From: Thermoanaerobaculia bacterium
GTDB lineage: Bacteria > Acidobacteriota > Thermoanaerobaculia > Multivoradales > UBA5704
Reading direction: 5' to 3'
Assembly (NCBI GenBank): GCA_045807605.1
Contig: JBJMGZ010000658.1
Coordinates: 1 to 47,476 of the forward strand
Length of the DNA: 47,476 bases
The translations under genes and the position numbers were made by a program. Below the pieces are notes generated by a model. The model made no database searches and was not told the DNA's origin. It worked only from the letters and a program-made list of their open reading frames with translations. Shown here one piece after another: positions 1 through 47,476 of the stretch (the stretch's first letter is position 1; every line of letters starts with the position of its first letter).

Positions 1-1189
1 CCCGCGGCACTTCGACCACGGAGGCGAATGGGAACAGCAGCTCGGTGTTGGCGAGCGGATGGTCGGGGTCCTCGCACCAGACGACTGTCGGCAGCAGGAA
101 GGTGCAGCCCCCCACCTCCGCCACCCTCCCCCGCTCGATACCACGGATCTTCGCGGTGAGATCGTGCGCTCCGGGAACCCGCAGGTGCCGGTCGATCAGG
201 TCCGAGATGTGATGCGCCACCTGGGGCCGCGGGAACGCGGCCAGCCGCGCTTCGGGATGATCGAGCGGCAGCGCCGGGATTTCCGCCAGGCGCTGCGCGA
301 GCGCCTCGGCCAGCTCTCTTCCCCCGCTCGAGGTCCAGACGCTCGAGGCGTTGAGGCAGGAACGTCCGCCGTTCTCCGCGATCGAGGTCGCGATCAGATC
401 CAGGTGAGCCTCCCAGTCCTGGTCGAGGAGGACCTTGCTCCAGCCCGGGCCGTGGACCTGCACCCGCGGGTCCGCCTTCCAGGGGCGCACCGTGGCCTCG
501 TCGCCGAACAGCATCGACCGGCCACAGCGCAGGAGGATCTCCGCGGCTCCGGCGTGATCGCTCGGATAGAAGCCGAGCGCCGCGGGCGGCAGGCCGGCCG
601 CCATCAGCGCCTGGCAGATGCGGAACGGCGTCCAGGGCTCCTCGCGTCCCGGCTTGAGCGCCACCGGAATCCTGAGCGCCGGCGCCGGCAGCCAGAGGTT
701 GTGCACGCCCGGCGAGTTGCTCGGAAGGACCGCCCCCAGCACCCCGGCCTGGGGAAGGTAGGAGAGCCGGCGCCCATCCTGCGTGCCCAGCCCCGAGTCG
801 AGCACCGCGAGGTCGAGGCCCCGCGTCAGGCCGCCGAGCACCGCCTCCATGCCGTCGAGCACGGTGCGGATCTTCTCCATGTTGAACCGGCAGAGCGTCT
901 CCGGCAGGCCGCAGGTCGCCGAGAGCTGGCGCACGTACTCGTCCGGCGACTGGGGCCCATCACCAGGTAAATCGGCCTCCACGAACAGGCGCGCCGCCCG
1001 GCGGTAGATCTCCAGCAGCTCGCGGATGCTCAGATCCAGGCGCCGCATCCCGGCAAGATCCTTCGCGATGAGCCCCGGATTGGCCTGCGAGACTTCGGCG
1101 ACCACCTCGCCCGTGCGGAAGTCGCGCAGCGGCTTCACTTCCAGGCTGCGATAGGGGCGTCCGCCGCGGAGCAGGGGCAGGTGAAGCAT
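1..1189 (-). CDS. Aldehyde dehydrogenase-superfamily protein, candidate LuxC-like acyl-CoA/acyl-carrier reductase; the 3' end runs off the window. It is absent from the ORF track because no stop codon is present.
   Basis: My own reverse-complement translation from the ATG at 1187-1189 gives MLHLPLLRGGRPYRSLEVKPLRDFRTGEVVAEVSQANPGLIAKDL..., open for 396 codons to position 2. ALDH-type motifs are present: QVHGPGWSKVLL (ELGGK-like) and IAENGGRSCLNASSVW (catalytic Cys loop). The start shares one base with the upstream stop (TGATG). Confidence 0.6.
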   Translation of the reverse strand, partial: MLHLPLLRGGRPYRSLEVKPLRDFRTGEVVAEVSQANPGLIAKDLAGMRRLDLSIRELLEIYRRAARLFVEADLPGDGPQSPDEYVRQLSATCGLPETLCRFNMEKIRTVLDGMEAVLGGLTRGLDLAVLDSGLGTQDGRRLSYLPQAGVLGAVLPSNSPGVHNLWLPAPALRIPVALKPGREEPWTPFRICQALMAAGLPPAALGFYPSDHAGAAEILLRCGRSMLFGDEATVRPWKADPRVQVHGPGWSKVLLDQDWEAHLDLIATSIAENGGRSCLNASSVWTSSGGRELAEALAQRLAEIPALPLDHPEARLAAFPRPQVAHHISDLIDRHLRVPGAHDLTAKIRGIERGRVAEVGGCTFLLPTVVWCEDPDHPLANTELLFPFASVVEVPR

Positions 1190-2277
1190 CAATACACCCC
1201 GACGACCACCGAGTCCTGCAGCTCGGTCAGGAGGCGCAGGCCCGTCACGCCGTCCCACGGATAGCGCGCGATGGGCTCGGCCCGCTCGCCCTCGTCGCGC
1301 TCCAGGAATCTCGGCATGAAAAAATCGCGGGTGAGGGTCGTGAGCATCACCCGCCCGGTCTGCCCGTACTCGACGGCGCGCTCCGGGTCCTTGGGATCGA
1401 CCAGCTCGAAGACCGCGCGCGGAGCCGGCGGATAGTAGGTGATCGCGTAGTTGTCGGCAGGATCGAACGGCTTCGGGCAGGCGAGCCCCATGAGCGTGTT
1501 GCCGTACGTCGGGATGAATTCGATCCCCGGCACCAGCTCCTCGCGGGCGAAGCGGTGGAACTGCGCGTTCATCTCCGTGCCGCCGCAGAAGATGCCGCGG
1601 ATGCCGAGCTTGACCAGCGACACCCGCTCACAGAGCGCTTCGAGCAGCTTCGGCGTGGTGAACAGGCAGCGGATCTCGTGCGCGCGGAGCACCGTGAGCC
1701 CCTGCTCGATCACGTGCGCCTTGTACTCCTGCATCTCGCGATGGCGGCCGTTCTTGACCAGCCGGTTGACCCAGCGCGGATCGAGATCGACGTGGAAGCA
1801 GATGCCGCCGCGGTGCTGCGCCAGGTGCTCGACCGCCAGCCGCAGCCGGCGCGGCCCGGTGGGCCCGAGCATGAGCCAGTCCGCGCCCGGGGGAAAACCA
1901 TCCTCGGGCAGCTCCTCGCTGTAGCGCTCGTAATCGATCTGGAAGTCCTCGATGTTGACCCGCGACTTCGGCACGCCGGTCGAGCCGCCGGTCTCGAACA
2001 CGTACGCCGGACGGCCGGCCAGGCCGCGCGGAATCCACCGGCGCACCGGACCGCCGCGCAGCCACGAGTCCTCGAAATGGCCGAACAGCCTGAGGTCCTC
2101 GTAACCTCTCACTTCCTTGCGCGGATCGAACCCGAGGCCCGCTGCCCGCTCCAGCCAGAACGGGCAGCCGGTCTTCGGATCGAAGTGCCAGGCCACGATC
2201 TCGCGCACGTGGGCGTCGAGCCGTGCGCGCGCTTCGGCAATCCTTTCGGCCAGCGAGGGCCGCGTCAGGACATCCAT
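1189..2277 (-). CDS. Adenylate-forming enzyme, LuxE acyl-protein synthetase / PaaK / F390-synthetase-like (ANL superfamily)
   Basis: Track ORF 1189..2280. I prefer the ATG at 2275-2277, the second residue of the track ORF, which itself starts on TTG. That ATG overlaps the upstream TGA as TGATG. The P-loop-like motif FETGGSTGVPKS is present. The length of about 362 aa fits LuxE/PaaK-like enzymes rather than NRPS A domains. Confidence 0.6.
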   Translation of the reverse strand: MDVLTRPSLAERIAEARARLDAHVREIVAWHFDPKTGCPFWLERAAGLGFDPRKEVRGYEDLRLFGHFEDSWLRGGPVRRWIPRGLAGRPAYVFETGGSTGVPKSRVNIEDFQIDYERYSEELPEDGFPPGADWLMLGPTGPRRLRLAVEHLAQHRGGICFHVDLDPRWVNRLVKNGRHREMQEYKAHVIEQGLTVLRAHEIRCLFTTPKLLEALCERVSLVKLGIRGIFCGGTEMNAQFHRFAREELVPGIEFIPTYGNTLMGLACPKPFDPADNYAITYYPPAPRAVFELVDPKDPERAVEYGQTGRVMLTTLTRDFFMPRFLERDEGERAEPIARYPWDGVTGLRLLTELQDSVVVGVY

Positions 2278-3728
2278 CAAGGGGCCTTCTTCTCCGGCGC
2301 CTTGCCCTTGCCCTCGGCGATCGCCCAGAGCTTGCCGCGCGAGCCGATGTAGAGGACGCCGTCCCTGGCCACCGGAGTCTGGTAGACGGAGCTTCCCATG
2401 TTCACCTCGAACAGAACCTCCTTCTTCTTGCCCGCCCGCAGCACGACGACGTCGCCGTCCTCGTCCCCCAGGTAGACCTTGCCGTCGGCCACGAAGGGCG
2501 AGCCCCAGATCGCGGCATAGACGTCATACGTCCAGAACAGCTCTCCGGTTCTGGCGTCGAGCGCATGGAGATGGCCGGAGAGGTCCGCCGCGTAGAGGAT
2601 GCCGTCCGCGATGGCCACGGTCGAGAGCGTGCGGTGGAAGTCCTCGCCCCCGCGGTGCCAGACCACGGCCTTGGCCGTGACGTCGCCGTCCATCGAGGCA
2701 TCGACCGCCCACAGGTGGCCGATCCCTTCGCCGTGCTCCGGGTCCTCGCCGACCCCGACGTAGACCTTGTCGTCCCAGATGACCGGCGTCGCGATGATGT
2801 TGTTGCGGGTCGCGGCGCCGCCGATCTTGTAGACGGCATCCTTCGGGTTGCAGTCGAACTTCCAGAGCAGGGTGCCGGTCTTGGGCTCGAACGAGTAGAG
2901 CCAGCCGTCGCCGCCCGGAAAGACCACCTGCGCCCGGCCCTTGATCACGCCGTAGGCCGGATTGGACCACTGCCCGTGCATGATCTTGTCCTTCGGCAGG
3001 GAGCTCTCCCAGAGCAGCTTGCCGGTCTTCTTGTCGACCGCGATGAAGCTCGGCGCCTCCGGCGCAGGGACGTTGACGTGCCCCTCGTCGACGCCGTTGC
3101 CGGTGACGGTGTAGATCACGTCGCCGACGATCAGCGGGCTGCCCGCCGCCAGGTTGTGCGGGAACACGTCCAACTCGCCGATCATGTCGAACTTCCACGC
3201 CACGTCCTCGTCGATCTCGCTCTTCTCGGCTTCGTCCTGCACCGGTCCGTCGTTCTCCTTGTCGAGGAACCCCGCGGTGTCGGCCGCGACCAGCTCGGCG
3301 CGGTTGGAGATGTAATAGACGCGGTCGCCCTCCACCGCGGGGTTGGAGCAGATCCCCTGCAGCGGCCAGTCGTTGACCCGGCCGGCCGGGAGCTTGGGAT
3401 AGGCCGCCTGCCACAGGAACTTGCCGTCCTTGGCGTCGAACACCATGAGCACGCCGCGGTCGCCGGTGAGCTTGGGGTTCCTCAGCCCTTCGTTGTTGGT
3501 GCCCACGAACACCTTGCCGTCGCCCACGACAGGGCCGCCGTAGTTCTGCGAGCCCAGCGTCGCGGTCCACAGGATGTTCTCGCCCGTCTCCGGGTTCCAC
3601 TTCGTGGGCAGCCCCTTCTCGTCCGAGGCCATGTTGCGCGAAGGGCCGTTGCCGAACATCGACACCTGCCCCAGGCTGGGAGCGGCCAGCAGCAGGCCGG
3701 CCGCGATCAGCTTCTCGATAGGCTTCAT
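2277..3728 (-). CDS. Secreted PQQ-like (BamB/PQQ_2-type) beta-propeller repeat protein, 483 aa
   Basis: This is the real part of track ORF 2277..5723, starting at MKPIEKLIAAGLLLAAPSLGQVS (signal-peptide-like). The ATG at 3726-3728 overlaps the upstream stop as ATGA. It carries repeated propeller blades of the form 'G.VY.G...G.L.A.D..TG...W'. The upstream 660 residues of the track ORF are an Arg/Gly/Pro-rich out-of-frame read over the neighbouring gene. Confidence 0.75.
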   Translation of the reverse strand: MKPIEKLIAAGLLLAAPSLGQVSMFGNGPSRNMASDEKGLPTKWNPETGENILWTATLGSQNYGGPVVGDGKVFVGTNNEGLRNPKLTGDRGVLMVFDAKDGKFLWQAAYPKLPAGRVNDWPLQGICSNPAVEGDRVYYISNRAELVAADTAGFLDKENDGPVQDEAEKSEIDEDVAWKFDMIGELDVFPHNLAAGSPLIVGDVIYTVTGNGVDEGHVNVPAPEAPSFIAVDKKTGKLLWESSLPKDKIMHGQWSNPAYGVIKGRAQVVFPGGDGWLYSFEPKTGTLLWKFDCNPKDAVYKIGGAATRNNIIATPVIWDDKVYVGVGEDPEHGEGIGHLWAVDASMDGDVTAKAVVWHRGGEDFHRTLSTVAIADGILYAADLSGHLHALDARTGELFWTYDVYAAIWGSPFVADGKVYLGDEDGDVVVLRAGKKKEVLFEVNMGSSVYQTPVARDGVLYIGSRGKLWAIAEGKGKAPEKKAP

Positions 3729-5947
3729 GGGTTGTTCACCGCCACCTGAAGGTTGTCGTAATAGATCTCCGCCGCCGAGTAGCCATAGATCCCGGGGCTC
3801 CCCTGGCGGACCGGCTGCGGGTCTTCGGCCGTGATCGTCCACTCCTGGGGCTCGGGCTCGCCGCGGCGCCAGACCTTGCCGCGCAGGAGCGCCTTGTCCC
3901 CCTGCTGGTCGACACGGAACTTCATCGTGTACCAGACGTCCGGCTCCCACGGGAACGGCACCGACTTCTCCAGCCGCAGCTCCGAGGCCCAGCCGCGGAG
4001 CTGGATCTTCTGGTGGTTGCCCATCAGGTCCATGTGGTAGCCGCTGTTGATGAGCCCCAGGTCCGGCCGCTTGCGGCCCTTGACTGCGCCGCGCAGGTCC
4101 GCCTGGATCGTGTAGCCCGAGAGCTCGTCGGGGCCGAAGAAGACGTCCGAGCGGTCGAGCCCGACCGCCACGGGAGGCTTCGACAGGACCTTGCCGCCGT
4201 CCATCTCCTTGACCGGGAACTTGAGACCGGCCGCGATCCACCAGGGCGGCGTCTTGCCGGTCTCGACCGCCTCGAAGTCGTAGGTCCATGGCAGCGGCGG
4301 GATCACCCGCACCCGCGCCGCGCCTTCGAGCGCCCCCGACTTCACGGTCACCTTGCCGGCCTGCGGCTTGCCGGCGTCCGGCGTGAAAGAGCCGCCGTCG
4401 AGCTTGCCGGCCAGTCCCTGCAGCGCCCAATCCGCATTCGCCGGAGCCGGCAGGGGGTGCCCCTGGGCGTCGAAGGCCCGCACCTGGAAGCGCGCGGTCT
4501 GCCCGGGCTGGATCAGGACCTCCGCCGGCACGACCTGGAGCGCGGCGGGCTGTCCCTGGGCAGCCGGTTCCTTGAGCACCACCGGCGCGCTCTTCGCCGC
4601 CTTGAACGGCTTGCGCTTGTCGCCCAGGCAGTAGAGCCCCGCTTCCGTGGACAGGTAGACGCGGCCGTAGGCGATCGCCGGCGAGCCGTAAAGCTCGGCG
4701 TAGCGGCCGGCCGGGCCCTCGGTCGCGTCCTGGACCGTGATCTCGTCCATGTCGAGCGTCTGCACGCCGTCCGGACCCGGCTTGAGGATGTGGAAGCGGC
4801 CGTTCGTCTCGGTCACGTAGATCTTGCCGTCGGCCCAGACCGGCGAGCCCTTGCCCACCGTGCCCAGCTTGTGCTTCCAGAGCTGGCGGCCGGTCTTGGC
4901 CTCGACGGCGAAGAGGTTGGCCGAGTTGTCGACCACGTAGACGGTGCCGTCGTGGACGAGCGGCGACGAGAAGCCGGCACCCAGCTCCTCCACCCGCCAG
5001 CGCTCGTGGGTCTTGGTGACGTCGCCGGTGCCGGTCGCGTCGATGGCGACCAGCCGCCCCATGACTCCCGGCGTGTCGACGTTCTCTTCGCTGTGGGAGG
5101 CGTAGACCGTGTCGCCGTCCACCGCGACCGTGATGTTGATGCCGGCCTTGGTGAGCTGGAAGTCCCAGACCTTCTCCCCCGTGCGCGCCCGGATGGCATG
5201 GATCCAGCCGTCGGCGTTGCCCTCGACGAGCAGCCGCTGGCCGTTCACCACCGCCGCCACCGGCGTCGTCGAGGTGTTGAGGTCGTAAGGCTGGACGCCC
5301 TGGTTCGAGGCCCAGAGCAGGTCGCCGGTCTTCTTGTCGAAGGCGAAAGTCCGGTGGCGGGGCGGCCCCTGCTCCCCCCAGCCCGCGTTGACGAAGGAGA
5401 GGACGAGCCGGTCCTCGTCGATCATCGGCGTGTGGGTACGGCCGCCGAAGCCGGAGTAGAGGCCGAACTCCTCGGTCAGCTCGCGCGACCAGAGCACCTT
5501 GCCGGCGCGGTCGAAGGCGACGAGGAGGCCGCCGACGCCGTGGACGTAGAGATTGCCCGTCTCCGGATCGCCGACCACGTTGGCCCAGCCCACACGATTG
5601 AAGGGGACCATCGAGAGGTAGACGTCGAGGCGGTGCTCCCAGAGCTTTTTGCCGCTGCCAGCGTCGAAGCAGGCCACGATCTCCTGCTTGTGGAGCCCCT
5701 GGCCCACCCGGCCGTTGGCGCACGCGCGCCCGTCGAAGACGACCGGGGTGGAACGGCCGACGAGATCAGCCCGCCAGACGAGGTTTTCGCCCTCGGGCGA
5801 CCAGCTCGAGATCAGCCCGGTCTCGGGCGAGACCCCGTCCTGGCCGGGCCCGCGCCAGAAAGGCCACTCCCCGGCCGACGACGGGCGCGCGGCAAGTTGG
5901 AAGAGAAGGAGGAGGAAGATTCCCACGCGGCATGATTTCCATTGCAT
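3725..5947 (-). CDS. Secreted PQQ-like beta-propeller protein with an Ig-like domain and a C-terminal ConA/DUF1080-like jelly-roll domain, 740 aa
   Basis: Track ORF 3725..5947. The N-terminus MQWKSCRVGIFLLLLFQLAARPSSAGEWPFWRGPGQDG is a signal peptide followed by the typical WP.WRGP propeller entry. The middle segment LQVVPAEVLIQPGQTARFQVRAFDAQG is Big_2-like. The C-terminus ...GSPGIYGYSAAEIYYDNLQV is lectin/DUF1080-like (tentative). A GGAGAG Shine-Dalgarno sequence lies about 7 nt upstream of the ATG. Confidence 0.75.
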   Translation of the reverse strand: MQWKSCRVGIFLLLLFQLAARPSSAGEWPFWRGPGQDGVSPETGLISSWSPEGENLVWRADLVGRSTPVVFDGRACANGRVGQGLHKQEIVACFDAGSGKKLWEHRLDVYLSMVPFNRVGWANVVGDPETGNLYVHGVGGLLVAFDRAGKVLWSRELTEEFGLYSGFGGRTHTPMIDEDRLVLSFVNAGWGEQGPPRHRTFAFDKKTGDLLWASNQGVQPYDLNTSTTPVAAVVNGQRLLVEGNADGWIHAIRARTGEKVWDFQLTKAGINITVAVDGDTVYASHSEENVDTPGVMGRLVAIDATGTGDVTKTHERWRVEELGAGFSSPLVHDGTVYVVDNSANLFAVEAKTGRQLWKHKLGTVGKGSPVWADGKIYVTETNGRFHILKPGPDGVQTLDMDEITVQDATEGPAGRYAELYGSPAIAYGRVYLSTEAGLYCLGDKRKPFKAAKSAPVVLKEPAAQGQPAALQVVPAEVLIQPGQTARFQVRAFDAQGHPLPAPANADWALQGLAGKLDGGSFTPDAGKPQAGKVTVKSGALEGAARVRVIPPLPWTYDFEAVETGKTPPWWIAAGLKFPVKEMDGGKVLSKPPVAVGLDRSDVFFGPDELSGYTIQADLRGAVKGRKRPDLGLINSGYHMDLMGNHQKIQLRGWASELRLEKSVPFPWEPDVWYTMKFRVDQQGDKALLRGKVWRRGEPEPQEWTITAEDPQPVRQGSPGIYGYSAAEIYYDNLQVAVNNP

Positions 5948-6019
5948 CCTGAGCTCTCCTGGACCAGGTCTGCCGACAGGGCGCGACCGCCACCCCAGCT
6001 CTCCTGCAGGCTCCCGGCG

Positions 6020-6063
6020 AGTATAGCCAAACGTCTTCTGGCGTCGCTGTAAAAACTTTGTAA
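6020..6063 (-). promoter_or_regulatory. Candidate promoter/operator in the only AT-rich island of the window, upstream of the beta-propeller operon
   Basis: The minus strand reads GTTACAAAGTTTTTACAGCGACGCCAGAAGACGTTTGGCTATACT. This contains a direct repeat TTACA-N6-TTACA (6048-6063) and a TATACT -10-like hexamer (6020-6025) about 73 nt before the ATG at 5947. The spacing from TTACAG to TATACT is 21 nt, so this is not a canonical sigma-70 promoter. Confidence 0.25.
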
Positions 6064-6077
6064 CTGATTCTTTCCTC

Positions 6078-7427
6078 TCAGGTTTGCCCGAGCGCCACCG
6101 GCGCTGCGCCGGGCGTCTCCAGGCGCTCCTCGGGCAGAGCGTCCGGCAGCTCCGCCTCGAGCCGGCGCAGGCGGGGATACCGGGAGAACACCGCGACGGT
6201 CGTCGCGACGACGAGACCGAGCACGATGAGCAGCAGGGCGATCCCGCGCCCCTTGCCCACCCCGATCAGGCGTCCGGCGCTGCCGGCGAGAGCGCCGTCC
6301 GCCGCCAGCAGCGGCTCGAAGACCCGGTCTGCCAGAGGCCCAGCCAGAAGATAGCCCAAAGGCAGGGTCGACCATGCCACCATTCTGCGCACCGCGAACA
6401 CGCGGCCCTGCAGGTCGGGCGGGACCTTGGACTGCCAGAGCGCCTGGCTCGAGCCGAGGACGATCGGGGCGGCGAACAGAAACACGAACCCCGCCGCGGC
6501 GATGAGCAGCGCGCTGGGCCGCAGCCCTCCGACCATCAGCATCACTCCCTGCAGAAACAGGAAGAGCAGGATGCCGGAGACCCGCCGCGACGGCCCTCCC
6601 CAGGCGCTCATCAGCAGGCTGCCCGCCAGCATGCCGAGGCCGGCCGCCGAGGCCACGCGGCCGAGCACGGCGGCCGAGGCGAAAGAGAGGACCATCGGGG
6701 CGAGCAGGACCTGCATCATGCCCATGCTGAGGTTGATGGCGGCGAGCAGACCCAGCAGCGACAGCAGGCCCGGGCGCTGCCGGATGTACGACCAGCCCGA
6801 CGCGGCCTCGCGCAGCAGCGAGCCGCGGCCCGCCTCGCCCTCGGCCGTGGCCGCGGCGCGCGGCACGCGCACGGAGAGGAGCGTGGCCACGGCGACGAGG
6901 AAGGTCGCGAAGTCGATGAGCACGACCCCCTGGAGCCCGATGCTCACCACCAGGGCTCCGGCGAGCACCGGGGCCGCGAGCTCGGCGACCGCATTGCCCA
7001 TCTGCGTCAGGCCGGCGGCGCGCCCGAGCTGATCCCTGGGGACGAGCAGGGTCGTGGCGGCGGTGAACGCCGGCCACTGGAGCGTGCCGAAGACCGAGCC
7101 CAGGGCCAGGAGGGGATAGATGTGCCAGAGCTCCAGCCGGCCGTGCCAGAACAGGAGCGCGAGGATCAGGGTGGTGCACCCGGCGCCCGCATCGCCCAGG
7201 ATCATCGCCTTGCGCCGGTCCCAGCGGTCCACCAGCGCGCCGGCGAACGGCGCCAGGAGGATGCCGGGCAACGTGGTCACCAGGGCGATGAGGGCGAACC
7301 GGGTCGCCGAGCCCGTGCGCTGGAAGACCCACACACCCAGGGCGAAGCCGGTGAGGCTGGAGCCCAGGGTCGAGACCACCTGGCCCGCCCAGATGGCAAG
7401 AAAGGCTGTCATGCCGCGGCCCTTCAT
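6078..7427 (-). CDS. MFS transporter, EntS/MFS_3-like exporter
   Basis: Track ORF 6078..7553. I prefer the start at MKGRGMTAFLAIWAGQVVSTLG (ATG 7425-7427), which forms an ATGA overlap with the NRPS-5 stop. The protein is hydrophobic throughout (about 12 TM segments) and carries the signature GALVDRWDRRKAMILGD typical of the enterobactin-exporter-like MFS family. Confidence 0.8.
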   Translation of the reverse strand: MKGRGMTAFLAIWAGQVVSTLGSSLTGFALGVWVFQRTGSATRFALIALVTTLPGILLAPFAGALVDRWDRRKAMILGDAGAGCTTLILALLFWHGRLELWHIYPLLALGSVFGTLQWPAFTAATTLLVPRDQLGRAAGLTQMGNAVAELAAPVLAGALVVSIGLQGVVLIDFATFLVAVATLLSVRVPRAAATAEGEAGRGSLLREAASGWSYIRQRPGLLSLLGLLAAINLSMGMMQVLLAPMVLSFASAAVLGRVASAAGLGMLAGSLLMSAWGGPSRRVSGILLFLFLQGVMLMVGGLRPSALLIAAAGFVFLFAAPIVLGSSQALWQSKVPPDLQGRVFAVRRMVAWSTLPLGYLLAGPLADRVFEPLLAADGALAGSAGRLIGVGKGRGIALLLIVLGLVVATTVAVFSRYPRLRRLEAELPDALPEERLETPGAAPVALGQT

Positions 7428-10400
7428 CGCCGCTCCCCCGGAACCCGGGCGATCAGCCCGCCGAGCGCCGCGACCCGGGGCGGACGCAGCAGCGAATAGT
7501 GGTCGCCCGGCAGGATGTGGATCTCGGAGCCCGCGCCGGCCAGCTCGCGCCACGCCTCGAACCCGTCGCCGGGGTCGACGCTCTCCTCGGCGCGGATCAG
7601 GAGGGTGCGGCCGCCGTACGGGCCGGGCCGGTAGCCCTGCAGGGCGCGGCGGTTGGCGCGGAACAGGTCGAACAGACCTTCCACCGGCAGCGCCGAGCCG
7701 TCCAGGCCGGAGAGCGCCGCCTGGTCCTGGACGAACCGGGCCAGCTCGTCATCCCCGGGATCGGCTTCCCGCGGTCCGGGCGCAGCGACGTCGATCATGG
7801 CCAGCAGGGCAGCCCGCTCCCCGGCGGCCTCCAGCTGCCGCGCCATCTCGAAGGCCACCACGCCGCCCAGGGACCAGCCGGCCAGCCGGTAGGGACCCGC
7901 GGGCTGGACCTCGCGGATGGCGCCGAGGTAGAGCGCCGCCATGGCCTCGATCGTCCAGGGCCGGGGGAGCGACTCGGGCTCCGGCGCCTGGATCGCGTGC
8001 ACGGGTCCGCCCAGGCCGCCCTCCCGCGCCAGCGGCAGGTAGCAGAAGACGCTGCCTCCAACGGGATGGATGCAGAAGAGCGGCGGATTCGAGCCGCGGG
8101 GCTCCAGCGGCACGAGCAGCGAGCGCGGCCTGTCCGCACCCCGGCGGAGGAGATCGGCCAGCCGCTCCACGGTCGAGGCCTCCAGCAGCGCGGAGAGCGG
8201 GATCCTGCGGCCGAAGTGTTGCTCGACGCTCCCCATCAGCCGCAGCGCGAGCAGCGAATGGCCGCCCAGGGCGAAGAAATCGTCGCGGATGCCGACCGGC
8301 CGCACGTCCAGGAGGTCCTCCCAGATCTGCGCCAGGCGCAGCTCGATCTCGTCGCGCGGCGGCGCCGCCTCCCGGCTGCCGCGGCCGGCCTGCCCCGGCT
8401 CCGGCAGGGCGGCGCGGTCGACCTTGCCGTTGGCGGTGAGCGGCATCCCGGGGAGCACCACGAACGCCGACGGCAACATGTACTCGGGGAGCCGCGCCTT
8501 GAGGAGCTCGCGCAGCTCGTCCGCGGAGGGGGGCGGGTCCGCCGTCAGGTAGGCGATCAGCCGCTGGTCGCGCGCGACGACCACGGCCTCCCGCACCTGC
8601 GGATGGCCCCGCAGCGCGGCCTCGACCTCGCCCGGCTCGATGCGGAAGCCGCGGACCTTCACCTGGTGGTCGATCCGGCCCAGGAACTCCAGGCGCCCGT
8701 CCGGCAGGTGGCGGACCCGGTCGCCGGTGCGGTAAAGCCGCGCGCCCGGCTCGGACCCGAAGGGATCGGGCACGAACCGTTCGGCCGTCAGACCGGGCCG
8801 ATCGAGATACCCCCGGGCCACGCCCGCGCCGCCGATCCAGAGCTCGCCGGGGACTCCGGGCGGAGCCGGATGGAAGCCGGGGCCCGCCACGTAGAGCCGC
8901 GTGTTGACGATGGGGCGGCCGATGGGCACCGCTCCCGAGGCGGGATCGTCCGGCGCCACTTCGTGGACGCAGCAGCCCACGACCGTCTCGGTCGGCCCGT
9001 ACTCGTTGATCAGGCGCGTGTCCGGCGCGTTCCGGCGCCAGAAGCCGAGGCTCTCGAAGGTCAGCAGCTCGCCACCGATGACCAGCGCGTGCGCGCGTCC
9101 CGCGCACTCCTCGGCGGGGATCAGGTGCCGCAGCGCCTCCAGGTGAGCGGGCGTGATCTTGACCAGGCTGAGCCCCTCGGCCTGGCGCAGCGCGCCGGCG
9201 AGCGCCTCCACGTCTCCCCGGTCCGGCAGCAGCGTCACCGTCCGGCCCGCGGCGAGAGGCGAGAGCAGGCTGGTGACGGTGAGGTCGAAGCCGAGGGCGG
9301 AATGGACGGGCGCTCCCGCTCCGTCCGCCACGCGGTAGGCCTCGACCGCCCAGAGCAGGTAGTTGACCAGCCCGTGGTGGGAGACCATGACCCCCTTGGG
9401 CCTGCCCGTCGAGCCCGAGGTGTAGAGGACGTAGGCCAGGTCCTCGGCATCCGCCGAGCGCGGCAGCCGGGTCTCGGGCTGGGCGTCCAGGGCATCGAGC
9501 CACTCGCGGGTGATCACGAGGGAGGTCCCCGAGTCCTCGGTCATCCAGGCCAGGCGCTCCGCCGGATGCCCCGGCTCCAGAGGCACGTAGGCCGCTCCCG
9601 CCTTGAGCGCCGCGAGGAGCGCGGCCGCCATCTCCGGCGAGCGCTCCAGGCAGAGGCCGATCCGCGATCCCGGCCCCACGCCGCGCCCGCGCAGCGCGTG
9701 CGCGATCCGGTTCGAGCGCCGGTCGAGCTCGGCGTACGTGAGCCGCTCCTCGCCGCAGACCAGGGCGAGCGCGTCCGGGGAGCGCTCGGCCGCGGCCTCG
9801 AAGAGCTGGTGGGCGCAGACGTCGGGGATGGGCCGGTCCCCGGTCCGGCTCCACTCCCGCAGGACCTGGAGCTGCTCGTCCGGCAGCGGGGACAGGAGGT
9901 TCCAGGCCGCGCCGGGATCGTCCGTCATCGCGAGCAGGGTGCGCGCGTAGAGCCCGGCGAACGTCCGCACCAGCTCCGGATGCAGCTCTCCCGCGTCGTA
10001 CTGGAGCAGCACCTGGAGGTCGGAGCTGATCGCGTTGCGGTCGCAGTGGACCGTCAGGGTGAAGCTGGTCTCGGCGAAGGTGCGGACCTCGACGACCTCC
10101 AGGTTCCGCGTGCTCTCCAGGACGTGGAAGTGGACGTAGTTGAAGTTCACCTCGAACAGGCGGCGGCCCGCGCTCCTCTGCATTTCGGCGAGAGGGAACC
10201 GCCGGTGCGGCAGCAGGTCGCGCTCGGCCTCGAACGCCGCGCGCATCAGGTCGCGCCAGCTCCCTGCCGCCAGCCGCAGGCGCAGCGGCACGGTGTTGAG
10301 GAAGAGGCCCAGCACGCGCTCTCCCCCCTCGACCTCGGGCCTGCCGTTCGTCACCAGCCCGGTGGTCACGTCCGCATCGCCCGCGAGCAGCTCCAGGACG

Positions 10401-13400
10401 CGCAGATGGGCCGCCAGCAGCACGCTCTTGAACGGCACGCCCGCGCCGTCCGCGAGCCGGCCGAGCGCCGCGGTCGTCCCGGCCGTCAGAGAGACGGGGG
10501 CCGACCGGATGCGCTGCTCCGGCACCGGCAGCCGTCCCGGCCACCGCGGCAGCTCCTGGAATTCCTGGCCCGCGAGCCGCCCGGACCAGTAGCGGCGGCT
10601 CTCCTCGGACGCGAGCGCCCGCCGCTCCAGCGCCACGAAGTCGCGGAACGCGACCGGGGGAGGAGGCGGCAGGGTCTCGTCGAAGTACAGCGCGAACAGG
10701 TCGGAGAGCAGCGAGGCGAAGCTCCAGCCGTCCACGATCGCGTGGTGCTCGGTGACCCCGAGCTCGCAGGTGTCGTCGGTCAGGAGGTGGGCCCAGAACC
10801 GGAGGAGAGGGGGGCGGCTCCAGTCGAAGCGCCGCGACCGCTCGGCTGCGAAGCGCTCCGCCGTCACCCGCTCCCGCTCCTCCGGCGGGAGCGCGCGGAG
10901 GTCCGCGAACTCCAGGGGGATCCGCGCCTCCCGGTGCACGAGCTGCAGGGGCTCGCCGTACCGCGCCCCGTCGAAGGAGGTCCGCAGCACGGCATGGCGC
11001 GCGGCGAGGCGCTCCAGGGCGCGGGAAAGCCCGGCGGGGTCGAGGGCGCCGCGCAGCGTGAAGCTGCTCACGTTGTGGTAGGGGATCGAGCCCGCGCCGC
11101 TCTCGCCGTGGAAGAGCATGCCGAGCTGGAGCAGCGAGAGCGGATAGGCGTCCTCCAGGCCCTCGGGCAGGCGCTCCCGGTCCGCGGGCGCAACCAGGGC
11201 GAACGGCTCGAGCGCCTCCGTCTCCTCGCCGTCGCGCCGCGCGGCCTGCGCCAGCTCTTCGAGCGTCTGGTAGCGGAAGAGATCCTGGAGCTCGAAGTGC
11301 AGGCCGCGCTCGGCCGCGAGCGAGCGCACCCGGATGCTGAGGATCGAGTCGCCGCCGAGCGCGAAGAAGTTGTCGCCGACCCCGACCTCGTCCAGCCCGA
11401 GGACGCGCGACCAGACCTCGGCGAGCGCCCGTTCCTCGGGTGTCCGCGGGAGGACGAGCTCCCCCGCCAGGGTGGAGCGCTCGCGCTCCGGGGCGGGCAG
11501 GGCGGCGCGGTCGATCTTGCCGTGGGCCGTCAGGGGGAGCGCCGCGAGCGGCACGAAGGCGGCCGGCAGCATGTGCTCGGGCAGCCGCCGGCGCAGGAAC
11601 GCGCGCAGCTCCTCGATCCCCGGCAGCGGCTCCGCTCCGGCCACGAGATAGGCGACCAGGCGCCGCTCCCCGCCCTCTTCGTCGCGATCCTTGCGGGCCA
11701 GCACCACCGCCTGCCGCACCGCCGGGTGCTCGCCCAGGGCGGTCTCGATCTCCCCCAGCTCGATGCGGAAGCCGCGGATCTTGACCTGATGGTCGATCCG
11801 CCCCAGGTACTCCAGGTCGCCGTTCGGCAGGTAGCGCGCGAGGTCGCCCGAGCGGTAGAGGCGCCCCCCTGGCTCGCGCCCGAACGGATCGGGCACGAAG
11901 CGCTGCGCGGTCAGCTCGGGCCGGCCGAGATAGCCCCGGGCCACCCCGGCCCCGCCGACGTACATCTCGCCGGCGACGCCGGTCGGCGCGGGCTCCTGGT
12001 TGCGGTCCAGGACCGCCAGGGAGAGGTCGGGCAGCGCCATGCCGATCATGCTCGCCGCGCTCAGGTCGGACGCGCCGACCGGGCGCCAGGTCACGTGCAC
12101 GGTCGTCTCGGTGATGCCGTACATGTTGACCAGCCGCGGCAGCCGGTCGCCATGGCGCTCGAACCAGGGCGCGAGGCTCTGGAGGTCGAGCGCCTCGCCG
12201 CCGAAGACCACGTAGCGCAGCGCGATCCCCTCCCCCCCCGCCCCGGCATCCGCCTCGATGAGCTGGCGGAAGGCCGACGGCGTCTGGTTGAGCACGGTCA
12301 CCCGCTCGCGCGCCAGCAGCTCGCGGAACGCCGACGGGGAGCGGCTCACGAAGTAGGGGACGACCACGAGCGTGCCGCCGTAGAGGAGGGCTCCCCAGAT
12401 CTCCCAGACCGAGAAGTCGAAGGCATGCGAGTGGAACAGGGTCCAGACGTCGTCCGGGCCGAAGTCGAAGAGCCCCTCGGTCGTGCTGAAGAGCCGCACC
12501 ACGTTGGCGTGGCTCACCCCCACGCCCTTCGGGCGCCCCGTCGATCCCGAGGTGTAGATGATGTAGGCCAGGTTGTCCGGATCGACAAGGACCGGCGCGG
12601 CGGCGTTCTCCTCGTCCAGGGGACCGTCGAGATCGACGACCGGGACATCGCACGCCGGGAGCCTCTCCCGCAGCGAGGACTGGGTGAGCAGCACCCGGAT
12701 CCCCGAGTCCGACAGCAGGTAGCGCAGCCGCTCCTCGGGGTAGGCGGGATCGAGGGGGACGTAGGCGCCACCGGCCTTCAGGATCGCGAGGATGCCCACG
12801 ACCATCGGAATCGAGCGCTCGACGCAGAGGCCCACCCGCGCCTCGGGGCCGGCACCGGCACGCCGCAGCCTCCGAGCCCAGCGTCCGGCGAGCGCGTCGA
12901 GCCCGGCATAGGTCAGCCGCTCGCCCTCGCAGACCACCGCGATCGCGTCCGGCGTGCGCGCCGCCTGCGCCTCGAAGAGCCGGTCGAGCGTGGTTTCGAC
13001 CGGGCGCCGGGCCGCGCCGGTGTTGCGCTCGGCGATCAGGTGGTGGCGCTCCTCCGGGGAGAGGATCGGCAGGCTCCAGATCCGCCGGTCGGGATCGGTG
13101 GCCACGCCGGCGAGAAAGCGTCCGAAGTGATCGAGGAAGCGGTCTGCCGTGGCGGCGTCGAACAGGTCGGTGCTGTACTCGAGCGTCCCTTCGAGGCTCG
13201 CCTCGCCCGCGGCGAGCACCAGGGTGAGATCGAACTTGGAGGAGCTGGTGGAGGTCGCGACCGGCTCGAGCGCCAGGTCCTCCAGGGGGGCCGCGGGCCG
13301 CGGTGCATTCCCGAGAGCCAGCATCACCTGGAAGAGCGGCGTGTGCGAGAGCGTGCGCTCGATCTTCAGCTCGTCGATCAGCTTTTCGAAGGGCAGGTCC

Positions 13401-14484
13401 TGGTTCGCCTGGTCGTCGAGCAGCGTCTCGCCCGTCCGCCGCAGCGCCTCGCGGAAGACCGGGTCCCCGGACAGGTCGGAGCGCATCACGAGCGTGTTGA
13501 CGAAGAACCCGATGAGCTCCTCGGTCTCGCGGTGGCGGCGCCCCGCCACGGGCGTGCCCACGCAGACGTCCTCCTGGCCCGAGCAGCGGCAGAGCAGCGC
13601 CTGGAAGGCGGTCAGCAGCGTGGCGAAGAGCGTGGTCCCCTCGCGGCGCGACAGCTCCTGCAGGCGCTGCGCGAGGTCGGCCGGGAAGAAGAACGGCCGG
13701 CTCGCGCCGCGCGGCGACTGGACCGCGGGCCGCGGCCGGTCCGCGGGCAGCGCGAGCAGGGGCGGAGCGCCCACGAGCCGGCGGTGCCAGTGGTCGACCT
13801 GGGCGGCGAGCACCTCGCCCTGGAGCCAGCGGCGCTGCCAGTCGGCGAAGTCCGCGTACTGGATCGGCAGCTCGGGAAGCGGCGAGGGCTGGCCGCGGTG
13901 GAACGCGCGGTAGAGCACGGCCAGCTCCCGCACCAGCAGGTTGCGCGACCACTCGTCGGAGACGATGTGATGGAGCGTGACCAGGAGCACGTGGCGCTCG
14001 GCCGCCAGGCGCAGCAGCGCCGCCCGGAAGACCGGCCCCTGCGCCAGGTGGAACGGCCGCCGCGCCTCCTCGGCCACCCGGCGATCCAGCTCCTCGGGCA
14101 GTGCGCCCAGGTCGATCACCGGCAGCGGCACGGCCGCGGCCGGGGCCACGGCCTGGACCGGCCCGTCGTCATCTTCCTCGAAAGTCGAGCGCAGCACCTC
14201 GTGGCGCCGCGCCACTTCCATCAGCGCCCGGGCGAGCGCCGCCACGTCGAGCCGGCCGTCGAGCCGCAGGGCCGCGGGCACGTTGTAGGCCGGGCTCGCC
14301 GGCTCCATCTGGTGCAGGAACCAGAGGCGCTGCTGCGAGAACGAGCATGGGAAGCGGTTTCCTGCTCCGCGCAGCGGGCTCGGGGCGATCGGCGGGATGC
14401 CGGAGCCCGAGCGCTCCCGGAGCTTCTGCTGGAGAAGCTTCTGCTTCGCCGGCGAGAGGCGGCCGATGCGGTCGAGGACCTCGC

Positions 14485-14488
<4 letters not shown>
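7424..14488 (-). CDS. NRPS-5, termination protein: C-A(Thr)-T-C(DCL/dual-type)-A(Asn)-T-TE, 2354 aa
   Basis: This is the real part of track ORF 7424..17452, beginning MSEVLDRIGRLSPAKQKLLQQKLRER (ATG 14486-14488, ATGA overlap with the NRPS-4 stop). Motifs found:
- SFSQQRLWFL and HHIVSDEWS
- YTSGSTGRPKG (twice)
- FFALGGDSILS
- YPLSLLQLGMLFH and HHAIVDGWS
- FFALGGHSLLA
- TE motifs GWSLGG and PGDHYS. Confidence 0.95.
7427..8116 (-). other. Type I thioesterase domain (chain release/cyclisation)
   Basis: PLFCIHPVGGSVFCY, nucleophile elbow GWSLGG and C-terminal PGDHYSLL, located at the extreme C-terminus of the last NRPS. Confidence 0.85.
8399..9826 (-). other. A domain of NRPS-5 module 2, predicted Asn (approximate boundaries)
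   Basis: The code is D L T K V G E V G K, read from GFDLTVT / LVKITPA / LVIGGE / NEYGPTETVVG. The published Asn code is DLTKLGEVGK (9 of 10 match). Confidence 0.75.
9869..11161 (-). other. C domain of the DCL/dual-E/C clade (approximate boundaries)
   Basis: The N-terminal motif EDAYPLSLLQLGMLFH differs from the S(F/Y)AQERLWFL motif of the other eight C domains. The active site HHAIVDGWS is intact. It is preceded by the only GGDSI-type carrier in the cluster. Confidence 0.6.
11474..12991 (-). other. A domain of NRPS-5 module 1, predicted Thr (approximate boundaries)
   Basis: The ten-residue code, read by alignment to GrsA positions 235-517, is D F W N V G M V H K. It comes from FDFSVWE / VLNQTPS / VVFGGE / NMYGITETTVH. 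The published Thr code is DFWNIGMVHK (9 of 10 match). Confidence 0.8.
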
Positions 14489-20943
<6,455 letters not shown>

Positions 20944-20950
20944 CGCCCGC

Positions 20951-23380
20951 TCATTCGTAGCGCAACGCGATCGTCGGCTCCACCTTGACCGCGCGCCGCG
21001 CCGGCAGGTACGTCGCGAGCGAGGCGACCGCGATGAAGACGAGGACCACCCCGGCGAAAGTGAACGGATCCCGTGCTGTGACGCCGAAGAGCTGGCTGGA
21101 CAGGAGGCGGGTCAGCACCAGGGCGCTGGCGACGCCCAGAACCAGGCCGCCGCACACCAGGGCCAGGCCGCGGCCCATCACCAGCCCGAGCACGCCGTTG
21201 CGATTCGCCCCCAGCGCCATGCGCAGCCCGATCTCCTGCGTCCTCTGCACCACGGAGTACGCCAGCATGCCGTAGAGGCCGAGCAGGGCGAGAAGCAGGG
21301 CGAGGAACGCGTAGAGCCCGACGATGGCCGCGTTCAGGCGCTGGCTCCGCTCCTGCTCCCGCATGCGCTCCTCGATGGTGCGGATGTCGTAGACCGGGAC
21401 CTGGGAGTCCACCTTGCGGACCGCGTCGCGGACGCTCTTGGTGACGCTCGCCGAATCGATGCTCGCGCGCACGATCAGGTTCGTGTCCGCGGTCGGCCGC
21501 TGCCCGAGCGAGAACAGGATGTGGTGGTTGCCCTCCACGAACCGGCCCTGGAAGCGGACGTTCGGGATGAGCCCCACGACGGTCACCGGCACGTCGGGCT
21601 CGCGGGTGGGCCGGACGAGCCGCTTGCCGATCGGGTCCTGGCCCGGCCACAGGACGTCGGCGAGCGACTTCGTGATCACCGCGACCCGCGGCCCCTCGTA
21701 GATGTCGTCCTGGGTGAACTCGCGGCCCTTGAGCAGCGGCACGCCGAGCACCTTGAGAGCGCCCGGGCTGACGCAGTGCAGGTCCGCCCGGATCGGCGCG
21801 GCCTCCGCCGGCGCGCCCTCGCGCGCGACCTCGGTGAACGTGGTCATGATGCCCGGCATCGCGGGTCCCCAGATCCCGGCCGCCTGCACGCCCGGGGCGC
21901 CGTCGAGGAGCCGGAGCAGCTCCTTCTGGGCCGCCGCCATCGCCGGCCGCTCCTCGTACCTCTCGGACTCGAAGCTCAGCCGCATGCTCAGCAGGCGGGC
22001 GGTCTCGAAGTCCACGCCCGTGGTCTGGAGCAGCCAGAAGCTGCGCAGCAGCAGCCCGGCCACGATGAGCAGGACCACGACGATGGCGACCTGGAAGACG
22101 ATCAGGCTGTTGCGGCCCCGGGACGAGTGGGTCCTGCCCCCGGCGGAGCGGATCTGCTGCAGCGTCCCCTTGGAATCCATGCGCGCGACGCTGAGCGCCG
22201 GCGGCAGGCCGAACAGCAGCCCGGTCAGCACCGTGCCCAGGATGGTGATGGCGAGAATCTGGCCGTCGAGCTCGATCTTGGTGAAGGGCGGCAGGTCGAG
22301 AAGGCCGACCATCAGCTTCGTGCCCCAGACCGCGAGCAGCGCCCCGAGCGCGCCGCCCAGGATGGCCAGGATCAGGCTCTCCGCGAGCACCTGCTGGATC
22401 AGCCGCCACCGGTTCGCTCCGAGAGCGAGCCGCAGGGAGAGGTCGCGCCGCCGCTCGGCCACCCGCACCAGCAGGAGGTTGGCGATGTTGGCGCAGCCGA
22501 TCAGCATGACGAGCCCCGCTCCGGCGAGCAGGATCTTCATCCCGGCCTCCATGTCCTCGAACATGAACTCGCGCAGCGGCAGCACCCGCGCGCCGTAGTC
22601 CTTGTTCGTATCGGGGTACTGGCGCTGCAGGTCGGTGGCGAACGCGTCGGCCTCCTGCTGGGCCTGCTCGACCGTCACCCCCGGCTTCAGGCGCGCCAGG
22701 GAGAACCAGAGACGCTCCTCGCGCGAGGTGAAGATCGGCGGCTCGTTGGGCAGGAACGAGGCTCCCGCCATGTTGGCCGGGATCCAGGCGTCGACCTCCC
22801 ACCGCCCCTGCGGGAAGTCGTAGAGCCCTTCCGGCATCACGCCGACCACCGTGTAGGGCTCGTTGTTGAGGACGATCTTCTGCCCGACGATCCCCGGATT
22901 CTTCTGCCAGAGACGCTGCCACAGGTGATGGCTGAGGATGATGAACGGCGCGCTTCCCGGGGGTCCGTCCTCCTGCGGCGTGAACAGGCGGCCCAGCCGC
23001 GGCTGGACGCCGAGCATCTTGAGATACGACGAGGGGACGTAGTTGACCCCGATCCTCTCGACGGAGTCTCCCTGCATGACGAGACGGTCCTGGTAGCAGA
23101 GGAAGGGCGACACGTCCTCCAGGAGCGCCGTCCTCCTGCGCCAGTCCTCCGACTCGAGCCAGGACAGGTCGGTGTCGGACGAGTTGGGCAGGTAGAACAT
23201 GCTGAGGACGACGAGGCGGTCCGCATCCTTGTAGGCCAGGTCCCGGAAGAGAACCGCCTTGGCGGCGCTGAACACGGATGCGCTGCCGCCGATGCAGAGC
23301 GCCAGGATCAGCAGCACCAGGACGCTGAAGCCCGGACGCAACGCGAGGGATCGTGCCGACTGCCGTACGAGGTTGGTCAT
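20951..23380 (-). CDS. Duplicated FtsX/MacB-type ABC permease without an ATPase domain ('ADOP', acidobacterial duplicated orphan permease family), 809 aa
   Basis: Track ORF 20951..23380. The protein contains two copies of the unit [N-terminal TM + large periplasmic domain + three-TM FtsX module]. The FtsX signatures are GCANIANLLLVRVAERRRDLSLRLALGANRWRL and LYGMLAYSVVQRTQEIGLRMALGANRNGV. The C-terminus LPARRAVKVEPTIALRYE is typical of the family. A strong GGAGGA Shine-Dalgarno sequence at 23385-23390 lies 4 nt before the ATG. Confidence 0.85.
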   Translation of the reverse strand: MTNLVRQSARSLALRPGFSVLVLLILALCIGGSASVFSAAKAVLFRDLAYKDADRLVVLSMFYLPNSSDTDLSWLESEDWRRRTALLEDVSPFLCYQDRLVMQGDSVERIGVNYVPSSYLKMLGVQPRLGRLFTPQEDGPPGSAPFIILSHHLWQRLWQKNPGIVGQKIVLNNEPYTVVGVMPEGLYDFPQGRWEVDAWIPANMAGASFLPNEPPIFTSREERLWFSLARLKPGVTVEQAQQEADAFATDLQRQYPDTNKDYGARVLPLREFMFEDMEAGMKILLAGAGLVMLIGCANIANLLLVRVAERRRDLSLRLALGANRWRLIQQVLAESLILAILGGALGALLAVWGTKLMVGLLDLPPFTKIELDGQILAITILGTVLTGLLFGLPPALSVARMDSKGTLQQIRSAGGRTHSSRGRNSLIVFQVAIVVVLLIVAGLLLRSFWLLQTTGVDFETARLLSMRLSFESERYEERPAMAAAQKELLRLLDGAPGVQAAGIWGPAMPGIMTTFTEVAREGAPAEAAPIRADLHCVSPGALKVLGVPLLKGREFTQDDIYEGPRVAVITKSLADVLWPGQDPIGKRLVRPTREPDVPVTVVGLIPNVRFQGRFVEGNHHILFSLGQRPTADTNLIVRASIDSASVTKSVRDAVRKVDSQVPVYDIRTIEERMREQERSQRLNAAIVGLYAFLALLLALLGLYGMLAYSVVQRTQEIGLRMALGANRNGVLGLVMGRGLALVCGGLVLGVASALVLTRLLSSQLFGVTARDPFTFAGVVLVFIAVASLATYLPARRAVKVEPTIALRYE

Positions 23381-23392
23381 TGGGTCCTCCGT

Positions 23393-26300
23393 CTATTTTC
23401 TCAATCGCTGTTTCAGAAGCGCGAGTTTCTTGTCCGAAAGCCTGGATCGCCGGGCCGCCACCTGGTCCTGGAGAGCCGCGGACCTCTCCTGCGCAACCGC
23501 CCGGCTCCCCTCCTCCTCCGCGTCCTCGTACACCGCCGGATCGGTCAGCCACAAGGTGCCGTCCGCACCCGCGCCAGGCAGGCCGGAGAGCCGCTGCGCA
23601 GGGTCGGCCGCCACGCCGCGGAGCACCTGTTCGAAGTGCGCGAGCAACCGCTCCGCGGTCGTGCGTTCGTAAAGGCCGGCATCATACTCTACCCAGACGA
23701 GAAGGTCTCCGGATTCCACGACAAAGCTCACCGAGAGGTCATAAGGCGCCCGCTTGGCCGAGCGGCCGAGATCGAAGGTCTCCACCGCGACTCCCGGCAG
23801 CCGCAGCGGCGGGATGGAGACGTTCTGGAACACCACCATCACCTGGAAGATCGAGCTCCGCCCCGCCTGCCGGTCGGGACGGCTGCGCTCCACCACCTTC
23901 TCGAACGGCGCATCCTGGTGGGAGTAGGCCTGCAAGGCGGACCTGCGCACCTCGACCAGGAGCTCGCGGAACGTCCAGCCGGGATCGACCGCCGCGCGCA
24001 GGGGCAGCACGTTGGCGAAGAACCCGATCAGGTCCTCGGCCGCCGGATGCGCCCGGTTGGCGTGCATCGTGCCCACCACGACCCGCTCCTGGCCGGTGTA
24101 CCTGTGGATCAGCAGCGCCAGCGCGGCCAGCAGGGTCATGAAGAGCGTGGCGCCCTGCTCCCGCCCCAGCCTCACGAGCGGCTCCAGGACCTCTCCAGGA
24201 ATGGTGCTCCGGACCGCCTCGAGCGCTCCTCCGGCCCGCGAGGCCGGCCGGTCCCGCGGCAGGAGCGCCGGTCCCTCCCCCCCGAGCCGGCCCGCCCAGT
24301 AGGCGAGCTGCTCTTCCAGCAGGTCCCCCTGCAGCCAGCGGCGCTGCCAGGCTCCGAAGTCCGCGTACTGGATGGGCAGGTCCGGCAGGGGCGAGGGCCG
24401 CGCGGCGCAGAAGGCCTCGTAGAGGACCGTCACCTCGCGGATGAGGACACCCAGCGACCAGCCGTCGCAGGCGATGTGATGGATGGTCAGGCAGAAGGCG
24501 TGGTCGTCCTGCGCGAGCTTCACGAGGGCCGCCCGCAGGAGCGGCCCGCGGGCGAGGTCGAACGGCGCGGACTGGAGAGCCTGGATGGCCTGCCGCGCCG
24601 TCTCCTGCCGGTCCGCGGCGGGCAGGCCGGAGAGGTCGGCCACGGCCAGGAGCCGCCGGGGAGGCGCGTCGATCACCTGGAGAGGGCGGCCGTCGGCCAC
24701 GATCCGCGTCCGCAGCACCTCGTGCCGCCGGCAGATCTCCACGAGAGTCGCGTCGAGCGCTTCCAAGGAGAGCCGGCCGCGCAGGCGGAAGGCATAGCCC
24801 AGGTTGAAGGCATTGCTGCCGGGCTCCAGCTGGTCGTAGAGCCAGAGCCTCTCCTGGGCGTACGAGACCGGCAGCGGCCCGCCGCGCGGCACCCGCTCCA
24901 GAGGGGGCAGCTCCCGGGCTCCGGAGCGCGTCTCGACGGCGGCGGCGAGCCGGGCGGGCGTGGGATGCTCGAAGAGCAGGCCGGGAGGCAGCTCGACGCC
25001 GAGCGCCTCCCGCAGGCGGGCCGTCACCTGGCCGGCCAGGAGAGACTGTCCGCCCAGGGCGAAGAAGTCATCGTCGGGGCCGATCGCGCCGGTCTCCAGG
25101 AGGTCCGCCCAGATCCCGAGCACGATCTCCTCGGTGGGCGTGCGCCCGGCCGGAGCGCTCGCCGGCTCCTCCGCCCGGACCTCGGGCAGCGCGCGGCGAT
25201 CCACCTTGTTGTTCGGCGTGAGCGGCAGCGCGTCCAGAAGCGCGAACGCGGCCGGCCGCATGTAGTCCGGCAGGCGGCCGGCGAGGAGCTTCTGGATCTC
25301 GGAGAGATCGATCGGCTCCCGCGGCACCAGGTAGGCCACCAGCCGCTTCTCCCCGGACTTCGCGGCCGCGGCCACCACGACGGCGTCCTTCACCCCCGGA
25401 TGCTCCAGGAGCACCGACTCGATCTCGCCGAGCTCGATGCGGAAGCCGCGGATCTTGACTTGATGGTCCGACCGTCCCAGAAAATCGAGCTGCCCGTCTT
25501 CGGTGACGCGGGCCAGGTCGCCGGTGCGGTAGAGGCGCGCCCCGGCTCCGGACGGGCTCGGGACGAACCGCTCGGCCGTGAGATCGGGCCGGCCGAGGTA
25601 GCCGCGGGCGAGCCCCGCGCCGCCGATGTAGAGGTCTCCGGGCGTCTCCGCCGGAACCGGCCGCAGGTTCTCGTCGAGCACGAGGAGGTCGGTCGCCGCG
25701 ATCGGGCCTCCGATCGGGACCGGCCCGTCCCCGGGCTCGACCCGCGCGACGGCCGACCAGATCGTGGTCTCGGTCGGGCCGTAGAGGTTCCAGAGCTCGG
25801 CCCCGCTCTCCAGGAGCTGGCGCGCGAGCTCGCGGGGCAGCGCCTCGCCGCCGCAGAGCATGCGCAGCCGGGGGCTCCCCTTCCACCCGGATTGCAGGAG
25901 GAGCTTCCAGGTGACGGGCGTGGCCTGCAGCGCGGTCGCGCCGCTCGCCTCCAGGAGCCGGGCCAGGCGCGCGCCGTCCATCGCCGTCTCCCGGGACGCC
26001 ACGACCACGCGGCCGCCCGCGACGAGCGGCAGGAAGATCTCCAGCCCGGCGATGTCGAAGGAGAGCGTGGTGACCGCCACCAGCACATCGGTCTCGCGGA
26101 ACCCGGGCCGCTCCCGCATCGAGAGCAGGAAGTTGGCGAGCGCGCCGTGCGTGACCTGCACCCCCTTGGGCCGGCCCGTGGAGCCCGAGGTGTAGATCAC
26201 GTACGCAAGATTTTCCGGCAGGGCGCGGACCTCGGGGCACGAATCGTCCGTTCCGTCCAGCCCCTCCTCCAGCGGATCGGTCAGGACCACCTTCAGGCCC

Positions 26301-26590
26301 GAGTCGCGGACCATGAGCTCGAGCCGGTCCGCGGGGAAGCCCGGATCGAGAGGCACGTAGGCGCCGCCGGCCTTGTGGATCCCCAGCATGGCCACGACCA
26401 TCTCGATGCCGCGCCGGAGGCGCAGCCCCACGAGGACCTCGGGTCCGACGCCCAGCCCGATGAGCCGGTGCGCCAGGCGGTTGGCGCGCCGGTCGAGCTC
26501 GCCGTAGGTGAGCTCCCGGCCCTCGAACACGAGGGCGGCCCGGTCCGGAGCGCGCCGCGCGCGCTCCTCGAAGAGCTCGCGCACCGTCAT
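23393..26590 (-). CDS. NRPS-3: A(Gly)-T-C plus a basic C-terminal helix, 1065 aa (permuted module)
   Basis: This is the real part of track ORF 23393..27265, beginning MTVRELFEERARRAPDRAALVFEGRELTYGELD, that is, directly at A-domain core A1 (ATG 26588-26590, ATGA overlap with the NRPS-2 stop). Motifs found:
- YTSGSTGRPKG
- FFALGGQSLL
- VSYAQERLWLY
- HHIACDGWS
- tail ...AARRSRLSDKKLALLKQRLRK followed by the stop. Confidence 0.9.
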   Translation of the reverse strand: MTVRELFEERARRAPDRAALVFEGRELTYGELDRRANRLAHRLIGLGVGPEVLVGLRLRRGIEMVVAMLGIHKAGGAYVPLDPGFPADRLELMVRDSGLKVVLTDPLEEGLDGTDDSCPEVRALPENLAYVIYTSGSTGRPKGVQVTHGALANFLLSMRERPGFRETDVLVAVTTLSFDIAGLEIFLPLVAGGRVVVASRETAMDGARLARLLEASGATALQATPVTWKLLLQSGWKGSPRLRMLCGGEALPRELARQLLESGAELWNLYGPTETTIWSAVARVEPGDGPVPIGGPIAATDLLVLDENLRPVPAETPGDLYIGGAGLARGYLGRPDLTAERFVPSPSGAGARLYRTGDLARVTEDGQLDFLGRSDHQVKIRGFRIELGEIESVLLEHPGVKDAVVVAAAAKSGEKRLVAYLVPREPIDLSEIQKLLAGRLPDYMRPAAFALLDALPLTPNNKVDRRALPEVRAEEPASAPAGRTPTEEIVLGIWADLLETGAIGPDDDFFALGGQSLLAGQVTARLREALGVELPPGLLFEHPTPARLAAAVETRSGARELPPLERVPRGGPLPVSYAQERLWLYDQLEPGSNAFNLGYAFRLRGRLSLEALDATLVEICRRHEVLRTRIVADGRPLQVIDAPPRRLLAVADLSGLPAADRQETARQAIQALQSAPFDLARGPLLRAALVKLAQDDHAFCLTIHHIACDGWSLGVLIREVTVLYEAFCAARPSPLPDLPIQYADFGAWQRRWLQGDLLEEQLAYWAGRLGGEGPALLPRDRPASRAGGALEAVRSTIPGEVLEPLVRLGREQGATLFMTLLAALALLIHRYTGQERVVVGTMHANRAHPAAEDLIGFFANVLPLRAAVDPGWTFRELLVEVRRSALQAYSHQDAPFEKVVERSRPDRQAGRSSIFQVMVVFQNVSIPPLRLPGVAVETFDLGRSAKRAPYDLSVSFVVESGDLLVWVEYDAGLYERTTAERLLAHFEQVLRGVAADPAQRLSGLPGAGADGTLWLTDPAVYEDAEEEGSRAVAQERSAALQDQVAARRSRLSDKKLALLKQRLRK
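25181..26590 (-). other. A domain of NRPS-3, predicted Gly (approximate boundaries)
   Basis: The code is D I L Q L G L I W K, read from SFDIAGLE / TALQATPV / MLCGGE / NLYGPTETTIW. It is identical to the published Gly code DILQLGLIWK. Confidence 0.85.
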
Positions 26591-29500
26591 GGGGCCATGG
26601 CTCCGGACGCGGGCTCGAGCAGCGAGTCGACCTCGTCCTCGCTGAGGCTCTCGATCTGCTCGATCATGCGGTCCTCGATCACTCCCGACAGCTCCGCGAC
26701 CGTCGGGGCCTCGAACAGCGCGCGCAGCGCCAGCTCCACGCCGAAGGTCTCGCGCAGCCGCCAGGTCGCCTGCGTGGCCAGCAGCGAGTGCCCTCCGAGC
26801 TCGAAGAAGTTGTCGAACACCCCCACCCGCTCCACGCCGACGACCTGGGTGAAGATCTCCGCGACGGCGGCCTCGATCTCGGTGCGGGGAGCGACGTAGG
26901 GCCGGTCCTGGCCCCCCTCCCCTCCCACCTCCGGCAGGGCGCGCCGGTCCACCTTGCCGCTGGTGTTGAGCGGCAGGCGCTCCAGCTCCACCCAGGCCGA
27001 CGGCACCGCGTAGTCGGGGAGCCGGCTCTGCAGGAACTGGCGAAGGTCCTGGACCGTGGCCTCGCCGGGGGTCCGGATCACCACGTAGGCCACCAGCCGC
27101 TGCGCGCCCGAGGGCTCGGGCCGGGCCAGGACCACGACCCCCGCGATCGCGGGGTGCTCGCTGAGCACGGCCTCGATCTCGCCCAGCTCCAGGCGGAAGC
27201 CGCGGATCTTCACCTGGTGGTCGATCCGCCCGAGGAACTCCAGGTTGCCGTCGGCGCGCAGGCATGCCAGGTCGCCGGTGCGGTACAGGCGGGCGCCGGG
27301 CAGGACCGAGCAGGGGTCGGGCACGAACACGGCCGCGGTCTTCGCGGGATCGAACAGGTAGCCGCGGCCCACGCCGCCGCCGCCCACGCAGAGCTCGCCC
27401 GTCACCTCCAGGGGCACGGGGTCGAGCCAGGGGCTCATCACGTAGAGCTGCGTGTTGAGGACCGGCCTGCCGATCGGGATCGAGCGCGCCTGCGCGGCTT
27501 CCTCAATGGTGACCCGGTGGTGGCTGATGTCGTCCGAGCACTCGGTGGGGCCGTAGGCGTTGAGCAGCGCGGCCCCCGGATAGGCCCGGTGCCACTCGCG
27601 GCAGAGCTCCGGCGGCAGCGCCTCGCCGGTCGGAATCAGCCAGCGCAGCGCCGCGAGCCCGGGTCCGGCGCCCGCGCCGCGGCGGCGGATCTCCTCCAGC
27701 ATGAGCCGCATCAGCGACGGCACGGTCTCGAGCACCGTGACCCCGTCCGCCTCCACCCGGTCGAAGAGCACGGCCGGATCGTGCGCGACCGCGTCGCGGT
27801 AGATCTCGACCCGCCCGCCGGTGGCCAGCGGCGCCAGGAACTGCCAGACCGAGATGTCGAAGCACTGCGACGCGGTCTGCGCCACCACGTCGGCGCCGGT
27901 CAGCGCGAGGTCCTCGATCTTGGCGAACAGGTGGTTGATCATGCCTCCGTGCACGACCATGGCGCCCTTGGGCACCCCGGTCGAGCCCGAGGTGAAGATC
28001 ACGTAGGCGAGGTTCGCGGAGCCGCTGCGGGCCGGCGGCGCCTCCGCCAGCTCGCCGTCCGCCAGGGTCTCCAGGTCGAGCAGCCCGGCCTCCGTCCCCG
28101 CTTCCTCGGCGAGAGGCCGGAGGGCCTGCGAGGCCAGCACCCATCGGCTGCGGCTCTGCTCGAGCACCTGGCGGATGCGGCCGGCGGGGTGATGGGGGTC
28201 GAGCGGCAGGTACGCCCCGCCGGCCTTGAACACCCCGAGCATCGCGACCAGGAAGTCCAGCCCGCGCTCGGCCAGGAGGGCGACCAGGCCCTCGGCATCT
28301 ACGCCGTGCTGGATCAGGCTCGCGGCGAGCCGGTTGGCCCGCCGGTCGAGCTGGGCGTAGGTCAGGCTCTCCCCGTCGCAGGCCGCGGCCACGCGGTCCG
28401 GGTGCTGCGCCGCGAGCCCCTCGAAGAGCTGCTGGAACGCCTGCCCCCGCGGGAAGCTCCCGGCACGGTCGTTCCATTCGCCGAGGAGCTGCGCCCGCGA
28501 AGTCTCCGAGAGGACCGGCAGCGAGGCCACGTCGCGCCCAGGGGACTCCGCCATGCAGCCGAGCAGCGCCTGGAAGTGCTCCAGGAAGCGGGCGATGAAC
28601 GGCGCGTCGAACAGGCTCGTGCTGAAGTGGAGCGCGCCTTCGAGCCCCGTGCCGTCCTCGGTCATCTCCAGGAACAGCTCGAACCGGGTCGTGCCGGTCT
28701 CGACGTCCATGCGGCTGAGGCTCAGGCCGGGCAGCTCGATGCGCTCCAGCGGCGCGTTCTGGAGCGCGAACATGACCTGGAAGAGCGCCGAGCGCTCCAG
28801 GTCCCGATCGGGGTTGATCTCGGCGACCAGCCGCTCGAACGGCACGTCCTGATGGCCGAAGGCGTCGAGCGCCACCCGCCGCACCCGCCGCAGCAGCTCC
28901 TCCACGTCCGGCGTGCCCGAGAGGTCCGCGCGCACGACCAGCGTATTGACGAAGAACCCGATCAGGCGCTCGAGCTCGGTCCGGCCGCGGCCGGCCACCG
29001 GCACGCCGACCGGAATGTCGGAGGCGCCGCTGTAGCGCTGGAGCAGCGCGGCGAAGCCTCCGAGGAGCGTCATGAAGAGCGTCGTCCCGCTCTGCCGGCT
29101 GAGCACCCGGAGCCGGGCGGCCAGGGTGTCCGGCACGCGGAACCACCTCGTCCCGCCCTGCCACGGATCGCCGTCGTTCTGCGCGCGCCGCCGCGGCAGG
29201 TCGAGGGCCGCGGGCGCATCCGCGAGCCGCTCCTTCCAGAAAGCGAGCTGCCGTTCAAGAACCTCGCCCTGGAGCGCGTCGCGCTGCCAGCACGCGAAAT
29301 CCGTGTACTGCACGGGCAGCTCCGGCAGGAGCGGGGGCCGGCCCGCCGCGATCGCCGTGTACAGGGCGGAGACCTCGGACAGGAGCACGCCCATGGACCA
29401 GGCGTCGGACACGATGTGGTGCAGGTTCAGGAGCAGCACGTGCTCTCGCGGAGAGCGCCGCACCAGCAGGGCGCGAATCAGCGGCCCCCTTTCGAGGCTG

Positions 29501-32500
29501 AAGGGGAGGCGCCCGTCGAGCACCGCGAGGCGGACCGTCTCCCGCTCGCGCGCGGCCTCCGGCAGGGCGCTCAGGTCGATCAGGCGGAGCTCGATGGGCA
29601 GGCGCTCGTGCACGATCTGCCGGGGCTGCCCCTCGACAGAAGTGAAGGTGGTGCGGAGCGTGGCATGCCGGCGCACGATCTCGTCGAGGATCGCCGCGAA
29701 GACGGCGGGCTCGGCGATCCCTTCCAGCAGCGTGACGCTGGGCAGGTTGTAGGCCGGGCTGCCGGGCTCGAACTGGTCGAGGAACCAGAGCCGCTCCTGG
29801 GCGAACGAGAGGGGGAGCGCCTCGCCGGCGGCAGCCGTTCGGATCGGGATGGCGGCGAGCTCGGAGGTCGTCCCCAGCGCCGCGTCGACGCGCGCGGCGA
29901 GCCCCGCCAGGGTGGGCGCCTCGAACAGCTCGCGCAGGGGGAGGTCGATGCCCATCGACGCGCGCAGGCGGGAGAGGACCTGGATGGCGAGGAGCGAGTG
30001 GCCGCCGAGGTCGAAGAAGCTGTCCTCGACGCCGACCTGCTCGCGCTTCAGGAGCTCCTGCCAGATCTCCGCGAGCTGCCGCTCCGTGCGCGTGCGGGGC
30101 GGCGTGCCGGCAGTCCCCTCCTGCCCCGCCTCGGGCGCGGGCAGCGCCTTGTAGTCGATCTTGCCGTTGGGCGAGAGCGGCAGCCGGTCGAGGAAGACGA
30201 AGACCGAGGGCACCATGTAGTCCGGCAGGAGCTCGCCGAGCCAGGCGCGCAGCCGCGCCGGCAGGCCCTCGCGCTCCTCGCCGGCAGCGACCACGTATCC
30301 CACGAGGCGCGCCGAGGCCGCGGAGCCGCCGTCGCGGCGCACCGCCACCACGGCCTGGCCCACCTCCTCGTGCTTGCGCAGCACGGCCTCGATCTCGCCG
30401 ATCTCGATGCGGAAGCCCCGCACCTTGACCTGATGGTCCAGCCGGCCCAGGAAGTCGACCCGGCCGTCGGGCAGGTAGCGGGCGAAGTCGCCGGTGCGGT
30501 AGAACCGCGAGCCCGCATCGCCCGACAGGGCGTCGGGCACGAAGGACGCGGCCGTGCGCGCCGGATCGGCGAGATACCCGCGCCCCACGCAGACGCCGCC
30601 CACGCAGAGCTCCCCGGGCACGCCGATGGGCGCCGGCTGGAGCCGCGGATCGACGATGTAGAGCCGGGCGTTGCGCAGCGGCCGGCCGACCGGCGTGATC
30701 CCGCTCCCCGCCTCCCGACCCTCGGAGATGGCGAGGGTGCTCACGTCGTCCGAGCACTCCGAGGGGCCGTACAGGTTGAGCAGCGGCACGTGCGGATAGA
30801 CCGAGAGCCAGCGCCGGCAGAGGTCGGAGGGCACGGCCTCGCCGGTCGGCATCACCCACCGCAGCCGGGCCAGGGGAGGGCGCGCAGCCCCGAGCCGGTC
30901 GGCCTCGTCGAGGAGCGCCTGAAGCAGCGAGGGCACGATCTCGAGGACCGTGATGCCGCCCGCCTCGATCTCCTGCAGCAGGGTCCAGGGGTCGTGGGCG
31001 ACCTTGTCCGGCACGATGCGCACCGTGCCGCCGGCCGCGAGCACCGCCAGGAACTGCCAGACCGAGATGTCGAAGCACTGCGACGCGGTCTGCGCCACCA
31101 CGTCGCGGTCGTCGAGCGGCAGGTCTTCCACCTTGGACCGGACGTTGTTCACCAGTCCTTTCACCTCGACCATGACCCCCTTGGGCGTGCCGGTCGAGCC
31201 CGAGGTGAAGATCACGTAGGCGAGGTTCCCGGGCTCCCCGTAGGGAGGAGCGCCTGCGTCCGGCTCCCCGGCGAGCACCTCCTCCAGCACCTCGAACCGG
31301 GGCGGCGCCGCCAGGATCTCGACCGCGGCCCGCATGCGAGCCGCATGGTCCTGGGAAGCCAGGGCGAAGGCGGCGCCGGAGCTCTCCAGGATCTGCCCGA
31401 TCCGCCGCTCGGGATGGGCAGGGTCGAGCGGCAGGTACGCGGCTCCGCATCGCAAAATGGAAAGAATGGCGGTCAGGAACGGGATGCCGCGATCCGCCAG
31501 AACGGGCACGATCGCGTCCCTGCCCACGCCGCGGGCCGCCAGGACCCGGGCCATCCGGTCCACCCGCTCGGCGAGCTCGCCGTAGGAGACCCGCTCCTCG
31601 GCGCAGGAGGACGCGCAGGCGGCCGGCCGCAGGGCGGCCTGCTCCTCGAACATCTCGGAGAGCGTGCCGAGCCGCGAGCTCGACGGCCGGGCCGTGTCGT
31701 TCCATTCGAGCAGCAGGTGCTGGCGCTCGGCGGCTGCGAGGAGCGGCGCCTGGAGAAGCCCGCGGTCCGGGTCCTCCACCAGGTTCAGGAGCAGCGCCTC
31801 GAAGTGGGCGAGCAGGCGCCCCACCGTCGTCCGGTCGAAGAGGTCGACGTCGTAGTCCAGGTCTCCGGCGAGCCCGTCGCCGCGCTCCTCCAGGTAGAAC
31901 AGGAGGTCGTAGTTCACGACGTCGCGCTCGATCTCCCTGGCCGCGATGCGCAGGTCGCCCAGCTCGAGCGCGGCCGAGGGGGTGTTCTGGAGGATGAGCA
32001 TCACCTGGAAGAGCGGCGTCAGGCTCAGGTGCCGCTCCGGGTTGAGCTCCTCGACCAGCTTCTCGAACGGCATGTCCTGGTGGGCGTAGACGCCGAGCGT
32101 CACGTCGCGGACGCGCGCGAGGGCCTGGCGGAAGCTCATCCCCTCGTGCAGGCGGGCGCGCAGCACGAGGGTGTTGATGAAGAACCCGATCAGGTTCTCG
32201 ACCTCGCGGCGATGGCGGTTGGCGATCACCGTGCCGGTGGTCAGGTCGGGCTGGCCGGAGTAGCGCCAGAGCAGCGTGTACCAGGCGGTGAGGAGCGACA
32301 TGAAGAGCGTGCTCCCCGTCTTCTGCCCGAGCGCCCGCAGCCGCGCCGTGACCGAATCGGAGAGCGCGAAGCCCGCCCGCGCGCCCCGATACTGCTGCAC
32401 CGGCGGCCGCGGCCGGTCGAGCGGCAGGTCGAGGGAGTCGGGGGCGCCGGCGAGCTGCCCCTTCCAGAACTCCAGCTCGCTTGCCAGGACCTCCCCCTGC

Positions 32501-35500
32501 AGCCAGCCCCTCTGCCAGGCCGCGTAATCCGGGAACTGGATCGGCAGCTCCGGCAGGCCGGGCCGGCGGCCGGCGGCGAACGCCTCGTAGGCCGCGCTCA
32601 TCTCCCGGGTCAGGACCCAGAGCGACCACCCGTCGGAGACGATGTGATGCAGGGTGAGCACGGCCAAGTGCTCCGTGGGGGAGAGGCGCAGGAGCGTCGC
32701 CCGCAGCAGCGGCCCGGTCCGCAGATCGAAGGGCTTGCGGGCCTCCTCGTCCACGAGCCGCTCCTGCTCGGCCCGGCGCCGCGACGGGGGCAGGGCCGAG
32801 ACGTCCACCACCGGGAACGGACACGGCGCGAACGGATCGATGACCTGCAGCGGCTCGCCGTCGACGTCCAGGAAGCGGGAGCGCAGGGTCTCGTGGCGGC
32901 GCACGATCTCGTTGAGCCCCGCTTCGAGCGCCGCGACGTCGAGCCGGCCCTCCAGGCGCACGGCCGTCGCGAGGTTGAAAACGGCACTGCCGGGCTCCCA
33001 GCGGTCGAAGAACCAGACCCGCTGCTGGGAGAACGACAGGGGGATCCTCCCCTCCCGCGGCACCGGGCGCAGCGGCGGGATCTGGCGGTCGGCTCCGAGC
33101 TCGCGGCTGCGCTCGACCTCCGCGGCGAGGAGGAGGACCGTCGGCAGCTCGAAGAGCCGGCGCAGCGGCAGGTCCACGCCGCAGACCTCGCGCAGGCGCG
33201 ACGCCACGCGCGCCGTGGACAGGGAGTGCCCGCCGAGGTCGAAGAAGCTGTCCTCGACGCCGATCCGCGAGATCCCCAGGACGTCGGACCAGATCCCGGC
33301 GATCAGCTGCTCCATGGGCGTGCGCGGCGGCGGCGAGGCGGCCGCTCCCGCGCCGGCCAGGTCGGGCGCCGGCAGCGCCGTCCGGTCGATCTTGCCGTGC
33401 GCGGTCAGCGGGATCGCGTCGAGGGTCACGAACGCCGCCGGCACCATGTGCTCGGGCAGGCGCTTGCGCAGATGGGCGCGCAGCTCCTCCGCCGACGGCG
33501 GCTCCGCCTGCGCGGGCACCAGGTAGGCGACCAGCCGCGGCTCGCCGGCCGGGCCGGGAAGGGCCAGGACGAGGGGCTGGCGGACCCCGGGATGCTCCGC
33601 CAGCGCGGCCTCGATCTCGCCCAGCTCGATGCGGAAGCCGCGGATCTTGACCTGGTGGTCGATGCGGCCCTGGTAGTCGAGATCGCCGCCCGGCAGCCGG
33701 CGGGCCAGGTCGCCCGAGCGGTAGAGACGCGCCCCCGGCACGCCTCCGAACGGATCGGGCAGGAAGCGCTGGGCCGTCAGGTCGGGCTGCCCGAGATAGC
33801 CGCGGGCGGCGCCGGCGCCGCCCACCCAGATCTCCCCGGGAACGCCGCGCGGCACGGGCTGGAAGCTGCGGTCCAGCAGGTAGAGGCTCAAGTCCGGCAG
33901 GGGCGCGCCGATGGCGCTCGCCGCACGGCCGCTCAGGACGTCCTCCGAGAGCAACCGGCGCCAGGTCACGTGCACGGTGGTCTCGGTGATGCCATACATG
34001 TTGACCAGCCGCGGCCGCTCGTCGCCGTAGCGCTCCATCCAGGGCCGCAGGCTGCGCGGGTCCAGCGCCTCGCCGCCGAAGATCACCCAGCGCAGCGCCA
34101 GCTCCCCTCCGGCCTCGCGGTCGGCCTCCATGAGCTGGAGGAAGGCCGAGGGGGTCTGGTTGAGCACCGTGACCCGCTCGCGGACCAGCAGCTCGTGGAA
34201 CGCCGACGGCGAGCGGCTCACCCAGTAGGGGACCACCACGAGCGTGCCGCCGTAGGCGAGCGCTCCCCAGATCTCCCAGACCGAGAAGTCGAACGCGTGG
34301 GAGTGGAACAGCGTCCAGACGTCCCCGGGGCCGAAGTCGAACAGGCCCTCGGTCGACCGCAGGAGACGGACGACGTTGGCGTGGGTCACGCCCACGCCCT
34401 TGGGCTTGCCCGTGGAGCCCGAGGTGTAGATGACGTAGGCCAGACTGGCGGGTCCCGCGGCTTCCGGCGCCGGACCGGGCTCGTCGCCGAAGGAGCCGTC
34501 GAGGTCGAGCACCGCGAGCACCGCGGCGGCGCAGCCGGGCAGCCGGTCGCGCAGGGCGCTCTGGGTGAGCAGGACCCGGATGCCGGAGTCCTCGAGCAGG
34601 AAGCGCAGCCGGCTCTCGGGATAGGCGGGGTCGAGAGGCACGTACGCGCCGCCCGCCTCCAGGATGCCGAGGATCCCCACGACCATGTCCACGGAGCGCT
34701 CCACGCAGAGGCCGACCCGCACCTCGGGTCCGACGCCCAGGCCGCAGAGCCGCCGGGCCAGCCGCCCCGCCCGGTTGCGCAGCTCGCCGTAGGCGACGCT
34801 CTCGCCGCCGCAGACCACGGCCGCCGCATCCGGCCGCTGCTCCGCCTGCCTGGCGAACAGCTCGTGCAGGCAGGCGTCGACCGGCAGCTCCGCGGGCGGG
34901 GCTTCGCAGAGTAGCTGGCGCCGCTCCTCCGGATCGAGCAGCGGCAGCTCCGACAGCCGGCTGCGCAGAGCGGCGGAACCGACCCCCTGGAGCAGCGACT
35001 GGAGATGGCCGGCCATGCGCGCGGCGGTGGCCGGATCGAAGAGCTCGGAGTCGTACTCCAGCCAGCCCGCCAGGAGCCCGCCGAGCTCGTGGAGGCTCAG
35101 ATTCAGATCGAACTTCGAGGTCCCGATGTCCAGCCGCTCGCGGCGCAGGGAAAGGCCGGGCAGGTCGACGGAGTCCGGGATCGCGTTCTGGAAGGCGAGC
35201 GTCACCTGGACGAGCGGGTTGTAGCTCGGGTTGCGCTCGACCTGGAGCGCCTGGACCAGGCGGTCGAACGGCAGGTCCTGGTGGGCCAGCGCCTCCAGCG
35301 TCACCCTGCGGACCGCGGACAGCAGCTCCGCCAGCGCCGGATCCCCCGGCAGGTCCACCCGCAGCGCCAGCGTGTTGACGAAGAAGCCGACGAGCCCCTC
35401 GATCTCCGTGCGGTTGCGGCCCGCGACCGGCATGCCCACGACCACGTCGTCCGCGCCCGAGTAGCAGCGCAGGAGGACCTGCCAGGCCGCCAGGAGCAGC

Positions 35501-36369
35501 ACGAACAGAGTGACCCCTTCTTCCCGCGCGCGCTTCTGGAGAGCGTCGTGGAGGTCCGGGGAGAGGGCGAGCGGCACCTGCCCGCCCCGGCGCAGCGAGC
35601 GCGCCGGCCGCGGCCGGTCGGTCGCCAGCGCGAGGACCTCCGGCGCGCCGGCGAGCTGCCCGCGCCAGTAGGCGAGCTGCCCTTCGAGGACCTCGCCCTG
35701 CAGCCAGCCGCGCTGCCAGCGGGCGAAGTCCCCGTACTGGATCGGCAGCGGCGGCAGCGCGGCGGCGCCGTAGGCCGCGGCGAGCTCGCGCACGACGACG
35801 TAGTAGGACCAGCCGTCGGCCACGATGTGGTGGAAGACGATCAGGAGCAGGTGCTCCTCGTCCGCGAGCCGGTAGAGCACCGCGCGCAGCAGCGGCCCCG
35901 CCGCGAGGTCGAAGGGCGCGAGCGCCACCTCGGCCGCGGAGCGCCGCGCCGCCGGCTCCCGCTCGGCCCCGGGGAGGTGCCGCAGATCGACCCGCGGCAG
36001 CGCCGGCCCGGCGGCCGGCCGGACCACCTGGACCGGCACGCCGTCCTCCAGGCGGAAGGTGGTGCGCAGCGCCTCGTGCCGGCCGAGCACCTCGTCGAAG
36101 GCGCGGGCGAGATCGCGCTCCCGCAGCGGCCCCTCGATGCGGGTCAGGCTCGGCTCGTTGTAGGCCGCGAGCCCGGGCTCGAACGCCTGCAGGAACCAGA
36201 GCCGCTCCTGGGCGAAGGAGAGCGGGAAGACCGGCGGCTCCCCCTCGCGCCGGCGCGGGATCTCCAGACCGCCCGCCGCGGCGGCACGCCCCTTCTTCTC
36301 CTGGATCATCCGGGCGATGAGCTCCAGACGCTCCGGAGAGAGGTTGGCAAGTTGCGTGCGATCCAGCAT
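26587..36369 (-). CDS. NRPS-2: C-A(Thr)-T-C-A(DIWEMTLDDK)-T-C-A(DIWEITADDK)-T, 3260 aa
   Basis: Track ORF 26587..36369, starting MLDRTQLANLSPERLELIARMIQEKK. There are three C domains (HHIVADGWS, HHIVSDGWS, HHIVSDAWS), three A domains (YTSGSTGKPKG, FTSGSTGTPKG, FTSGSTGVPKG) and three carriers (FFDLGGHSLS, FFDLGGHSLL, FFELGGHSLL). The acidic tail is IEQIESLSEDEVDSLLEP. Confidence 0.95.
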   Translation of the reverse strand: MLDRTQLANLSPERLELIARMIQEKKGRAAAAGGLEIPRRREGEPPVFPLSFAQERLWFLQAFEPGLAAYNEPSLTRIEGPLRERDLARAFDEVLGRHEALRTTFRLEDGVPVQVVRPAAGPALPRVDLRHLPGAEREPAARRSAAEVALAPFDLAAGPLLRAVLYRLADEEHLLLIVFHHIVADGWSYYVVVRELAAAYGAAALPPLPIQYGDFARWQRGWLQGEVLEGQLAYWRGQLAGAPEVLALATDRPRPARSLRRGGQVPLALSPDLHDALQKRAREEGVTLFVLLLAAWQVLLRCYSGADDVVVGMPVAGRNRTEIEGLVGFFVNTLALRVDLPGDPALAELLSAVRRVTLEALAHQDLPFDRLVQALQVERNPSYNPLVQVTLAFQNAIPDSVDLPGLSLRRERLDIGTSKFDLNLSLHELGGLLAGWLEYDSELFDPATAARMAGHLQSLLQGVGSAALRSRLSELPLLDPEERRQLLCEAPPAELPVDACLHELFARQAEQRPDAAAVVCGGESVAYGELRNRAGRLARRLCGLGVGPEVRVGLCVERSVDMVVGILGILEAGGAYVPLDPAYPESRLRFLLEDSGIRVLLTQSALRDRLPGCAAAVLAVLDLDGSFGDEPGPAPEAAGPASLAYVIYTSGSTGKPKGVGVTHANVVRLLRSTEGLFDFGPGDVWTLFHSHAFDFSVWEIWGALAYGGTLVVVPYWVSRSPSAFHELLVRERVTVLNQTPSAFLQLMEADREAGGELALRWVIFGGEALDPRSLRPWMERYGDERPRLVNMYGITETTVHVTWRRLLSEDVLSGRAASAIGAPLPDLSLYLLDRSFQPVPRGVPGEIWVGGAGAARGYLGQPDLTAQRFLPDPFGGVPGARLYRSGDLARRLPGGDLDYQGRIDHQVKIRGFRIELGEIEAALAEHPGVRQPLVLALPGPAGEPRLVAYLVPAQAEPPSAEELRAHLRKRLPEHMVPAAFVTLDAIPLTAHGKIDRTALPAPDLAGAGAAASPPPRTPMEQLIAGIWSDVLGISRIGVEDSFFDLGGHSLSTARVASRLREVCGVDLPLRRLFELPTVLLLAAEVERSRELGADRQIPPLRPVPREGRIPLSFSQQRVWFFDRWEPGSAVFNLATAVRLEGRLDVAALEAGLNEIVRRHETLRSRFLDVDGEPLQVIDPFAPCPFPVVDVSALPPSRRRAEQERLVDEEARKPFDLRTGPLLRATLLRLSPTEHLAVLTLHHIVSDGWSLWVLTREMSAAYEAFAAGRRPGLPELPIQFPDYAAWQRGWLQGEVLASELEFWKGQLAGAPDSLDLPLDRPRPPVQQYRGARAGFALSDSVTARLRALGQKTGSTLFMSLLTAWYTLLWRYSGQPDLTTGTVIANRHRREVENLIGFFINTLVLRARLHEGMSFRQALARVRDVTLGVYAHQDMPFEKLVEELNPERHLSLTPLFQVMLILQNTPSAALELGDLRIAAREIERDVVNYDLLFYLEERGDGLAGDLDYDVDLFDRTTVGRLLAHFEALLLNLVEDPDRGLLQAPLLAAAERQHLLLEWNDTARPSSSRLGTLSEMFEEQAALRPAACASSCAEERVSYGELAERVDRMARVLAARGVGRDAIVPVLADRGIPFLTAILSILRCGAAYLPLDPAHPERRIGQILESSGAAFALASQDHAARMRAAVEILAAPPRFEVLEEVLAGEPDAGAPPYGEPGNLAYVIFTSGSTGTPKGVMVEVKGLVNNVRSKVEDLPLDDRDVVAQTASQCFDISVWQFLAVLAAGGTVRIVPDKVAHDPWTLLQEIEAGGITVLEIVPSLLQALLDEADRLGAARPPLARLRWVMPTGEAVPSDLCRRWLSVYPHVPLLNLYGPSECSDDVSTLAISEGREAGSGITPVGRPLRNARLYIVDPRLQPAPIGVPGELCVGGVCVGRGYLADPARTAASFVPDALSGDAGSRFYRTGDFARYLPDGRVDFLGRLDHQVKVRGFRIEIGEIEAVLRKHEEVGQAVVAVRRDGGSAASARLVGYVVAAGEEREGLPARLRAWLGELLPDYMVPSVFVFLDRLPLSPNGKIDYKALPAPEAGQEGTAGTPPRTRTERQLAEIWQELLKREQVGVEDSFFDLGGHSLLAIQVLSRLRASMGIDLPLRELFEAPTLAGLAARVDAALGTTSELAAIPIRTAAAGEALPLSFAQERLWFLDQFEPGSPAYNLPSVTLLEGIAEPAVFAAILDEIVRRHATLRTTFTSVEGQPRQIVHERLPIELRLIDLSALPEAARERETVRLAVLDGRLPFSLERGPLIRALLVRRSPREHVLLLNLHHIVSDAWSMGVLLSEVSALYTAIAAGRPPLLPELPVQYTDFACWQRDALQGEVLERQLAFWKERLADAPAALDLPRRRAQNDGDPWQGGTRWFRVPDTLAARLRVLSRQSGTTLFMTLLGGFAALLQRYSGASDIPVGVPVAGRGRTELERLIGFFVNTLVVRADLSGTPDVEELLRRVRRVALDAFGHQDVPFERLVAEINPDRDLERSALFQVMFALQNAPLERIELPGLSLSRMDVETGTTRFELFLEMTEDGTGLEGALHFSTSLFDAPFIARFLEHFQALLGCMAESPGRDVASLPVLSETSRAQLLGEWNDRAGSFPRGQAFQQLFEGLAAQHPDRVAAACDGESLTYAQLDRRANRLAASLIQHGVDAEGLVALLAERGLDFLVAMLGVFKAGGAYLPLDPHHPAGRIRQVLEQSRSRWVLASQALRPLAEEAGTEAGLLDLETLADGELAEAPPARSGSANLAYVIFTSGSTGVPKGAMVVHGGMINHLFAKIEDLALTGADVVAQTASQCFDISVWQFLAPLATGGRVEIYRDAVAHDPAVLFDRVEADGVTVLETVPSLMRLMLEEIRRRGAGAGPGLAALRWLIPTGEALPPELCREWHRAYPGAALLNAYGPTECSDDISHHRVTIEEAAQARSIPIGRPVLNTQLYVMSPWLDPVPLEVTGELCVGGGGVGRGYLFDPAKTAAVFVPDPCSVLPGARLYRTGDLACLRADGNLEFLGRIDHQVKIRGFRLELGEIEAVLSEHPAIAGVVVLARPEPSGAQRLVAYVVIRTPGEATVQDLRQFLQSRLPDYAVPSAWVELERLPLNTSGKVDRRALPEVGGEGGQDRPYVAPRTEIEAAVAEIFTQVVGVERVGVFDNFFELGGHSLLATQATWRLRETFGVELALRALFEAPTVAELSGVIEDRMIEQIESLSEDEVDSLLEPASGAMAP
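26929..28437 (-). other. A domain of NRPS-2 module 3, code DIWEITADDK (diamino-acid/Dab-like, uncertain)
   Basis: The code was read from QCFDISVWQ / TVLETVPS / WLIPTGE / NAYGPTECSDD. It differs at one position from DIWELTADDK, which I recall as the 2,4-diaminobutyrate code of pyoverdine PvdL. Confidence 0.5.
30136..31662 (-). other. A domain of NRPS-2 module 2, code DIWEMTLDDK (diamino-acid/Dab-like, uncertain)
   Basis: The code was read from QCFDISVWQ / TVLEIVPS / WVMPTGE / NLYGPSECSDD. Confidence 0.45.
33370..34872 (-). other. A domain of NRPS-2 module 1, predicted Thr (approximate boundaries)
   Basis: The code is D F W N I G M V H K, identical to the published Thr code. Confidence 0.85.
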
Positions 36370-36379
36370 GCCTCGTCCC

Positions 36380-39742
<3,363 letters not shown>

Positions 39743-42700
39743 TCAGGCCACTTCTTCCTCGGAGACCTCGGAGAGGCGCTGCACCAGCTCCTCGCGGGTG
39801 AGCTGCGACAGCTCGGCGAGCGCCGAGGAGAGCTCGTCCTCGTCCACCAGCGCCGCCTGCTCGCGCACGATCACGACCCCCAGCTCCGCCACGGTCGGCG
39901 CCTCGAAGAGCGCGCGCAGCGCGATCTCGACTTCAAAGGACTCGCGCACCCGCGAGATGAGCTGCGTGGCGACCAGGGAGTTGCCGCCCAGGTCGAAGAA
40001 ATTGTCGTGGATGCCCACATCGCCGACCCCCAGCATGTCCTGGTACAGCTCCACGAGCCGGATCTCCAGGTCGCTGCGCGGCGGCGCGTAGGGGGCGCGG
40101 GCCGCGGCGCGATGGCCGGCGTCCCGGCCCGATCCGAGGAGGGCGATGTGCTCGGCGGCGCGCGATCCGGTCAGGCTTCCGATGCGGTCCTGGACCGCGG
40201 CGAAGTCGCGCACCGAGACGACCCACTGCGGCTCGTCGAGCGCACTCGCCAGGAGCCGGCCGAAGGCCTCGGCCCCCTCCTGCGGGCGGATGCCCAGCGA
40301 CCAGTCGCCCCCGCGGGCCGGCGGGGCTGTTGCCGGGACGGGCGGCGCCTCCAGCCGCCGCATGGCATAGCCGCGCACGTCGAGGAGGACGCGGCCCTCG
40401 GGATCGCCGACCGTGACATCGCAGACCAGGAGGTTCGAGCCCGCGGCCTGCCCGCGCAGCCGGAAGTGGACCTGCACCCGGGCGGGCAGGCGGTCGTGGA
40501 TCGTCACCTCGTCGTAGCCGAGCGGCAGCCAGGCCGCGTCGCCCAGCACCCGGACGATGCCCGTGGCCACGTCGGCGAGCGCGGGGTGAAGCCCGAAGTG
40601 CTCCAGGTCGCCGCGGTGGTCCTCCGGCAGCTCGAGGCGGGCCCAGCCCTCCTCCTCGTTGCAACGCAGCTCGCGCAGGAGCCCGCGCCAGCGCTCGCCG
40701 AACTCGACCCACTCCGCCAGACGGTCGTCGCCGGGACGGATCTCGCGGACGGGAAAAGCCGTCGGGAAATCGTGGCGCCCGCCGGCCGCCTCCGGAAGGA
40801 GCTCCACCCTCGCCCGTGCATGCTCCTGCCACTGTCCGTTCTGCCCGCTCTCGATCACGACCTGGTCGCCGTCCGGCCGGACGCGCAGGAGCCGGACCTG
40901 GCCCGCGGGCACGGTGCAGGGCTGGGAGAAGGTCACGTTGCGCAGGCTCACCCTCTGCCCCCTCTCCTCCACGGCGCGCCGCGCCATCTCCAGATAGGCC
41001 GTGCCCGGCACGAGGCCCACGCCCTGCAGGCGGTGCTCGGCCACGAGCCAGTGGTCGGCGGGCAGGCGGGTCAGGAGAGCTCCTCCATCGGCCTGCTCCC
41101 AGTGCGGATAGACCGCCTCGGGCTCGCCGAGCAGGCTGCCGAGGCGGACCGAGACGCCGGCCTCCGCGGCCTGCCCCACCTCCAGCCAGCTGTCCCAGTT
41201 GACCGACACGATCCGGGTGCCGCCGCGGCTGGCGCTCCGCTGGGCATAGGCGTCCAGGAAGGCGTTGGCCGCGGCGTGGTCGACGAGGCCCAGGGCGCCG
41301 GTCAACGAGGTGAGCGACGAGCAGAGCAGGAGGAAGTCGAGGTCCGGGCCGCCGAACACCTCGTCGAGGATGCGGGTGCCCTCGACCTTGGGCGCCAGGA
41401 CGGCCTCGGCCATGCCGCGGCTCTTGAGCTGGATCAGGCCGCCGGGAGCCTGGCCGGCGGCATGGATCACGCCGTGGACGGCGCCGAAGCGCTCCAGGGC
41501 GGCGCGGCGGACCCCTTCCATCTCGTCGCGCCGCAGCACGTCGGCGCGGCAGACGAGCACCTCGGCGCCCGCGGCCTTCAGGGCCTCCAGCCGGCGGAGC
41601 CTCTCGCCCGTGGGCTCGGAGCGCCCGACGAGCACCAGGCGGGCGTCGAAGCGCTCGGCCAGGTAGGCCGCCAGGGTGAGGCCGATGCCCCCGGTGCCGC
41701 CGGTGATCACGTAGACGCCGTTGCGGCGCAGGCGCGTGGCTTCCGGCTCGCCCAGGCGTACGGGCTCGAACCCGCGCAGCCAGCGGCGGCGTCCGCGCAG
41801 GGCCACCGCGCTCTCCGTGCCTCCGAGCTCGGCGCGGAGCGGCGCGAGCCAGCGCTCGGCGAACGCTTCTCCCGGCCGAGGCAGGTCCACCTGCCGGCAG
41901 ACGATGCCGGGGTACTCCTGCGGGATCACGCGGCAGGGGCCGGCGAGAGCCGCCTTGGCGGGCTCCACGCCCTCCTCGCCGGTCACGTCGAAGGCGCCGC
42001 CCGAGACCGCGGTGAGCGAGAGCTCCCGCCCCTCCTGGCCGGCCACGCTCCCCCACGCCTGGGCGAGGAAGAGCAGGCTGTAGAAGCCGCGGTCGAGCGC
42101 CTCCCCGGCCGCGGGCAGGCTCCAGAGGTGGACGGCGTGCCGCGGCAGGAGGTCTTCCCCGGCAAGACTGCGCAGCAGCTCCTCATAGCCTTGCGGCCGG
42201 CCCGGATCGAGGGCGAAGCGGCGCCCGCCGAGCCGGGCGAACAGCTCGCCGGGCTCGACGGAGACGACCTCCCGCCCTTCCGCTTCCAGGGCCGCGGCCA
42301 GCCGCCGCCCCAGCCCCGTCCCATCCTCGAACACCAGCCACGGCCCGTCCGCGGCCGCCGCCGCGCCCGCGGGCCCGGCCTGCCGCCAGACCGGAACGTA
42401 GAACCAGTCGCCCGGATCGGGCTTCTTGTCCAGGGAAGCCGCCTGGGGCGCAGCTGTTTGACGCGCCACGGGATCGATCCAGTAGCGCCGGCGTTCGAAG
42501 GGGTAGGTGGGCAGCGGGATGCGCCGCCGCTCCTCGCCGGCATGGAAGCCCTGCCAGTCGGGCTGGACGCCCGCGGTCCACAGGCGGCCGAGCGCGTGGA
42601 GCAGGAAGGCCTGCGCCGGCTGCGGGTCGTACTCGTGGGGCAGCGACGGCAGCGCCACCGACCTGGAGGAGGGCTCGGCGCTCTGCAGCGCGATGCTCGA

Positions 42701-45199
42701 CAGGCTCTGCCCCGGCCCGATCTCCAGCAGGGCCCAGTCGCGGCGCCGCAAGAGCTCGGCCACGCCCTCGCCGAAGCGCACGGTGCGGCACATGTGCTCG
42801 GCCCAGTAGGCCGGATCCGTCGCCTCCCCGGCGGTGATCCAGGTGCCGGTGACGTTCGACAGGAACGGGACCGCGGGGGCCGAGAGGGCGATCCCGTGCA
42901 GCGCCGCGCGGAAGTCGGGGAGCGCCGGCTCCAGGAGCCGCGAGTGGAACGGGTGGCGCGCCCGCAGGCGCCGGTGCACGGCCTCGCGCCGCCCGAGCTC
43001 CGCTTCGAGCTCCGCCACGTCGTCCGGACCTCCCGCCACCACGCAGAAGGCCGGACCGTTGACGGCAGCCAGGCTCAGACCGCGGAAGCGCTCTCCGGCG
43101 AGCAGCGCGCGCACCTCCGGCTCGGGCAGCGAGACGGCGAGCATCGCGCCCTCGGGCCGCTGGTCGATGATGCGCGCCCGCTGCGCCACCAGCCGGAGAG
43201 CGCCCTCCAGGGAGAAGACGCCGGCCAGGCAGGCCGCCACGTACTCGCCGATCGAGTAGCCGATCATCGCGCCTGGCCGGATGCCCCAGGACATCCACAG
43301 CCGCGCCAGCGCGTGCTCGACCACGAAGAGCGCGGGATGGAGGATGCCGGTGCGGCTCAGCGGCTCCGACTGCGGATCGGCCGCGGTTTCGCCGCGGCCC
43401 AGCATGCGGCGCAGGTCGGGCGCGCCTCCGGCGGCGGCGGCGCGGCCCTCGGGATAGAGGACGTGCCGCACGTCGAGGCCGAGGAGCGGCCGGAGGATCT
43501 CCGCGCAGCGGTCCACCTCCTCGCGGTAGACCGGCTCGTGGTCGTAGAGATCGCGCCCCATCCCCACGTAGTGGTCGCCGATGCCGGAGAACAGGAAGGC
43601 GACGGCGCGGTCCGTCCCCGGCTTCACCTCGCCGGCGGCGATCCGGCGCGGCGCCGCGCCGCGCAGCAGGGCGGCGGCGTCCGCGGCATCGCGGCAGACC
43701 AGGGCCTGGCGCATCTCGAAGGCCTTGCGTCCACGCGCCAGGGTGAAGGCCGCGTCGGCGAGATCCACTCCCGTGTCGAGGCAGGCCGCGAGGTCCGCCG
43801 ACGCCTGCTCCAGGGCGCCGGCGGTGCGCGCGGAGAGCACCAGGAGCTGCCAGGGGCGGGACGGCCCCGGGGGCGGCGCCGCGGGAGCCTCCTCCAGCAC
43901 CACGTGCGCATTGGTGCCGCCGACGCCGAAGGAGCTCACGCCGGCGCGGCGCGGCATGCCGTCCGGCACCTCCCAGGGCGTGAGCTCGGCGGCGACGTAG
44001 AACGGGCTCGACTCCAGCTCGAGGAGCGGGTTCGGCTGCGTGAAGTGCAGGGTCGGCGGGATCTCGCGCCGGCCGAGGGCGAGCACGGTCTTGATCAGTC
44101 CCGAGGTGCCCGCCGCGGCGTCGAGGTGGCCGATGTTGGTCTTCAGCGAGCCCAGGGCGCAGAAGCCCCGGGCGTCGGTGGAGCGGCGGAAGGCCTGGGT
44201 CAGCGCCGTGACCTCGATCGGGTCGCCGAGCGGCGTGCCCGTGCCGTGCGCCTCGACGTAGGTGACCGTCTCCGGGTCGATCTCGCCCAGCGACTGCGCC
44301 ATGCCGATCACCTCGGCCTGCCCCTCGACGCTGGGCGCCGTGTAGTCGAGCTTGAGCGAGCCGTCGTTGTTGACCGCGAAGCCGCGGATCACGGCATGCA
44401 CCGTGTCGCCGTCGGCGCGGGCGTCCTCCAGCCGCTTGAGCACCACCACGGCCGCGCCGTCGCCCAGCACCGTGCCGCGCGCGCGGGCGTCGAAGGCGCG
44501 GCAGTGGCCGTCCGGCGCGTAGACCCCCTCCTGGTAGAGATAGCCCGAGTGATTCGGCACGGTGACCGAGACGCCGCCGGCCAGCGCCATGTCGCACTGG
44601 TAGCTCAGCAGGCTCTGGCAGGCCAGGGCGACTCCGACGAGCGACGACGAGCAGGCCGTCTGCACGTTGACCGCCGGCCCTCTCAGGTTGAGCTTGTAGG
44701 CCACGAGCGTGGCCAGGAAATCCTTGTCGTTGCGGATGCGGATCTGGAGCGGACCCACGCGCCGCACGAGCTCGTCGTTGGGCGCCAGGTTGCGCAGCAG
44801 GTAGCCCGTCAGGTTGGCGCCGGCGAAGACGCCGATGGCCCCGTCGTAGACGTCGGGGTTGCAGCCGGCGTGCTCCAGGGCGCGCCAGGCCTCCTCCAGG
44901 AAGAGGCGGTGCTGCGGGTCCATGGTCTCGGCCTCGCGGGGGGTGAAGCCGAAGAAGCCGGCGTCGAAGAGATCGACGCCGTCGAGCGCTCCCCGCGCCT
45001 TGACGTAGTTGGGGTCCTGGAGCTGCGCCGGGTCCACGCCCGCCGCCACGAGCTCGGCCTGCGAGAAGAAGCGGATCGACTCGACGCCGTCGCGCAGGTT
45101 GCGCCAGAAGGTCTCGAGGTCCGCGGCGCCCGGCAGGCGCACGCTCATGCCGACGACCGCGATCCCTTCGAGACCCTCCGGAGACTCTTCATCCACCAT
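39743..45199 (-). CDS. Type I polyketide synthase: KS-AT(malonyl-type)-KR-DH(hot-dog)-carrier, about 1818 aa
   Basis: Track ORF 39743..45205 starts on a GTG that lies inside the Shine-Dalgarno sequence. I prefer the ATG at 45197-45199, 5 nt after GGGAGG. Domain evidence:
- KS triad: TACSSS, EAHGTGT, KTNIGHL
- AT: GYSIGE and RHPFHS (HAFH-like, so malonyl)
- KR Rossmann fold: [16 protein letters not shown]
- DH: [10 protein letters not shown] (HxxxGxxxxP) and [10 protein letters not shown]
- Carrier: [14 protein letters not shown] (PCP-like). Confidence 0.9.
39866..40084 (-). other. Carrier domain of the PKS, PCP-like
   Basis: [41 protein letters not shown]. The FFxLGGxSL motif is the NRPS-type signature, not the LGxDSL ACP signature. 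Confidence 0.75.
40346..41083 (-). other. PKS-type dehydratase hot-dog domain located after the KR (approximate)
   Basis: [23 protein letters not shown] (HxxxGxxxxP) and [15 protein letters not shown]. The Asp is present, but the residue four positions downstream of it is G instead of Q/H. Confidence 0.65.
41171..42358 (-). other. KR domain including the structural subdomain (approximate); the catalytic Tyr position is His
   Basis: [26 protein letters not shown] (Lys), LCSSLTS (Ser) and [18 protein letters not shown]. In the last motif the usual Y of the YAAAN motif is H, encoded by CAC at 41276-41278. Confidence 0.75.
42701..43609 (-). other. AT domain (approximate)
   Basis: [14 protein letters not shown], active site [16 protein letters not shown] (GYSIGE rather than GHSxGE), and specificity motif RHPFHS. 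Confidence 0.75.
43886..45166 (-). other. KS domain (approximate)
   Basis: Motifs [43 protein letters not shown] and [12 protein letters not shown]. The active-site Cys is present, so this is not a KSQ loading-type KS. Confidence 0.85.
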
Positions 45200-46472
45200 G
45201 GGCACCTCCCGACTCCGTTGCGATCGAATCTCCAGCGCTCCACGGCTCCGCGCCTGCGGAGGCGCTCTCGACGAACGCGCGGTGCAGCGCGCGCACGCCC
45301 TCCTGCACTCTCGACGCGTCCACCACGAAGCTCAGCGACTCGCGGCCGGTGAAGCTGTCGAGCACCTCGATGCCGCTCTCCTCCAGCACCTCCAGCGCGT
45401 CGAGCAGCGCCGCCGGCCGCGAGCCGAGGCCGAACCCGATCAGCGACACCGCGCCCAGGCCGCCCTCCAGGGACACGGCGCCGGCGAAGCGCTCTCCGAG
45501 ATCCCTGCCGAGCTGCTCGGGGTTGGGGATCTCCAGGGCCGAGAGCAGCACGTCCACGGCCCCGCCCACGTTGTTGAGCCGGCCGGACACGAGGTCGTAG
45601 CCCGAGATGAGCTGGAAGAGCTCCCGCGCGGCGGCCGCCGGCAGCGCGCAGACCGCGCACAGGCGGAGCAGGTCGGTCCTGCCGGCCACGCCCGCGACCT
45701 CGGGCCGGCGCGGCACGAACACGGAATCCCCGGCGCCCGGGCCGCACCGGATCGCCGAGCCCGGACCGCCGCCGAACGGCGAGCCGATCACGAGCTCGAC
45801 GCCGTTGCTCCTGGCGAACTCCACGGCCTCGGCCTTCATCACCTGCGCGCCGTGCCAGGCCATCTCCTGCATCTCGTCGCCGTGCAGCTCGGCGAGCGGC
45901 TGCGCGCCGGGCACGACGCGGGGATCGGCGCTGTAGACGCTGTCCACGTCGGTGAAGATCTGGCAGGCGTCGGCGTCCAGCGCGGCGGCCAGGGCCGTGG
46001 CCGTGGTGTCCGAGCCGCCGCGGCCCAGGGTGGTGACCTCGCCCTCCGGGCTGACGCCCTGGAACCCGGTCACCACCACGACCGCGCCGCGCTCCAGCTC
46101 CGCGCGCAGCCGCGCCTTGTGGATGCGCAGGATGCGCGCGTTCGTGTGCACGTCGTTGGTGACGATGCCGCACTGGCCGCCGGTCAGCGCCACGGCCTCT
46201 TCTCCCAGGCCGCGGATCGCCATGGCGAGGAGCGCCGCCGAGGTGGTCTCGCCCGTGCTCAGCAGCAGGTCGAGCTCGCGCCGGTGGGGGTCGTCCGCCA
46301 CCTCGCGCGCCAGGGCGAGGAGCCGGTCGGTGGTGTGCCCCATGGCCGAGACCACGACCACCACGTCGCACCCCTGGCGCTTCGCCGCCACGACCCTGCC
46401 CGCCACCGCCCTGATGCGGTCGGTCGAGAGCACCGAGGTGCCGCCGTACTTCTGGACGACCAGGCGCCTCAC
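45189..46472 (-). CDS. Aspartate kinase (monofunctional, LysC-type with C-terminal ACT region), 427 aa
   Basis: This is the real part of track ORF 45189..46853. It starts at the GTG at 46470-46472 ([14 protein letters not shown]...), which overlaps the methyltransferase stop as GTGA. Motifs: [32 protein letters not shown] and [14 protein letters not shown]. Its 3' end overlaps the PKS start by 11 nt. Confidence 0.85.
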
Positions 46473-47419
46473 CGCTCCCTCCGCTGCCCGCGCAGGCGCG
46501 CGAACGCCGCCTTGCTGCGCTGCCCCCGGTCGGACGAGATCGGCGCCGCGGCGGCGCGGCCCTGGAACAGGTCCCTGCGCACGGCGTACAGGTTGTACAT
46601 GACCGATCCGCGGTAGAGCGGGTCCTGCTCGGCCCCGACGTGGAAGCCCTTCCCCTCCAGGAGCTCGGTGACGAGCGCCAGGCGGCCTTCGAAGTCGTGC
46701 ACCTCGATGGCGATCTGGCGCACCTTCGGCCAGTCCTCGGGCGCGAGCCCGCGCAGCACGTCGACCTCGCTCTTCTGCACGTCGATCTTGAGCAGGTCGA
46801 TCGTCTCCACCCCCTCCTGGCGGATGATCTCGGAGAGCGGCACGAGCGGGCATTCGAGGGTCATGGAGGTGAACCGCGCGTCGAGGAAGTCGTCGGACTT
46901 CCGCAGCACCGCGTCCACCTCGCCGTGGCCGGCCTTGAGCTGGTTTTCGAGCACGGTGCGCAGCACGTCCTTCTCCTCCTCCTCGTTGCCGTAGAAGGAC
47001 GACATGCCCGAGCTGTAGGGATAGAAGGTCAGGCTGGCCGTGCCGCGGCGGTCGGAGACGCCGCAGTTGAAGAGCCGGCAGGTCCCGTTGCCGCCGTGGC
47101 GCGCCGCGTTGTAGCGCAGGATCTCGAAGAGCGGCGGCGCGGGCTCGAACGTGTAGGTCACCAGGTCGCGGAACGTCTGGTGGAGAAAGACCGTGAACAG
47201 CCCGATGTTGCCGCCGACGTCGAACACGCAGGCGCCGTCCCAGAGCGTGATGCCGTTGGACAGGTAGACCCGGTGGTCGAAGATGTCCTCGTAGATGTGC
47301 TCCGTCTCCTTGGGGCTCTGGCAGGCGATCTCCAGGCCGTTGGGGAGCGTGCAGAAGCGCTGCACGGACGGCGGCGGCGCGGCCTTGGGATCGATGGGCG
47401 CGATCATCTCGGTCATCAT
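46469..47419 (-). CDS. FkbM-family SAM-dependent methyltransferase, 316 aa
   Basis: Track ORF 46469..47419. It has the SAM-binding motif [16 protein letters not shown] and a typical FkbM N-terminal block [37 protein letters not shown] Shine-Dalgarno sequence lies about 5 nt upstream of the ATG. The frame stays open upstream to the window edge (19 codons), so an N-terminal extension cannot be excluded. Confidence 0.75.
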
Positions 47420-47476
47420 CTCGGGTTCTCCCTGGAGGACCGGGAGCCCTCCTTGCGGCCGAGCCCGAGCGCGCGG

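Follow-up and report, generated by a model that had tools for sequence, protein, structure and literature searches.

Syringomycin-type lipodepsinonapeptides of Pseudomonas (SyrE/SyrB) contain nine residues beginning with Ser, carry adjacent 2,4-diaminobutyrate (Dab) residues at positions 3 and 4, and end in Dhb7-OHAsp8-ClThr9. Their N-terminal lipid is attached by a starter condensation (C) domain acting on Ser1, a thioesterase (TE) releases the chain, and a MacB-type exporter accompanies the cluster. In polymyxin biosynthesis the A-domain code for Dab is DVGEISSIDK. Acidobacteriota are abundant in soil and, to our knowledge, almost none of their predicted natural products has been characterised. 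Our literature search returned no characterised NRPS product from Thermoanaerobaculia and nothing relevant on Dab-like codes.

The locus described here lies in a 47,476-nt stretch of DNA, the whole of which was analysed and is referred to as the window. An earlier note, made from the sequence alone, had suggested an acidobacterial source, and NCBI names the organism Thermoanaerobaculia bacterium (Acidobacteriota). Probably, the locus is an operon of about 52 kb from an uncultured member of Thermoanaerobaculia, whose NRPS-PKS-NRPS assembly line is primed by a FAAL and makes a cationic lipopeptide. This reading is sequence-based, and it is from domain order, catalytic motifs, specificity codes and conservation that we infer the chemical steps. 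The cluster is real and novel, and is of a conventional class with several unusual, conserved enzymatic features.

ORF and domain analysis identified ten tightly packed genes (g1 to g10) at 6078-47419, all on the minus strand, as are all further features for which window coordinates are given here. Between them they account for one PKS module and nine C-A-T sets with a TE, together with an FkbM methyltransferase, an aspartokinase and two transporters, an ADOP permease and an MFS pump. The junctions from g1 to g10 measure, in order, -4, -11/-17, 0, +10, -4, +12, +7, -4 and -4 nt. A co-directional hybrid PKS-NRPS operon with this gene and module content and with no gap longer than 12 nt had been claimed before, and the strand, the domain searches and the measured junctions (maximum +12 nt) bear this out. 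GC3 by codon position is 0.94-0.97 in the minus-strand frames of the operon, whereas plus-strand ORFs of similar length reach just 0.74-0.79 and were rejected as GC-rich artefacts. The operon frames are uninterrupted (the longest has 3260 aa and a GC3 of 0.95), the window holds nine domains each of the C, A and T types, and the HHxxxD and A-domain motifs are intact across the C-A-T modules. An Rfam search of the window and the upstream locus found no RNA family, nor did the 130-nt gap between g10 and g11 show a promoter or terminator consensus.

Positions 47416-47476 form the 3' end of a further gene, g0 (its last 19 codons and the stop), which overlaps the start of g1 by 4 nt, and thus the operon is truncated by the window edge. 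On contig JBJMGY010000159.1 of NCBI assembly GCA_045807685.1 the operon, at record positions of about 9,000-61,500, runs on upstream of this edge; the whole is about 52 kb long with 14 co-directional genes, 41 kb of it in the window. The additional upstream genes, which are conserved in an 83%-identical JGI contig, encode an EctB-type diaminobutyrate transaminase, two secreted beta-propellers and g0 itself, a 2411-aa FAAL-ACP-C-A(Gly)-T protein (positions 10001-17236 of locus L084). A lipid-loading device, FAAL-ACP-C, is thus present at the N-terminus of g0, outside the window, and the full line including g0 has 10 C and 10 A domains. The g0 A domain has the Gly code DILQMGMIWK and carries two inserts, an LLM monooxygenase between A4 and A5 and an FkbM methyltransferase before A10. 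The monooxygenase insert, which matches TIGR04020 with 495 bits, is placed after FDISVLE and before the position-278 region. The gene next to g0, g1 (46469..47419), encodes a stand-alone FkbM-family methyltransferase of 316 aa (TIGR01444, 93 bits).

Biosynthesis would begin with the FAAL loading a fatty acid onto the ACP and the first C domain of g0 coupling it to Gly. The MtaG-type luciferase-like monooxygenase could then hydroxylate the alpha-carbon of Gly, and the inserted FkbM methyltransferase could O-methylate the alpha-hydroxyl, giving N-acyl-alpha-methoxyglycine and so making the carbinolamide stable. We infer this O-methylation solely from finding both inserts in one A domain.

The PKS module g3 (39743..45199, with a start at 45199 or 45205) has the architecture KS-AT-psiKR-KR*-DH-carrier and an acidic docking tail at its C-terminus. 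The Cys/His/His triad of its KS is intact (motifs TACSSS, EAHGTGT and NIGHLD), the AT motifs GYSIGE and HPFHS are malonyl-like, and the DH bears HxxxGxxxxP. In the KR the catalytic Tyr has given way to His (residue 1310, codon 41276-41278), a conserved change that leaves the oxidation/reduction state of the ketide uncertain. The module would add one malonyl unit, taken by the KR and DH to an enoyl group with the same reservation as to reduction.

The earlier note had taken this PKS as the starter of a line for an N-acyl nonapeptide. In such a model a cellular acyl group would prime the PKS, and the genes at 6078-47419 alone would make the nonapeptide, whether linear or cyclic. The ten genes and nine codes on which it draws are real, and nine C domains would suit nine amide bonds if the acyl group were the PKS product. 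But the KS is without a loading domain of its own, the window edge cuts through the gene for the FAAL-ACP-C-A-T protein directly upstream, and the basic C-terminal tail of g0 faces the acidic N-terminus of the PKS. Moreover, orthologous clusters retain the cassette of g0, methyltransferase and PKS, with identities of 83% and of 56-73%. A PKS-started line is hardly tenable on this evidence. With g0 upstream the PKS is an internal extender, and a simple N-acyl nonapeptide does not describe a product to which g0 adds a Gly module ahead of the PKS. The first C domain in the window is accordingly read not as a fatty acylation domain but as one predicted to join the polyketide-extended acyl-Gly chain to Ser1.

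For the NRPS modules, Stachelhaus codes were extracted by alignment to GrsA, and all nine were identical to those previously read by hand. Module 1, C-A(Ser)-T, is encoded by g4 (36380..39742; A1, DVWHISLIDK), followed by g5 (26587..36369), which has the order C-A(Thr)-T-C-A(Dab)-T-C-A(Dab)-T, the codes DFWNIGMVHK (A2, Thr), DIWEMTLDDK (A3) and DIWEITADDK (A4), and an acidic C-terminal tail, IEQIESLSEDEVDSLLE. The code of A3 and A4 was left as residue X in the earlier reading. The third protein, g6 (23393..26590), is A(Gly)-T-C with the code DILQLGLIWK (A5). C-A(Ser)-T-C-A(Asp)-T is encoded by g8 (14485..20943; A6, DVWHISLVDK, and A7, DLTKVGHVGK), and C-A(Thr)-T-C_modAA-A(Asn)-T-TE by g9 (7424..14488; A8, DFWNVGMVHK, and A9, DLTKVGEVGK). 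The predicted additions after the ketide are Ser, Thr, Dab, Dab, (Gly), Ser, Asp, Thr and Asn. Eight of the C domains are of the LCL type and the line has no E domain, which predicts the L configuration for every chiral residue.

That residue X might be Dab had been offered as a possibility, and the assignment to 2,4-Dab is now a well-supported prediction. In a pyoverdine-type NRPS of Pseudomonas (Asp-X-Gly-Ser-OHOrn) the A domain at the Dab position has the related code DIWELTADDK, and the two Dab A domains of g5 (30136-31692 and 26932-28467) are 47% and 43% identical to it. Furthermore, the transaminase of the operon, outside the window, scores above the cut-offs of the EctB equivalog TIGR02407 (621 bits, cut-off 552) and of NF006733 (643 bits, cut-off 438). 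The operon also encodes a monofunctional aspartokinase of 427 aa, g2 (45189..46472; TIGR00657, 308 bits, above cut-off), which is predicted to supply precursor for Dab, Thr, Asp and Asn. Dab could therefore be made in-cluster by the aspartokinase and the EctB-type transaminase.

The two exporters noted earlier include an ADOP permease, a call that holds: g7 (20951..23380, 809 aa) matches TIGR03434 over its full length with 798 bits (cut-off 622) and has a duplicated MacB_PCD and FtsX arrangement. This duplicated MacB/FtsX-type permease sits between NRPS genes, and no ATPase partner for it was found within the visible 73 kb. Export could proceed through this permease and g10 (6078..7427), a DHA3/Mef-like MFS efflux pump of 449 aa with a weak EntS match. 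Beyond g10, an accessory block that travels with the g0-methyltransferase-PKS cassette opens with g11 (3725..5947, 740 aa), a secreted PQQ-repeat beta-propeller for which an exact-match look-up gave no match. It is followed by a second such propeller, g12 (2277..3728, about 483 aa), a weak AMP-binding-like protein of 362 aa, g13 (1189..2277), and an aldehyde-dehydrogenase-family protein cut by the window edge, g14 (1..1189). Upstream of the operon lies a divergent penicillin-amidase (Ntn-hydrolase) gene.

Several of these features would also suit a pyoverdine-like acylated siderophore precursor, in which a FAAL-started Dab chain is exported and then de-acylated by a PvdQ-like Ntn-hydrolase. 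The N-terminus of g0 aligns to the PvdL-type model with 614 bits, the Dab code is common to pyoverdine NRPS, and both the penicillin-amidase gene and the EntS likeness of the pump are as expected. However, the acylase reaches 45 bits where the PvdQ model demands 950, and it is missing from the orthologous locus L085. No enzymes forming hydroxamate, catechol or beta-hydroxy-Asp, and no hydroxylase or formyltransferase, accompany the cluster; a D-Tyr chromophore module and an E domain are absent, no TonB-dependent receptor was found in the fetched regions, and the predicted residues are without strong iron ligands. A siderophore is thus very unlikely.

The most unusual part of the line is g6, which is without an N-terminal C domain, an N-terminal docking helix or an acidic C-terminal tail. 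Its C domain is of the LCL type, and the motif HHIACDGWS is intact in it. After this domain comes a C-terminal extension of about 60 aa (23396..23575), ending RRSRLSDKKLALLKQRLRK. This extension mimics the N-terminal docking helix of g4, g5, g8 and g9 and is kept in all orthologues. Of 30 occurrences of the docking-helix motif, 26 precede a C domain as its N-terminal leader; at a C-terminus it is found only in g6 and its orthologues. Strict module colinearity is broken as a result, with no C domain before A5 and two between T5 and A6, and the orthologues are alike in this. Setting nine C domains against nine amide bonds, as was done before, is right in number for the window but masks the A-T-C order of g6, in which A5 has no C domain ahead of it. 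An epimerisation domain at the end of g6 (an A-T-E | C layout) was considered and rejected, since the domain has LCL-type motifs and 37-43% identity to LCL domains, its best matches are Txo1/Txo2 and TycC, and Gly is achiral.

Two arrangements could account for g6: a permuted in-line module, or the addition of Gly in trans to a Dab side-chain amine. In the latter, a trans-acting A-T-C protein would yield a backbone octapeptide with an N-gamma-glycyl-Dab branch. Gly-S-T5 would be the donor in the g6 C domain and the side-chain amine of the Dab on the last g5 T domain the acceptor, with the C-terminal helix mimic recruiting that T domain to the acceptor side; g5 would afterwards dock g8 for elongation. 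In geometry g6 is like an initiation module, its T-to-C donor linker is canonical, and the absence of both usual docking elements, the singular position of the helix motif and the conservation of the A-T-C arrangement all agree with such a role. Moreover, the basic C-terminal helix of g6 closely resembles the N-terminal helix of g8, so the acidic tail of g5 could bind either. Against this, the branch is argued from architecture and docking logic, gene order favours in-line Gly, and g6 could serve as an in-line bridge if the acidic stretch of its tail docks g8. The branch is best regarded as a tentative, less probable reading, and with colinearity broken at g6 any placement of Gly5 (in-line or branch) is provisional. 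We know of no characterised A-T-C-plus-tail system comparable to g6. If true, the branch would represent undescribed NRPS wiring, with a branch point that is written into the genes and conserved in a family of acidobacterial clusters.

Whichever way Gly5 is placed, the FAAL-primed line would continue through g8 to g9, whose second C domain (9839..11191) appears to be of the dehydrating C_modAA type. This type is defined by two motifs, [K/R]SVLLAAH ahead of C5 and R(R) where C6 begins (PMC11342130). The g9 domain has KSVLLAAH, RR at C6 within PHRRFP, and EHHAIVDGWS; among PDB entries McyA (360 bits) and AmbE (240 bits) match it best, and in pairwise comparison it shares only 27-31% identity with the other nine C domains. 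A heterocyclisation domain was also considered for this divergent C domain and rejected, since HHxxxDG is present and not DxxxxD. The donor module (module 8) loads Thr, and Thr8, formerly read as plain Thr, is probably dehydrated by C_modAA to dehydrobutyrine. The type I TE domain of g9 (7427..8188; PF00975, 130 bits; GWSLG) would then release the chain, probably by cyclisation.

The oddities of the locus could in principle reflect mis-assembly or a decayed, non-functional cluster. Its source is a metagenome-assembled genome from samples sequenced in runs SRR20363646 and SRR20363587, g6 is out of colinearity and the KR is without its catalytic Tyr. But the long frames are unbroken, every core motif is intact, and identical proteins were recovered from two independent sequencing runs. 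The layout of A-T-C, ADOP permease and C-A-T is repeated, together with the g6 tail, in three other independent assemblies, and the odd features themselves (the g6 tail and the Tyr-to-His change) are conserved. The chance of such an artefact or of decay is close to negligible, and the cluster is read as intact. Its relatives come only from uncultured metagenome contigs. A search of species-representative genome contigs with g6 gave generic NRPS relatives only, at 52% identity or less, and a search of metagenome contigs with the PKS gave generic PKS matches only, at 59% or less among the matches listed. The claim that no characterised pathway matches has so far stood, since the contig and literature searches yielded no characterised or close relative.

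The locus offers an acidobacterial cluster complete enough for synthesis or expression, and a predicted Dab- and dehydrobutyrine-containing lipopeptide that recalls syringomycin, polymyxin and other antifungals and antibiotics that act on membranes. Its predicted head group, N-acyl-alpha-methoxyglycine with a ketide extension, is unusual. Questions of enzymology are raised by a Gly A domain into which a monooxygenase and an FkbM methyltransferase are both inserted, a conserved A-T-C protein with a relocated docking helix, and a KR-like domain with a conserved Tyr-to-His change. The locus also illustrates that, where a window cuts an operon short, a structure predicted from it can leave out the step of initiation.

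Compared with described systems, the head of the line is closest to enzymes that oxidise Gly. In MtaG and MelG (myxothiazol and melithiazol) a luciferase-like monooxygenase interrupts a Gly A domain between a4 and a5, as in g0, and SolF (solanimycin) has a Gly A domain interrupted by a flavin monooxygenase; the chemistry expected from this likeness is alpha-hydroxylation of T-bound N-acyl-Gly. MtaG and MelG are terminal C-A-MOX-A-T-TE modules in which hydroxylation leads to cleavage to a terminal amide, whereas the g0 module comes first, with a PKS after it, and unlike theirs its A domain has a second insert. The oxidised Gly must therefore be retained, as is the alpha-hydroxyGly of SolF, and is probably O-methylated. 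At the other end of the line, g9 shares with AmbE, McyA, AlbB and Crz1-C2 the [K/R]SVLLAAH motif, RR at C6, HHxxxDG and a Thr-loading donor, but differs in its setting, an acidobacterial lipopeptide line with putative dehydration.

PvdL shares an N-terminal fatty acyl-AMP ligase with carrier, the Dab code family and a class-III transaminase (PvdH/EctB type), whereas the present cluster lacks the Glu-D-Tyr-Dab chromophore modules and the siderophore tailoring and uptake genes and has a PKS module and a nonapeptide. The polymyxin, octapeptin and tridecaptin systems share N-acylation, Dab, NRPS origin, TE release and dedicated transporters, but here there is a hybrid PKS module, another taxon and another Dab code family; with just two Dab and one Asp, the product would have a low net charge, unlike Dab-rich lipopeptides of the polymyxin type. 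In its described features, syringomycin would share with the predicted product nine NRPS-loaded residues from Ser, adjacent Dab-Dab at 3-4, an N-terminal lipid and TE release, and with the cluster a MacB-type exporter. It would also share a Thr-derived dehydrobutyrine beside Asp near the C-terminus; these residues are predicted here from the codes and C_modAA alone, with the place of Gly5 uncertain. No SyrB1/B2/C-type chlorination genes (halogenase) and no SyrP/TauD-type Asp hydroxylase were found in the approximately 65 kb inspected. The order differs, Asp7-Dhb8-Asn9 here and Dhb7-OHAsp8-ClThr9 there, as does the phylum, and the lipid would enter through a FAAL-ACP-C-Gly module with monooxygenase and methyltransferase inserts and a PKS module, unlike the starter C domain on Ser1 of syringomycin.

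Since the window is 73% G+C, long open frames run along both strands. GC at the third codon position tells them apart, at 0.94-0.97 in one minus-strand frame set vs 0.74-0.79 in the plus-strand mirror ORFs. Ten minus-strand genes (g1-g10) fill positions 6078-47419, with successive junctions of -4, about -11, 0, +10, -4, +12, +7, -4 and -4 nt. Pfam, NCBIfam and phmmer domain mapping assigned these genes to an FkbM methyltransferase (g1), an aspartokinase (g2), a KS-AT-KR-DH-carrier PKS (g3), NRPSs of the form C-A-T (g4), (C-A-T)x3 (g5) and A-T-C (g6), an ADOP duplicated permease (g7; TIGR03434, 798 bits vs a cut-off of 622), further NRPSs of the form (C-A-T)x2 (g8) and C-A-T-C-A-T-TE (g9), and a Mef/DHA3-like MFS pump (g10, 6078-7427). 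Frames, junctions and domains thus confirm the ten-gene hybrid PKS-NRPS operon described in an earlier note, which had also correctly stated that no gap exceeds 12 nt. The g10 pump family is far commoner than the cluster itself, with more than 100 distinct metagenomic homologues at 60-86% identity, the named ones mostly from Thermoanaerobaculia.

An exact-sequence match of the window was found in NCBI GCA_045807685.1 (contig JBJMGY010000159.1, 73 kb, record positions 2951-50426), and its name, Thermoanaerobaculia bacterium, bears out the suggested acidobacterial source, this being a class of Acidobacteriota. A further gene, g0, contributes its 3' end to the final 61 nt of the window; its stop overlaps the g1 ATG, and it encodes 2411 aa of FAAL-ACP-C-A-T architecture. 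Co-directional and 5' of g0, with 4-nt overlaps, lie two secreted PQQ-repeat beta-propellers, preceded by a class-III aminotransferase scoring above the EctB equivalog cut-off (diaminobutyrate-2-oxoglutarate transaminase; 621 bits vs 552). Judged from these upstream genes, the window edge cuts the operon short, and its true extent is 14 genes over about 52 kb. As g0 precedes the PKS, the latter is an internal extender and not the starter that had been proposed; likewise, the window's first C domain would couple an acyl-Gly-ketide chain, rather than a fatty acid, to Ser1. Also upstream, but divergent, is a minus-strand penicillin-amidase/Ntn-hydrolase gene outside the window (3435-5915 of L084, the source-contig locus including the upstream region), which matches the PvdQ model very weakly (45 bits; cut-off 950) and is absent from the corresponding place in the orthologous locus L085.

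The g0 A domain has the Gly code DILQMGMIWK and contains two insertions: a luciferase-like monooxygenase of the MupA/Atu3671 family (TIGR04020, 495 bits), placed between core motifs A4 and A5, and an FkbM methyltransferase immediately before A10. The monooxygenase occupies the same a4-a5 site of a Gly A domain as in MtaG/MelG, where it is described in the literature as hydroxylating the Gly C-alpha; in solanimycin (SolF), the literature describes an alpha-hydroxyglycine that is retained. Given that the g0 module is first in line and contains an O-methyltransferase-family domain, we infer hydroxylation of Gly by the monooxygenase followed by O-methylation by the FkbM domain, which would yield a stable N-acyl-alpha-methoxyglycine. 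Indirect support comes from other acidobacterial or metagenomic NRPSs in which a TauD-type hydroxylase domain is paired with an embedded FkbM methyltransferase (matches P0059, P0061, P0063, P0065, P0073, P0081, P0084 and P0117), some with a luciferase-like monooxygenase in addition, a pattern that points to 'hydroxylate then O-methylate' as a recurring design of in-line modules. Metagenome contigs from JGI, ENA and NCBI encode further g0-type proteins (54-83% identity) that carry both insertions, the named sources being Thermoanaerobaculia or Pyrinomonadaceae.

The g3 module has an intact KS catalytic triad, malonyl-like AT motifs (GYSIGE ... HPFHS), a DH with HxxxGxxxxP and an NRPS-like carrier motif (GGNS), in the order KS-AT-psiKR-KR-DH rather than the usual DH-KR. 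The AT active site (43243-43260) reads GYSIGE vs the usual GHSxGE, also in L085 and in a more distant locus, L172. When aligned to the ketoreductase structures of MlnE and PksJ, g3 has His1310 (41276-41278; DHAAAN) in place of the catalytic Tyr (DYAAAN), with the catalytic Ser and Lys retained. Both orthologues, 83% (L085) and 56% (L172) identical, also keep the Ser and Lys, and as they share the His (DHAAAN or DHCAAN), the substitution is selected and not an error. The final ketide group may be enoyl, hydroxy or keto.

Alignment of the nine window A domains to GrsA-PheA reproduced all nine codes previously read by hand: Ser, Thr, DIWEMTLDDK, DIWEITADDK, Gly, Ser, Asp, Thr and Asn. In the two DIWExTxDDK domains, positions 278, 330 and 331 are Glu, Asp and Asp, which fits a short basic side chain, and the operon encodes both an aspartokinase and a DABA transaminase. 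An NRPS locus of Pseudomonas kairouanensis with modules ...Asp-X-Gly-Ser-(hydroxy-Orn type) contains a near-identical code, DIWELTADDK, and the two window domains are 47% and 43% identical to the A domain that carries it; this module order corresponds to the KT2440-type pyoverdine order ...OHAsp-Dab-Gly-Ser-cOHOrn. Code residues, in-operon precursor genes and the pyoverdine-type code are three independent lines that support 2,4-diaminobutyrate (Dab), offered earlier as a possibility, as the residue at both positions. For its supply, primary metabolism would have to provide only aspartate-semialdehyde dehydrogenase. A dedicated aspartokinase is explained by six of the nine residues (two Thr, two Dab, Asp and Asn) being aspartate-derived.

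The second C domain of g9 shares only 27-31% identity with the other nine, and its best solved-structure matches are the dehydrating C_modAA domains of McyA (360 bits) and AmbE (240 bits). KSVLLAAH precedes its C5 motif and its C6 motif opens with RR, an exact match to the published C_modAA signature ([K/R]SVLLAAH-type motif and R(R); PMC11342130). The donor module for this domain is a Thr-loading one, which makes dehydrobutyrine the most likely residue 8. The remaining C domains are all LCL-type and domain mapping and C-domain motif comparison found no E domains in the assembly line, so an all-L peptide is predicted.

The gene g6 departs from colinearity, with an A domain at its very start and an LCL-type C domain (intact HHIACDGWS) near its end, directly followed in the assembly line by the C domain that opens g8. 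It could be a permuted in-line module, as gene order favours, in which case the linear residue order of the earlier note is kept. Docking elements point the other way. Acidic C-terminal tails occur on g3, g4, g5 and g8, and a basic N-terminal helix (LSPxKRxLLxxRL) on g4, g5, g8 and g9; g6 has neither, and ends in a C-terminal extension of about 60 aa terminating in RRSRLSDKKLALLKQRLRK. Of the 30 helix motifs counted in the window and about 165 fetched loci, 26 lie within 45 aa before a C-domain C1 motif, and only three, in g6 and its orthologues, are at an ORF C-terminus. This docking logic, together with a canonical T-to-C donor linker, favours a trans-acting A-T-C in which Gly on the g6 carrier (T5) would be the donor and the Dab side-chain amine on the docked last carrier of g5 (T4) the acceptor. 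Three independent metagenome assemblies preserve the tail of g6 as well as the order A-T-C / ADOP / C-A-T-C-A-T / C-A-T-....

Related loci vary in residue order. In two of them (L086 and L088) Ser and Asp are swapped relative to the window, giving Dab-Dab-Gly / Asp-Ser / Thr. L089 retains Dab-Dab, the ADOP gene and the tail of g6, but the codes that follow its Dab pair are Val- and Ala-type; apparent frameshifts were seen in two of its NRPS genes. The BGC-associated ADOPs form a subfamily (45-72% identity) apart from the general family (<=41%). An accessory block lies 3' of the MFS pump, comprising beta-propellers (g11, g12), an AMP-binding-like gene (g13) and an aldehyde-dehydrogenase-like gene (g14) at window 1-5947, and continuing past the window with an Fe-ADH, an uncharacterised gene and a radical-SAM gene. 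Its arrangement varies (L170 11456-21335; L172 1-9666): it is syntenic in the closest relative, absent from a more distant NRPS relative without the g0/methyltransferase/PKS context, and divergent beside a g0-methyltransferase-PKS cassette without the nonapeptide NRPS. On this pattern the block travels with the lipid-head cassette, and a role in making or modifying the lipid is possible; the 3' limit of 6078 set earlier may be too tight. The four flanking beta-propellers (L084 7453-10004; window 2277-5947) have only weak BamB-like and 'empty quinoprotein' matches; all have N-terminal signal peptides, and one a lipobox-like LLVSC. The L172 cassette (17460-24160) is without aspartokinase or transaminase, and no NRPS lies within the next 3 kb; its PKS has nonetheless kept an acidic docking tail at the C-terminus, so the partner may be encoded elsewhere.

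Literature searches found no publication describing a characterised product, and no g6 relative above 52% identity was present among GTDB species representatives, in keeping with the earlier failure to match it to a characterised pathway. Hybrid NRPS-PKS lipopeptide clusters are a well-known kind; the same cannot be said of this particular architecture or of several of its conserved deviations. The nearest known chemistry is presumably that of the Pseudomonas syringomycin family, whose nine residues include Ser1, Dab-Dab, Dhb and Asp. However, tailoring genes, initiation logic and residue order all differ, and the cluster therefore lies outside that family.

Follow-up and report, generated by a model that had tools for sequence, protein, structure and literature searches.

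The window analyzed here, a stretch of 47,476 nt of Thermoanaerobaculia DNA, carries a PKS–NRPS assembly line in which the gene of an ADOP-family permease stands between two synthetase genes, NRPS-3 and NRPS-4, all genes of the operon being on the minus strand (table 1). The cluster covers roughly 40 kb at 73% GC, and it probably makes an acylated peptide of ~9 residues; a database look-up for the PKS ORF at the head of the line returned no exact product on record. As regards lineage, a protein identical to the window ADOP is listed at NCBI as MFL6199518.1, from a Thermoanaerobaculia bacterium MAG, and the sequencing runs SRR20363669 and SRR20363604 carry the gene.

Table 1. Genes, junctions, and predicted elements of the PKS–NRPS operon, from the head of the assembly line to the exporter gene (positions in the window).
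Feature	Position	Strand	Basis
PKS module KS-AT-KR-DH-ACP, assembly-line head (exact start codon uncertain)	39743..45205	(-)	Pfam
NRPS-1, C-A-T, 1120 aa	36380..39742	(-)	domain order
NRPS-2, (C-A-T)x3, 3260 aa, acidic C-terminal tail	26587..36369	(-)	domain order
NRPS-3, stand-alone A-T-C, 1065 aa, no N-terminal C domain, basic tail	23393..26590	(-)	Pfam
NRPS-3 C-terminal tail LSDKKLALLKQRLRK	23396..23440	(-)	sequence comparison
12-nt spacer ACGGAGGACCCA with GGAGGA Shine-Dalgarno for ADOP	23381..23392	(-)	read directly
ADOP-family duplicated Type VII ABC permease, 809 aa	20951..23380	(-)	TIGR03434, Pfam, AF2, Foldseek
Coupling helix 1 of ADOP, aa 311-319, between TM2 and TM3, predicted NBD contact	22424..22450	(-)	AF2 model
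Coupling helix 2 of ADOP, aa 714-722, between TM6 and TM7	21215..21241	(-)	AF2 model
7-nt spacer, ADOP stop to NRPS-4 ATG	20944..20950	(-)	read directly
NRPS-4, C-A-T-C-A-T, 2152 aa, next gene after ADOP	14485..20943	(-)	Pfam
NRPS-5, C-A-T-C-A-T-TE, 2354 aa, terminal module with thioesterase	7424..14488	(-)	domain order
MFS transporter (MFS_1/MFS_3, EntS-like), candidate first-step inner-membrane exporter	6078..7427	(-)	Pfam

Both junctions of the permease gene were read directly, with the NRPS-3 stop TAG at 23395-23393, the ADOP ATG at 23380, the ADOP stop TGA at 20953-20951, and the NRPS-4 ATG at 20943. They agree with the earlier note, which had placed the gene 12 nt after NRPS-3, behind a GGAGGA, and 7 nt before NRPS-4, and the spacing fits the co-transcription with the synthetase that it had proposed. 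The GGAGG(A) is kept in the same pre-ADOP spacer of six related loci (L004, L006, L008, L009, L010, and L011), no terminator-like or promoter-like site was found at either ADOP junction, and 4-nt gene overlaps tie NRPS-2 to NRPS-3, NRPS-4 to NRPS-5, and NRPS-5 to the MFS gene. A recent horizontal insertion of the permease gene was considered and is ruled out by its GC3, which is native to its surroundings (0.95 vs 0.92-0.96 in the neighbors), together with the conserved synteny described below.

The subunit encoded just upstream of the permease, NRPS-3, opens with an A domain and closes with a true C domain, so that the non-colinear junction claimed earlier for this site is borne out. We also considered its terminal domain as an E domain, which would make this an ordinary A-T-E/C junction, and rejected that assignment: the domain carries the active C-domain motif HHIACDGWS, EGHGRE and FNYLG are missing, and it is 45% identical to the LCL-like C domains of the cluster. 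The NRPS-3 tail LSDKKLALLKQRLRK is similar to the 'LSPxxxxLLxxRLR' heads found at the N termini of NRPS-1, -2, -4, and -5. A tail of this type is kept in L001, L004, L006, L008, L009, L010, L011, L095, and L096, and a head homologous to that of NRPS-4, MTEPSGRIAALSPKRRALLAQRLR, comes after the ADOP in all clade loci.

The permease itself belongs to the ADOP family, as had been claimed from the outset: it scores 797.6 bits against the TIGR03434 HMM (cutoff 622.3), and Pfam assigns MacB_PCD and FtsX domains to it, two of each, in one polypeptide. The protein is full length with a correct start, since the match spans nearly the whole profile (positions 5-803 of 803, covered by residues 5-809). 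With the rest of the family, it has in common the duplicated FtsX/MacB_PCD units, the lack of an NBD, and an acidobacterial host, yet it comes from a divergent sub-clade, its 797 bits lying below the 910-1046 of generic members, to which it is 32-40% identical. Nor is it an ordinary MacB or LolE protein, in line with the earlier account, for both equivalog HMMs score far below their cutoffs (107 bits vs 966 for the MacB model NF007826; 27.1 bits vs 362.45 for the LolC/LolE model TIGR02212), Pfam detects no fused ABC_tran domain, and no ATPase lies nearby. A DarB identity was rejected likewise (NF038008, 17.8 bits vs a cutoff of 700).

In the AF2 model (pLDDT 85.2, pTM 0.76), a short amphipathic N-terminal helix precedes TM1, and the chain forms eight TM helices (4+4) and a pair of MacB-like domains in the periplasm (aa 56-268 and 463-668), its halves being joined by a short disordered cytoplasmic linker (aa 404-419). 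The MacB-type 4-TM unit, in which TM1 and TM2 flank a large periplasmic domain and TM2 and TM3 a major coupling helix, is thus present twice. The top Foldseek matches of this model are YbbP, MacB, and LolCE, with BceB and HrtB among the more general structural relatives.

From an evolutionary perspective, the window ADOP falls in a monophyletic clade of ADOPs sharing 45-99% identity, in which the slot between NRPS genes is occupied in all ten independent members examined. This set (the window, P0004, P0006, P0007, P0010, P0017/18, P0027, P0035, P0022/P0034, and P0021) reaches across the clade down to its deepest branch, and all its examples come from MAGs or metagenomes, long contigs with clade members being Ga0679421_0000002 (653 kb), Ga0604941_0000056 (278 kb), and contig_47050 (244 kb); the DNA available for relatives is from members at or below 72% amino-acid identity, at which synonymous sites are saturated. 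When genome contigs were searched with the window ADOP alone, a single distant relative was retrieved, at 27% identity, and no cultured or GTDB-representative host. In each of the ten loci, the permease gene is intact, even where the surrounding NRPS architecture has changed. Set against a background of 81 generic ADOP loci (32-38% identity) among the metagenome matches listed, none of which has an NRPS or PKS gene nearby, the contrast of 10/10 with 0/81 gives a Fisher's p of 1.6e-13, though phylogenetically the ten loci amount to one retained ancestral event. No clade member appears among the metagenome matches listed, and among the loci compared only the clade of the window gene is found inside biosynthetic operons. 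The link to biosynthesis proposed in the earlier note therefore stands for this clade but not for ADOPs at large, where the lack of enrichment that it had listed as counter-evidence is observed.

These observations show that the placement among NRPS genes is ancestral to, and retained by, the whole Thermoanaerobaculia/Acidobacteriota clade, and the adjacency of the window ADOP to NRPS genes is not due to chance. Defined operationally by conserved co-location across diverged relatives, a BGC-dedicated transporter is what is found here, in 10/10 loci down to 45% identity. Conserved synteny of this kind is retention after one ancestral event and does not by itself prove a particular activity; even so, the case that the ADOP is linked in function to the cluster product becomes much stronger because the arrangement is conserved clade-wide down to such divergence. 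The notion that one of hundreds of ADOP copies merely landed between NRPS genes, with no function related to the product, could draw on the huge paralogous families formed by ADOPs (>7000 homologous matches) and on their ready tandem duplication. It is, however, largely refuted by the conserved synteny, an intact gene occupying the same slot in 10/10 relatives down to 45% identity despite changes of NRPS architecture, and the monophyly of the clade, the native composition, and the conserved Shine-Dalgarno sequence also speak against it, so that we regard it as very improbable.

How such a permease might be powered is a distinct issue. The absence of an adjacent ATPase, put forward earlier, holds for the window gene and for the clade: a scan of all frames of the 47,476-nt window turned up no Walker A/LSGGQ pair, tblastn gave no match to an HlyD adaptor or a MacB/LolD-type ATPase in the 47-kb window, and neither an ATPase, an adaptor, nor an outer-membrane factor lies within +/-10 kb in any clade locus. 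Upstream, an attempt to extend the contig in search of an ATPase, by way of a look-up of the FkbM methyltransferase, yielded only a 1.6-kb Logan contig. As a rule for the family, that absence does not hold, since a MacB/LolD/DarD-type ATPase is present in 18/81 generic ADOP loci among the matches listed. In half of these (9 of the 18), an HlyD adaptor gene and the ATPase gene stand ahead of a tandem run of one to seven ADOPs; the ADOPs standing behind HlyD-ATPase are bona fide TIGR03434 members (910-1046 bits), and the ATPases adjoining generic ADOPs score best against DarD. Elsewhere, generic ADOPs occur in tandem arrays or behind PadR regulators.

With regard to ATPase dependence, the window ADOP retains both predicted NBD-coupling helices: helix 1 ('VRVAERRRDLSLRLALGAN') aligns to MacB 'VSVTERTREIGIRMAVGAR', and the helix 2 motif QRTQEIGLRMALGAN shows almost no variation among 60 ADOPs. 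Between the NRPS-embedded clade and generic ADOPs, these helices are the best-conserved segments, with identities of 0.53 and 0.66 (helix 2 being the 0.66), against 0.27-0.32 for the periplasmic domains. We know of no role for coupling helices beyond NBD contact. Because TIGR03434 members stand behind ATPases in generic loci, ADOPs are almost certainly NBD-dependent; that the window ADOP draws its energy from an ATPase encoded elsewhere, we purely infer.

The conservation of these helices also argues against an ATPase-independent role, in which the permease would anchor or organize the NRPS megacomplex at the membrane, for instance through the upstream A-T-C subunit, and synthesis would be linked to the MFS exporter while the ADOP itself transported nothing. 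Several features would suit such a scaffold: no ATPase is encoded anywhere in the cluster, the permease gene has a strong mid-operon Shine-Dalgarno sequence of its own, and in 9/10 clade loci the gene directly upstream of it encodes an A-T-C subunit whose basic tail is conserved. This pairing is nevertheless not universal because in the deepest clade member, L012, the subunit encoded ahead of the ADOP is of the ordinary A-T type and ends in an acidic tail; a scaffolding function furthermore has no known precedent in the FtsX/MacB superfamily, and we deem it improbable.

Downstream of the synthetases, the operon encodes an MFS protein (MFS_1, 101.4 bits; MFS_3, 53.3 bits) that the earlier note left out of its account and whose ATG overlaps the stop of NRPS-5 (ATGA, read directly at 7424-7427). 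Because this exporter is coupled to the last NRPS gene, the ADOP is not the sole export candidate and more likely serves a second, periplasm-side step, even if the MFS protein could be sufficient for export by itself. In this regard, a review of MacB describes the MacB-type pumps of NRP toxin operons as working from the periplasmic side, so that a further pump is required to cross the inner membrane, as exemplified by PvdRT-OpmQ with pyoverdine (PMC5985334), and MacB/FtsX domains, which have been noted in acidobacterial BGCs, associate in BGCs with antibacterial activity and high molecular weight (PMC7849407).

On this basis, we infer a role in export or self-protection and favor, with a probability of about 60%, the reading in which the window ADOP supplies the membrane-spanning half of a Type VII (MacB-like) ABC machine dedicated to the PKS-NRPS product. 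The peptide would be assembled in the cytoplasm and cross the inner membrane through the co-encoded, translationally coupled MFS protein. The ADOP would then be energized by a MacB/LolD/DarD-type ATPase, present in two copies and encoded at another site of the genome, of the same kind as that heading the HlyD-ATPase-(ADOP)n arrays of other Acidobacteriota. By mechanotransmission, the ADOP would draw the amphiphilic product out of either the periplasm or the outer leaflet and hand it outward, probably via a shared HlyD-type adaptor and an outer-membrane channel. Secretion would thereby be completed and the producer's own envelope protected, and specificity for the product may reside in the divergent periplasmic domains.

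A narrower version would confine the ADOP to immunity in the manner of BceAB-type transporters, the permease freeing a membrane target or removing product that re-enters, and the MFS protein doing all of the export. The presence of a dedicated MFS exporter, the structural relatedness of BceB and HrtB, and the correlation of MacB/FtsX domains in BGCs with antibacterial products (PMC7849407) are all compatible with it. However, the architecture of the ADOP is nearer to MacB, YbbP, and LolCE than to BceB, for it pairs 8 TM helices with two periplasmic domains of the Porter/Sabre type where BceB has 10 TM helices and one extracellular domain, and the HlyD adaptors that accompany generic ADOPs imply extrusion through the envelope. 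It also overlaps functionally with the two-step model favored above; we consider a role limited to immunity rather unlikely.

Comparison with known systems helps to delimit the two-step model further. The best structural match, over the full length, is YbbP of the Escherichia coli YbbAP(-TesA) system (Foldseek E 2.6e-20), which is likewise a pseudo-dimeric permease folded from one chain, bears two periplasmic domains and a pair of coupling helices, and is energized by a separately encoded ATPase dimer; it differs in having 10 TM helices, including two linker helices, and an adjacent YbbA, whereas the ADOP has 8 TM helices, a disordered linker, and no adjacent ATPase. YbbP presents membrane-extracted substrates to TesA (PMC12646458), and one might accordingly imagine the ADOP working in the YbbAP-TesA or FtsEX-EnvC manner, extracting an exported precursor from the membrane and passing it to a protein of the periplasm that tailors or activates it. 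Two BamB/PQQ-type propeller genes do follow the MFS gene on the same strand and might encode such a partner if their products were periplasmic, conserved with the clade, and able to interact with the ADOP, but the permease departs from the 10-TM topology of YbbP, to which it is only 13-16% identical. Such a presenter function appears about as improbable to us as the scaffold.

For the two-step reading, functional parallels are the MacAB-TolC-type pumps of NRP clusters (the MacAB homologs of Pseudomonas lipopeptide clusters and PvdRT-OpmQ), which have in common with the ADOP the Type VII fold, the Porter/Sabre-type domains, and the coupling helix, and which are also encoded with the synthetase and have a separate inner-membrane transporter available (PMC5985334). 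By contrast, MacB and PvdT carry an N-terminal NBD, form homodimers, and have an adjacent adaptor gene, whereas the ADOP has fused halves and its cluster holds no NBD, adaptor, or outer-membrane factor; moreover, MacAB-type genes sit at the cluster edge, where the ADOP gene lies between synthetase genes. DarB/DarD, LolCDE, BceAB, and HrtBA belong to the same superfamily, and DarB resembles the ADOP in being a long duplicated permease of a peptide-antibiotic cluster.

ADOPs are among the largest paralogous families of Acidobacteriota, themselves one of the dominant soil phyla, and to our knowledge no substrate has been assigned to them since they were named. Our literature searches returned almost nothing on ADOP or TIGR03434, the family being treated in just two papers, and nothing about this cluster under Thermoanaerobaculia and NRPS. 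A clade locked into one biosynthetic operon provides a first concrete candidate substrate for the family, and the generic arrays behind a single adaptor-ATPase pair suggest how such "orphan" permeases are powered. More tentatively, ADOPs could be interchangeable, substrate-specific permease "cartridges" operating on one shared HlyD-adaptor/ATPase engine per genome, the NRPS-embedded clade being a cartridge captured by, and co-evolved with, a lipopeptide assembly line. If true, this would explain both the large paralogous families and their apparent lack of ATPases, and the clade would be the first case of an ADOP whose substrate can be assigned, and with it a way to de-orphan the family. For genome mining, the clade could also mark PKS-NRPS clusters of uncultured Thermoanaerobaculia that likely make envelope-active peptides. 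Within the clade, finally, the ADOP has been tandemly duplicated in situ twice, in L010 and L095.

The gene between the third and fourth NRPS genes of the PKS–NRPS operon (N3 and N4, in a series running from N1 to N5) proved to be an acidobacterial duplicated orphan permease (ADOP), as the earlier note had supposed, since its protein matches the NCBIfam model TIGR03434 end to end at 797.6 bits, above the curated cutoff of 622.3. Pfam recognizes two MacB_PCD and two FtsX domains in it and no ABC_tran domain, and the identical NCBI protein, MFL6199518.1, is labelled merely "ABC transporter permease." The equivalog models for MacB (107 bits against a cutoff of 966), LolCE (27 against 362), DarB (18 against 700), and DevC (by a wide margin) all fail. 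On the minus strand, which carries all the genes relevant here, direct reading of the junctions agreed with the note on coordinates, spacings, and Shine–Dalgarno sequence: the TAG stop of N3 (23395-23393) is followed by a 12-nt spacer, ACGGAGGACCCA, that holds GGAGGA and leads to the ADOP ATG at 23380, and the ADOP stop, TGA (20953-20951), by a 7-nt spacer before the N4 start at 20943. Neither ADOP junction contains a terminator-like or sigma-70-like site, the ADOP GC3 of 0.95 matches that of the neighbouring genes (G+C of the window, 72.7%), and the genes are tightly packed, with 4-nt overlaps at N2/N3, N4/N5, and N5/MFS.

Layout of the cluster, in minus-strand order from first to last gene (Pfam scans and NCBI gene calls), and parts of the ADOP protein (AlphaFold2 model)
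Feature	Position	Strand	Remark
FkbM-type methyltransferase and amino-acid-kinase-domain ORF	45189-47419	minus	upstream of PKS; methyltransferase first
PKS	39743-45205	minus	KS-AT-KR-DH-ACP
N1	36380-39742	minus	C-A-T
N2	26587-36369	minus	(C-A-T)x3
N3	23393-26590	minus	A-T-C
ADOP	20951-23380	minus	809 aa; between N3 and N4
N4	14485-20943	minus	C-A-T-C-A-T
N5	7424-14488	minus	C-A-T-C-A-T-TE
MFS transporter	6078-7427	minus	MFS_1 101 bits, MFS_3 53 bits; EntS-like
PQQ/BamB-type beta-propeller genes (two)	3725-5947 and about 2277-3700	minus	after MFS
ORF with weak partial AMP-binding match	1189-2280	minus	after propeller genes
ADOP periplasmic domains	about aa 56-268 and 463-668		
ADOP short cytoplasmic helix, TM2/TM3	aa 311-319		
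ADOP short cytoplasmic helix, TM6/TM7	aa 714-722		
ADOP disordered cytoplasmic linker between halves	aa 404-419		

From a structural perspective, the protein was modelled with AlphaFold2 from a 60-sequence alignment, and statements on its structure refer to this confident prediction (pLDDT 85.2, pTM 0.76), which shows 4+4 transmembrane helices. A Foldseek comparison with the PDB ranks YbbP, from the E. coli YbbAP complex, first among full-length matches (E 2.6e-20), followed by MacB, the pneumococcal Spr0694-95 permease, LolC/E, HrtB, and BceB. YbbP, a pseudo-dimeric fused permease, uses two coupling helices to bind an ATPase, in two copies, that is the product of a separate gene; it has 10 transmembrane helices (PMC12646458), whereas the ADOP is predicted to be a direct 8-helix fusion. 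By analogy with YbbAP-TesA, the ADOP might present a substrate to a periplasmic enzyme, for example the downstream propeller proteins; similarity of fold is the one argument for such a role, which we consider improbable.

Among 5.8 billion proteins searched, more than 7000 matches were ADOP-like, and their ranking breaks sharply between about 35 cluster representatives at 45-99% identity (744-1763 bits) and all the others (at most 41% identity and 598 bits). These 35 or so proteins form one clade with the query in a neighbour-joining tree, and those of its members that carry a name are from MAGs of Thermoanaerobaculia or Acidobacteriota. Genomic context was sampled for ten independent members, deepest branch included (the window, P0004, P0006, P0007, P0010, P0017/P0018, P0027, P0035, P0022/P0034, and P0021; sub-branches such as P0013, P0016, P0024, and P0030 lie outside the sample), and in 10/10 the ADOP sits between NRPS genes, directly upstream of an N4-like C-A-T... 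subunit. The GGAGG(A) motif is kept in the spacer preceding it, and at two loci the gene is tandemly duplicated in place (L010, 7508-12421; L095, 7047-12066). As a background, we took 81 loci of generic ADOPs, that is, those outside the clade: 80 among the metagenome-scan matches listed plus a single genomic one (identity 32-38%; 886 kb in total; soil and sediment metagenomes with many short contigs). No NRPS or PKS homologue was detected in any of these 81 listed loci at E<1e-8. The contrast (Fisher p = 1.6e-13) is most honestly read as one ancestral capture, retained through divergence to 45% identity, so that the link to biosynthesis put forward in the earlier note holds as a property of this clade and not of ADOPs in general. 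A paralogue that merely hitch-hikes in the operon is contradicted by this conserved synteny and appears highly implausible.

The same note had described ADOPs as lacking an adjacent ATPase. This is true of the 47-kb window, where neither a Walker A and LSGGQ pair nor a tblastn match to an HlyD adaptor or a MacB/LolD-type ATPase was found, but it does not hold as a family rule: an ABC ATPase is present in 16/81 of the generic loci listed by motif and in 18/81 by tblastn, lying 18-174 nt upstream of the ADOP in at least seven of them. The permeases behind these ATPases are bona fide TIGR03434 members (910-1046 bits), and the ATPases score best against the DarD, MacB-NBD, LolD, and YbbA models. 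In nine of the 81 an HlyD-family adaptor stands ahead of the ATPase (confirmed by Pfam in L014 and L036, seen by tblastn in the rest), with one to seven ADOP genes in tandem behind the pair (seven in L067, five or more in L026, five in L014, four in L029), an arrangement of one "engine" and many permeases that contradicts the "orphan" label. Of the same-strand genes directly upstream of 124 generic ADOP starts, 60 are themselves ADOPs, 13 encode a PadR-family regulator (e.g., L016, L019, L021, L022, L027, and L034), and 10 encode the ATPase; the PadR genes suggest that many ADOPs are expressed inducibly, in response to stress or drugs.

The segments around both coupling helices, which align with the MacB coupling helix, are nearly invariant family-wide, and identity between clade and generic ADOPs is highest there (0.53 and 0.66) and lowest in the periplasmic domains (0.27-0.32). 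Together with the ATPase and HlyD neighbours and the tandem arrays, this indicates that ADOPs are Type VII ABC permeases dependent on an NBD, that a single ATPase/adaptor pair can serve several of them, and that the NRPS-embedded clade retained the engine interface while altering the presumed substrate-facing domains. An A-T-C subunit precedes the ADOP in 9/10 sampled loci (in A-MT-T-C form in L096), a recurrent pairing that raises the idea that the ADOP anchors the synthetase to the membrane independently of an ATPase; we find this unlikely, given that the coupling helices are conserved and that in locus L012 the ADOP follows an ordinary A-T subunit.

Transporter genes are commonplace in biosynthetic clusters, and this one holds a second export candidate absent from the earlier note, an MFS gene whose ATG overlaps the stop of the TE-bearing N5 as ATGA. 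Rather than moving substrates through the inner membrane, Type VII ABC transporters expel or extract them on the periplasmic side by ATP-driven mechanotransmission, and MacAB homologues in NRP toxin operons therefore rely on a further pump to bring the substrate across that membrane, as PvdRT-OpmQ does with pyoverdine (PMC5985334). By analogy, the translationally coupled MFS protein is a candidate for that pump here. Overall, we favour, with a probability of about 0.6, a two-step scheme: the MFS protein would carry an acyl-peptide, presumably a lipopeptide, across the inner membrane, and the ADOP would then clear it from the outer leaflet or the periplasm, thereby completing secretion and protecting the producer. 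For this second step the ADOP would draw its power from a MacB/DarD-type ATPase dimer encoded in trans and would probably work through a shared outer-membrane channel and HlyD adaptor. Immunity alone, in the manner of BceAB, overlaps functionally with this scheme and is a much less probable alternative.

MacB/FtsX-domain proteins have already been noted at Pfam level in acidobacterial BGCs and statistically linked to antibacterial, high-molecular-weight products (PMC7849407). The ADOP family is known but functionally blank; our searches turned up only two papers that treat it, one on a Psychroflexus genome, with speculation about efflux (PMC3914696), and one on taxonomy. An NRPS-embedded ADOP is mechanistically unsurprising; what seems new is a discrete clade, documented from MAG data only, locked into one operon position, its two-transporter layout with an MFS, and the array evidence for shared adaptor/ATPase engines, which makes "orphan" a misnomer. 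As an entry point to a large, uncharacterised family, the clade is useful and testable.

Several features of the clusters are also worth recording. In L012 (12439-14000), a frameshift near 13470 (frame 1 to 2), either an assembly error or a sign of a decaying cluster, splits the NRPS downstream of the ADOP; the initial ~340 residues of this NRPS escaped the gene caller, which placed two small antisense ORFs instead. In the window, the amino-acid-kinase-domain ORF and the FkbM-type methyltransferase may serve to provide or modify an unusual starter or building block, and the propeller genes with the AMP-binding-like ORF (1189-5947) recall ACSF4-like A-domain/propeller proteins. From its GC3 periodicity, the stretch 1-~1190 holds one more minus-strand gene, which runs off the window start; the plus-strand ORF at 59-970 has no Pfam match and the wrong phase for this signal. 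N3 resembles a permuted module, A-T-C without an N-terminal C, and ends in a basic tail, ..QDQVAARRSRLSDKKLALLKQRLRK (23396-23440, minus), that mimics the N-terminal "LSPxxxxLLxxRLR" heads of N1, N2, N4, and N5, unlike the acidic tails ending N1, N2, and N4. Kept in nine related loci, this tail may act in docking, by bringing the acidic tail of N2 to the N3 C domain. Catalytic motifs vary among C domains (HHIAADLWS in N4-C1, HHIVSDEWS in N5-C1, HHIVSDAWS in N1-C1 and N2-C3), and N5-C2, only 29% identical to the others, probably belongs to a different C-domain subtype.

Follow-up and report, generated by a model that had tools for sequence, protein, structure and literature searches.

A leader-like helix behind the condensation domain of a free-standing glycine-type A-T-C subunit in an acidobacterial lipopeptide synthetase

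Docking elements of nonribosomal peptide synthetases (NRPSs) have been described as N-terminal helices preceding a condensation (C) domain and as C-terminal tails following a carrier (T) or E domain. Units that load an amino acid for the main line can be encoded separately, as in viomycin VioO/VioM, where an A-T protein is paired with a C-type enzyme and the latter acylates a peptide amino group. The Bode laboratory is said to build synthetases from A-T-C "exchange units" and to join split "type S" synthetases by synthetic zippers. SyrB1 and Alb04 are stand-alone A-T didomains acting in trans (reviewed in PMC8949500). Watzel et al. (2021, PMC8251938) described the docking pair of PaxA T1-CDD and PaxB NDD in the PAX peptide synthetase, which is characterized by a kink proline, a basic face, an LL pair and, on the T side, a helix that is long and acidic; PaxB/PaxC represents the three-helix docking type (reviewed in PMC9113145). 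In work on fuscachelin (Izore et al. 2021, PMC8097023), PCP2-C3-SpyCatcher was combined with SpyTag-PCP3; the PCP-C construct was active only when its acceptor PCP was joined to the C-terminal end of the C domain, and carriers left untethered yielded no product.

We analyzed a 47,476-nucleotide stretch of DNA (hereafter, the window) that is part of a 72,988-bp contig and carries a lipopeptide cluster with the synthetases NRPS-1 to NRPS-5; its host is an uncultured soil acidobacterium. All features given below with coordinates lie on the minus strand. Pfam identified nine C and nine A domains in the window, all nine window modules have a full set of core motifs, a KS-AT-KR-DH-ACP PKS is encoded in the window, and the cluster includes an aspartate kinase gene. 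Because the contig extends past the window, with a FAAL-ACP-C-A-MT-T protein encoded upstream, the whole line comprises ten A and ten C domains plus the PKS. A preliminary description of this DNA had taken nine C domains as exactly right for a colinear nonapeptide, provided that the NRPS-3 C domain joins the NRPS-2 chain onto its own upstream carrier. The number is accurate for the window, but the whole line has ten; moreover, as all other modules are complete C-A-T, any A-T-C protein would leave C equal to A in number, so the argument from the count is weak.

The NRPS-3 gene (23393–26590; gene call and Pfam) encodes a 1065-residue A-T-C protein with a C-terminal tail. Its ATG at 26590 overlaps the NRPS-2 TGA (ATGA), its stop codon occupies 23393–23395, and the NCBI call for the same MAG is an identical 1065-aa protein (P0001), in agreement with the coordinates first given. 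NRPS-3 and NRPS-4 are separated by an ADOP-family duplicated permease gene (20951–23380; Pfam and related contigs), which was absent from the preliminary description. The related contigs examined all share one order, with an NRPS that terminates in T and an acidic tail followed by the A-T-C-tail protein, the ADOP permease and an NRPS starting with a leader and C, and this synteny is kept in L001–L006, L008 and L009. A free-standing Gly A-T-C subunit is kept with a permease gene amid a FAAL/PKS/NRPS lipopeptide operon, and proteins of the NRPS-3 type were seen only within a narrow Thermoanaerobaculia family.

Pfam placed AMP-binding at residues 7–332 of NRPS-3, AMP-binding_C at 389–462, PP-binding at 489–552 and Condensation at 573–1002; no N-terminal C domain was found by Pfam. 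The adenylation domain (residues 1–470; 25181–26590) carries the code DILQLGLIWK, read by hand and from the alignment, and its orthologues conform to DILQ[LF]G[LVF][IV]WK. Under the Stachelhaus code, we take the DILQLGLIWK type to specify Gly and DALWLGGTFK to specify Val. A Gly-type code is present in 12 of 12 family members; the L008 variant, by contrast, has DALWLGGTFK. The carrier domain (residues 486–555; 24926–25135), at canonical spacing to the C1 motif, has the core GGQSL, which is unusual: Q is found in the window protein and two orthologues, three of 12 in the family, and GGHSL in the other nine, with the serine kept in all 12. In the condensation domain (residues 573–1002; 23585–24874), the C1 motif SYAQERLWL and the active site HHIACDGWS are kept in all NRPS-3 orthologues and fit the LCL-like C1 pattern SxAQxRLW and HHxxxDG, respectively. 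Its best solved relatives are Txo2 (4e-88), Txo1, TycC PCP-C and fuscachelin PCP-C, with the CDA starter C (2.5e-16), EpoB Cy (3e-12) and EntF scoring far lower, and it shares 39–43% identity with the cluster's other LCL domains. Judged by these solved relatives, the C domain of NRPS-3 is intact and belongs to the elongation (LCL-like) type, not to the release or starter type. The architecture originally proposed was therefore borne out: NRPS-3 starts directly with a Gly A domain and ends with a complete C domain, and domain calls together with the protein ends confirmed a T domain followed by an acidic tail at the end of NRPS-2 and a leader followed by C at the start of NRPS-4.

Behind the C domain, alignment and AlphaFold2 resolved several elements. 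A degenerate C-A linker remnant (LSGLPGAGADGTLWLTD; 23540–23590) is followed by a variable acidic linker (residues 1018–1031; 23498–23539; pLDDT <50), tail helix A (VAQERSAALQDQVAARRS; 23444–23497), which is specific to the NRPS-3 family, and tail helix B (RLSDKKLALLKQRLRK; 23396–23443), a leader-like basic amphipathic segment and presumed docking element that was also recovered by profile. The tail comprises 35 residues and ends in the helix LSDKKLALLKQRLRK; AlphaFold2 predicted helices at residues 1026–1049 and 1053–1064, preceded by a disordered linker. Helix B has one basic and one hydrophobic face, with L, LL and L spaced as in LSPKRRALLAQRLRA. At the kink position, leaders have LSP or LDP and the window tail has LSD; across the family, LSP occurs in two of 12 tails and Asp/Glu in ten. 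Column identity is 0.72 in helix B, compared with 0.17 in the adjacent linker and 0.65–0.74 in the catalytic domains, and the tail is kept in 12 of 12 full-length NRPS-3 orthologues, in the L008 variant and in fragments. By these alignments, the tail is leader-like and under selection, with a conservation equal to that of the catalytic domains. The last NRPS-3 codons are unusually AT-rich and lie directly ahead of the permease ribosome-binding site.

The other four synthetases carry N-terminal leaders, defined by leader alignment (NRPS-1, 39665–39742; NRPS-2, 36292–36369; NRPS-5, 14411–14488) and, for NRPS-4 (MTEPSGRIAALSPKRRALLAQRLRAE; 20866–20943), by profile and alignment. Together with the acidic tails, these leaders share with the PAX docking pair a kinked (L-x-P) basic helix, an LL face, and an acidic carrier helix with a short tail. 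Leaders are present only on proteins downstream of a carrier with an acidic tail; a profile search also found the motif at the N-termini of unrelated NRPSs, and in the natural fusions P0099 and L065 it is located between T plus the acidic helix and C. On such sequence grounds, the leaders clearly pair with acidic carrier tails.

A profile made from 16 N-terminal leaders, with zero tails included, ranked the NRPS-3 tail fifth in a six-frame translation of the window, behind the four leaders (10.8 bits, or 11.2 bits against the protein; next match, 5.2). The same profile recovered 12 of 12 family tails in 210,465 residues of NRPS proteins, with an unrelated maximum of 2.4 bits. Composition-preserving shuffles of the tail reached the observed score in 2–4 of 5000 cases with the full 16-leader profile and in 5–14 of 5000 when the profile was restricted to the four leaders from the window. 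When NRPS-4-type leaders were left out of the profile, the window tail fell to 3.3 bits and 175–425 of 5000 shuffles reached its score, indicating that the likeness is mainly to the NRPS-4 leader, with which the tail shares 10 of 15 residues. The resemblance to the four leaders noted at the outset is thus upheld, with NRPS-4 as the best match.

The origin suggested for this arrangement fared differently. A circularly permuted C-A-T module was examined at the termini and at the T-C junction, and neither fits. The T core lies 60 residues from the C1 motif, compared with 62–63 at the ordinary T-C junctions of the cluster, and this interval holds no leader; the leader-like helix sits behind the C domain. 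Nor is a helix that stayed attached to its C domain while moving supported, since a permuted leader-C-A-T would read A-T-leader-C rather than A-T-C-leader. NRPS-3 is colinear over 94% of its A-T-C length with internal A-T-C segments of ordinary multimodular NRPSs. A degenerate C-A linker follows the C domain in nearly all members (LPRLDEAER..RPDGTLWLTDP in orthologues), and in P0042 and L008 a C-A linker also precedes the A domain (LLLQEWNDT / VVVEWNDT). As remnants at both ends are expected for an excised internal A-T-C and not for a once-opened junction, NRPS-3 looks like an internal A-T-C unit excised from a multimodular synthetase at two C-A linkers.

We then considered the partner of the tail. 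The last carrier of NRPS-2 with its long acidic helix and short tail (..VIEDRMIEQIESLSEDEVDSLLEP..; 26590–26796), delimited by sequence and orthologues, is where the NRPS-3 tail and the NRPS-4 leader are both presumed to bind. The C-terminus (..PTVAELSGVIEDRMIEQIESLSEDEVDSLLEP..) is kept in orthologues, and structure prediction for the fused relative P0099 gives a helix of 30 residues at the corresponding position. The A domain serving this carrier has the code DIWEITADDK, and DIWE[IL]TADD is nearly invariant in orthologues; the first residue of NRPS-4 varies. This code is that of the solved PvdL A3 domain, which we take to load L-Dab, and by this identity the last NRPS-2 carrier would hold a Dab-type residue, with which the aspartate kinase gene of the cluster is in keeping.

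We consider it somewhat probable that helix B serves in docking as the PaxB NDD does, imitating the NRPS-4 leader and binding the NRPS-2 tail, with one Gly added at the NRPS-2/NRPS-4 junction. Helix B would dock onto the last NRPS-2 carrier at its long acidic helix and the short tail that follows, which would place the glycine unit where NRPS-2 hands over to NRPS-4, such that the C-terminal helix probably lets NRPS-3 plug into the assembly line sideways. The NRPS-2 tail was chosen as the partner because it is the only acidic tail without an assigned pair: in some orthologous clusters, one protein replaces NRPS-1 and NRPS-2 (4389 and 4328 aa), and in some one protein replaces NRPS-4 and NRPS-5. 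Since the NRPS-4 leader must use the same acidic tail, the two helices would compete or form a ternary complex, and in either case glycine could be skipped. This counts against the docking reading, as do the Asp/Glu at the kink position of ten tails, the 3.3 bits of the window tail once NRPS-4-type leaders are left out, and the lack of a sequence match between the leader profile and solved docking domains.

For the direction of condensation, we prefer, as a tentative choice that may well prove wrong, a topology in which the Gly-S-T of NRPS-3 itself is the donor at its C domain. The docked NRPS-2 carrier, held C-terminal to the C domain in the usual place of an acceptor carrier, would provide the nucleophile, most simply an amino group of the Dab-type residue. 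The chain would remain on NRPS-2 and then reach NRPS-4 through normal leader/tail docking. The ordinary length of the T-C linker argues for the protein's own carrier as donor; the C-A linker remnant behind the C domain points the same way, as do the fuscachelin construct with its C-terminally tethered acceptor and the relative L008/P0124, in which a Val-like A domain precedes the same T-C-tail. Against this topology, it would be unusual for an LCL-type domain to acylate the side-chain amine of a carrier-bound residue. Taken as a whole, the explanation in which a PaxB-type docking tail binds the acidic end of NRPS-2 and glycine is added there, with the own-carrier-donor topology preferred, falls a little short of an even chance.

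The main alternative to that topology is the reverse arrangement favored in the preliminary description, which we regard as unlikely. Here, the tail would dock the last NRPS-2 carrier at the donor site of the NRPS-3 C domain, the acceptor Gly would sit on the carrier of NRPS-3 itself, and the chain would proceed to NRPS-4 C1, with Gly as the fifth backbone residue in the nonapeptide part encoded by the window. Its chemistry is simple and follows gene order; the near-invariance of the donor code and of the acceptor Gly, next to a variable first residue of NRPS-4, is in keeping with it, as is the resemblance of the tail to leaders that deliver donor carriers. An upstream-type PCP can indeed sit in a C-domain acceptor site (7KVW, PMC8097023), but that PCP occupied the site of another molecule and not that of its own C domain (PMC8097023). 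In addition, the T-C linker is of the ordinary donor type, the chain would end on an internal carrier lacking an acidic tail while the NRPS-4 leader still matches the NRPS-2 tail, and the flanking C-A linker remnants oppose a permutation origin.

Less likely still is a tail without a role in docking between synthetases, whether as an anchor to the membrane or to the ADOP permease, as a contact for another partner, or as a relic. The permease gene is always directly next, helix B is strongly basic and amphipathic, and the AT-rich codons precede the permease ribosome-binding site; yet the match to cytoplasmic synthetase leaders extends beyond composition to the placing of hydrophobic residues and the LSxKxxALLxQRL pattern, these leaders clearly pair with acidic carrier tails, and the conservation level of the tail excludes a relic. 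In a third scheme, which we judge very unlikely, NRPS-3 would enter NRPS-4 in trans, after C1 and ahead of A1: NRPS-4 C1 would pass the NRPS-2 chain to the NRPS-3 Gly, and the NRPS-3 C domain would transfer it from its own carrier to the first NRPS-4 carrier. Every donor relation would then be canonical, and the C-A linker remnants at both NRPS-3 ends would be accounted for; the NRPS-4 leader and C1 are also orthologous in five clusters (61–73% identity), with the following A domain changing among Ser, Pro and Thr (44–50%). However, C1 would also be contested in cis by the carrier of NRPS-4 itself, trans action would be needed at both acceptor steps, a ternary assembly on one acidic tail would be required, and in L001 and L003 the first C domain of NRPS-4 is of another type while NRPS-3 and its tail are unaltered.

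Finally, the C domain might be a non-condensing, interface-type scaffold, as in C-A(Gly)-T-C proteins beside TauD genes. Ten of the 28 non-orthologous matches in alignment A4 have ~370–780 extra residues before A-T-C and end 34–51 residues past C, eight of these ten with a Gly code, and in P0045 (NDD-C-A(Gly)-T-C), the one of the ten whose contig was examined, a TauD gene comes next and after it an NRPS starting with C, giving the same two-C-in-a-row pattern. This reading is nonetheless highly improbable: no TauD-type hydroxylase gene was found in the window or 10 kb upstream, the tails are unrelated to that of NRPS-3, the NRPS-3 C domain resembles those domains (38–46% identity) no more than it does ordinary elongation C domains (35–45%), every member has an intact active-site motif, and the Gly module would have no C domain.

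Measured against the described systems, NRPS-3 combines familiar parts in a different order. The four leaders, like the PAX element, have ~35 helical residues N-terminal to C, whereas the NRPS-3 tail lies after C; most family tails have Asp/Glu in place of the kink proline, an extra family-specific first helix is present, and the leader profile gave no sequence match to solved docking domains. Like SyrB1/Alb04 and VioO/VioM, NRPS-3 is a separately encoded amino-acid-loading unit for the main line, but those A-T cases serve an A-less or dead module, whereas the window modules here are all complete in core motifs, and none is described with a leader-like C-terminal helix. The fuscachelin construct, with donor carrier, C domain and a C-terminal tether holding the acceptor carrier, has the layout proposed for NRPS-3, except that its tether is artificial and covalent and its acceptor carrier is attached by the N-terminus, not by a C-terminal tail. 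The C-A(Gly)-T-C/TauD proteins (P0045, L088) likewise have a Gly carrier, an extra C domain, a short tail and a next synthetase starting with C; unlike NRPS-3, they retain an N-terminal C domain, their tail continues into or mimics the TauD linker, and a hydroxylase gene is adjacent.

An N-terminal-type docking helix relocated behind a C domain would let an A-T-C unit plug into an existing carrier-condensation junction; in its boldest form, that of the preliminary description, with the unit's own preceding carrier as acceptor and hence a functionally permuted module, we find this rather doubtful. If true, either form would represent a natural, position-independent use of a docking helix for module insertion in trans, and a leader-type helix behind C on a natural A-T-C would show that docking helices work independently of position. 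Made up of a single 1065-aa protein, an acidic tail and a competing leader, the system is small and defined enough for studying how donor and acceptor carriers are sorted at a C domain. For genome mining, colinear prediction is unsafe in this cluster family, as glycine may be backbone, side-chain or optional. The closest parallel in design is the exchange unit: NRPS-3 likewise starts and ends at C-A linkers, is exactly A-T-C and has a helical attachment at its end. Exchange units are engineered and the next unit starts with A, whereas NRPS-3 is natural, its upstream neighbor ends with T and its downstream neighbor starts with C; it would thus exemplify natural module insertion in trans at an already complete junction, as engineers attempt with exchange units and synthetic zippers.

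NRPS-3 (23393–26590, minus strand; 1065 aa) is the third of five synthetases encoded, in order of transcription, by the lipopeptide cluster, whose relevant genes are all close-packed on the minus strand; the window sequence is part of the 72,988-bp Thermoanaerobaculia MAG contig JBJMGY010000159.1. Pfam was used to assign domain order. Upstream of NRPS-3 lie genes for an FkbM methyltransferase (46469–47419), an aspartate kinase (45189–46853), a KS-AT-KR-DH-ACP PKS (39743–45205), NRPS-1 (C-A-T; 36380–39742) and NRPS-2 (three C-A-T modules; 26587–36369), all on the minus strand. NRPS-3 is followed on the same strand by an ADOP-family duplicated permease (20951–23380; TIGR03434, 798 bits), NRPS-4 (two C-A-T modules; 14485–20943) and NRPS-5 (two C-A-T modules and TE; 7424–14488), after which come an MFS transporter and then PQQ-propeller genes. 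The latter are two PQQ-like beta-propeller genes, accompanied by a short AMP-binding fragment (2277–5947 and 1189–2280, minus strand), and a PQQ-propeller gene also adjoins the cluster on its upstream side in L089 and L090.

Just past the high end of the window, beyond position 47476 (L089 549–7784), a 2411-aa FAAL-ACP-C-A-MT-T protein is encoded, with a luciferase-like oxygenase insert within its A domain, an FkbM-type methyltransferase domain and a C-terminal tail that is basic, not acidic. The assembly line really begins with this protein and is cut here by the window edge; the complete line therefore opens with a lipid starter, adds a further amino acid and a single PKS extension, and goes on to the window's nine modules. 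Its position upstream of the window led us to reject NRPS-3 as a PKS loader. The PKS itself, placed between this NRPS-type loading protein and NRPS-1, has an unusual order, with KR ahead of DH and without an ER domain. Inside the synthetase operon, the permease gene is separated by 12 nt from NRPS-3 and by 7 nt from NRPS-4; it is kept in all orthologous clusters (L001–L006), with two copies in L005, and no ATPase partner for it was seen nearby. The last NRPS-3 codons (23393–23440, minus strand) are AT-rich (CTT, AAA, CGA, TTG, AGA, AAA) in a genome of ~73% G+C and directly precede the GGAGGA ribosome-binding site of the permease gene, whose start they may keep unstructured.

The A-T-C order given in the preliminary description was confirmed: an A domain is followed by a carrier with a GGQSL core, a C domain (SYAQERLWL, HHIACDGWS) and 66 more residues. 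The NRPS-3 ATG overlaps the NRPS-2 stop, and the AMP-binding domain runs from residue 7. Its specificity code is DILQLGLIWK, which we take to be a glycine code. The C domain, described earlier as a condensing domain, resembles elongation domains and not release or starter types, and so withstands the refuting check set in the preliminary description: the solved domains most like it are of the elongation LCL kind (Txo2, Txo1, TycC PCP-C and fuscachelin PCP-C), with much lower scores for starter, Cy and EntF-type domains. It is 39–43% identical to the cluster's other LCL domains, which are 42–53% identical among themselves, and its active site is intact in every family member.

Two other C domains of the cluster stand out. 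The second C domain of NRPS-5 (residues about 1100–1550; 9838–11188, minus strand), which begins YPLSLLQLGMLFH and carries the active-site motif EHHAIVDGWSF, follows a Thr module whose carrier core is GGDSI and shares only 26–30% identity with the eight remaining C domains. Its subtype is a different one, DCL-like or modifying, and is met again in L004 and L006. In the first C domain of NRPS-4 (residues 177–185, 20400–20420 region, minus strand), HHIAADLWS has Leu in place of the Gly of HHxxxDG; this Leu recurs in L002, L004 and L006 whatever A domain follows, and L005 has Ala.

The C-terminal helical end of NRPS-3, hereafter the tail, resembles the basic leaders of the form M..(R)I..LSPxxxxLLxxRL that open NRPS-1, -2, -4 and -5. 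A leader profile was built from 16 leaders of this cluster and its orthologues, with no tails included. When the window was translated in all six frames, the NRPS-3 tail ranked directly behind the four leaders at 10.8 bits (11.2 on the protein itself), the next match scoring 5.2. Across 210,465 residues of NRPS proteins, the profile recovered N-terminal leaders on unrelated synthetases, the C-terminal tail of every NRPS-3 orthologue and a single internal site in the related protein P0099, and nothing else exceeded 2.4 bits. The previously noted likeness of tail and leader also withstood composition-preserving shuffling, with the observed score reached in only 2–14 of 5000 shuffles. With NRPS-4-type leaders removed from the profile, the tail scored 3.3 bits, so that it is mainly the NRPS-4 leader that the tail resembles; 10 of 15 residues are identical between LSPKRRALLAQRLRA and LSDKKLALLKQRLRK (NRPS-3 tail and NRPS-4 leader compared). 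Recent duplication of the NRPS-4 5′ end was rejected as the source of the tail, since the two agree at only 24 of 45 nucleotides and differ in codon usage. In an AlphaFold2 model of full-length NRPS-3, in which the domains were well modelled, the tail was predicted as two helices (1026–1049 and 1053–1064) behind a disordered stretch.

In where they occur, the leaders behave like docking elements. They are present only where the preceding protein ends with an acidic carrier tail, and a carrier plus acidic helical tail ends the PKS, NRPS-1, NRPS-2 and NRPS-4. In the PaxA T1-CDD/PaxB NDD pair, the docking domain has a short turn, a kink proline and a helix that is basic on one face and hydrophobic, with an LL, on another, and the partner carrier has a long acidic last helix and a short tail (PMC8251938; PMC9113145); the leaders and acidic carrier tails of this cluster share these features. 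Searching PDB sequences with the leader profile gave chance helical matches alone and no docking domain, and literature searches with the leader motif and A-domain code strings returned nothing useful. Solved docking domains are undetectable by sequence, so the assignment is one of resemblance, not of membership. In P0099 (residues 1330–1400) and, internally, in locus L065, carrier, acidic helix, leader-like motif LDGLSPERRLLLQRRL and next C domain occur in one chain, and these look like natural fused docking pairs; single-sequence AlphaFold2 of the P0099 fusion gave helices with no reliable packing. Acidic carrier tails like ..IARLEAMSEEEAQRILEPP.. also occur in metagenome loci L010–L056 and others, where the next gene is very often a cytochrome P450, 3-hydroxyacyl-CoA-dehydrogenase-like or TauD gene in place of a C-starting synthetase.

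The A-T-C-tail architecture is conserved throughout the family and is no artefact of assembly. All eleven full-length orthologues (61–83% identity, 1089–1141 aa) share the C-terminal end ..QDQVAARRSxLSxKxLALLxQRLxK. Mean column identity among orthologues is 0.72 in the last tail helix, comparable figures being 0.74 for A, 0.73 for T and 0.65 for C, and falls to 0.17 in the linker just before the tail. Six contigs around orthologues, as well as L008 and L009, show the same gene order: an NRPS ending in T and ..IEDRIIEQIESLSEDEVDSLLEP.., A-T-C-tail, one or two ADOP permease genes, and a leader-C NRPS. A 43-residue tail profile searched against 1.84 billion representative proteins matched five clusters only, always C-terminally and always in the NRPS-3 family, and the tail was found in only one GTDB species representative. 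One variant (L008 1405–4943; P0124) carries an A domain with the code DALWLGGTFK, which we take to be Val-like, and a full N-terminal C-A linker; it sits behind the same NRPS-2-type acidic tail.

The preliminary description had read NRPS-3 as a circularly permuted C-A-T module, which was not borne out. The spacing from T core to C1 motif is 60 in NRPS-3 versus 62–63 at the cluster's ordinary T-C junctions, and permutation of leader-C-A-T would place the leader between T and C, whereas the leader-like helix of NRPS-3 follows C. The whole A-T-C is colinear, at 94% coverage and 40–52% identity, with A-T-C stretches from inside ordinary NRPSs. A decayed C-A linker follows the C domain (LPRLDEAERxxxLRPDGTLWLTDP in orthologues versus LPLLSEAERRQLLxEWNDT in ordinary proteins), and a C-A linker still precedes the A domain in P0042 and L008. 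NRPS-3 thus resembles an A-T-C stretch from within a multimodular synthetase, cut at two C-A linkers.

NRPS-1 and NRPS-2 are represented in some contigs by one protein of 4389 or 4328 aa, and NRPS-4 and NRPS-5 by one larger protein. These mergers fix the respective junctions and leave the NRPS-2 acidic tail as the sole free partner for both the NRPS-4 leader and the NRPS-3 tail. Variation of tail, leader and acidic tail across orthologues is too small for covariation analysis. Somewhat more likely than not, the tail docks on the last NRPS-2 carrier and glycine is added at that junction. Three topologies fit. A Foldseek search with the AlphaFold2 model of NRPS-3 did not discriminate between states.

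We slightly prefer the topology in which the Gly carrier of NRPS-3 would be the donor and the docked NRPS-2 carrier the acceptor. Such an arrangement would copy normal topology, with the donor N-terminal of C and the acceptor held at its C-terminal side, and the chain would stay on NRPS-2, so that NRPS-4 could take it by ordinary docking. It would require a free amine on the last NRPS-2 residue. The code of that module, DIWEITADDK, differs by one conservative change from the DIWELTADD that we read from the solved PvdL-E2-C3-A3-PCP3, and the third PvdL module presumably loads L-2,4-diaminobutyrate (Dab). Because the structure is of the third module, the code points to Dab; a Glu module was ruled out by the entry title. 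Supply of Dab would agree with the presence of the cluster's aspartate kinase gene (45189–46853), and the enzyme may provide the precursor. Modules 2 and 3 of NRPS-2 (DIWEMTLDDK and DIWEITADDK) both match PvdL A3 (9UP2/9LCQ), which suggests two consecutive Dab-type residues. Across orthologues, the last NRPS-2 code is nearly invariant and the first NRPS-4 residue shifts among Ser, Pro, Thr and Asp. The Val-like A domain on the same T-C-tail in one relative would be easier to tolerate at a donor site. The donor layout also resembles the SpyCatcher-tethered fuscachelin PCP-C construct, for which the tether was required for in vitro activity (PMC8097023).

The reverse assignment, proposed in the preliminary description, makes the NRPS-2 carrier the donor and the NRPS-3 carrier the acceptor. 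Its chemistry is simple and its donor/acceptor pair is constant across orthologues, yet the NRPS-3 T-C linker is of donor type and the chain would be left on a carrier that lacks a docking tail; we consider it rather unlikely. In fuscachelin PCP2-C3 crystals, an upstream-type PCP does occupy an acceptor site, but that of a neighbouring molecule (PMC8097023). Insertion of NRPS-3 in trans between C1 and A1 of NRPS-4 would account for both C-A linker remnants and for an NRPS-4 leader and C1 that stay constant while A1 changes, but it faces a competing cis carrier and seems improbable.

Gly-code A-T-C proteins with about 370–710 extra N-terminal residues form a widespread group (P0010, P0031, P0045, P0087, P0091, P0096–P0098 and P0029). 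All but P0029 end 34–51 residues after the C domain; in P0029, 328 residues come after C, which runs on into a TauD domain. For P0045, the only member read in its contig, the order is NDD-C-A(Gly)-T-C and the following gene is TauD; in L088 the next synthetase opens with its own C domain. The C domain of this group may be interface-type, serving hydroxylation of carrier-bound glycine.

We found no description in the literature of a leader-type helix placed C-terminal to a C domain; the NRPS-3 tail is relevant to NRPS docking and engineering. NRPS engineering has A-T-C as its ‘exchange unit’, and VioO/VioM are a known case in which A-T plus C enzymes acylate an amine of the peptide. Separate A-T modules that make up for an A domain that is dead or missing are likewise known (SyrB1 and Alb04; PMC8949500). 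NRPS-3 differs from these, since the main line there has a dead or missing A domain, whereas every module in the window is complete.
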